From Girardia tigrina (taxonomy: Eukaryota): 55,115 nt of DNA. Location of the stretch: NCBI GenBank assembly GCA_001938485.1, contig MQRK01211111.1, forward strand, positions 1 through 55,115, written 5' to 3'. A program made the position numbers and the translations under genes. The notes under the pieces were generated by a model. It did no database searches, was not told where the DNA came from, and worked only from the letters and a program-made list of their open reading frames with translations. Each line of letters starts with the position of its first letter. The stretch's first letter is position 1. This document shows positions 1 through 55,115 of this stretch, in pieces.

Positions 1-429
1 CCTCATAGTTTCAATTAAACATTTTTATTTTATAATAAAACCTCTTATAAGGCAACTTAGTGAAATTAAATAATGAAAATTATCAGGATATTTTTTTCTG
101 CCTGGGGGGACACTTTCATCGGCCACTTCTTACAAAATAATTAAAATGAACCATTTATAAATACAAAAATAATTTTTTTTCCAAGACAGAACCAAGATTC
201 GTTGCATATGCTTTATTGTAAATTTTACTTGATATACATTTAGTAACAAAATATTTTCTTACATCCTTTATTTAATAAATAAAAATCAATTTGACGATCT
301 ATACTCATTAGACTGAAACTATTCTTAATTGGCTTATGATATTCAAATATGAAAAGATATTTCGCCATTCGCAACAGTCATAAATACAGTAGTATTTCAA
401 TATACGAGTGTTTTGAGAAACGAGTCACC

Positions 430-860
430 ATGCGAGCGATATTTATTTTTAATGTCAATGGTAGAGGAGAGTTTTTCTCTGGGAAAATTCATGGGTCTCT
501 AGGTCGGTGAGAGAGAGAACGTACTCATCGAGGAACAATCTCAGTAACTGACAACTGAAGAGTTACAAGATTTACATTCACAGCAGCATATTGTGGTTTA
601 ATGAAAAATTAGTTTTAAGGAGGAGGCAGAATGGAGGAGGTTATCTCTAAAGAGATATAAAGGAAATCTTCAAATGTGGGAGAAAGTTGTAGAGTTCGTG
701 GATAAAAATTACCCCGAACAATTTGTATTTGGTCGTGCATCAAAGTTTTTCAACGAAATTTGCCTAACTCATTTCCGCTTTCTTCGGAAACAGAGGAAGA
801 AACAAACCTCATCGAACAGTTTTTCTATACTCGACGAAGCGCAAAGAATGACGAAAATTA
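430..860 (+). mobile_element. Tigger/pogo-family (TIGD1-like) transposase C-terminal fossil
   Basis: Manual translation across stops and frameshifts gives VEESFSLGKFMGL*VGE..NVLIEEQSQ*LTTEELQDLHSQQH...MWEKVVEFVDKNYPEQFVFGRASKFFNEICLTHFRFLRKQRKKQTS. This matches the typical Tigger C-terminus (LTTEEL; MWEKV..F..K.HP; LF...CL.HFR...K.RKKQTSL). Confidence 0.8.
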
Positions 861-1746
861 AGAGCTTCCGTAAGCACTTTACTTTTTCTTTTATTATTGG
901 AGTGGCATTTTGATTTGACCGAATATTGCGTCATTTTTAAAAAAAATCATTAAAATAATTAAAGAAAAGAAATTAAATAAGTGTAAGTAAATTAAACAAT
1001 TAAATAAAGTTTTAAATAGTTAATTAAAAAAAGTAATTAAAGTAAAAAAAAATAAATATATAATGAAAGCATATAATAATAATAGAATTAAAAAAAAATT
1101 GATCGAGATTCAAATTTTAAAATAACTGTTTAAATAAATCAATTGTTATTGTTGGAATGAATGTAAATTGGGAAAATTTGAAATTGTAGTATGGAAATGA
1201 AAAATGTACGTGTCAAAGTTAAAAATAAAATATTGTCGGCTTTGAATTTTTTGAAATAATATTTTGAAAATAGTAGCATGCCTAAATTAAATAAAACTTA
1301 TCTCGTTGGTTCGGAATTGGAATACGTGAGAATTATCAATGTATACAATTCGAAAATCGATAAACATTAACTTAAAAAGCGGTCATACTTCATCAATGGA
1401 AAAACACTGTGAGAAATATTTTGAATGTTTGATATTTTGTTTTTGAATGTGTATGTTGATTTGGAAATGTGTCTCCCTACCCAGATATATGATTAATATT
1501 TGAATTCTTATTATCTAAAAATATGTAATCTTTAAATTTATTTTAAAATTCAAATAATGGTAAAATTTTAAATAAGTTAATTAATTTTTACAATTTTTAA
1601 TAAATAAATCAAATAAATATTTTTAAAATAATTAATAATCATTTTAATTTTTATCCAATAAGTTTTGAGTAAATATTTTAATAAATTATTTATGTTTCCA
1701 TTTGCTAAAAATAATAAGACTTTATTCACTAATCAATTTAGTTTAG

Positions 1747-2328
1747 AATGGAATTGTGCGAAAGCTTTGACAAAGATTGTCTGAAGGATAATCTAAATTG
1801 TTGTGCAAATAAAAATATGAAAAGTAAAATCGGTGTTCTTAATAAACACAAAGACAAATATTTTTTAAGTGCATCGAATAAATTGTATAATTCTGACTTA
1901 TCTGATGAAAGTCATTCGATTTATTATGACGTTGATAGAGATTGTAAAATAATTGGATTTGATTTCTACGATGAGTCAGTCGTTATCGGTTTTGAGAACG
2001 AAATTCATGTTGTCAATAAAGAAAATTTCTACAATTTAAATGACGTTAAAATGCATCGAGTATCTGTAATTTAAAAATTTTTCGTGAACGTCGATAAAAT
2101 ACTTGATGCACGGTTTCCGCAACAATTATGTTTTTAAAGAATTTGTTATTTATAAATAAATTATTCTTCTTGTAAATACATTTTTGACATTCCAGAAAAC
2201 TTAGCAAAAACAACTGAGGTTAAGTTTATAGAGCTGGAATGGATTAATGAAATATTAATTCATTTAAATGGGAAAATTGCTTTGACATACGAGCAAGGTT
2301 ACTGAACGAATTAAACTCGTATTTCGAG
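1747..2328 (+). pseudogene. Exon-like coding stretch of unidentified protein, interrupted by in-frame stops
   Basis: TTTAG acceptor at 1742-1746 precedes a 108-codon ORF (1748-2074). The same frame continues with protein-like sequence through stops (KFFVNVDKILDARFPQQ; FDIPENLAKTTEVKFIELEWINEILIHLNGKIAL) up to a GAG|GTAACA donor at 2329. Family not recognised. Confidence 0.35.
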
Positions 2329-2844
2329 GTAACACTGTATAGTTAAATAGTTTTTTATTCTTATGATATGTTCACAAAAATACAAAAACTAAAATGTGTT
2401 CATATTTCTGTAAAGATTAAATAAATTATTTCCGTTTCCTCTCATAATTTCAAATCGTTCTGAATTTGAATCTGTACGCCCTACCGATTTTGCTTTCTGA
2501 TTTTTCCAATGTTTGATTGGTTCTTCCTTTCTTCTGAATTCAGTAAATAAATGTAAATAAATATGTAAATGTAAATAAATGTATAGAAATTGAAAATATA
2601 GCATTATGTCCTTTCAGTAATGTAAATATTCTATTAAGTTTTAAAAAAGCTTTATCCATTTTATTTAAATAGGAATGACTTTGACTTGGGAATGTTATTA
2701 AAATTCATCTTCACCTTTTTTCGAAAACAACGTATGAGTAATTAAAAACTAAGTAAATAAATATTTTAAAAATCAAATTTACTAGAAAAATATTTTTTGT
2801 TAGTCAAATACTCAAATGTAATATATAAATTCTTGAACAACAAC

Positions 2845-2971
2845 CTGTGGCTGTCTCAAGCCAAACAATTCCTTGTAGTTCAATGGACGTGCCCGGCTCA
2901 CACGGCCCGAGATACTCTGGCTCCGTCATGGTTGACAGACTCGATGTATTTACACCAATTTCCTTTCCAGT
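2845..2971 (-). CDS. ZNF608: Internal coding exon of a ZNF608/ZNF609/Scribbler (Brakeless) family transcriptional co-regulator
   Basis: 127-nt exon with TTTTAG acceptor and AG|GT donor, translating [42 protein letters not shown](G). It matches the conserved ZNF608/609 motif GVNT...[24 protein letters not shown]. The next conserved exon (LVVNVTWRNKTYVGTLLD) was not found, so it probably lies left of the window. Confidence 0.9.
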
Positions 2972-4500
2972 CTAAAAGTTAATATAATAATAAACATTTA
3001 TAGTGAAAATACTATTAATAATAATAATAGTATAGTGAATTATTATCCGTGATGTCATTTTGAAAACTAAAAGACAATTTTAGAAAAAAAGTTAAATTAA
3101 TTTCAAAGTAATAATTGATTAAACACATTAATAATGTAGGATTATTATGATAAGATTAGTAAATCGTGAAGAATTCTTTTCAAAACCATACTTCATGTGA
3201 ATAAAAATCCCTCAAAAATCGATTAACAAATTCACAATTTTCAACAATATAATCGATTCGGACTCGGTATTTCGGATCCACAAGTCAAACTAGTGGTCAG
3301 ATTTAGGTAGTCGTGTTTCAAAAATAACCGGCCGGTTAAGAAAAATATTTTAATGTTTCAGTGTGGTACAGCTGTTGGACCATGGAAGAATTTTGATATA
3401 TTCGGTCCTACTCAAAATTTTTTGACAGAATAATTGGGGGCCAAATGCTTATTTGCACAGTCTGCTTTTGAAAGCGCCATTATTATAAAAAAAGAGAGGA
3501 GATCTAAGTAAAGACAAGCAAAAAACTTTTGAAAATTTTTGATGAAAAAAATATAACTAAATAATCTCTAATTAATAAGTTATCAAAAACTTTTCTATTA
3601 CGAAAAATACCGTAAATTCATAATATAAAAAAAATTTGAATTTCTTGTTTTCTATTTAATTGATGATAATTATGGGGCAATTACAAAATTGTTTTTGACT
3701 CAATAATCATTGAGATTTGTTTATTGATTCATGTATTGTCATTGGGATTACACATTAATGCAAATTTCAGGCAAACGGACAGCGGGAAGTGAGTGTTAAT
3801 CGTTCAGCAAAAACTTTTCAACGTCCAGGAACTGATTGATCGAGTGATCTGTAGCTGTTTGTGTGCATCGTGTTGTATGTGTTGAAAATGATCAATGAGA
3901 ATGAACCAATTAATTGATGTTAGTTAACAAACCGATATTCAAATAAAATATTAAATTACACACATTTGTCATTTGAAAAATTAAGTTTTTTTATCAACTG
4001 TAAAAATGAAATATATTTTTTTAAACACATTGAAAAGTATTTTTTTCAAAATCTTTATATTTTATATATTTAAATATTGGATGAATAAAAAAATTAATTA
4101 ATTAAGCAAAATAATAATCTATCTTCTTTTGATTTTCGTCATAAAAAATTATTGATACAAATTAAAAAAAATAAATTACACAAAATTTTTGTGAAAATAA
4201 TTTTATTTGGTTTTTTAGGAAAAATATTTAACTTTAATAAAAAATAATAAGTAAGATTTGCTAATGACGTTAATTAACCAGCCAAGAGAAATTATATTAA
4301 ATATTTATGCGTGAATATTTGCTTTCATTGTTAGCGAGGCATCCAATTTGCAAAAGACTTTTAGCAATGATGAATAAACTTTTCGCAGAATCGCTGCCAC
4401 AATCTCGTAGAAAAATTCCAAGAAAGAAAATTTCGCCAATTATCCCTTATCATCAAGATTTTCTATTCCCAGAATATTATAGAATTATCAGACACACACT

Positions 4501-4579
4501 CACACACACAGGCAAAGATACCCAGCTTCTTTTGCACACACACAGGCAAAGATACTCAACTTCTTTTGCACACACACAC
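4501..4579 (+). repeat. 34-bp tandem duplication with (CA)n
   Basis: CACACACACAGGCAAAGATACYCARCTTCTTTTG occurs twice (4501-4534, 4535-4568), followed by (CA)n. Confidence 0.9.
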
Positions 4580-5639
4580 GCCCGCCAAGGCAAACACAAA
4601 CTTTCAATACCTTCTCAAAAATAATGAGTACATTATTGGAAATAAACTGAATTTGATAAAACAAATCAAATATCGATTTTTCTATTAAATAAATAAATAA
4701 ATAATAACAACTACACTTCTAATATTATTGATTTATCAATTAAAGTTATTATTTTCTATTATTAATTAGAATAATATTATTAATTATTAAGAAGTATAAA
4801 TTGATAAAAAAATTACAAAATGAAAAAATATTGGTTGAACGAAACGAGAAATGATTGGTGAATTCTTCTAGAAATATGAGAATTGTTAAAAAAAAGAAAA
4901 AAAATAAAACTATCAGTATAATTTTCAGTCTCTCACTGAGATTTATGTAATAAAAATATGCAGTTTCTCGGTGATATGTAACACCGGGTCGCCGTGGGGA
5001 TAGGCATACAAGGCAGATGGAATGGCATGCTGCCAGCCTCCCATAGGATGACTCCCATTGCTACGAGACCGAACTTTATCATGTCACACATTAACGAATC
5101 AAACTGCTAATTGATTAGAGAATTGCTATTTTGCCTATTAAATTATTATATTTGTTTGGTCGCAAAAATAATATTTGATTTCCACAGGGAACCGCAATCT
5201 TCTCCTGTACCCCGAATAATAATATTCAATAATATAAAAATAAATCAAAATTTTATAAAAAATTAATAGATGGAATTATTAGTTCAGGAAACGAAAAAAA
5301 AAACGGTTTTTAATTTAATTATTTGAAAATATTTTGATATCAAATAACAATTTTTCTCCTGTGTCGTTTATTTTTCCTTTCGTAATTATAAAAATTAAAA
5401 GAAGAAATAATATATACTTTTAAAAAAATGTTAATTATTTAAAAACACTTAAAAATATTGATTTTATTCTTTTTTTGTCAATTTGCCAAATGAAAACTAA
5501 AATGATTATTTTTTTTATAAATAATAATATATTATAAAACAATAAGATTAAATCGAATTCAAGTTCTCTAATTTTATTTTTATTAATAATTAATTTCAAA
5601 ATTTCAATTAAGATAATCTAAAATTTTTGATAAAGAAAT

Positions 5640-6092
5640 TTTAATGTTAAATTAGAAGAAAAACTGAAGCATATTTTGTGTATTCACGGAGAATTTATAT
5701 TATTAAAAATGTGTACAAAATTATTGGATAACTTTTATCAATAATACATGGTGTATCTGTGTCATATTGTGAGCGCTCATCAATGGGTGAAGCCCGTTTA
5801 AATGATTTAGCACAGTAAGTATAGAAAAAAGTATTGTTGAAAAAATCAATTTCGATGATGTCATTGAAAAATTTGCAAGCGTTAAAGCACGTAAAATTTG
5901 TTTATAAAATAATAAAGCTTTAATTAATATTTTTCCAAAATCTAGTTTTTTTACTTACATACTAATTTTAACGTATAAGAGTTGAAATGGGTTGAAAATT
6001 TGTTTATTTTGTATGAGAAAACCTGATAGTAGTTTTCGTTATGAACAGCAACTTTTAGAAAAATTTAGCCGGAACCCCTAGATACGCAACTC
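5640..6092 (+). mobile_element. hAT (ZMYM1-like) transposon 3' remnant: dimerisation domain plus probable terminal repeat
   Basis: Translation gives VSVSYCERS..MGEARLNDLA..SIEKSIVEKINFDDVIEKFASVKARKICL* (about 5751-5907), the hAT C-terminal dimerisation motif. CCCCTAGATACGCAACT near 6075-6091 resembles a hAT-type TIR end. Confidence 0.75.
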
Positions 6093-6559
6093 GATAAAAG
6101 TGAATAAAATACTTGTAAAATTTACTTGAACATTAATAATTCATAATTCCTGTAAAAACATTTTAAAAATATTGAAAGTGTGAGGAGTTAGTGTTACTAC
6201 CATATCGTAATTCAACCATCAATGATAAAACACGACTCTAGTTACCTAATCAGTGATCCGTTGATAGCGGTAAAACTATTGAAATAAGTTGTCTTTATAT
6301 GAAAAGATATATTTTTAACTTAATAACGTGTTATAAAAGTGATCTTTCGATCACCTTGTTGAGTACATTTGAAAGATATAAATATAGATTGGTTACAAAA
6401 TCTTTTAACCCGTCTAACCGTTTAGTTAAAGTAACCTTAACAATAACCATTGTAGTTTAGTTACGTAGTGTAGCACGCTATAATGATATTTCCTGATAAA
6501 TAAATAGCAACAGGAACCAGATTAGATATTGGTTTATGTATCAAAATTTCTTGTGAAGT

Positions 6560-7551
6560 TGTCTGGTGGTACAAGGGAATAAAATGTGATTAGTTAAAAA
6601 TTGTTTTCAAAACTCATAAAAACAATAATAAATCTACCACAATATTACACGCTCACAGTCACTTGGGGGAATCATCGATGGCCTTGCTGATGGTCTTAAT
6701 GATAAAGTATTTCTAATCCTTAATCATATCTGTTTTCATTACCTCGATCGACGCTTGGAGCTTTGTGCAGGTTTTCGATTTTAAATAGACAATATGAAAT
6801 AGTCCATACGGTTCAAATCTGGACACCATGAGCTGATATCCACTGAAATCCAGACTGTAAAGTTTTTAGTAATCCACTGTTGAGTTTCGTTGGGCGTGGT
6901 AAAGTGCAATTATCTTTGGCCAAAATGTCACTGGGTCCATGGCTGTACTTTATCTTCCAACATCAATCAATACTCAAACCTTTTAACTTTCTCAGCCAGA
7001 GGGACAAAAAAATCAGTTTTCTTCTATAGGTCAAGCAAGCACTAACCATTACTTGCTGTGGATTTTGTTTGCGGAACATAATGTCATCCTCGAGGTCTTT
7101 TCGAATACAAGCGGTAGTTTTAATAGTTATACGCTTATTCAACGTTAAATCATTTCTCGTCGGTTAATATGACTCAGTTTTAATAGCTAACTGCGAATCA
7201 CTTTAATTTTGTTCTTTCATGATCCCTCGAGCCTTACCGAGCTTTCTGACCTTAAGTCAAGCTCTCGTAAACATTTTGTGCACAGATCGAACTATAATTT
7301 TTACTGCTTTGGCTTATGTCCTTGTTGACTTATTCTGCGCGCTAGGGTTTCTCTTAATGTCTTTTTAACAAGCGTAATATTTTCATAACTTGAAAGCCTT
7401 GCTCAAACAAGCAAATAATTGACAAACGATATTTTTTTATGGATTTCATATCTAAAGTAGTAATATTTCAAAATAAAAAATATGGATAACGATGTTGGAT
7501 TAAAAAATCTAGAAACCAGTAGTAGCCTCTACCACTTTTGAACACACTATG
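6560..7551 (-). mobile_element. Decayed Tc1/mariner-superfamily transposon (maT/DD37D-like)
   Basis: Minus-strand translation fragments: (L)TDEK.FNVE, FRKQNPQQVMVSACLT, LEDKVQPWTQ, TQQWITKNF, CPDLNRMDY (SPDLNPMDY-like). Putative TIR TA|CATAGTGTGTTCAAAAGTGG ends at 7551. Confidence 0.65.
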
Positions 7552-10239
7552 TATAATTTGTCTACTTTGAAATGAATTTTGGATAACCTTTGGACTGTTG
7601 AGATGATACCAATTGGTAATATCTCTTTAAGACAGGAGCTGGAACAAAAGTAAATGTTTAAATTACATTCTACTTATTTGTAATACTATCCGATAAAAAA
7701 TCTTTTAACTGATTTATGATTATTTACATTCTTTAAAACCTCTTCTCTCAAATGTTTATAAAGCCAAATTATCACAGTTCCTTTTTGATAATATTTTGTG
7801 AATTTATTTGTAGAAATTTCTTTAATTTTATTTTTTAAGAATGTTCCAGATCAAAAAATATTTAAATTAGAATTGAAAAAAAGAAAATTTGAAATTGGAA
7901 TTTTTTATTCCAATTTCAATGCATTATATATGTATATATACATTTTGAAAAAAAGAAAAAAAGTAATTATTATTAAAGAGAAAAATCTTTTAAATTATTT
8001 TATTATTTAATTTGAAATGATTAACATAAAAAAATATTTTATGTTATTTGATAAAAAAAGAAGTTTTGTATTTTGAAAGAAAAGTTTATAAAAAAGTTTA
8101 TATTAATCTTTTAATAATAATGTTTGTTTATATATGTTAAATGTGAGAATTATAATTTGTCGGAAACTAAATTAAGAAAATAAATCGATTTTTGTCTTAA
8201 TTGGAAATGAAAATGTCGTATGCGAATCAGCCTCAATGGGTTTACAATGGATCGAGATTTGTGAATTCAGATGTAGACCCAACACTTGAATGTATATCGG
8301 AACGACAAATCGCCCTCATCAGGGCGCAAATTAAGGATTGTGTGACTATTTCCGGAGAATTGGGGGCTGCTTTACTATGGACCCGAACGTTAATACCTTG
8401 TCCCGCCGGAGACTTGGTGCTGGAAGTCTAAAGGTGTCTCTACTACGTTGTAAAAAATACATTTTATAATAACAAATAATTTCCATAAAAAATGATTGAA
8501 AAAATAAAAATAATAATAATATTGAATTGTTTTAAAATGAATATTCAATTTAGATTGATAATGGTAAAAGTATCATTTATGTCAAAATTGATTTATTGAC
8601 GATAATTAATCATTAAAAATTGGAAAAAAAACTATTTAAATATACAAAATCTCTGATTTTTCAGTACGATAAAATTTCCCTCTTCACAAAAATTCTTTTC
8701 TGTAAGTCTACTAAATATTCACATCACAAGAAAACAATAAATTGTCAAACAAAAATCAACCAATCAAAATTCGACAAATTAAAATATAATAATATTTTTT
8801 GAAAAATTATAAAAGGTAAAAAATTCTGTTTTAAAACAAAAAGATAAAATCGACTCAAATATTGAGATATAATAGAGACACATAAAAAATGGTCACAAAA
8901 AGATTGAGTGAAACATTCGAAAATAATCGATTAAAATAAATTGAGAGATTGTTAAAAAATGCAAATAGTTCAAACTAAAACTGTATAAATCTCTATAATT
9001 CCATAATTTTGTCTGTAAACACAAAGCACAGGCATCAGCCAATCAGAGCATTGCTTGTAGCTCATTCGGTTGATATTAATTATACCAAACATTGATATTT
9101 TTTCTCCAATATTTCTGTTACACTAATTTTACACTGTTATATATTAATCAAATCATAAAACATTAATTTATAATCAATTTTCACCAACATTATTTTAATC
9201 ATATTTATAAAAACTTATAATTATGGAAAATCTTTTATTGGAATAAATTATTTTGATAGTTATCTAAACAAACTGTTTTTATTAAGTATTTTTAAGAAAA
9301 ATCATTTAAACAAAAATAAAAGTTTTAAAAGTAATAATAGTATAATGATAAAATGAGTTTACTATTTTCAATAAAACAGGAAATGAAAATATCATTTTGT
9401 TTAAATAAAAAAAATAAAATGTCTAGTTTAATGAAATAATTTCTTTTTAATATTAGAAATAAATTAATTAAAAGAAATTGAAATAATGTTTTTTTTTTCA
9501 AAATAATTTTCATTAATTTAATATTGTTAATATTTTTTTGACATTTTTCCTTTTCTTTTATTTGTTTTTTTTTGAAAAGACAATATATTAAATTGAATGA
9601 CAAAATTAATTCTGAGATTTTTTGTGTTTTTAATAAAATATATTATTTTTTTAATCAATGAAAAATTATTTCTATAGAATAAATTTAATAAACTAAGTTA
9701 ATTAATTGAATTTTTATTCCAAATAATACTGTTTTATATAAAGTAGCATTATATTTGGAATTATATTTAAATCATTCATAAATTGTTCCATTATATATAT
9801 TTTTCATAATGCTATTTGTATGTAGTCAATATTTAGCCAAATAAAATACAAATTGTCATCTTAAAATCCGGATTAGCGATTATTCACAACCAAGTCGATC
9901 GAGTATGGTTCGTGATCACTGGTTACATCGCTTTTCAAAAGCATTTTCAAATTTTAAAATCTTTAAATTTAAAAACATTTTGAGTATCCTCTTGTGTAAA
10001 TCAATCAACTACTCAATATTTTGAATTTTGTTGTAAATTTAACCAAATTGTAATAATGTATTGAACGTTTTGTGTAATAAAAATCTTTTCTAAAAAAACG
10101 AAAAACAAATGAAAGGAAATTAAAATACTATGATTATTTTTTAATAATAAAGCATTAAAATAGAAGAAAAACGAAATAATAATATTAATGATAATAATAA
10201 AAAAATCTATTTCATATTTTTTAAATAAAATCTTTTAAA

Positions 10240-10330
10240 TCCATTTTAAAAACATTATTGCTGAAAATGTTTCGATAAGCCAATTTGATCGTCTTAGGCA
10301 AATTAATATAGAAAATCAATGTATATGGAA
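10240..10330 (-). mobile_element. Probable solo PLE 3' tail with degenerate hammerhead
   Basis: Minus strand reads TGC-CT(g)AAGA-C-GAT...ATC-GAAA-CATT-TT-CAGCA-ATAAT-GTTTTTAAAATGG, the same order of motifs as the other PLE tails. Confidence 0.4.
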
Positions 10331-11609
10331 ACCAAAAAAAAGTGTATTTTATTATTTGTATTGAAAATCATGGTTAATTATACACTATTATACATTAATT
10401 AATCTGCGAAATTGGAAAAGTATGTTTTGTATATTCGCAGAGATCGCCGACGATGAAAGAATTTATATTATTTAATTTTTACTATAATAATATAAAATTA
10501 ATTTAATAATAATTATTAAATAAAATACTATTTTGTGGATTACTATATGTATTAAAATTTAGAAAAATATTAAGTTGCTGAAAATATTATTGTAGTAACC
10601 AAAAAATTAAATATTAATATTTATAAATATATCTATATATTAAAATCCAATATTCATATTTATATAAGAAAAAACGGTTCAACACTACAAAAAAACTAAT
10701 TATAATTTTTGATTAAAAAACAGCTTGTTTATTCTAATTATTGTTTGTGAAAAATTTAAATAATAAAATTTTTTTTTCTGATTTTTAAAAATGGTTTTTG
10801 ATTTACAAGATTCAAATTGTGAATTGAAATCGTTTTGATATCATTTAAAATCGCTACTGTGCTTCAATTCAATCGATGAATATTGATAATTTCATCGCTG
10901 TCAACAACAACCCGCCGCTGACCATCGTCGAATTGTTGCCACTCGATTACTGTCACTCGAGCTATCCCTTTCGATTTGTGGCACTGCAATCATTTCGATA
11001 GGCTAAATACAAAGGTCACATCTCTGGATTCGACGACCTCTTTGAATTAATCGATCATGCAATTCAATCCCATCAATCGGCGCTCAAAGAGATCATTGTT
11101 TTGTTCGTATCAGCGAGTCGTCGAGCACTATCAACCATAATCGACAGAGGTAGTGGCCACTTGTATAAAGACCGAGCCCATAGTGGCGTGCCACCGTTAA
11201 AGATCCAATTTTTAAATGCCAATTTTTCCTTTCCGCTATTATTTATAGACGCGGGTACACTTCAAATAGAATTTATAAAATAAATTAAATAAATAAAAAC
11301 AAATCTATTTTTAGTTAATGAAAAAATGTTTATTTTATTTTAATCATTTATTTATGAGTAAATAGTAATTAAAATTCTTAATTTAATAAAAAATTATGAA
11401 ACATAAAATTAAAATGATAAAATTATTAATAAAAAATCACAATTGTTAATTATTATTTTTATGACTACATTTTATCAGAGCAGATCTTAATATAAAAATT
11501 AAATAGATTTTCCTCCAATCTAAAAATACAATTAATTAAAACAATAACGAAGATGTGAATAAAAGGAAAGATTTCAACAAACATAAATCAATCAAGTGTA
11601 ATTAATGTG

Positions 11610-11720
11610 AGTCTTGTGAGTCTTGCGAGTGTGGGGCCCCGTCCGTCTGTCCGTCGGGGTGCGTGTTTGAGTCTCATATCTCCAAGATTAATGCTGCTTT
11701 ACAAACGAATCGTGATTTAT
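11610..11720 (+). mobile_element. Possible helentron-associated (HINE/DINE-1-like) non-autonomous element fragment
   Basis: GTCCGTCTGTCCGTC (GTCY microsatellite) followed by ...CATATCTC, a layout typical of DINE-1/HINE 5' regions. Confidence 0.35.
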
Positions 11721-11899
11721 TTTTTCCCTGGAAAATCGTTTGTAAGAAATTTAACAAATTGATCGATTACGTGTTTTTTCCTTATTATAATATTGTTATT
11801 ATTACACTATGCTTGGTTTGAGAATTGAAAAAGAGGATGTTTCTCTTTTAAAATATTATTATATCATTGTTTAAATTTATTTATATTTATTAACCAAAA

Positions 11900-12600
11900 C
11901 ATGTCATTTGTACAACAAATTTTTATTTTTTAAGATAATTAATTTTGAGGGTATAACCGTCATCGTTAGGTCTCAAGAATAAAATAAGTTTTCATCTGCT
12001 TATATAGGCAAGCAGTGATTATGTCATAAATGTATTGTGATATCATCTAAACACGCTTAATAGAGTTTTTGAAAGACCCGTTTGCACATTAATCTTAGGA
12101 TCTAAAGATCTGATATAAAGTGCTTCACAGGCCACCCTCTTCCAATAGTTTTTAAAACGAATACACAGAATTTTAAAATCATTTATGTTTATATCTGTGA
12201 TCGAATTACAACCGTTTCTATGTTCGACAATATTACTCCCATCCACATTACAACAATATTCTTTGATCCTCCTACAGAGATGACGGGACGTCTTGCCCAT
12301 GTATGTGGCATTACACCCATTACATATAAACTGATATACGAGATCCGAACATATTCCAAATGGGTTTGGAGATTTATTACAAAATCTAAATAAATAATAA
12401 CGAACATAATCCAAACAAAATTTTTTAAATTAAAGACATTATTTACATATTTTTAAATGGAATGTTTAAACTGACAAATTCGTTTGGAATATTGAATGAT
12501 TAAAACGTATTTTAAATTTGGTGGTTTTTCTATATCATTTTAAATCGGTTTAAATAATTAATTTATCAATTGTTTCTTTGGTCAATTTGTCTTATATTAT
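11900..12600 (-). mobile_element. Penelope-like element 3' fragment (GIY-YIG endonuclease plus tail)
   Basis: ORF 12043-12414 reads LVYQFICNGCNATYMGKTSRHLCRRIKEY...NIVEH...FKIL...RVACEALYIRSLDPKINVQ, a PLE GIY-YIG domain. It is followed by TATATAAG, a degenerate hammerhead and AATAAA. Confidence 0.9.
11934..11972 (-). ncRNA. Degenerate minimal hammerhead ribozyme (PLE tail)
   Basis: GAC-CTaACGA-T-GACGG-TTATA-CCcTC-aAAA-TTAA-TT-aTC; four substitutions (lower case) from an intact hammerhead of the 17227-17265 type. Confidence 0.7.
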
Positions 12601-14084
12601 ATTCTCTTATTTATATTTATAAAATGAAATGAATAATATAAGTATTTTAAACTGCCACATGCAACTAATCAAATATTTTGTAATCAGCATAAATTACCGT
12701 CTGTTTTTAGAGAGTTTTTATCGACAATAAAAACAAACAAAAATAAATTGAGGATGAAAATTAAATGTTTGAAAATAAAAAATATTGAGATTTGATAATC
12801 TCTACGGAAAATAAAAGAAAAAGAAGACGTATCTGTGCTGTTTGTCTTTCAGTATTGAAAAGTTGGGTCGCGATGTATGACTTGCAAAACAGTATAATTC
12901 AACTACATAATAAATTATTTATTTTTTATAAAGTAATTATGAAACAATAATTATCACAAAAATATATAACGAAAAAATAAAAATATAAAAATTAAAGAAT
13001 AAAACTGCTTTTGGGAAGTGCTTCCGCTTTTCCCTTTATAAATTATTATCCACTTTTCCAAGAAATGATTTTCGAGAACATTTCTGTTTTTCTTCAAGAA
13101 AAAATAAAAAAAAATTATTTAATTTTTTAAATGATTATTATCTGAAACTTTTTTATATAATTATGAATACATTTTGCCCTTCTATTTCTGATAATGATTC
13201 CGAACTTCCGTATTTAATGAAGGAAATTTATGAATCTCAGTTTTGGAGACCTTACAAATATCCCCATCATGTTATGGCAATGCATCCCTATTCTTTACCT
13301 CTGATCATTCTTTTTAAAGAAAATAAATGTTTTCAACAATTAATATTAATAAAATGTTTAAATATGTAAGGAAAGAGAAAAAGACCTGAAAATAAATCTA
13401 AAAACTTATATGGACTTAAATATATAAATATAAATAAACTTATCTTCAAGAACAATCATAATTTTGAACCTCAAGGAAGCTGTAATAGCATATTTAAAGT
13501 ATATAGCTGAGAAAGATGAACTTTAAATACTCATATTTAATGTAGACCATATAAGTAAGTCATTGCTATTTTAACAATACTCGGTTACCAGACGTCTTTT
13601 ACTGCGGATTATGATAACAACTATTTATAAATACTATAAATTATAATAATTATTATTGATGTATAATAAAAAATAAATAAATAATAAAAAATAAATATCG
13701 AAACTGAGAATACACTGATTCAGGAAGTTTGTTTAAAAACATGATAAAAACATAGAAATACAGAAAAAGAAAAAAAGGAAACCTACAAAAACAAACACAG
13801 ATGTTAGCAACCAGAAAAGAAATTGAAAGTCAAGTTAAGTCAACGATACCAATAACTCAGACGTAGGATCAACGGTAAAATAATTGGGATCAATTATAAA
13901 ATAATTGGGATCATCTACAGGCTTACGCAGTTACCTATGGTATTTTAGATGAGTTCAAAGAGAATAAGGTATTTAGGTTGACGTTAACTTGCCTCTCAAC
14001 ATATTTGGTTTGCTTTTTGATCTATTCTGGCCCTTTTTGTTTCCATGTTTCAGAAAGGAAACTGCGTGAATAAAAGCCATGTTC

Positions 14085-14640
14085 AAATATCTGAACAAGT
14101 CATGGGCGAGTCATGTTTCCATTTTCTGGTATCGCAAATGGATTTTCCGTATGAACTTAACAGATAAAGGCATCACCATCAGCGGTGCCTATTACAGCAA
14201 ACTCGTGGCAAACGCCAGAAAGAATAGACAGAAACAGAAGAACACGTCACTGTGGTTTCTCCACGATAATACAGTGGTTATTTCTCGGTCCATAATTGAA
14301 GGTGTTGGACTTGTGCTTGTGAATCATACGCCGTACATCTAGATTTTGCACCGAGCGATTTCACTTCTTTAGATACCTAAATACGCATTTTAGAGACAAC
14401 CAGTTTGAATCCAAGGACAATTTGATGTTTGTTGTAAATGATTTCGTAGCCACATGGTTCCAAAATATTTAAAAAATGCGTTTACTGAGTTGATATTTCG
14501 TTAGCGGAAATGTGTGAAGCGAAATGAACATTATCTTGAAAAATGATGCTTACCTACGTTAAGCTTGTTGCGTTATAAAAATGGCTCTTTTGGGAATACA
14601 TTTTCTTTCTCAGGCCGGGTACTTACTTTATGCACCACTC
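14085..14640 (+). mobile_element. Mariner (DD34D) transposon 3' fossil
   Basis: Translation gives DKGITISGAYYSKL...WFLHDN...VNHTPYI*DFAPSDF...F...RKCVKRNEHYLEK*. A mariner-like TIR (TCAGGCCGGGTACTTACTT...CACCACTC) ends at about 14640. Confidence 0.85.
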
Positions 14641-16133
14641 AAATGAATATATTACTAAATGAATTTATAGCATTAAAACAACAAATATCAATGGAAAATA
14701 ATATTAAAATACATTCCGTAAATTGTAATTTTATTTATTTTCATTTCATTGAAAACATTAACAAATGTAAAAATGTCAATTATTTGAAAATTTCAGAAAA
14801 TGATAAAAATATTTTAGGATTTAATAATTGAAAAAAGAAAACATTTTCCAGAAATTAATTTGTCATTTAACGACGAGTTTTCCTCACAGGAGGATGAAAG
14901 AAGGAATTTGTCACATGTTGTAATTAATACGCCATCTTTGGTTTGGGTGTCGGGCATTATTTTATACGAAAATATAAAATATAACGAGAAAATATTTATT
15001 AATTTAATTTTCTTTTAATGTGTTAAAGAATTTCTCGTTTCGTTTGTACGGAAAGAAATTTAAAGTAAATAATACAGAGCGATTGAAACATAAAACAAAA
15101 AGTGAATAATTTATTGAAACAAGAGTTGTATTAAATGAATGAATGTGCGATTGTAAATTTTTTATACGTGTCATATTTTTATGGTTCGAGCTTTAGAAAT
15201 AAATATACTCTTTCTAATCAGATTAGGATTACACTATCAACTTTCACGTACTTGCTCCAAATATTGCTCTAATTCCGTCTAAATTCATCTAATTGTTATT
15301 TTCGACTGGTCAATTTCATTGGTGATACCTTTCTTCGTTATAAGTGTGAGCATCAATATTTATGGGTTTTTATTAAATTTTTAATTTTTACGACGAATAT
15401 CAATAGTACAAAATAACATTTCCGATTAATAACATTAATAATAACAATAGTAAAACATAACATTCGGGGATACTTTTATGGGATTTTAAGAATTTCAATA
15501 AAATATAATATGTCAGCTTAATATTACAACTCAAGAAGGCAGAAATTATATAAATTTGCATATAATTTATAATATATCTTAAATATAATTTTTAACATAA
15601 AAATTCACTGCGACTTCATCTTAATTTCAAAGGAAATTTTAAAAAAACTACCTAAAATTTTGTTCATTTCTATTTACTGATTTCTTTTTACCAGTAATTT
15701 AGTCCATGTTATAATATTTATTTACACAGTAGAAGAAAAATTAATATTCGAATGAGCATATAAGATTTCTGATTTTTACAAGGAAAAAGACATAAAAACA
15801 CAATAACATATGTTCATTTATTTATATTTCATTCATTTTGTAGCTAATATATAAATTTACCTGCATTGTACATTAGTATTATCATGACCAATAATGATAA
15901 TTATGATTGCATAATTTTGAAATGATAGATTTTACCAATTGTTTAGCTATTCACATAACAAATAACGCTGCACACAAAATAACATTTGTTTCATCATGAA
16001 AGCTTTTATGGCTTGGTACCAAGAAGATATATTTATTCACATGGAAATAACCAATTACTGAGTATGAAACAGGTCATTTTCACAGTAATCCTGAGAAACA
16101 AAATCATATTTCATTTATTTACTTGTTTCTGAA

Positions 16134-16515
16134 ATGGGAGAGAAGAAAGATACTACAGAGTCTCAAAAGACTGCTTTCTTGCTCTTCTTATAGGAGGCAG
16201 ACATTCAATTGGTGAAATCGCAGATCACATTGGAGTGTGTAAAAGGACCGTCCAGCGTATCAAGAAACATGATACTTCCAGTACTTCTCGAAAAGGGTGA
16301 TGTTGACGTAAACATCCTTGCAGAAAGACCGCCAAATTCGTCGGCTTCTGCTGCATAACCCCCAGGCAACTTCATATCAATTGACTGGTGCTATTCAAAT
16401 CACAGTAGTGTCAAGTGTGTCCTACAAAACAGTACAACGTAGACTAAAGGAACAAGGAGTTATGAGTGTAAAACCAGTTCCTAACCCTTTACTAACTGCT
16501 GCAATGCGCAAGAAA
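16134..16515 (+). mobile_element. Tc1-like transposase N-terminal (paired-like HTH) fossil
   Basis: MGEKKDTTESQK...GRHSIGEIADHIGVCKRTVQRIKK...SRKG*C*RK...DRQIRRLLLHNPQATSYQL...VSYKTVQRRLKEQGVMSVKPVPNPLLTAAMRKK. Confidence 0.8.
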
Positions 16516-16619
16516 CTCTTTCTAAATGAACTATTCATCATTGAAATGAAATGAAAAATATTTCGTACTAAAGCTCAGCTTGTTCTTGGAACCTGCGTTT
16601 TTCCCCATCTACGGTAGAT

Positions 16620-17165
16620 CGAATAGTTTCATCAAATTGTACATTTGTGAATAAATATGACTTCATAAAACATGAAAAATTTACTGTAAAGTGAGATAAA
16701 GATATTATGATCAAGGAAACGTCAGCATAATAATATGCATAAGAAAAAACAAACAGAAAAAAATATTAAGTTGATGCTAGATAGGTTACATGCTATAAAA
16801 TCAAGATAATGTCGATAATGGTAATGTAGTGTCCGTAATAACCAAATTAAGAAATTACCTTATACTGAAATTAGAAAGTGACACTTTATACAAGTTTAAT
16901 TGGAGAGACAAATCGTCATCTCAAAACACGGATTAGTGAAAAATCACAGTCGTGTATTTCGAGTAAGGTTCTTGATCACTGCAAATGTTCCAAAGGTCGA
17001 ACTTCATCATTTTCAAAAGAAACATTTTCTATTCTTCAGAAGAATTTTAATTAGCATCATGATGCATTATATTGTAAATCATTGCATATAAGATATTATA
17101 ACCAGTTTATTAACATCCAAAATGGGAAAAGAAAGTAGTCTCAATATTAAATATTATTTTAATAA
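16620..17165 (+). mobile_element. Penelope-like element fragment (internally deleted; GIY-YIG remnant)
   Basis: IGETNRHLKTRISEK...VLDH...TFSILQKNF...ALYCKSLHIRYYNQFINIQ at about 16899-17125. Confidence 0.75.
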
Positions 17166-17189
17166 AATAAAATAGTAACCAATAAAATT

Positions 17190-17615
17190 TAATAACAACA
17201 CTCATCCATTTAAAAATGTATTTTAAGACAATATATTTCGACGGATCTACCGTCATCTTCAGGTCACTAATTAATAATCGATTCACCTGTGTATAAATAC
17301 AAAAATGATGATTGTGTAATCGATTTCATGAAATCACGCTAATCAAAAATTCTCAATAAGCTGGTTGAGACTGCCGATTGAACATTGATTTTAGGGCAAC
17401 GTGACCTAATTAACAATGCTTCATACGACCTTCTCAAAATAACTGTCAAAATGCTCACAGAATTTTGAAATTATCAAAATTAACATCACAATTACATTTG
17501 TTCCTATGTTCTGCAATATTACTCTTACTCACTTTTCGAACATGTTCTTGAATTCTTGAAACTACTAAAATAAAAATATTAACACATTGAGGACGGTGAT
17601 ATTCATATGTAATAC
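17190..17615 (-). mobile_element. Penelope-like element 3' fragment with intact hammerhead
   Basis: RIQEHVRKVSKSNIAEHRNKCNCDVNFDNFKIL...YEALLIRSRCPKINVQSAVSTSLLRIFD*, the same family as 12043-12414. Lies tail-to-tail with the 16620-17165 fragment. Confidence 0.85.
17227..17265 (-). ncRNA. Minimal type I hammerhead ribozyme, core intact
   Basis: GAC-CTGAAGA-T-GACGG-TAGAT-CCGTC-GAAA-TATA-TT-GTC: stem I GAC/GTC, perfect 5-bp stem II, palindromic stem III (AATATATT), UH cleavage triplet. Confidence 0.85.
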
Positions 17616-17619
17616 TCAT

Positions 17620-17662
17620 ATGACGCAGATGTCTGCGTCATGTCACACTCAAAGTGTTTAAT
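17620..17662. mobile_element. Palindrome with piggyBac-like terminal sequence
   Basis: ATGACGCAGA-TG-TCTGCGTCAT perfect 10-bp inverted repeat, followed by CACTCAAAGTGTTTAA, resembling a degenerate ...AAAGGG|TTAA piggyBac end. Confidence 0.35.
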
Positions 17663-18600
17663 TAAATTGCAACAAAAATAAAGTTATGAAGATGATTAAA
17701 GATTGTGATCAAAATATGTCAAACGTTGATTGTTTAAAAAATGCTTTAACAAATATCTACTCTAAATATATATAAATATATTAAAACAAAGAACTGCAGC
17801 TTGAATAAAACTGATGAAAAACATTTCCTATGGAAAATAATATATAAATAAAATAAATTAGTTGTCTACAACATCTAAGAAAGAAATCAAAGAGATATTG
17901 CTGACTCTAAGTCAAGCAAAAGTAAGTGGATTTACGCAGTATTATTAATTAATATTTAGATAATAATAAATGTTTATGTGAAATAATGTATAAATTATTC
18001 ACTGGCACCATCTTTATTCGCATACTTCTCTTAATTGTTTTCGCCATTGATTTAAACAAAACTGATTTTTATTCCGAAACAGACATAGCAAATGAAGGTG
18101 TCCATTGCAATTGATGATTTGCGAATTCGGTATACAGTTTCAATTTATTAGCCAGAACAAGCTTTACAGATTTTCAATAAAAAGGTGAAAAAAATAATTA
18201 AAATGATTTATTTTATATTTAAATTTGTGTTATTTATTTAATTTTAATTAAAATTCGTTAAAGAAAATGAAGGCCATTTTATTTTGAAAAATAAAGTTTC
18301 GTAAAAATAAATCCTAAATTTTGTTAGGTATTTATTTATATTTTTCTTAATAAATGATATATTTAAAATAAAAAAAATCTACAAAAACACAATCATATTT
18401 TTGTTTTAAATAATAAAAAAGAACGCAAACAAAATATTTAATATGCTAAATTCAATAACTTTTTAGACATTATCTTATTTTTAAAATTTAGCCTACTAAT
18501 ACTTTCATAAATATAAATTTTATCAGACTATTAATTGCAATAAAATATTATGCTTGAATAATTCGTTAACAAAAATTTAATAACAGACAAAATTGGAACC

Positions 18601-18676
18601 GGGTGTGAATCACCATTCTAAGATCAGCATACTCAAATCAACATACCACATACACACATTTTAAATATTCCTCACA
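18601..18676 (+). repeat. Short dispersed repeat family, copy A
   Basis: GGGTG..AATCACCATTCTAA...CATACT.AAATCAACATAC...AAATATTCCTCACA, shared with 27212-27314. Confidence 0.7.
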
Positions 18677-19705
18677 TCAGCAGTAGATTTTACAAAAAAT
18701 GTATATTTCTAACATTATATGATAATTTGGTATATACTATTATTCTTCTGATACTTTCTTTTGTGGTCTTGTTCTCTTACGTATTTGTTAACTTTATATA
18801 ATAAATCTCATTTTCCCATTTTTAATAGAATACGACTAAAAAATTAAAATTTTCAGGAAATACTTTAAACTTGTTCTTCAATAAATTAAAGATTTTATCT
18901 GTATGAAAAAGACAAAAGAAGTGAAACATGGAAATTTTACACATTAATATATTTTATATTAATAAAACACTAAACAAATTATTACGAAAACCATCGCTTC
19001 AGAAATGTAATTATAAAATTACTGAGTTTATTATTCATTTATTTTCTTTTTATTCGAAGATTTTAATTGCATTTAAACGAAATTTAACAATAATTAATTA
19101 AAGATTTTCATTTATAATTATTGATTAATTAAAATTTGTTATTCTCAGAATTTTATTTTCCATTTTTATTTTCAAAATGAATCACTTTTAAATAATACAA
19201 TAAATTAAAAATATTGAAGAAAATAAGGGAAAAATAATATTTTATTAGTTTTAATAAATTAAAAAAATGAAAAATATATTATAAATATTTTACTTCAAAT
19301 GATTATTTCAAAAATATCCTTAATAATTTGTATATTATTCTAATAATGTCCTTTAAAATGTTTTATGTTGAATAAAAATTTTTTTTAATATTGGTAAAAC
19401 AATATATAATATAATATTTATAATATTTACTAATAAATACTTATAAAAGAACCCAAAAAACTTAACAAGTAAACATTATTGCAAAGAACATTTATGACAT
19501 AATAAACACAAAATAAATACAAAATATTGTTAAAGATAACAAAAAATATTCAAAATTTTAAAACTTGAAGTTAAAAAAATGCTGTTTCAATTTTTTGAAA
19601 TCAGATCAAATCTTATTTATCAAAGATCTACTTTTAATGTAACAAGCCGAAACAAGTAGAAAAAATTATCATTTCTCTTTTGCAAAAGAAAACCTTTGAA
19701 ATAAT

Positions 19706-19924
19706 TTTTAAAATTTTGAAAAAAAATTCCTAAATGATAACTAAAAATAGTTAAATAATATTTTAATTAATATTTTAATTAATATTTTAATATTTTAATA
19801 TTAAATAATAAAAAAAAATTTTTATAAAAACAACCACGTTTTTCAAGCATTACCAATGCACTAAAAAGAGGAAAATAATTTTTTTTCTAGACATGTGCGA
19901 AATTTTATACCTAACCAAAAACGT
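19706..19924 (+). mobile_element. HINE-like non-autonomous element, 3' part (truncated by gap)
   Basis: Inverted near-identical copy of 19975-20078. Contains ACCACGTTTTT and, at the gap edge, CCAAAAACGT, the inverse of the element's subterminal repeat. Confidence 0.55.
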
Positions 19925-19974
19925 NNNNNNNNNNNNNNNNNNNNNNNNNNNNNNNNNNNNNNNNNNNNNNNNNN
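19925..19974. other. Assembly gap (50 N)
   Basis: Run of N. Confidence 1.
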
Positions 19975-20226
19975 AATGCTTGAAAAACGTAGTTGTTTTT
20001 ATAAAAAATTTTTTTTATTAATAATATTATTTAACTATTTTTAGTTATCATTTAGGAATTTTTTTTTTCAAAATTTTTTTTATCAAATTGTATTTTCATC
20101 GGAACCAAGCCTGTATAAAAAAAATCAGCTNAATTGGATGACTGAAAGTGGTCGAAAAATCAATCGCAAGATTTGTTCCAGACAGACAAACAGACAAGAA
20201 AGCAAGCTAATAAAAACGTGGTAAAA
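19975..20226 (-). mobile_element. HINE-like non-autonomous element, 5' part
   Basis: Minus strand starts TTTTTACCACGTTTTTATTAGCTTGCTTTCTTGTCTGTTTGTCTGTCTGG (T-rich target, subterminal repeat, GTYT microsatellite). A near-identical start recurs at 55075-55115. Confidence 0.6.
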
Positions 20227-22229
20227 AACAAACAGATTTAATTTGACCAGAATTTTATGGTTAACTTAATTAAAATTTTATATGAAGTCAAATATTTTCA
20301 ACTAATATATTTTTTATCTGAAAAATGAACAATAAAATATAATGAAATGATAATTATATGTATAAACGAAGTTATGAGAAATAAAATTATATCCGAGACC
20401 CTTGACCTTTGACAAGTAACATTTTATGATAAGTATTACAATTTTATTAATCAAATTTGCGATGAAAACGAATAATAAAATTTTTAAATTTTTTTCTATT
20501 TAAGAAAAATTAAAAAAAATATTTAAACTATAATTAATAAAATCGTTTACTTCAAAAAATATTAAAAACAAATTTTCCAAAGGATTTTCGTATTTTGGCA
20601 GAATATTCAACGATTTAAATTTTAATTAATTAAAGGAATTAAAATATTTATAAACAGGAATTAAATTTACTTCGTCATTATTTTACAAAATGATTCAAGC
20701 GCAAATTATGAATTAATTTGTGAATAATATTTTTTTTCTTTTTTCAATGGGAAAAGATTTTAATAATAACAAAGTGAAATAAATGCCATTTGTTAATTGT
20801 ATATTTCCACAGATAAACTTTGCCATAATTTGCCTTTTAAATCGGCTTGGATGTTAAATTTAACTTTGTGGATTATTCCTTTGTCGGATCCTCGATTTTA
20901 TATATTTTACTTTACTATCTACGTCCTAAGGTTTTGTAGACTCCCTTAAATTGTTTATTATTATTAACTCTTTCCTAGCTGAATTAAAAATCATTAAATA
21001 ACTTTCTGAAATTTTCAAGTGATAAAAACAAAAGAGCAGTTGAAAAAAACGTGTAAAAATAATTTCTATTTAAAAGAGAAATCTTCCTTATCAATCAGGA
21101 ATAAAAATGCTGTTCGTATTTTTCAATAGAATCCTATTGTAGAGTGTATTTCCCACATTTGTATACAACGTTAATTATTATCTCTACTATATTGTAAATT
21201 TACTTCTTGCTATATTTAATCATCTTATTATTATTATTACTTCGTGATTTATATTATATTTATATAGGTATTAAATAATTCATATTATTATTTTTTAATT
21301 AATTCTATTAATATACGCCGCTAGGCGATAATAGAATATTTAAATGTATATTTAAATTATATTGATCGACGTATAAGGCGATAATTATTTATTATAAACA
21401 AATTATTAATTTGATCTGGAAGCCAATACTATTGTTTCAAAACTTCCTTACATTACTATCTCAGCCGGTTACAATTCCAATCATTTATATCGTTACGACG
21501 GTGTCACAAGTGAATCTATAGACGGTATTCTTCAATTACCAAGACTATTCGGATCTATTGTTTCAAATAATAAAAGAAAAAGAAGAAAAGACCAATTCGT
21601 TTCTACAAAGTAATTTTCAGGCTATATTTCTCTCCCTGACTGATCAATTTTCTTGTTGTATTTGGTGATCAAAATAATACCTTCTTTATCTTTTTTCCGT
21701 TTAAATTAATGTTAATACTATAGATATAGATTAATTAAAGATTGTTTATTATACATCTATATTTTTTTTATTTTAGAAGAATTTCAAGAAGTTTCAAACA
21801 TGCAAATTCAAAACATGGTTCTTTCGAGTAATCAGAAGAAGCAAGACATTAACTGTTTGTCGTCATCCATCCACCATTAGTAAATAATGATGATAATACC
21901 TATTTCAACTTAGTAAAATAAAAAATATCCAAAGAGAAGAAGATTTATATCCATAGTTTCTCGTAATGATAACGAATGCTTATATGTAAACAAACATCTA
22001 CTTATTATTTTGATTAAAAAGTATATAATCAAATTTAGATGACTTGATTTTCAGATGAATGTTGTGTCTTCAACATAAAAAAGATAAGAGCTATGTAAAG
22101 CATTTTAAAGACTTTAGTTTCAACTATGTTTTGAAGCTACCAAGGAGACTCATCAAACATTTAGAGATGGTTATGATGGGTTAGTCTCAGCAGTATTTAC
22201 AATTTTTATGTAATTAGTAAGGAATTTTA

Positions 22230-23867
22230 AAAAGGAATTTTTAAGCCAAGGGGCTCCACCAGCAAAATTACGTTGGTTACCGAAAATTCTTAAAGATGGA
22301 ATCCCAATGCGCCCAGTTCTTTTAATGATAAATACTGCACAATATAATGTTGCTAAAACTTTGGAAAGATTATTGAAGCCATTAATTAATAATCCACTAG
22401 AATGTAAAGATAGTTTTGAGTTTGTGAACAATATCTTAAATTATAAAATCAAAACTAATAAGGAGGTCATGGCTTCATTTGACATAGTTAGCTTATTCAA
22501 TAACGTACCTCTAAATGAAATGTTTTGTTTATGTACTAAATTATGGGATGAATTAGTTCAAAATAAAGTGTCTTCAATGAGTAGTAAAGAAATGAAAGCA
22601 CTTTTAGAATTTAGTACAAAAATGTTCCATTTATTTTTAATAATGAATAATACATGCAAGTTGATGGAGTGGCAATAGGGTCTCCATTAGCACCTTTAAT
22701 GGCTTCAATATTTCTCCAAAGTTTGGAGAAAAATTCAATTGTTTTGAAGGAAACATGCCTTTGTTTTACACTAGATATGTTGATGATATTTTTTTGATTT
22801 TTGAAAATAAAAACCATGTAAATAATTTCTTACAATTTATGTATGAACTTCATCCAAATATGAGATTTACCAGTGAAATCGAATCAGCAGGCAAGATTTC
22901 ATTTTTGGATGTATTAATTGAAAGAAAATCGAAGGGCTATGAAACTGAAGTATTTCGAAAGAGTACTGACACGGGTTTATACAATAATCCTATGAGTTTC
23001 TGTGATCCCAAGTACAATAAAAATATGGTGAAAGGATTACTTCACAGAGGTTAGAATTTATCATCTACGTATTGTAGTGTGGATAAGGGTATTGTTGATC
23101 TTAAAAGTAGGTTAGGAAATAATGGGTACAATAAAAATTATTTAAATAATTCGATAAAAAATACAATTGACTCAATTCGTGAAAAATCTAATAATAAAAA
23201 TGAAAACATTATATATAATGATAGTAGTAATGTAATAAAAATAATAAATTTAAAATTACCATTTTCTTAAGGCGCGAGTGAATTGAGAAAAGGTCTAATG
23301 AAAAAGGTTCCTTCGGGTTTTCATTTGCGGGTGATCTTTATAACTAATAACCTATCGAGATATTTCTTAAATAAAAAAAACTCCATCGGGTGTCCAAGCT
23401 AATCGAGTATATCAATTTAAATGTCACAAGTGTGAATCCTTGTACATTGGAGAAACAAATCGTCATCTCCGCACTAGAATAGCTGAACACACCCAATTGA
23501 GTAGGAATAGATCGATTTTAGATCACATTAAAAATGCAAAAATAGAGATAAAGTTAACTATGAAACTGAATTTACAGTTTTGAAGAAAAATTTTGACACA
23601 TATCATGAGAGGATAGTCACTGAGGCATTATTAATAAAGCATTTAAAACCATGCTTAATGTTCAAAGTGAATTATCCAATCATATTAAAATCTTTTAATA
23701 TTAAAAAAAAGATTAATTGCGTAATAGTCAATGTGCCATATAAATGACTTGTAATTTGAAATTTACTGCACAGCTGAAGATGCCGTAATGGCGAAACATG
23801 TTTTGCAAAATAAAAAACTTTTAAAATGGCGTTTTTTCTTTATTTTCTTTAAAAATAAATTGCCATT
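22230..23867 (+). mobile_element. Penelope-like retroelement, 5'-truncated, RT + GIY-YIG with frameshifts and stops
   Basis: RT motifs: LPKILKDGIPMRPV, MASFDIVSLFNNVPL, QVDGVAIGSPLAP, YTRYVDDIF, LHPNMRFTSE..ISFLDV. Endonuclease motifs: VYQFKCHKCESLYIGETNRHLRTRIAEH, ERIVTEALLIKHLKP. 3' tail carries a hammerhead. Confidence 0.95.
23767..23807 (+). ncRNA. Minimal type I hammerhead ribozyme in PLE 3' tail
   Basis: CAG-CTGAAGA-T-GCC-GTAAT-GGC-GAAA-CATG-TT-TTG: intact core, 3-bp stem II, palindromic stem III AACATGTT, short stem I (CAG/TTG with a G-U pair). Confidence 0.8.
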
Positions 23868-26800
23868 AAATCTAAATGTTATGTATATATTGCATACAGA
23901 TAAATATCTATAATATATAATGAAGAAAAATAATTAATCTAAGAAATCGCAGATTAATAAATCTTCTTTGATTATAATAACAAACTTTAATTTTATTTTA
24001 ATCAAAACTTTACTTTAAATATTTCGATATAGTGTTTTCTTTATCTATCCCTTCTTCTTCATGTTGATTTTCTTTAAACCTTTTAGTATGACCAAAATAA
24101 CTGTTTTCCTTCACACAACTTGTTCTCTTGTTGTATTAATGTACTCAGTATTAATTTCATAACATATACTATTGCATGATCCATATATTCTTGTTAAATA
24201 TTTATTATTAACTCAATATATATAGAATATAAATATAAAAAATAAATCAATAAATTTTTAAATATATCTTAATTGCTCACAAATTATAAATATACTAAGC
24301 ACATTTAAAACGTTATGTATTTTATTTTATTTAAATTAATATCACTTGTATAATACAAATAAAAAATAAGATTTAATAACATCTTATAACAAAATATAAA
24401 AATAAATTGATCAATCGAAATTTCAGTTTTATTTAAAGTTGATAAAACTTATAAAAATATCATTTAAAAAAACACTCGAAAAGTAACATTTATTTTTTTT
24501 ACCATTAAAAACATATTTAATTTATAAAATCAAATTAAATAAAGGCAATATTTTAGATATATCGGTTATTTTAATATTGTATTCTAGGTTCTTTAAAAAA
24601 TGTATTAATATATATCAAAACATTCAAATGTTGCTGTTAAGTTTTATGGATGTTTTGTGACATTCGTAATCTTTTATTAAATATCTCAAAAACTCTGAAA
24701 AATACTTGTTTCTCAAAGACAATTTTCGTTGATGTATTTCAAAGAAATATTTATTTTTATGAAAATAATAAAACGAAAACGAAAATAATTATAATTTTTC
24801 AATGATAGGAATAAAAAATAAATTTCCCTATCATCAAAATAAAACAGTAAAACAAGAAATGTATTTGGCAAAGACAATCCAAGATTTGATAGGAATCTCC
24901 ACATCGATTCCCTAATTTCTGGGGAGTAGCCAATGGAAAGAGCGAGTCGTGATCAGCCAGCAACGCTATTCGCCTTCGTAACATATTTCGATCAAGACTC
25001 ATTGACGGAACAAGAACGACAACAACAACGACACCAACAACATCAACAACAAAAATAACAACAACAACAAGGGAGATGGATTGGCCAACAGATTCAACGA
25101 TGGCCTGACAGAATCTGATGCTTCAATACATATAAATAATTAATTATTCCATCATAACTACTGACGAAGTTATCATTTAGATAATTTCAGGCTTATTACA
25201 GAGATTTATTGTGAGTCTTCGCAAAATATCAATCGATAATAACAGGTTTCTTTTTAGCAACAAAAAATATTAATGATTATTTGAAAACGATATTTTTTCT
25301 CTCTTTATTTTCAAATTAAAAAAATTAATTGCTTTGAAAAGTTTTAAAATATTAAATTAATAAATTTAACAAATATATATATATATATATATTTATTTCA
25401 TGAAATATTTTTTTTATTATAAATATTGTACATATAATATAATTGAAAAATATTTTTTTTAAAAATCGATAAAAAGAAGAATATTTTTAAGATTAAAGAA
25501 ATGCAATAAATAAAACAAAAAATACCTTATGTTTTTTTAAGAAAAAAGAATTTTTAGAAGTTATTTTTTATTAAATAGAAAAAATATGTTTCATAAAAAA
25601 GTTTTCGTTTTTTACGTCGTGTTTTAAACTTTTAATATTTATAAAATACTTTCGTAGTATTTTTCTTCAAATGTTTTACAATTAAATCGCAAATTTCCTA
25701 AATACATAAATAAAATATTTTTCTGTTTTATTTATTTTTTCTTAAGAAAATCAATATATAATAATATTAAACGTTATGTTTTAATTCGTTGTTTTAATTA
25801 ACCACTGAAATCGTTTCATTATTTTGTGATAATTTTCGAAATGAGAAACTTTATTTTTTTCTGTTTTTTGTTAATAATATATTACATTATATATAATCCT
25901 TACAAGTCAAAGTTCTCTAACTTTAAATCTGATAATTTATGGGGGACCGGAAATTATTTTTTTAATTAAATACCTTACATTTTAAAATAATATAAAAATA
26001 TATTTAATAAATTTATTTTTATTGGAAAAAGTCATTCGTAATAAACTAATAAATAAATAAAGGCGGTAATATACAATAATAATCTTTTAATAACGATCAA
26101 ATAATGGAGCAATTGTCTTTTGTACTCATCAATGTTTACAAATAAACATAATATTTATTAATTATTTATACATTGTTCAATATTAAATAATTGTTTTTCA
26201 TGGATGTCTTTCAGAATTGAATTTCTTAAATGAAAAAGAGAAATTTAACGTTTTAAAAATATTTTATAAAAAAACCTTTTTATAATGATCATTTTGTATT
26301 TGCTATTAAAAGCAAAAACCAATTAAGGTAAATCAAATTTTATTTAACAAAAGATTAAATTTATAATTTAAAGATTAATTTTTAAATATTCGTAAAATTA
26401 TGTATTTAGTTTAATACATAAATAAATTATTTATAATAATTGAAGATTGCGGAGGTAATTTTGTAAATTGAACGAAATATTTTATAAAAATCATAGAATA
26501 AACTTGAAAAAAATAAGTTTTGTCTTTTTTTCTTTCCTGAAAGTAATTTTATATTTTGATGAATTAATTTTTTTGTAGAGGGTAACCGTTAAAGCATTTG
26601 GTAGTTCCATGGAATCCCAAAACTTACTGAGCCTACATTTGTAATTTAAATTTAGTAAATACTACTTGGATGAAAGAATAATTTTGAAAATATATGAGTG
26701 AATTTGTTTTACATACCTTACAACTGTTTCTATCACATGTAAGTTAAAATTGTTAAGAAACATTAATATTTATTAATTTAATTCATTGCTAAATAAATCA

Positions 26801-27211
26801 AAATATCTATTAAGAACATTTAAACAAGTCCCGTTTAAATCTTTATTGCAATTACATTTAGAGTCATTAAGACTCTCAGAAGGTCTTTCATCGTTTGTCA
26901 TCGTTCTAATTGGTTTTCTTAATTATGTTTTTAATCACGATTATTCGAACATTTTTTCTAAATTATTTTTTAAAATATTTAACCTCTAAAAAATATTAAT
27001 TAAAAATATTAATTTTTACCATTTTTCAATAAATCCCAAAATAATAAAAATGACATCAAATTATTAAAAATGCATTTCATTTAAATTTTACTAAAAATTA
27101 TTAAACTTAAATTTAATTCTGAAATTAAAGATATGAACTTATAAAATAATTATTTTAATTATGTTCGAATAGTCAATCACTTTAAACTTAATAAAAAAAA
27201 AATACCAATTT

Positions 27212-27314
27212 CCATCTGGGTGGGAAAATCACCATTCTAAATTTAACATACTTAAATCAACATACAGCACCCATACATTTACACATTCAAACAATGCAAA
27301 ATATTCCTCACAAT
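27212..27314 (+). repeat. Short dispersed repeat family, copy B
   Basis: CCATCTGGG...AATCACCATTCTAA...AAATCAACATAC...CATTCAAACAA...AATATTCCTCACAAT. Confidence 0.7.
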
Positions 27315-27509
27315 ATCTTCAATTTTTTAGGTAATGAGTAGCTCTATACCAATTTCAAATGAGAAGCGTGCCCGACTTTACTCTCTAACATGAGATTATT
27401 CATGCTGATTTCACATTTTACTGCAAGGGATAAAAACTTTTGGCCACTATTGGACTTTCAAGAAGAAATTTTATATAATTTGATTTAATAAAATTGTTTC
27501 ATAAAGATC

Positions 27510-27760
27510 TTGCAACATAAAATTATATTTCAAAAATTATTGGGAAGGAGTCTCGTGTGAGGCATTAATAATTAATGTCCAATCAAGTGACTCATTAACT
27601 TTATTGAAAGTTTTTTCGTGAAACAGTAATTACATAGTTGTTTGCGTAACCATATCATATATAAGCTTAACAGCTACAATTAGAATTACCTGATGATGAC
27701 GCATATTCCATCGATATATATTGCTCTAATAAAAAATTTTTTTACTAATTTTCCATCTTT
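27510..27760 (+). mobile_element. Penelope-like element 3' fragment
   Basis: FKNYWEGVSCEALI-INVQSSDSLTLLKVFS*, then TATATAAG (27658), a degenerate hammerhead and AATAAA. Confidence 0.8.
27688..27724 (+). ncRNA. Degenerate hammerhead ribozyme
   Basis: AC-CTGATGA-T-GACGCATATTCCATC-GAtA-TATA-TT-GC; GAAA is mutated to GATA and stem II is mismatched. Confidence 0.65.
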
Positions 27761-29505
27761 AATAATTGCTGAAAAAGTGTTTAAAGACGACAAACTTAAG
27801 ATGTAAGACTTTCATCGTTTATACAGAACTGAAGAAAACTTTGCATGAAAGATTTAATAATATCCTTTTTCATTTATAGATTTCTTTTAGATTGAATTTC
27901 ATTTAGACTTTGGTGCCAAATAATTTTTGTTGAAGAAAATATTGGGAAAAAATTAAATAATAAAATGAATTCAATTTATTTTAATATTTTAACTAAAAGG
28001 GTATAATTAGGACTTAATAAACTTTGTAAAATTTTATTAAGAATTACAAATACCTCAGACGTTGTATAATTATAACCTCAGAATTATTTTCGTTGGTATC
28101 TGAGTGTAAATAGGAAAGAATTATAAAAAGACATCTGGTAATTGTAAAAGGAGACTGTACATTTTAGAAAGAATATTAAAGAGCTAACACAATGCGATCG
28201 CAAGTCGATATTATTTTAGTACCCGAAGTAAATGTATGATCCTGTTCAGATACTACATAGGATAATTTATTTATTATAATTTTAAATAACGTCTAAGAAT
28301 ACCTTCATGTTTTATACATAACTCAGGATCTTTCATTGGTTAATTTATCAGATGACGTTAATGAAATAAAATAAATTGTGAGCAAGTTATCTTTTCAATG
28401 TTATTAAAAAGATGAATAATATATATGCTAAAGTAAGCTAACCGATGTACCCTAATTTAGTGACCGGTGAATCTACATTTAATAAGAAAAAATAAATAAA
28501 TAAAGATAATATAATAAAGTTGTATTGAAACATACAAACTATAAAGCAAAAGATTTTGTAGGAATTTAAAATTGATTATTTGGGCGGGTAAATCGACAAT
28601 TATTCTGAGATTGTTATTTTTAGGTTAGGTTGATAGAAAGATAGAAATAGTTTTTCGATTGGTACTTGAAAAATATAAATTTGGACAATAGTGAGAATGT
28701 TGGAAACGAGATTCAGTTGAAATACATAATCGTTCTCGGGAATATATTACTTTTTGTTACTCTTCCAAATGTTGTGATGTTGGCAAATTGGTTATAATCG
28801 CTCTTAAATTACATAATAATTATTCAATCAATTTTTTATTGATTTTTATATTTATCATATATTACATTATAAATACATATATATAATTACTACACTATAT
28901 TATTTTGAAGAAATAAACAGTAATAATGTAAATGTAATAAATGCCAATAAATAATAAAAAAAATTATAATGAAATAATTATAGTTTAAAAAAATTTATTT
29001 CGGGTGTTTGAAATTTTTTTAAATAAAGAAAGATGTATAAAAGCCAAAAATAAATAATTATTTAAGAACTAATCGCCCAAATATCTCTTATTTCTTCATT
29101 TTAACTCTTCTTAGGTATTTTAAACTTCATAAAATTAACACCGTACGTCGTGTTAAAATAATTTGTTAAAAAAATTAATTTCGTCCTATTTTATACATAT
29201 CTCAGACACTTATCTCTGCCAAAAAAAACAAATTCCTATTGCTATTTGGAATTAATTTAAAATAAATTCCTAGAAAAATTAATTAATTTAAAAGTTAAAT
29301 TACATTAATTAGTATTTTTTTAAGGAAAACTAATTTAAATTATTTTTAACAAAAAGACTTTTGAATATATTTTTTAAAAAGAAAATGAAATTTCATTTCA
29401 AATTAACAGATTAATTAACTAAAAAATATTATGATGTGAACTTTTTTTCCTACTTTACATTTATTATTATGAAATACTTTACTAGTTAAAAAAATATAAT
29501 AATCA

Positions 29506-29830
29506 TCATACATGTTTGTTGCGTCATCGGCAGTAAATATATTGTGTTTCATAAAAAATATAAAATAAAGATATTTGTAGAAAATTTAATTTACATATTA
29601 ATAGCGGCCTTAATTTACCCATTTGAAATATTGATTAATGAGATGTGGTGTCTAATAAATAATGATTCACTGAACTGCCGCTCGTAATGTGAAGCGAAAC
29701 TCTTTTATAGAAAGGAAATTTCGTCCTTTGAAACAGAAGATTGTCTATTCATGTAATGTAACCAATAATTAAGATCCTTACACGAATTATCACTTCTTCG
29801 AATTTTGAAAGATGGTTTGTCTTTTAATGA
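29506..29830 (-). mobile_element. Penelope-like GIY-YIG C-terminal remnant with eroded hammerhead
   Basis: SFASHYERQFSESLFIRHHISLINIS is homologous at DNA level to 37660-37742. Downstream ATTTACTG-CcGATGA-CGC..AAACATGTA (29506-29534) resembles the 23767 hammerhead. Confidence 0.6.
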
Positions 29831-31289
29831 CAGCTTCCTTGACTGTACGGATAATAGCATAGGCTGCATTAGCGCAATTCGTATTGAATCGTGCAAACTG
29901 TATCGGCTAGACACCATAAATACACAAGAATATTCAGATCCTCTCACCAAAGCTTCAGATGTGAGAGTGCTAGCTTTCAGTGCAAGGATACATTTTGACT
30001 TAATTCTTAAGAATGATAATTTATATTCAGGATTGTGTTGAGACTAAGCTGTTGAAAAACGTCTAGAATATTGTAAAAAGAGACAATTGAATATCCTTTG
30101 ATCCCTTATATTTTCCAGCCGGAAAACTAATATTTCTCTCGTAATCACATTTTGGTCACTCACATGGGTGTTATCCACACATCTTACTTGTACTGATACA
30201 CCTTACAAGCACATACCATTCAGAGACAAAACTATAGGATCTGAGGCAAAATCAATAAAATTTATTAGCCAGATTAGCTTGCAATCTACAAATCGTTCTC
30301 TATTTATTAGAAGGAAACTTTGTATTTGTGATAAAATTAAAACCACTTTGACTTAGCAAAAATATCAAATTAGCGTTCGCAACACACTATATCTTATGTT
30401 TATATATTTACAAATTAATTATTTACATTATAAAAATTATTATTTTCGTTTACTATGTAATAAGAAATGATCTAAAAAGATTCCAAAATTGCGAAGGGAG
30501 AAAGCTCAGAAATGTAGAAATTGATTAACAAGACGGGAATTACTGCAATTAATTTCTCTATTTCCACTAACAAATCTGTTTTATTTTTTAATTATCCGTG
30601 AAGACATATTCGGATATTTTTCCCAGAAAACCGTTTATGGAAAATTATAATGATAGAATGGAATAAAAGATATTTATTATCAGACATGATTTTAACAGAA
30701 ATTATTCGCTTCATTTCCTTAGAAATATTATAAATAATTTTATAAATAATTTTTTAAACTATTTCTCACACATTTTCCAAATGTCATATTTTAGTTTGGT
30801 TTGAGATTTTTTTGAAATTAATTTTTCGATTTTATTTTTTTTAATATTATATTCAAGTTTCAATGTAAATTTTCAGAAAATAATAATGATAATAATAATA
30901 ATATCACATTTCGAAATTTTTTAACGTAATAAATTCATCTAAAATTGTAATTAAATAAATACTAAATTAAGTATAACTAAAGAAGCTGTTGATGATACAT
31001 TAAAAATTTAACTTTTAATTTTTAAAATAATTAGCATCATCAGAAAAACAAAATAATGGTCTCCATGTTAAACTTTCAAATTATATGTATTGAAAATGGT
31101 ATTAGCAAAGCGTGATCAGTTATGTGTCTGCGGCACTGTAGCGCCAGTCGGGTGTCCCAGGGTAGTGGCGGAATGACTTTATTTTTTATCACCGTTATTC
31201 ATTTCAATCTTGATCGTATAATCTCGCTATCTTTATAATATTGAATTTCAAGACCCGTTCTATTGAATCAAAATATTGTGTCTGCATGA

Positions 31290-31420
31290 AAATTGAATGA
31301 GTAGTATCATACAAATGCTTCGAAATCTGTGATGCCATCCGCCAAAGACACAATTAACGTTCGGTTTTCGAATGATAATAATTATTTAAATAATCCAGAT
31401 TTGCGACAGAAACCACATTG
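31290..31420 (-). mobile_element. Possible Mutator-like (MULE) transposase remnant
   Basis: Fragments SQIW...NRT...GWHHRFRSI resemble the MULE W..RTNN..EGWH..F motif; heavily degraded. Confidence 0.3.
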
Positions 31421-32034
31421 CTTTGCTTGTCCCTTTCTTTTATTTCATTAACTTGACTACAATTCGACTTAGAGACATTTCTATAGCTTATTATTGGAAA
31501 ACACATAACAAAGTCGATAACATTCAATGGAACCCATGTATAGATTATTAGAAAACATTACTCTCAATTCGATTGTTATCATTTAATCATACAAATTTCT
31601 CCTTTATTTGTCGTCTGTAAAATTTTTAATGATCGATTCATTAAAATTGTTTTGATAAGTCCACGAATTCAGAAAATTACCAAAGGAATCGTTTTCAGAA
31701 TCAGAGTACATGAATGTAAATCAGTAATTCAAATGAAAAATATACACCAAAATTTAAATTTCTCAATAAATATATTTTGTTTTCAGTTTTTTTACCACTT
31801 TAACAAAATTTAAAACCTTTTTTTCGACCGAGATGCTGTATAACTATGTTCCGAATTTCCACAGTCACAAAAATAACAAATCTTCAAGCTATTCTCTTTC
31901 CAAAAACTAGTAAACGAATTCACAATCCTCAAATCATTTTCTATGCGATAATGAATCCAATCAACTTAAATCAGTCAAACTCGCGGTTCACAAAATTCAA
32001 TCATAATTTCAATTAAACGAAACTCAAAATTCTG

Positions 32035-32296
32035 ATGATTACAAAATCAATTATGCAATTACTGTTTCACGTAAAAGATTTTAATACAGTTGATGAGTCA
32101 CTTAATTGGACATTAATTGGTTGCATGAAACATTAATTACGTAATTGATTGCACAATCATCATTTTAACATATATAAGCTTAGCAGCTACAGTCACAATC
32201 GCCTGATGATGACGAAAATTCCATCGAAATATATTGCTCTAATAAAAAATTGTATTTTAAAATGGCGTCCTTAATTTTTAAAAAACGATTGCCATT
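32035..32296 (+). mobile_element. Solo PLE tail with 5' inverted segment
   Basis: 32035-32118 is the reverse complement of the ORF end and UTR seen at 27570-27650. 32119-32296 is the direct tail with TATATAAG (32171), hammerhead, AATAAA, AAAATGGCG and TTGCCATT. Confidence 0.85.
32201..32237 (+). ncRNA. Minimal hammerhead ribozyme, core intact, stem II weakened
   Basis: GC-CTGATGA-T-GACGAAAATTCCATC-GAAA-TATA-TT-GC. Confidence 0.7.
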
Positions 32297-33295
32297 GTTT
32301 TTTTTAAATTTATCAGTATTTTTTATGTATCAATTTTTTAAGTACATTTTTAATTGGTTTTTTTATTTATTACTTTTTAAATTAATATTTTTTAATTAAT
32401 ATTTTTATATTTAATTATTTAATAATTTTTTATATATGAAGAATATTTCAATAATTCTCAGAAAATCTGTGATAATAAAATGTCAACTGAAAAAAAATAC
32501 ATCTCCAAAGTCAATAATATAGAAAGTATTTCATAAAATATCTGGGAAAAATTACACTCTTGCATTGTTCATGATTATTTTCGAATTGTAATTCTTACAA
32601 AAATTAAAATTTACATTTAAACTTCGGATTTATCAGATATTCTGTTCGTATAATCAATTACTTGTTTCCACAGGCTGGAAATTATAATATCGTATTCTGA
32701 TATGTAACAATTGTTTTACATCTGTTTGAATCCATTCATTCACAAATCAAGTCAATATTTTTTGTATCCTTTTACAATTCTAAAACTGATTTTTGAACAT
32801 TTATCTAGTGAGATAATGTTACCTATGATTTTTTCTTCTTAAAGAGAGAAGAGTAGCTACCATGAGCCATAGTTTCTGACCCTTGATAAAGCTACCATTT
32901 ATGCAATAAATAAGCTTTGAAACTTAGCTAAGAAACAAATGGATGAAGTGATCTCATTTGTAGTAAAAAAAGGCCAAAATCTTCTCTTCAGATGGTATAC
33001 AAAAGATTCTCCACAATAATCTTTCACAACATTACAGTGTAAGGGTATTCAATGGATGAGACCTCGTATAGGCATACCCCTTGTCATATCGTGTCGATGG
33101 GAATAAGTTCTAATTTTAGTATAAGAACAAATGTGATAAAAACCGTCATCTAAAACACACATCTGACTTCAACATGGCCTAATGAAACCATTGTTGTGGT
33201 TCAGTAAATCTTTTGAGCTGAATTTGATTAGCATTAAGTTGTTGTATTGTATTAGGTTGTATTAGGTTGAAGTATTTCTATTGGGGGGGGGGAAA

Positions 33296-34092
33296 TGTCA
33301 AGATGTTTGAAAAAGTGATAATCAGTAGGCGAGATGTCATGTGAGTATGGTGAATGACTCAAAGTATCGTAGCCAAGTTCATTCAACCGTTGTATTGTCA
33401 GACGTGCTATCGATGGCCGAGCGTTGTCGTGGAGAAGAATAGGCTTCTTCTTATTGACTAATGGTGGTTGTTGTTGTTAGAATTTCTGTTTCATTTTGAC
33501 AATTTCATGACAGTATCTCTCTGCTGTAATTTTTTCTCCTGGATTAAGGAAGCTATGATGAATAACATCGGCTACAGACCTCCATACAGTCACCATCATC
33601 ATTTTTGGTACATTTTCAGCCTCGGAAAGGGTTGCGGATCGTGGTCCAACCATTGAGAAGAACGTCTCCGATTGTCGTAGAGACTTTTTATCACATGCTA
33701 CAATTCGGTCCAGAAACGGATCATTCTTCTTCCACAGAAGAAGTGAATACGATGCCTCAAAACTATACATCTTTTGATTGTCCTTTAATTTGTATAGAAT
33801 CCATTTATCCAGTTTTTTCGACTTACCAATGTAACGCAGATGGTTTGAAATTGTTCCTGTCGTGACATCTAGTTCATCCGCAAGCTCTCGAACTGTTGTG
33901 TGTGGATTTGCTTCTCCTAGAGCATTCACATTTTCAAATTCAATAGCAGGTTTCCGTCCACGGCCATCATCATCTTTGAGGGTCTCATCTTTTTCTTGAA
34001 ATATTTTGAAACAACGTTGTAACATACGTTCGTTTATGGTTCCATCGCCCAATGCATCGTTGATATGACGGGTGGCCTCCGATGCTTTTTGG
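33296..34092 (-). mobile_element. Mariner transposase fossil (Hsmar1/cecropia-like)
   Basis: GDGTINER...GRGRKP...NPHTTVRELA...IGKSKKLDKWI...FLDRIVACDKK...MMVTVW...PGEKITAERYC, continuing after a frameshift as PILLHDNARP...SPYSHDISPTDYHFFKHLD. Confidence 0.9.
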
Positions 34093-35729
34093 TTTCATAT
34101 AATAAATTTAAAATTTAAACAATGTATCATAGAAATATAGAGCTTTTCATAAGCTTTAAAATTATGCATAAAACATAAATAAATGAAAAAGATTTATTTG
34201 AAAACATGATCAAAAATCAGGACCATTCAAAAAACGACATTATTTTTTAAACAAACTAATAAATGTAGGAGAAACTGGAAGGAAAATGTGGCAGTGAAGC
34301 GATTGAGAAAGAAATTAAGAAAGTCCTTTTTTTCAAGACTATGCAAAACGACCAGATTAATATTTGTTGGTGGATCATTATTTGTATATAAAATTTTACG
34401 ATAGTTTACCGCCAAATATTAACGAAATTGTAATGAAACGAGTGTAAATATTTATTTTCAAATAATTTTACATCTTAACCTTAGACAATTTATTAAACAT
34501 CTATAATTGGAATTGAAATATATAATAATTTTAGTATTATAATTTAACTGGCGTTCTTTTCAGTTTTGGAAAAAAAGGATTGCAATGCACCCGGATCCAT
34601 TGGGGCGCGCTCACCTCGGAGATAATTATTGTTATTTGTTGAGATTCCCTCTCATCTTTTCTTGTCAACGGGTAAATTGAATTGAAAACTTTGTTTTAAA
34701 TGAATTCATGCCCATTTTATTTTTGACCACCAGCACATCAGTATAAATTGCGTGTTTCAGTTTCCGATATATGAGACTATTTGTCTTATTAATCTGATAC
34801 TTGCCACTGAGGATTTCGAGGAGTTGCCGGGCAAATGGAACCCATTCACTCGTAATTTGTCCAGTTCCAAAACCGCATGCATAAATGATTTTCAATTTCA
34901 CAATTTTTATTTAACAATAGTCAATAATCAATATTCACTTTGATAATATTGGGAGAATATTCCGGTCGACGTCTGTGCAATTCCAATTTGAAGGATTTGC
35001 AAGAAATCTTCATTTAAATTCATATTGTGTAATAAAATTCAAATTTATATTGTGCAAAATGTTAAAAGTAATGATAGTTGTAAAATAACCTCACGGAGTC
35101 GCGCCGATCAGTAAGCCCACTTTAACTAAGTAAATAATAAATAAAAAATGCGGATATTTTAACTATTATATTATAATAACTTATTTAAACAGGAAGAAGA
35201 ATTAATTGTTGGAAGATCGCAAAAATGAGAGATTGTCAGAAAGAGCAAATAATGAATTGATAAGTTACTCTCGACAGTACTTGGAATGTTCAATAGCAGA
35301 AAACTTGCGATATTCTGTAAATGGTCAATTGAATAGTATTATATGTGGTTGAAATTGCGATTATAAAATATCGTTCTAAATATTGTTGATGACAATTTTC
35401 TATTAGGTAATGGATTTATTCTGACACGAAAATCATTTATGAAAATCATCACGAAAATTATTTTACTGGTATACAATGATGAATAATATACTGATAATAT
35501 AATTTATATTAAAACATTTGTTAGGTTAAAAAAAATCTTGCTATGTTATTTTGAAACCCTAAATTCCACATCATATTTACCAATATACCTTATAACTGTC
35601 TCGTTGACTGAAATAATAACAATGTGTAATAGTTGTACGATATACTTTTTTATGTTATTAATAAACTTTTTATTATTTTAGTCTTTTGAAAGCTAAGGTA
35701 TCGTATTTTATTCTTATCATATTCTGATC

Positions 35730-35732
<3 letters not shown>

Positions 35733-35766
<34 letters not shown>
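35733..35766. repeat. (TA)n microsatellite
   Basis: Perfect TA run. Confidence 0.95.
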
Positions 35767-35768
<2 letters not shown>

Positions 35769-35830
35769 ATAAATATAAAAATAATAATATTTAGCATTAT
35801 ATCCCTATAAAATGTTCAAGTTGAATAATA

Positions 35831-35912
35831 ATTGTGAGGGATAATTGTGAATGTTGTTAGTTTGTTGTTTGTATGCTGTTTAGATTTATGACTCTCCTAC
35901 TCAGATGGGATT
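35831..35912 (-). repeat. Short dispersed repeat family, diverged copy C
   Basis: Minus strand CCCATCTGAG...AAATCTAAACAGCATACAAAC...CATTCACAATTATCCCTCACAAT. Confidence 0.5.
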
Positions 35913-37489
35913 GATATGTTTATTGATTGATTATTTGAATCTAATGAAAGTAATTTAATGATATTAATTTTAAGTACTAATTAATTAAAGTTTGATAATT
36001 ATGAATTTTAATAATATTTTCAGTAAATGATTTTAACTTATTAAATTAAATATATTTTAAAAATTAATGTTTATTTAAAAAATTACATGTCTTTTTATCC
36101 AATAAAATTATGAGAAATTAAAATGTAATATTAAAATTTCCCATTCATTGTTTTTTTCATATTTGAATATGTAATCAAAAACTATATCAATCAAAGAAAG
36201 ATGACCTCTGAAAATTGTTGTGAAGAATCTGTTTGTGTAAATAAAAGTTTGCATTCAAATTTCGATTGCATTTTTTTTGTTTGCATTCAAAATTTTTTGT
36301 TGTTAATAATAATCTTAGATCTATTTTGGTAATAGACAATGGAATGATGTAAACTCACAAGTAAGAAATTGGTATTCAAATCTAACTATTTATCCTGTCA
36401 TTCTATGTTTGAATATTTTGTGATCAGAAACATTGAAGGTTTCCTTTTTGTATGTGATAATAATCCTATGATAATATGATAATAATCCTATCTCCCCAAT
36501 AACAAGTCGTGGCGCTCAAAATGGCAAAGTGAAGTTGCTAATGTTATTCTTGAGAGGCTTTATATCTTCATCCCACATAAATTTTATTTGTGATTGTTAT
36601 CAATTTAACTCTTTCTTTTATTTAATTATTTTTGTAAATATATTATTTTTTTAACTTATTATCATCATATATTTACTTATTTTATCTACGATTAAGCTCA
36701 CAAAAATATTTTCATTGACTTGCTCAAACGTAAATAAATACTCAAACAAAATAATACTTAAATTATATTTTTTCAGTCTTAAGTATTGTAATTAGATATA
36801 AATATAAGCGAACAAAAATGTCTTGATTAATTTATTATTTATACGCCTACTTTGGTAACCATTACGATATATAAATATGAGATGCATGAATTTCTAAATA
36901 ATTAAATTTAATAATAAACTATCCATTATGAATCATCGAAATAATTAATTAAATGAGAATTATTAAAAAAACTCAGTTGAAACAAACAAATGTTTGATAC
37001 AGAAAATTATTAAAAAAAGTATTATAAATGTTTTTTTAATTATTTATTAAATTAATTTTCTCATCAATATTTTATCAATAATCAAAAAGAAATATTTTCT
37101 TTTAACAGAATTTATTTGAATATTGAAATTTAAATAAAAAATTGCATAAATTAAATTGATTTTTGTTGAATGAAATTAAAGCAATCGAGGGGGGTGGTTA
37201 ATCCCCATCAAATCTTGTTCCTTATCGACCGGATTAGGGTAGGGCTGTTTATATTATATATTTCCATATAAAATAAACAACGAATTTAATTTTTCGTAGA
37301 AATTCGTTCTGTATTAAGATACATTAAATATGAAAACATATTAAATTACCGTCAGAATATTATTACAAAATTATATTTTTTCATTTAATATATTATTTTT
37401 TATTGTTTATTTAATAAACGACTACTTGAAATTTCTTATTTAAATAAAATAAATTAAACATATTTCTTAAATATAAATTTAATACATAT

Positions 37490-37501
37490 ATAAGTAATAA
37501 G

Positions 37502-37553
<52 letters not shown>

Positions 37554-37590
37554 AGTGTATATATAAGTATATATAAGTAATGAGTATATT
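37490..37590. repeat. (TA)n microsatellite flanked by TATATAAG repeats
   Basis: TA run at about 37512-37550 with repeated GTATATATAAGTA units on both sides. Confidence 0.9.
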
Positions 37591-37624
37591 TCCCGTAGAT
37601 ATTTGGCAAAATCTTTAATTTATT

Positions 37625-37960
37625 TTAATTAAAGATTTCAAGAATTGAGACGTCCTTTGCTCATTTTAAATGTTAATTAATGGGTTGTAGTAGTGTCTTA
37701 TTATTAATGATTCACAGAAAAGCAGCTCATATTTTGAATCAAATCAGAAGAGATTCAGTTTTTACAATCTAACCAATTAACAAGAAACTTATTCAATGGA
37801 CTTGATTGTAAACGGTTATTATTTCCATTCATTCTATTGACAAGAATATCAAGAAAAGGAACTATGTTATTTACTTTCCTTTATGTAGTGAATTTATTAT
37901 TAGGATGAAGATCATTCAAGAATAATAAGAACATTTCTATCATGGGTTTGTTTCTAAAAC
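37625..37960 (-). mobile_element. Internally deleted Penelope-like fragment (RT thumb fused to GIY-YIG end)
   Basis: FLNDLHPNNKFTT*RKVNNIVPFLDILVNR followed by FDSKYELLFCESLIIRHYYNPLINI. Confidence 0.75.
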
Positions 37961-40900
37961 CTATATATATATATATATAAATTTAAAAAAATATACAAAT
38001 AAAAATATAAATCATTTTATTTTAATACAATATCAATAAGGTATATGATTTATATTTCGTTAAAAATAATATTGCGAAGCAAATCGATAAAGAATCTGTA
38101 ATATAGTAGATAAGCCGCATTATTTTGTCAAATTGTATTCCAATCAAACAAGAAAACTTAAGATTACCCTAAAACGGTCGATCCCCTGTAAGATTTATCC
38201 GGAGGGCTCAGTTGTCACATTCCTGCCAATTTAATTCTCAAATTCTTTATACGTTTTTTGATTTGGTTATTTTACAACATATAAAATTATTATAATTATT
38301 ATTATTAATTTTATATTATAAATTATAAATTATAAAATATTATAAATTAGTGAAACGACAATCAACATGAAATTATTTTTTTTATTTTTTTATTCTTAAT
38401 TGCATTGTTTAACTGAAAGATTTATTAAAAAAAACTATGTAAACTAATTTGTGTATATGAATATTAAATAATAAAGGATTATAACAAATTTTATATTTAT
38501 ATATTTTAATAACGATTGTAAATATTATTAAATTATTTGATTTATTATTTTGATTATTATATCTAATTTCTCTTCAGACCAGATAAACAAATAATTGTTC
38601 ATATTATTGTTTAATCATATTTAGCTAAAAACAGTTGTTTTAAACAAATGCGAATATCTTTGAAAATATTCATTTTATTATCAAATAACTATTATTTAAT
38701 TTATATTTATTTGTAATTCTTACACATTCATTCAATCATAATTTTACGTCTAAATTTCACATCAAACAGTTGAGTTAATAAATATAATATCAAAAGCACT
38801 CTTAAATGTGCTGCACAACAAATGATACAAAATTTATTTTAGATCATCAATCAAACTATCTGAACTAATAAACTAAATATTTTTAATAAAAACGGAACCG
38901 ACATAGATAATTAAAGCTGGAATATAAATAAAAAAATCAAAAATATAATTAATATTGTTAATATTATCAGTATTATTCATATGTTTCTATGTAATGATTT
39001 ATATGTGAATTAATTAATAATTAATGAACTTATGTAATTATTCATATAATTACTTTTTATTTGTAAATATACAGTAATAAATAATAATAGAATATAAATA
39101 TAGAAAATAATAATAAAAACATTAAGAGATTTTTGGCATATTAAAAAAAATAAATAATACTCCACTTTTAAATTCTCTTGTTGATTTATTTCTATTTTAA
39201 TGTTCTTTTTATTTTTCAATTTTTTTTAATTTAATTTTTTAAAATTTTGAGATTAAATAAAATATAATTTGAAACTTTTCCTATGACTGGTCATTATATT
39301 ATTATTTAATATATTTTATATATTCGTGTAAAAATATTTTATGCTAAACTATTCATTAAAATAAATATTATTTTAAAATATTTAATAAATCCAAAATTTG
39401 TTGAATGTCGATCATTCCTCCCTAACTAATCTTGCTTTGCCTGGATAGCAAAATGTGCATTTTATTATGATTGATTAATTCTTATTTGATAATTATGTTT
39501 TTAGAAAAAAAAATTAAAAAGAGATTATTTATTTTCCAATAATATAATTCCAAAAATATCCAATAGAAAATTAATAAAATATGGAAGATTTTTTGTTAAT
39601 TTTAAATGTAATATAAAACTTGAATATGAATTGAAAAGCACAAAGATAAATTAGATGAAGAATCTAGGTTTCCAGATTCACCGGCCGAGTCCATTTTATC
39701 AATTGTCTCAAAATATTTTAACATTGCTTTTTTTTAGTTTTAAAACATTTTTAAATTCTTTTTTAGAATTTTAAATTCTTGATATTGTGACTTTTTTTCG
39801 TCTTTAATCTTTTGTGTCCCGTAGGGCCCATATCTTCTGAAAAAAATACACAAACAGGAGCTCAAACAAAGCGAAATTCATACTTTTTCCAGAAATAAAT
39901 CGATGTAGTCTTGCAACATTTGTGAATATTTATTAGATGAAAATTCAGGAAAAATATCACAAGTACATAGTAAATCTATTTATTTATTTATATGGTAAAT
40001 CGTTATAAAAATGACAATGTGCTACTCATAAATCTTCTAGGTAGCCCATATGCACGAATTCAGAGAAAATATCGCTGATGCCGATTCTCAAATTGATTCT
40101 GATGATGAATTTGATTTATTGGATAATCAAGAAGATAATTCAACGGATAATATTGACGAGAATTTGGGAAGGATCTAGATCCGGTTTTATTCAACCTGTT
40201 GGTCCAGCCAATAATGATTTTCCTTTTTCATAATAACTAGTTTTTTTACTTTACATAATTAATCAAATAATGAATGGTAAATAGATATTTGAAAAAAATA
40301 AATTTGGGACTTAAAATGTTAAATTAAGATTTTTGTTTTTCAAATTAAGAATATCTTTCTAAAATATCAGCTTATCTTTTACGAGCTTTCTGTAAATTTA
40401 ATTGAAGAGACGAATTACTTTGGCCTAACACTCATAATTATTACTAAAATTTTCTGGTTTTTAATGTATCATTATGACACGAATTATCACATAAATCAGT
40501 AAAAAACAATTCATCTAATTCAAAACACGAGACTACTCGACCATTATTGCACCTATTATACACTTTTTTCGCTTGATTTAGATTTTTTTTCACCTTTTCT
40601 AATAAATTTGGTTTCCTTACAACATTTAAATTGTGACAAATTTCGCCTCGTAAAAATAATAACAGTGTATTTCTTTTACATCAATTATTTCTTTTCCTCG
40701 CGCTTACACATAAAACCAAAGCATGCATACATACACACAAACACACTACAATTACATTATTTTTTTCACATGCACACATTTTTATATTTACACACAATTA
40801 GAACAATTGAAAGGATTTTCTGTCAACGAAAAGGTACTCTGAATCAATTAAGGAACGAAAAGTAACATAAAAAATTCACTCAAAATAACTCAATTTATTA

Positions 40901-41705
40901 TTGATAATTTTGAAATAATTATTAATTATTTTATTGAATTATTATTCTAATTATTAATCTATTTATTCTTCAGTTCGGTCAAACCTCTAATTTACTGATT
41001 AAGAGAAAATATAAATTATATAATTAATAAAATATAAAATATAATGTGTCTCCTTACAAAAGAATTATTAAAATCAGTCTGCTAAAAGTCTAAAATGATA
41101 AATATCATTATTGTCAAATATTATCGTTTAATGCCAGATGTGGTTCAAGAAATAAATAAAAGTAAACAAATAACTCAAATTCATTGCTTGATAAAAGGTT
41201 TATAAAGTGGGAGGGGCTGAAAGATTTATGATCTCAACGGCAACCATTAGCCGTGTTAGATAATTACGACTTTATAAATTATATTTCATCATCTTTTGTC
41301 AAAAAATAATAAAGTTTTGAAAACAGTATTAATTGAAATTAATGGAAATTGTTTTTCTTCTATAATAATTTATATTTTATATTTACTTTATCTTATAATT
41401 GGAAGAAAACCATTAAAGGTAAAAAAATGAAATAGAGAAAATATAGAAATATATTTTCAAACGGTAAATGAATAAAGTGAAAATAATACTTTATATTTTT
41501 AAGAATAGGGTGAACTTAATACAAATAAAAAATACACGTAAAACTCCGAGAAAAGAATAAATATTTATCATCACTATAAAAGAAGATTATGAACATTGGT
41601 ATATAACTCTGAACAGAAAGCAAATATATTAATTACATTCCACAGAAATATTTTAAAAATAGAAGATATAATGTGCGTATTCAGGGCATGTAGAAATGAA
41701 TTCCC

Positions 41706-41748
41706 ATTGCTGATGATGGATAATATTCCGAAACATATAAGAATAAAC
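41706..41748 (+). ncRNA. Candidate degenerate hammerhead
   Basis: CTGATGA-T-GGA-TAATAT-TCC-GAAA-CATA-TA, immediately followed by GAATAAA. Stem I is poorly paired. Confidence 0.45.
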
Positions 41749-44700
41749 GGAAATATACAAATATGTGAAAGGTATATAAGGTATTTTTTCTTAAGCCACA
41801 CATTTGCGTATTGACATATTAGTTATCGATACTAAAATCTACATATCTTTGTATTTATATGAAAAGGCTTTCCATTGCCAAAATATTATTACATTACCAT
41901 GAACGGATATCGCCTAAAGTGCACAGCTGATGTGACAAATATCCAGAGTTTTCAGTCCAAATAATTATTTTTATGGTTACATTTATTATTATTAGACGAA
42001 AAGCAAAAGATGTAGTTTGAACAAAGCAAGCCAATTGCCTTCCTAAAGAAACAGTCGCTATTGTACACAAAATACAGAATTTATAAATAGTATTTCTGAT
42101 CATAAAATCAATTTGAGAAGAATTTTTATAAGAATTGTAAAAAACATTTCAGACATTCCATGACAACCTAAAAAAAATTGTGAACTTTATACAATTTAAA
42201 TGGAAATATAATGTTGAATTTGAAAATGAAATGTATTGTATCAGGCAAGAGGAAACAAATACTTGTCATATAAGTTACATAAAATGAAGAAAAAAAACTT
42301 TTAAAATGTCCTCGAAATTTATAAACATTATTTATTTTAAAAAAGATAACCATTTCACTTTAGTTCTAAAAATTGGTTCAAATTTTCCTGTCACTTAAAT
42401 CCCTAAGAATTTTTTTAATCTAGTACTTTTATTGACCAAATTATTAATATGTTAAATTTATACAAATTTATACATTTGTAAATTTAAAAAATCAATGTTG
42501 CTTGTGATCGAAATATATTACAAAAATAATAGATTATTATTAAGAAACGAATATAAACTCATTCTTTATTCAATCCACTTTCCAGGATTCCCATTCTCTG
42601 ATTATTTAAAATTATTTGGCAATACTAATTTTGGATCAAACTAATTACTCCCAATCTCATTTCGAACTAGAAATTATTCGATTATATATTCTTTTTTGTT
42701 CTGGAACAAATCTGTTTAGTTCATTTCTCCATGGGACTCATTTTCGTTTGCTTTATAGTGATTGTAAAAAATAGAGATTAGGAAGTTTTATCAAACCTCT
42801 ATTTTTACTATAAAATAAAAGTTGCCAACAAAGCTAAACTAGCCCAACTCAATATATCAAGGAATTACGTTAGGCTAATTTAGTGTTCGAGAAAATAAAA
42901 CAATTATGTCAAGAGAAAAATAACGATCAACGAATAAAAAACTCTTAATTCAACACAAAAAAATTACATACGAGAGAGAGAGAAGGGCACGGATAAATCT
43001 CGATTTCGATTTGTGTTTATTGTTCAAAGGTTTCAAAGGAACGATCTTCGGTTCTAACAATATCGATGGAAACGTCAAAGAATCATTCGGTTGCGCAACG
43101 AGATTTTGAGGAAGTAGATTATATGGAGAGATACACCTTCAGTGGGGAATATTGATAAATTGGTTTGCGGAAAATTCCTTTACGAACCGATTTTACAGAA
43201 AAATGCTTGGTAGGTAGTATAATATAATTGTAATAAGTAATAATAATGTATTTAAAATTTTCGATCAATATTTAATATTGTTATATTATTCATATACACA
43301 CATATAATATATATAATATTAATATATGTACTTTTGAAAGTTTTTCCCTCTTACGACTTTCTAAAATTGCACATCTTCTATTTCTATCTTTATAATTTGG
43401 ATTCTGAATAATCTCAATATGACTACTATAAAAGAATAACAAAAATCACACGTAAAATAAGCAATCATTCGGTGATACCATTAACAATAAAAAACTGACA
43501 AATCAAACTCGAACGAGTTACAAAAACACTCGAAATCAAATACAAAAATCAAAGAACATGCAAATAAAATAATCACCCAGTGTCAGTAAGTAGGGCACTA
43601 CAGTGATCAATTGTTCCAAAACATCTTATTTGTCTCTTAATTTTTGCTATTGTATATATATATATATATATATATATTATTTTTTAGAGTATATTTGTAA
43701 TTTCTGTTGGATATCTCAACCATCGAAGAAACCAAGAAGGAACGGTCATCTAGTAATGTTATTATAACCACATTTTTATTCGAATTTCAAAATAATAAAG
43801 CATTCAGTTGACAAGAATGAAGGTTCTCCTTTTCAAAGGTTGTGTTCTAATTCTATTTAGATTGATATATTTCTAAAAATTTCTTAACACATGAAAACAT
43901 TTATTAAATGATATCATTACTATTAGATTATATTTTGTCACTATTATATTGCTATTATTTTATATCAAATTTCAAAGGTAACACACAGAACTAATAAACA
44001 TAAGACAATATAAAGAAAATATAAACAAGAACAAACATTTTAACATTAAAGAATTATATTTACATTTACAACATTATCAAATTATTTTAATATTATTTAT
44101 ATTATAATATCGTTTGATAATAATCAGTATCAGAAATAAAATTGTATTTAAAATAATTTCTTTTAAAATTAAATATTATATTTATATTAAAATAAAACAT
44201 TAATTAAACATTTTAAAATTTCGAAATTGCAAATAAAACTCATTAATAAATATCTAAAATAAACATATAACTCATTTTTTTCATCATTAATAAAAATTCA
44301 ATGAAAACTTATAAATCCCTTGTAATAAATTGCTTGTTTCAATCAGTCAATTGCTTATACATATAATAATTAATTATTTGTTTAAATCAGTCAAAAAATA
44401 TCGTTTATGTTATCAATTTAAAATATCATTTGAAATAATTTAATTGTTTCAATTTACAAAAATATCAAAGTTCATATATCTTATTTCCAGCGATATTGAT
44501 CCATTTAATTATAACTTTTTCATAATTAATTAATTAATTTATTAATTACTTTTTCTTTAAATCCTTTCTACAATTATTATTACGTAAATGTATAATTTCG
44601 AATGTACCGCTGTTATCAAATAAAGTTATTATAAAATATAATATCAAAAATATTATTAAATTCTAGAAAAATAATAATAATAATCATAATAATAATGATC

Positions 44701-45336
44701 GGCTGCTATAAGAGTGATTCACGAACCAATTAAATCGATTAATTTATTTTCAATTATAATTTTTTGTTGATCGGTGTGATTTGTCATTATGCATTTATTG
44801 ATATTCTAATCACACACACACATCCAGACACACAAACACACTTGTACATACAAACACAGGATTGATACATACAAACACACCTGCCTATTTTTTATTCCAT
44901 ATTCTGTTGAAATTCAAACGAGAATTTCGTTCATCATTATTAAATCGTGTCAAATTCGATCGATCAATAAATAATATTTAAATCGATCGACTTTATTGAA
45001 ATATAATATAAATAAAATATATTTGTTGAATTTATCAATTTTAATATTATTATTAGAAGGCAAATGTCACAGTGTATTTTTTTAAATTTTGTTTGATTTT
45101 TGTTTTACTGAGAGAATTTATTATCTCTATGTAATAATTACGTCGTTACTTTAATCCTTAGAAGCTAGTTTCTTCGTATCTATTATCAATATCCATTTTT
45201 ATCATGCCAAATAATGAGAAAAATGGGAAAAATCAAAATATATATTTTATTTATTATTTAGAAACATTTATTTATATATAAATTATTATCTTTTTACGTG
45301 ACTGTGTCTCGTGACTGCAGAATAATTTTATTTTAC

Positions 45337-45640
45337 CGTTAGTCATCTCAATCCTGATGTCATTATAATCGTCTTGTAACTTATCGAACAGTTCTCAAAA
45401 ACTCTTAACTTTTACTAATTTACTGTTTAAAATTTTCTACGTTACGACCCGCTTGATTTGATGAGGTATGATGTACCTTGTACACAATGGGCATTTATAA
45501 TCCGCCGGTCTGGTCGTCTCTGCTAATTGGCTTGTCATTTCATCCAAACATTTCAAATAAAATATACCGCAGCAAATCAAGTATTACATTCGAGATGATT
45601 GATTTTTAACTGTTTCTCATAAATATTGCAAATTGAATAA
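45337..45640 (-). pseudogene. ZFPL1: Decayed ZFPL1-like (zinc finger protein-like 1) RING-domain exon
   Basis: With frameshifts: YSICNIYEKQL....ECxxLICCGIFYLKCLDEMTSQLAETTRPADYKCPLCTRYIIP..NQAG..VE.LNSKL. This parallels ZFPL1 (C..C...L...RLVCYDLFHWACL...AQLP..TAPAGYQCP.C...IFPP.NLAGPVA..L..KL). Ends at a G|GTAAAA donor. Confidence 0.7.
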
Positions 45641-46591
45641 GAATAAAGAAAAGGCTCTACACAGTATTAATGTTTTAGTTACTCTAATCCCGATCGATTC
45701 TAGTTTTTATCCCGTACAAAAAATAATCTTTAGATTATTTTGTTGTTAAATGAACACTTCTCTTTGAATGAATATTTCATAAATACTTTTTGTGATCTGA
45801 AGACTTCTTTTTTTCTGAGTTGTATTGTTATATTGCTAATATAATTAGTTATTTTAAAGGTGCTTCAATGATTTAGTTTTTTTATATTGTTTCGAAATTT
45901 AGAATTAAATTACTTTATATTTCAAACGATTCTCTGCCTGGCTAAACGATAATCAATTAGATTCAATTTTATAATTTTATAACTGTTGATGAATAATGAC
46001 ACTCCTAACAATAAATAATGATATAAAAAATTATATAATTTAAATTAAATTAATTAGAGAAAGTAATGATTAAAATTTGAAAAATTAGAGTATATTGAAA
46101 TTTGAAAAACAGAACAAAGAAGTCTTTGTTCGAGTTATTATTAGCGTAATTCGACACATGAAATTTTTTTTGAACAAAAGGTTTTTTTGGAATCATGAAT
46201 GTTTTTATCAAAACCATTATATTTTAATAACGAAATTTTGAACGACGACAAATTTTGATTGTAAATTTACCAGTGTTGGTTTTTGAGTGAGTTACTATTG
46301 AATTGGAATATATTTTTATATTGTATTGTCTTTGTTAGGAGAACTCACACATTTGGTAGAACAGTTATTTCATTCACAATTTGGAGCATCTCTATCACTC
46401 AATGTTTAATACTTCTCATCCAAAATGTGAACTAACTTGAAACTTTATATTTTATTTTAAATATTATTGGTTAAAATAAAATTAATAAAATATTTTTAAA
46501 ATTTAAAATCATAATAAATTAAAAATTTGAATATTAAATATAAATATGAATTAATTACCTTTAGATTATAAGAATTAAAATATTAATCATA

Positions 46592-46682
46592 CATCTGATT
46601 CAGAGAGACAGAATCCCAAATCAACATACAACATTCAAACATAAATACACAAAACATCAACATTCAAAAATATTTCTCATAG
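46592..46682 (+). repeat. Short dispersed repeat family, diverged copy D
   Basis: CATCTGA...CAAATCAACATACAACATTCAAAC...CATTCAAAAATATTTCTCATA. Confidence 0.5.
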
Positions 46683-46851
46683 CCTTTATTAAACTTTTCA
46701 AATTAAGAAAGTATCTTGTTGCACAAATGAGCCGAATTATTTACCAATTCCATAGACTTATTAATAAATAATAAATAGGCTGTGCACGGACATCAGCAAC
46801 AGTGACTCTACTACCACCGGCCAAACTCTATGGCAAGCTGGGGACTGTATC

Positions 46852-46933
46852 AAACACACACATACACACACACACACATATATNNNNNNNNNNNNNNNNN
46901 NNNNNNNNNNNNNNNNNNNNNNNNNNNNNNNNN

Positions 46934-46996
<63 letters not shown>
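46852..46996. repeat. (CA)n/(TA)n compound microsatellite spanning a 50-N gap (46884-46933)
   Basis: Direct reading. Confidence 0.95.
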
Positions 46997-46999
<3 letters not shown>

Positions 47000-48149
47000 G
47001 ATGAATAACTTTCCATAAGTCGTCATCATTGCTTTCCTTTTAAAGTGCCTCTAATTGTTAAATGTGTCAATCAGAAATATAAAATCTCTAAATAAAAAAT
47101 CTTTGGAATGCCATTTTGTCTTTCAAATGACGACCCGATGCAACTGTTACAATAAAACTTAATCCTTTTTTCAATTAATTAATCATTAATTATTCTATTA
47201 AAAATATTCTGATTTTTTATTTGAAGTTTATATTTTATTTGAATTTTCAAATAGTGATGTTTTATGAGAAATAATTTCTTTTAAAAAATTTCTTTTGAAA
47301 CGAAATTAATTAAGTTAATTAAATTGAAATTATAGATAAAATGAAATTTATAGATTGATATCGAAGTTATTTTTTTGTTTATATTTTTTACAATTTGTTT
47401 TAATTACTTTGAATATTTTTTTATTAGAAATGGTTTGAACAAATTAAATTTTTATGAAAAATATTTTTTATTTAATATATTAATTAAGAATAAAATCAAT
47501 ATTCAAATAAATTGTGCTTGAATGCTCTAGATTTTATTGTTTTAATTATTACGTAAAATTTATGCTAATTTTTGTTTTAATAATTCAAAGTTTTGATCGA
47601 ATCTTAATAAATGTATTTGGTACAAACGATCGAATGGTTCGTAGTAGTAAATTTGCGGTATTTAAAATCTTCGCTCTTTTAATGTATATTTATTTTTTAT
47701 ATATAATTTATATTTATGAAACATGTCTTTATATAAAAAACATATTCCTTTGGGATGGGCAATTATCAATAAGCGTCCGAATGTTTCCGTGGCACGTAGT
47801 CTTAGCAGCAGTCCGAATTTTAAGTAGCAATTTAAATTTATTTGAAATTTATTGAAATATTTTAAATTTATATAATATTGAACAATTTATATTGAGATGT
47901 AATAAAATTTGTTTTCAATGTAAAAACGATAATATTTTTTAGTTTTATTTCTTTTGTTTCTTCCTTCGTAATATGATTGTCTTAATTTTATATATTGACC
48001 TAAAGACTATACTATTTTTACGAATTTTATATTATTTTATTTCTGGTAATCCTACGTAAATGAAAACTTAAACAAGTCGGATTTTGGATTATTTCATATT
48101 CTTTTATTTCCTTTTTGTGTCTTCATGAATTAACTATTGGAAGAAGGTA

Positions 48150-48500
48150 CGATTCTCCTATTAATCGACATTTTGTCAGTTTGGTTCATTTGTCAACTTA
48201 GTGAAGTGCCCAAAATATCAAAGGTTTCATGATAGTATGGGGTACCAAAACGGGTATCTCAACAATTTGTACCAAGAGGAACGACTGCCAATGGTAAAGT
48301 TTCCTTGACATAATGGAAAGCAAATTGCACATGACTTTTCCCAGTGTTATATGTTTTTCAACAAGATTCATCCTATATCAACAATTGCCAACTTCTGATA
48401 ATCTGATTTAATAAGATTAATAAATTGTACTGACCTTGAAACTTTCCTCCTAGAAATCCTTGATCCTCCTAGAAGTTTACAAGATTTAATCTACATCATC
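48150..48500 (+). mobile_element. Tc1-like transposase DDE-domain fossil
   Basis: Fragments FMIVWG, QFVPRGTTANG, FLDIMESKL, VFQQDSS, EILDPPRSLQDL (LDWPGNSPDLN-like). Confidence 0.55.
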
Positions 48501-48639
48501 TACTTTAAATTCACGATTCAAAAATAACTCAAAATATCAAAGACAAACGTTTGAGTACTGTAATGATGTGTCACTGTTTTGTGTTAGGTAATTGTTTTGT
48601 TTAAATTATGATTGTGAAAATTAATGATTTGTCCCAACC

Positions 48640-48930
48640 ATTTGTTTAACACCAAAGGGATTATGCTTTCACCTTCTCTCGCTTATTTCCAAACAATGAC
48701 TTTGGTATGGTCATATGTACCACAAAATGGTATTTCTTCAAATTTTTGATTTGATGATAATTCAGTGTAAATGTTAATTCATAATCAAATTATTCACATA
48801 ATTTTAACTAGGCATTGATTTTTTCATGTAGGATCTTATACTTTTGACCAATATATTGTGTTATCCAACACATCCTTCTATGTTTGTGGCAAATTTAATC
48901 AATTGACATACTTATCATTAAATTATCTGG
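48640..48930 (-). mobile_element. Possible GIY-YIG remnant of a different PLE lineage
   Basis: Fragments LIKF..., QYIGQ...LHEKIN and PFG; heavily degraded. Confidence 0.3.
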
Positions 48931-51900
48931 AATGTCTATTTTTGAATGTAAATTGTAGAAAAAGTACAATAATTGTAGACTAAAAAGTTTCTCACAACGA
49001 AATAAGAAAAATCCCATATTTCCTATTGTCTCAGGTAAACTATAACAAATTGTCACCCACTACCAACGGTGTAGCGTATCGCATCTTCAATTAGCTCTTT
49101 ATACACCTTTTATATCTGAATTTTGTTATGAGTAGTGTCTTTTTATGCATCTATTACTAAATACAAAATTTTATTACACGAGTAGTGGTGAATTTAGTTT
49201 GGAAATCTATTGAAATATAAAATTTAAAATAATATAATAAACTTTAGTAATTCGTGTGAACTTAAAACAGCAGAAAAAAGAAGAGGTACCAAATGATAGT
49301 AAAAAGAGAACGTTGTTTAAGAGATCGTAAAACAAATAAAATACTTTAAATACTAATGCCAACAAAAATATAAAATTTTAATGATCGGATTGTTGTAAAA
49401 TAAATTGCCAATGATAATGTGGACTGTCAACACTAGAAAAATTAAACAAGAGCCCAATAAATTTGTCCAAGTCCAAATGTTAAATAGTCACATAGTCTGA
49501 GTAGTGTTTGTTGATCATTCTTTGGTAATCGGATATTTAGTTGGATCACAAAGAAAATAAACATTCAGTATCCTTCAAAAAGAAATCACAATATGGTAAA
49601 TTTTATAGCTTATTACTAATATTAATTTTTATCATTTGTATGGTAATTCTTTCTCGTAGCGATATTGATTTCTCTGAAGGATATTAATTCAAATTATTTT
49701 AATTAATATAAAATTTTATATATTCATTACATTTATACATATTATTTATCTCATAAATAGTCACCCGTCTAACTGTTGCCGCTTATAGAAAGGCTAGTCA
49801 GACGGGATTGAACGTATAAATAAATAAGTTAATAAATCAGAAATAAATACAATAAATATAAATATACTAAATACAATTAACGGTTGCTTATTTGGTAAGA
49901 CTTAATTAAATATAATGTAAAGGAAATATTACATAGAATATATAACACTCTAGTATGGCCCCTGCATGTGTATTAACACTTTTATGCCGATTTATTAACT
50001 TCATATACAAAAATTGGGTAAAATACTTTTTAGGTTTTACATATAAATTTGGACACAGCTTAAGACATTGACTGTACCTGACGGGCATACTAGGAATATC
50101 AACAAATATTAAAGATCATAAACATAAAAATACTTTTAAAAAGATGTTAACAGTCATTTAAAAAATTAATTTTATTGAAACATTTGTCACAAAAAATAAT
50201 TAAAAAAATTAAAACTCTTAAATTAAAATTTATTCAATTTTATTTTTGAACTCTTTAATAATCTCTAACAAATAGTATTTTCAATCCACGTAAATAAAAA
50301 TCTTATTTGTAGAACATATTTTACAATTGTGTGAAGAGAGATTAATTTGTTGATAAATAAGTAAAGAAATTCTAAATAAATTGTTATTAATTATTTAAAT
50401 ATAGAAATGTTAATTTTTTTCAATTTTGAAATTGAAAAAAAATGTGAATATTAAATAATCCGAGAATAATTTTTTTGAGAATATTTGAGATTTATTAAAA
50501 ATGAGGTCATGCATGAATAATTTTTAATTTTCACTTTATTTTTCTAAGAAACTTACGGAAATCGAATGAAGAAATAGAAAAATTTTCAGTTACGAAATTT
50601 TTTTTAAAATTAATTAATGCCTAAAGTAAAAAAAACAGCAATAAAGTTTGCACTTAAAAATTAAAAATAATTACTTTCAAAAAAGACAATTTATTTTCAA
50701 ATTCGATATTTTGGACGAAATTGTTACATTAAAATTAAATGATTATTAAATTAAAGCATTTAATTAAATTCTTAGAATAAAAAATTCTTATTTTTATTAT
50801 ATTATGGTTTACAATTCTCAATTTTAAGGTATTTGCATTTTTGTATATATTTTCTTTTTTAAAAAAATATTTAATAAAATAAAGAAATATAAAATGCAAT
50901 TAAAAAATCATATAGAGGAAGTGAGAGGAAATGAAACCCCTTTTTGAAAAAAACTAACTCAGTAGTAGTTAAGAAAGATTCATAAATTTTGTTTAAATCT
51001 TCAAAACGATTCGTCCAATCATACTACAGTATTTTAAAATTCAGATATGCATTTAATAATAATAATAAATTTTTAAACAATTTATAAAAAAAATGTTAAT
51101 GAGCATTCCAGTATGAAAATTATTTTGTTAAAAGAAAATTATTCTTTATTATTTGAAAAAAAGTAAATAAAATATTTTTACTGAATATAATAAAATATCG
51201 ATGTGACAATCGACCAATAAATGTGCAATTGAATATGATTGGACAATATTCATCGAAATGAATCAGAATCTTCTTCTAATAGGAATTTCACTATCAGATT
51301 TTGGTTTCTGTTTTTAAACATATTTCTTTAATTAAATGTAAATAATTATTAGGATTTTCATGTTATGTTGAATTTTTAACACAAATTACTAATTTAAAAT
51401 AATTTATAATTATTAGATATTTTTGATATTTACTTGTGATGAAAGATATTTTTCAATAATTATTTATTTAATAGTGTAAATATTTCAATCTCAAAATTTT
51501 CCAATTATCTCTTGATTGTTTTTAAATAAATGAAAAGAAAAAACAATTTCAAATAACATTTAGAAAATTAATATTTATATTTAGGTGAGAATAAAATAAT
51601 CAAATATTCATAAAATGATCTATAACGGGATCTTATAATCCATACTTGAACACATTAATAAAAATAAATACAATATTTAATGGAATAAATAATTAATTAG
51701 AAATAAAATAAGTCAATTATCCATGATTTGAATTAATTGATTATTATCGATTAACAAACACTCGGTTAACGTTTGTTCCGTCCTCTTCGTTGAAACAGTA
51801 GGACGATTTAGATTAAATAAATCAATATAGATAAACAAAAATATTAAGTACATCATAGAAACAAACAAACTTTTGAATACTGAAATTCGTCTTTGAAAAC

Positions 51901-52222
51901 TTATTTGAGAATAGAATAAAAATGCTTTTTGATTTTTTTCAATACATTTTTGAAATATTTAATAAAGAAAAGAAATAAATAAATAAAGAAATTATATTTC
52001 TCCATTTTTTTTAAAATAAAACTTTAAAGTATTTTTATTTTTTTTGTTAATAAATGAAAAGCGGATTTAACCTTAACATAACAATAATATTGCTAATTTT
52101 AATGAATAATTAAATTACTAAAAAGCAAATTTACAGAAAATTGTTTTGATTAAAAATGTTAATGCTTCCCAAGAAATTCAGTGACCAAAACAAATTTTGT
52201 TTACTGGCAAATAAAATGGTTA

Positions 52223-52225
<3 letters not shown>

Positions 52226-52266
<41 letters not shown>
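52226..52266. repeat. (ATT)n microsatellite
   Basis: Direct reading. Confidence 0.9.
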
Positions 52267-55074
52267 TTAGATATACACAAGTCTTATGCATCATGTTGAG
52301 GAGCTGACACCCGTGTTTTTTGGTTGTTTGTCCTCTTGACTTGTCGGTTCGGTGTGTTGGACATGTGGTGTGATTGATTTATTTATTATTTTTTTTATTT
52401 ATTATTATTTTTCTAAATTACTTAAATTATTCAATGGATATTAATATATGAAATTCAAAAAAAATCAATACTGATATCGATTAATTATTATTTTATTGTC
52501 GATAACTTTTCACCATTCTGTTTTTATTCAACTACCGATCATTCTTCTCATCCTACTGCAACCGAAGTTTTTTTTACTCAACGATCTATTTATCATTCAA
52601 TCTTACCAGATCTATTACTACAGTTAAAATTATACATCAAATTTATTCGAAGCTTTCTTTATATTACTGACTGCATCATTTGAAAAGAATAATCCTCAGA
52701 ACTTACTTTAATATTATCGAATAAAGTCAGATCAATCCTAATCTCATATCAAAATACACAAGTTTCGTCATAATTCAAAGCTTTGAAGATATTCGAAGAA
52801 GATTCGTCACCTGGTTTTGCAAAGTAATTGTGATTTTTCGGTTAACTGTCACTGTGATCGTATACTTTTGATTCTTTCCGTTTTGAGGGTTGTTTCTTAA
52901 TACATTTTATATTTTGTATTGTTATTTTTTTGAATATTATGTTAAGTTAGTGAAAATCCTTGTTTTTGCTGGGTTGATTCCACAATACAACTATTATTAC
53001 TATTATTATTATTATTATTGATGTTGTTGTTGTTCATTTACAAGTATTTTCCTTCGAAGTTTGTAATTTAGGGATTCTTTTCAAAGGTCTATTTAGTTTG
53101 CAACTGAAAAAGATTTATTTTTCAATTTATTCAGTTTTTCTTTTAGTTTATGTAGCATTTATTATCCTCTATTTTAAATGTTTACCGTGATTTTTTAAAA
53201 CTTGGAAATAATAACAGTTAACGTTTCTACAAGTTAATTTTCTGTTCGACCTTTATTCACCAATACCATGATTTTTCAAAAAAATTCTTTTCGATATAGG
53301 GAAAATATGATCAAGCAATATGATGGTTATTTGAGTAATCTATTTAAAACTGTCATTTTAATAAACTTTTTTTGCTAAATTTACTAATAAATTTAAAAAC
53401 AGCTGTTAGGAACAATGAGTTTGTTATTTTCTAACAGCATTTATTATTACAATAATGAGAGTTGTCTCCGTGATTGCCCTCGGAATATCGTTAAGAAGTT
53501 TACAAGTTGGTGAAATTATATTTTTATTTTCTAATTTTCTAAATCATGATTGTATGAAAAAAATTTTATCATATAATTAATTTTATAATTTTTGAATCGA
53601 GTTAATAATTTAACATTTTTTTATTTATCTTCAAAATTTATTGATCACTTAAACTTCATTAAAAATATTTATTAAATTTCATTATAGAGAAATATTTTTA
53701 AATATTATATATTTATATTCTAACCTTCGAAATTTATTTCATTAAAATTATTTATAAAACATATACAAATTTTAAATTATATCATAATTTTTTTAATTAT
53801 ATTTCATACATAAATCAAATAAATAAAAAGCATTTTTTTAGTAAAGGTTTTTTTTTATTTTGTAATATTTATAAATTATGTAAATTTTCAATTAATAAAT
53901 ATTTCTAACATTTATTTAATGATTCTTTAATTGAAACTGAATTGCATTAATTAAAAGAACTTTTTACTTTAAATAACCTTAGAAAATTAGAATATAATTA
54001 TAATAAATTAATTATAATAATGATAATGAATATTTCTTATAAAAAAGCAATAATTCTAATTACTAAAAGAAAAAATTTCCATTTAAATTTTTATTAATAT
54101 TCCCTATTTATTTATTATTATTCCCTATTATAAGAGTAAGATTAATAATATAAAAATTAGATATAAATATTTGTATAAAATATAAATAAAAATATTTAAA
54201 ATAAAATAAAATCAATATTTTCCTTTTAACAGAAATGATTCAAAGTAATTAAAATATTACATTTGCGTTGAATGTTTATAATAAACTCCTGAAAAAAGTT
54301 AATTGTTTTTTCAAAATTTAACATAGAAAACACATTTGTTTTCTTTAAATTGTTTTGTCTTCTGTTCAGATATTGGACAAAAAAATAAAACAGAGAAAAG
54401 AATGTCTTTAGGAATTAAATAATTTATTGTTTTTATTAATTTATTTTTTTCATAAATTCTGAATTTTATGTAATCGAAATTTCCTATTTATAAATTATTT
54501 ATAATTTACTTTGTAAAAAAGAATCAACATTATTTTTATTAAGTTCTTTCTTAATTCACTGTTTTTAATTTACTAACAACAAACAATTTTAATAATTTTA
54601 TATCAATGATTACTTTGCATAATTAATAATTATAAATTTGGAAAATTAATAAAAATATAATTAGTTTTGTTTCAAAATTCGTAAGTGTTTATGTAGAAAA
54701 AAATATTTAAAATAAAAGTTTAAATATAATTTCCAAAATGAGGTAAAAGAAATAAATTGAGTTTTTCCAAAAACTGAAGGATGCAAAGTTTTGAGATCAA
54801 ATAATAACTTTAAATCAAACGAGAATTTTATATCTAATAAACATTTCAAACTGAATGATATAAAATAATGAAAATTTGGAAAATTTATTACAGAAAAATA
54901 ATCGAGTAATTGAATTTAAATTATGCATCCATCCAAATATGGTATTTTGAAAAGGTATAAATATAGTTGTACTTGCAGCTAGACTTGTAAAGTATTATAG
55001 TCATAAATCTCATATTCGACTTGTGAAACATTGCGAGGCCATTTCAGCATGACAAAAATCAATAGCGGAACTTG

Positions 55075-55115
55075 TTACCGCTTTTTATTAGCTTGCTTTC
55101 TTGTCTGTTTGTCTG
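55075..55115 (+). mobile_element. 5' end of HINE-like element (runs off window)
   Basis: TTACCGCTTTTTATTAGCTTGCTTTCTTGTCTGTTTGTCTG, nearly identical to the reverse complement of 20184-20224. Confidence 0.65.

Follow-up and report, generated by a model that had tools for sequence, protein, structure and literature searches.

RESULTS

Penelope-like elements in the window

The window (the whole 55,115-nt stretch of Girardia tigrina contig MQRK01211111.1 analysed here, with a GC content of about 25%) contains five hammerhead-bearing tails which, judged by their sequence, are the pseudo-LTR (pLTR) 3′ ends of decayed Penelope-like elements (PLEs) from four families, A to D. The elements show the features of EN+ PLEs: the reverse transcriptase (RT) and, at the C-terminus, a GIY-YIG endonuclease lie in a single ORF, the pLTR carries the first ORF codons (the translated tails match the N-termini of proteins P0046 and P0053), and 5′ truncation, an inverted piece and an optional tail of 30–40 bp occur in the window. 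The open frame of an outside relative, L121, has 744 codons, and ORF architecture and length appear to fit the Penelope/Poseidon clade.

The most complete layout is that of family A on the plus strand. A frameshifted, 5′-truncated ORF (22229–23698) encodes RT followed by GIY-YIG (a weak Pfam RVT_1 match and a GIY-YIG match; tblastn E-value 3e-95 to P0046). Downstream are a candidate C/EBP-like bZIP site (23716–23725; identified by pattern and by motif comparison with PMC6144830), an exact TATAWAWR box that begins 13 nt further on (23739–23746) and 35 nt before the hammerhead core, and a minimal type I hammerhead (23767–23808) with core at 23774, palindromic helix III and a predicted cut after 23802. 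No variant is listed among the family A contigs for 23722–23766, a span that includes the TATA box. The ATG that opens the ORF (23788) is part of stem II, on its 3′ arm, and AATAAA (23809–23814) is read in frame, encoding Asn-Lys early in the ORF. The rest of the pLTR and the optional tail (23815–23890, delimited by contig depth and loose ends) comprise ORF codons with the K-W and K-L-P-L landmarks to about 23851, then about 35–40 bp of optional tail to about 23885–23890.

Family B is represented by two plus-strand tails (82% identical over 126 bp). The first (27641–27733) follows a remnant of the GIY-YIG C-terminus (27526–27621; tblastn E-value 5e-6 to P0006) and carries a bZIP site with one mismatch (27641–27650), a TATA box (27658–27665), a damaged core with GATA (27690), a predicted cut after 27722 and AATAAA (27728–27733). 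The second (32136–32290), which includes the ORF start with K-W, lies head to head with an inverted, 5′-truncated piece on the minus strand (32035–32118) that ends short of the TATA box; it has two bZIP sites (32136–32145 and 32148–32157), a TATA box (32171–32178), a core at 32203, a predicted cut after 32235 and AATAAA (32241–32246).

The other two families are on the minus strand. In family C a GIY-YIG C-terminal remnant (17342–17613; 94% to P0005 residues 430–460) precedes a tail (17200–17320) that has the ORF start with K-W, a bZIP site (17320–17311), a TATA-like box (17299–17292), a core at 17262, the best preserved hammerhead among the window copies, a predicted cut after 17230 and AATACA (17222–17217). 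Family D consists of a GIY-YIG remnant (12025–12591; Pfam GIY-YIG E-value 8e-6, tblastn E-value 9e-61 to P0001) and a tail (11900–12027) with a bZIP site (12027–12018), a TATA box (12006–11999), a damaged core (11969), a predicted cut after 11937 and AATAAA (11927–11922).

Three further motifs had been described as eroded versions of the same cassette; a TATA box with at most one mismatch 30–40 nt upstream is found in 0/3, and so is a bZIP-type site. The hammerhead-like remnant at 10240–10300 (minus) has a TATA box only if two mismatches are allowed; that at 29506–29534 (minus) has a partly deleted stem II and no TATA box with up to one mismatch 30–40 nt upstream; the plus-strand motif at 41706–41748 (core-like at 41710) has AATAAA 2 nt after the cut and lacks helix I, a TATA box and a nearby PLE ORF remnant. 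The PLE copies of the window are themselves decayed relics.

The idea of portable solo units of about 130 bp finds no example among the five window tails: in four cases a remnant of the ORF C-terminus comes first, and the 32203 tail follows the inverted piece. Non-coding units without an ORF remnant, as in non-LTR retrozymes, and tandems were not seen in the window. Protein-anchored locus searches gave one true PLE tail among three loci in metagenome contigs (L121; L122 and L123 are unrelated), 0/1 in genome contigs (L124 is unrelated) and none in viral contigs and phages.

The ORF starts inside the hammerhead

Minimal type I hammerheads, defined by intact CUGANGA and GAAA boxes, stem II, a palindromic helix III and NUH, are present at 17262 and 23774, in L121 and, with a mismatch in stem II, at 32203. 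Two of the five window copies have damaged cores: 27690 (GATA for GAAA) and 11969 (CTAACGA and AAAA). The stem II mismatch is C-A in both 27690 and 32203, and helix III is palindromic in all copies. An Rfam scan of the window matched no hammerhead family (two chance-level hits), as expected because the hammerheads are minimal. In free folding, the helices of the hammerhead came back for 23774 and 17262 alone. The span of helix I seems to grow with the distance from TATA to core (about 2, 3, 3–7 and 7–8 nt for 32, 33, 35 and 37 nt), a trend that is suggestive only, with pairings partly drawn by eye and best computed fits that differ for 27690 and 11969.

The ORF start codon sits inside the hammerhead, in agreement with the N-termini of the two full-length proteins P0046 and P0053, which show the hammerhead-coded pattern and then the K-W and K-L-P-L landmarks, as in the tails. 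By eye, these two are the only ones with such an N-terminus among the 48 proteins compared; the other full-length relatives start at the hydrophobic helix that follows. A search for homologues of the N-terminus found nothing. We considered AAAATGGCG, located after the hexamer, as a restart ATG and rejected it; these letters encode K-W-R in the frame of the ORF.

TATA box and bZIP-type site upstream of the hammerhead

The preliminary description placed a TATA box 32–37 nt before the core in five independent PLE tails. The coordinates and the spacing were borne out, while the number of independent cases drops from five to four families. Measured from the first T of the box, the distances are 32 nt (27658 to 27690 and 32171 to 32203), 35 nt (23739 to 23774) and, on the minus strand, 37 nt (17299 to 17262 and 12006 to 11969); a former value of 37 nt for the 23774 copy had been counted from the CA that precedes the exact TATAAATG. 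The consensus TATAWAWR is exact in 4/5 copies, and the box of the 17262 copy, TATTTATA, has one mismatch.

At random positions of the window a TATAWAWR box starts 30–40 nt upstream in 2.1% of cases (exact) or 17.4% (one mismatch). Exact boxes in three of the four families give a binomial p of about 4e-5, and boxes with at most one mismatch in 4/4 a p of about 9e-4, both for an interval of 30–40 nt that was picked post hoc. The combined TATA–gap–core pattern had three matches in the sequence versus 0.01 in shuffles. L121, whose tail was found in metagenome contigs through protein similarity alone and is the sole outside tail with DNA, has a TATA box with one mismatch at −33 from the core. Thus TATAWAWR with at most one mismatch stands 32–37 nt before the core in all six ORF-linked tails (window and L121). 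The claim that spacing is kept despite differing intervening sequence also stood up: the layout of the motifs is fixed across five families whose spacers are unalignable. Among 120 core-like control matches in viral contigs, which have 37% GC and are not composition-matched to the window, an exact TATA box at 30–40 nt occurred in none and a one-mismatch box in four. By eye, the Hydra-clade consensus sequences have a TATA box, at 38–40 nt, in only 2/6.

A bZIP-type (C/EBP-ATF-type) 10-mer ends 11–13 nt before the TATA box in all five families (four in the window and L121) against a background of 0.3%, for a pattern drawn post hoc from the tails of families that share ancestry. Its variants are identical to, or one base off, the CEBP, ATF4-CEBP and PAR cores of PMC6144830. 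This site was absent from the earlier reading of the window.

The hexamer after the cut and the 3′ ends

AATAAA had been noted within about 10 nt of the cleavage site, which holds: counted from the predicted cut, it begins after 5, 5, 6 and 9 nt, and the AATACA variant of family C (17262 copy), likewise confirmed, after 7 nt. The exact hexamer is thus 5–9 nt after the cut in 3/4 window families (background in the window 5.0% per 11-nt stretch; naive p about 5e-4). It falls in about codons 8–14 of the ORF start, with the coding frame running through it, and occupies two different reading frames among the families. Given the encoded peptides, its probability is 0.13–0.58, and it is common in ORF bodies as well (five copies in the intact L121 ORF, nine in the window ORF). 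Unlike what an LTR-type R region would call for, a poly(A) signal is not shared by every functional family member: AATAAA after the cut is absent in L121 and not encodable by residues 1–30 of P0053. In published metazoan hammerheads (Cervera Fig. S3) a hand count gives AATAAA after the cut in 9/56 against 0/56 in the 5′ flank, with 1–3 after the cut as a rough guess of what chance would give; in the Hydra clade it is seen, by eye, in 1/24 distinct rows and 0/6 consensus ends.

By eye, U/GU-rich sequence lies 3′ of the hexamer, and genomic copies extend 40–80 nt past it. Family A copies end near 23851 and 23885–23890, with loose ends in (TA)n rather than poly(A); no poly(A) loose ends appear among the contig matches listed, mostly from presumed-RNA runs. 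Both cut and hexamer are spanned by X11 record 8 (23418–23890), X17 records 9 and 15 and X6 record 23, contigs of RNA or presumed-RNA runs that may derive from DNA or pre-mRNA. The depth of X6 contigs changes from 87.6 (23424–23791) to 223.6 (23762–23805) and then 118.5+25 (from 23779), a step that would fit starts near 23762–23775 and ends near the cut. We dropped this evidence since contigs, the form of all RNA data used here, cannot show RNA ends; moreover, that the run is RNA was a guess, and contigs that overlap are counted twice.

DISCUSSION

Comparison with known systems

With the U3-R-U5 arrangement of retroviruses and LTR retrotransposons the window tails share a promoter, here a putative one, ahead of a terminal repeat unit in which a poly(A) signal could lie, and with plant LTR retrozymes they share a ribozyme inside a terminal repeat (PMC4918200); retrozymes seem to be without promoters (PMC7761336). 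The window tails differ from both in that their repeat arises as a by-product when partial tandems form, the stretches that would be R and U5 code for protein, and the signal is not present in every family.

Transcription start sites within the pLTR have been reported (PMC2377424, PMC6765202). The Penelope of Drosophila virilis, the one dissected Penelope promoter, starts in the upstream pLTR and has a 2-bp helix III with a 2-nt palindromic insert (PMC2377424; PMC4209133), but its promoter is internal and TATA-less with a DPE, and a 5′ intron ends at helix I (PMC2377424); in the window tails the upstream bZIP site and TATA box point straight at helix I, and the ATG would be reachable without an intron. 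Similar in layout are the EN+ PLEs of Adineta vaga (Pen2a_Av), with an ORF of about 820–840 aa, a pLTR with a putative TATA box and the first ORF codons, an optional 30–40 bp tail and an inverted 5′-truncated piece (PMC3846280), whereas the available text of that paper does not relate the TATA box to the hammerhead and names neither an upstream activator site nor a poly(A) signal. In the anole Poseidon element PAc, too, the ORF begins within stem II and the ATG precedes the cut; there are two 3′ ends inside the start of the ORF, separated by about the length of one tail, and the targets are AT-rich; its ribozyme is dispensable in vitro (PMC11167929). As far as the available text goes, its promoter is placed in the pLTR by assumption, with no TATA geometry, and reads neither start nor stop at the cut (PMC11167929).

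The minimal hammerheads of metazoan PLEs (PMC4209133) have the same CUGANGA-U, stem II of 4–6 bp, GAAA, palindromic helix III, short helix I and AU-rich 3′ flank, and are predicted to work as dimers; unlike them, two of the five window copies have broken cores, and activity in the window is a prediction. Supplement file 2 of that paper mentions neither TATA, promoter nor polyadenylation. The mammalian TISU element has its ATG at +5 to +30 of the start and a median leader of 12 nt; its core AAGATGGC resembles the hammerhead's GAAGATG.C, a resemblance only, with the window copies off at 1–2 positions (PMC2518114).

A probable promoter aimed at helix I

Of the view that the tails hold an LTR-like R region, the promoter half is supported, and strengthened by the L121 spacing, the bZIP-type site and the place of TATA+30, which lands between core −2 and −7, on helix I's 5′ edge or close to it, and precedes the core ATG by 8–13 nt; as for the poly(A) half, it is neither established nor refuted. 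From the spacing of TATA box and bZIP-type site before the hammerhead it follows that the RNA likely begins at the ribozyme. We consider it somewhat more probable than not that the two sites serve the next copy of a tandem as its Pol II promoter and that AATAAA is at most an optional, family-specific signal. As readings of sequence motifs, the promoter part is well supported and the optional poly(A) signal is possible.

We infer promoter activity, a short-leader capped mRNA, dimer-only cleavage and a read-through template. Pol II would start at the 5′ edge of helix I, and the capped mRNA would have a leader of about 8–13 nt (about 19 nt in family A) and the ribozyme at its 5′ end. The hammerhead would cleave only as a dimer; this would remove cap and start codon, and therefore translation of that RNA would end. 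Reverse transcription would use uncut read-through RNA and begin within the start of the ORF downstream, which is what has been reported for the anole element.

A true R region, which we regard as possible but rather unlikely, would have transcription start at helix I and polyadenylation after the second hammerhead; the unit RNA would carry a ribozyme at each end, the dimer would be cut and the RNA circularized, and internal priming would regenerate the hammerhead, the 40–80 nt past the hexamer and the partial tandem. Such a circle model has been proposed (PMC4209133), and it agrees with palindromic helix III in all copies, with the hexamer or its AATACA variant after the cut, kept in two reading frames and followed by U/GU-rich sequence, and with the 9/56 hexamers after published hammerheads. 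However, the hexamer is absent in L121 and P0053, scarce in the Hydra clade and frequent in ORF bodies, contigs (possibly DNA or pre-mRNA) cross both cut and hexamer, and the dominant substrate of the anole element is uncut RNA (PMC11167929). A circular template could restore the sequence downstream of the hexamer.

It is quite unlikely, in our judgement, that transcription starts independently of the TATA-like box, from an internal, TATA-less promoter as in D. virilis (PMC2377424) or from elsewhere, the box being kept for another reason, e.g. so that the endonuclease can target the pLTR of its own element, or for antisense transcription. The anole endonuclease does prefer AT-rich DNA, and its own pLTR is among the DNA that it can nick (PMC11167929), in A. 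vaga the TATA box is readable in both directions (PMC3846280), and a leader of 8–13 nt is unusually short; yet the geometry of bZIP site, TATA box, predicted start and ATG is fixed in five families with unalignable spacers, and 5/6 boxes are non-palindromic, ending in AAG, ATG or AAC or reading TATTTATA. Chance in AT-rich DNA plus shared ancestry, with no selection, is highly improbable: the low GC content, the four to five families, the post hoc patterns and the non-conforming eroded copies would suit it, but the TATA and bZIP backgrounds, the viral controls and the persistence of motifs while spacers diverged all go against it.

The promoter reading can be carried further, to a proposal that we find unlikely as a whole: about 100 bp in which activator site, TATA box, start site, ribozyme, start codon and poly(A) signal are superposed would be a true U3-R-U5 analogue. 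With the promoter spaced for a start at helix I, the unit RNA would bear hammerheads at both ends, and their cleavage as a dimer, with loss of cap and AUG, would switch it from mRNA to circular template, internal priming explaining the pseudo-LTRs and tails.

According to the literature (PMC7761336, PMC8557442), what PLE hammerheads do in vivo is unknown. With a promoter that points to helix I and a start codon inside the ribozyme, the predictions would be exact: 5′ ends between core −2 and −7, cap and AUG lost on cleavage, and a poly(A) peak 10–30 nt after the hexamer or none. The choice between the circle model and the uncut read-through model would thereby become testable in an abundant family.

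PLE remnants and tail families

The window is AT-rich (∼25% GC) with few genes, and it contains remnants of mariner (transposase, 33477-34094, minus strand), Tc1 (transposase, 16133-16551, plus strand) and PLE elements. The PLE ORF remnants were located by tblastn with 10 related PLE proteins as queries. Four of the five hammerhead-bearing tails, named here by the position of the CUGANGA core, are immediately preceded by such a remnant: 22229-23696 (+) ahead of tail 23774, 27526-27618 (+) ahead of 27690, 17342-17613 (−) ahead of 17262 and 12025-12591 (−) ahead of 11969. The fifth, tail 32203, is preceded by an inverted 5′-truncated piece (32035-32118), the usual PLE layout (PMC3846280). An RT fragment (37725-37955, minus strand) has no tail that we could find. 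The preliminary description had proposed portable solo units of ∼130 bp; the window contains neither a solo unit nor a tandem arrangement. Tails 27690 and 32203 share 82% identity across 126 bp, and therefore the five tails, previously counted as independent, make four families: A (23774), B (27690 and 32203), C (17262) and D (11969).

Two GIY-YIG fragments, at 16890-17135 (+) and, as a weak tblastn match, at 9824-9928 (+), are 77% alike over 74 bp. Each points at the 3′ end of a tail that is on the minus strand and belongs to a different family (17262 and the eroded copy 10298, respectively), as though PLEs had inserted into the ends of other PLEs. A long inverted repeat at 19710-20077 (arms of 52 and 46 nt, 94-96%) flanks an assembly gap and is either MITE-like or an assembly artefact.

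Promoter-like geometry upstream of the ribozyme

The TATA-box consensus is TATAWAWR. As described previously, a TATA box precedes the core in all five tails. Its first T lies 32, 32, 35, 37 and 37 nt upstream; four boxes are exact and the remaining one has a single mismatch. An exact box is present 30-40 nt upstream of 2.1% of random window positions, and a box with one mismatch upstream of 17.4%; with this range picked post hoc, p is ∼4e-5 for exact boxes in three of the four families and ∼9e-4 for boxes at one mismatch in all four. The sole outside tail that we obtained, L121, from metagenome contigs (located by protein similarity alone, one true locus of three), has a one-mismatch box at −33; it is followed at 2480-2790 (−) by a decayed intron-less sequence, by eye presumably calmodulin-like. 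Viral contigs, at 37% GC not a composition-matched control, contain 120 core-like matches, of which none has an exact box and four have a one-mismatch box. Family A has no listed variant at 23722-23766 in the contigs of four runs (40 of 41 rows listed), and the box is therefore the family state. The eroded copies, previously offered as further examples, do not conform (0 of 3), and a box at 38-40 nt was seen by eye in two of six Hydra-clade consensus sequences; both counts weigh against the generality of the spacing.

A 10-mer, RTKRCRYMAY, overlooked in the preliminary description, ends 11-13 nt before the TATA box in tails 32203, 23774, 17262, 11969 and L121. Tail 27690 has it with one mismatch, ending 7 nt before the box, with a 6-nt deletion there. 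The background at gaps of 5-15 nt is 0.32% for exact matches (not a held-out figure, the pattern having been derived post hoc from all six tails) and 3.9% at one mismatch. Variants of the 10-mer match the CEBP, ATF4-CEBP and PAR cores in the accessible part of PMC6144830 or differ from them by one base, and some are one base off the palindromic CEBP site given there. With the gaps of activator site and TATA box fixed and the spacers unalignable, the arrangement has, as far as sequence can suggest, the look of a compact Pol II promoter.

Start codon within the ribozyme

A spacing of ∼30 nt from TATA box to start is an established rule. Position TATA+30 corresponds to core −2 to −7, which is 8-13 nt upstream of the core ATG and coincides with or adjoins the 5′ edge of helix I; the RNA is predicted to start there. 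Tails were translated from the ATG at core+6 (core+14 for family A). In 32203, 17262, 23774 and L121 the frame goes on to K-W, and in family A further to K-L-P-L; in 11969 the W codon is now a stop, and in 27690 K-W is lost. Two full-length related proteins have N-termini of the same type: P0046 (841 aa; MAGNPPKLITKINCEKWR, with KLPL at 26-29) and P0053 (821 aa; MMSMNSTKYIFRKW). The tail translations match these starts; therefore, from stem II on, the tail DNA encodes the N-terminus of the following tandem unit. The anole element is alike, its ORF beginning at stem II and the cut lying 26 bp after the ATG there (PMC11167929). By eye, the hammerhead-coded peptide is present only in P0046 and P0053, the two closest proteins, and absent from the 46 other full-length relatives, which begin at the hydrophobic helix downstream; from this comparison, this lineage appears to have shifted its start codon into the ribozyme.

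In family A (23777-23790) the core ATG lies in a different frame from the ORF, and a single codon separates it from a stop overlapping the true start (TAATG). Family A contigs have this as their majority state, the core containing a second ATG; it would be a tiny upstream ORF or a leaky-scanning arrangement. The mammalian TISU element, used for very short leaders, has a core (AAGATGGC) that resembles GAAGATG.C of the hammerhead core (PMC2518114).

Every hammerhead copy has a U at the cut and a helix III segment of 6 nt; in L121 and the five main copies this segment is a palindrome. Helices I and II of 17262 and 23774 form unaided in folding; the cores of 27690 and 11969 carry substitutions, and both ribozymes are predicted to be dead.

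From the accessible parts of earlier papers, hammerheads occur in pseudo-LTRs (pLTRs) (PMC4209133), the PLE start site is in the upstream pLTR (PMC2377424, PMC6765202), rotifer pLTRs hold a putative TATA and the first codons (PMC3846280) and the ATG is located in stem II (PMC11167929). Our literature search, covering few subscription papers, returned no description of a fixed activator-TATA-hammerhead spacing or of a poly(A) signal after a PLE or retrozyme ribozyme.

The hexamer after the cleavage site

The preliminary description read the tail end as an LTR-like R region, with polyadenylation just after the ribozyme. A full R region combined with a circle route seems doubtful to us. In its favour, AATAAA starts 5, 5, 6 and 9 nt downstream of the predicted cut, and the variant AATACA 7 nt downstream; against a background of 5% per 11-nt window, AATAAA in three of four families has a naive p of ∼5e-4, and the hexamer is retained in two reading frames. 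By hand count in Fig. S3 of Cervera and De la Pena, as far as accessible, AATAAA follows the cut within ∼15 nt in 9 of 56 metazoan hammerheads (six contiguous and three spanning a column gap; rough expectation 1-3), and in none of the 56 5′ flanks. However, the hexamer is absent after the L121 hammerhead and cannot be encoded by residues 1-30 of P0053 (those of P0046 can), and its probability given the encoded peptides is 0.13-0.58 (L121 codon usage). It is also frequent in ORFs (five in the intact 2.2-kb ORF of L121, nine in the 1.5-kb window ORF) and rare in the Hydra-clade (1 of 24 distinct rows, two duplicates of 26 having been removed). The hexamer positions hold for the window tails; an LTR-like R region is a possible reading of them, and not a universal one.

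Genomic copies of family A have two ends, at ∼23851 (where 20 contigs of DNA run X1 have a (TA)n loose end) and at ∼23885-23890, corresponding to pLTR end plus tail, 40-80 nt past the hexamer; neither carries poly(A). The RNA that was copied must therefore have extended beyond the presumed poly(A) site, and for this either uncut read-through RNA or a circle is required. Cut and hexamer are bridged by contigs, possibly DNA- or intron-derived, of three runs, one of RNA and two presumed to be RNA, and there is no poly(A) among the loose ends listed (∼6 per run, of lists with 409 and 229 further rows). In two families (23826-23868 and 32262-32293) the K-W and L-P codons are overlapped by an inverted repeat, AATGGC...GCCATT, which spans the first 3′ end (∼23851); by analogy with the anole element, it is possibly an RT-initiation stem-loop.

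Proposed mechanism

On balance we think it probable that each unit is driven by the preceding 3′ UTR and moves through uncut RNA, the hexamer being optional. The 3′ UTR of one PLE unit would serve as promoter for the following unit, with transcription beginning at helix I; cap and AUG would survive because the ribozyme would be silent as a monomer, and dimer cleavage, should it occur, would strip both. Uncut RNA, primed within the downstream ORF start, would yield the two observed genomic ends. An internal TATA-less promoter in the style of D. virilis (PMC2377424) is unlikely, and chance very unlikely. The promoter geometry is real and selected-looking, in an otherwise known element end.
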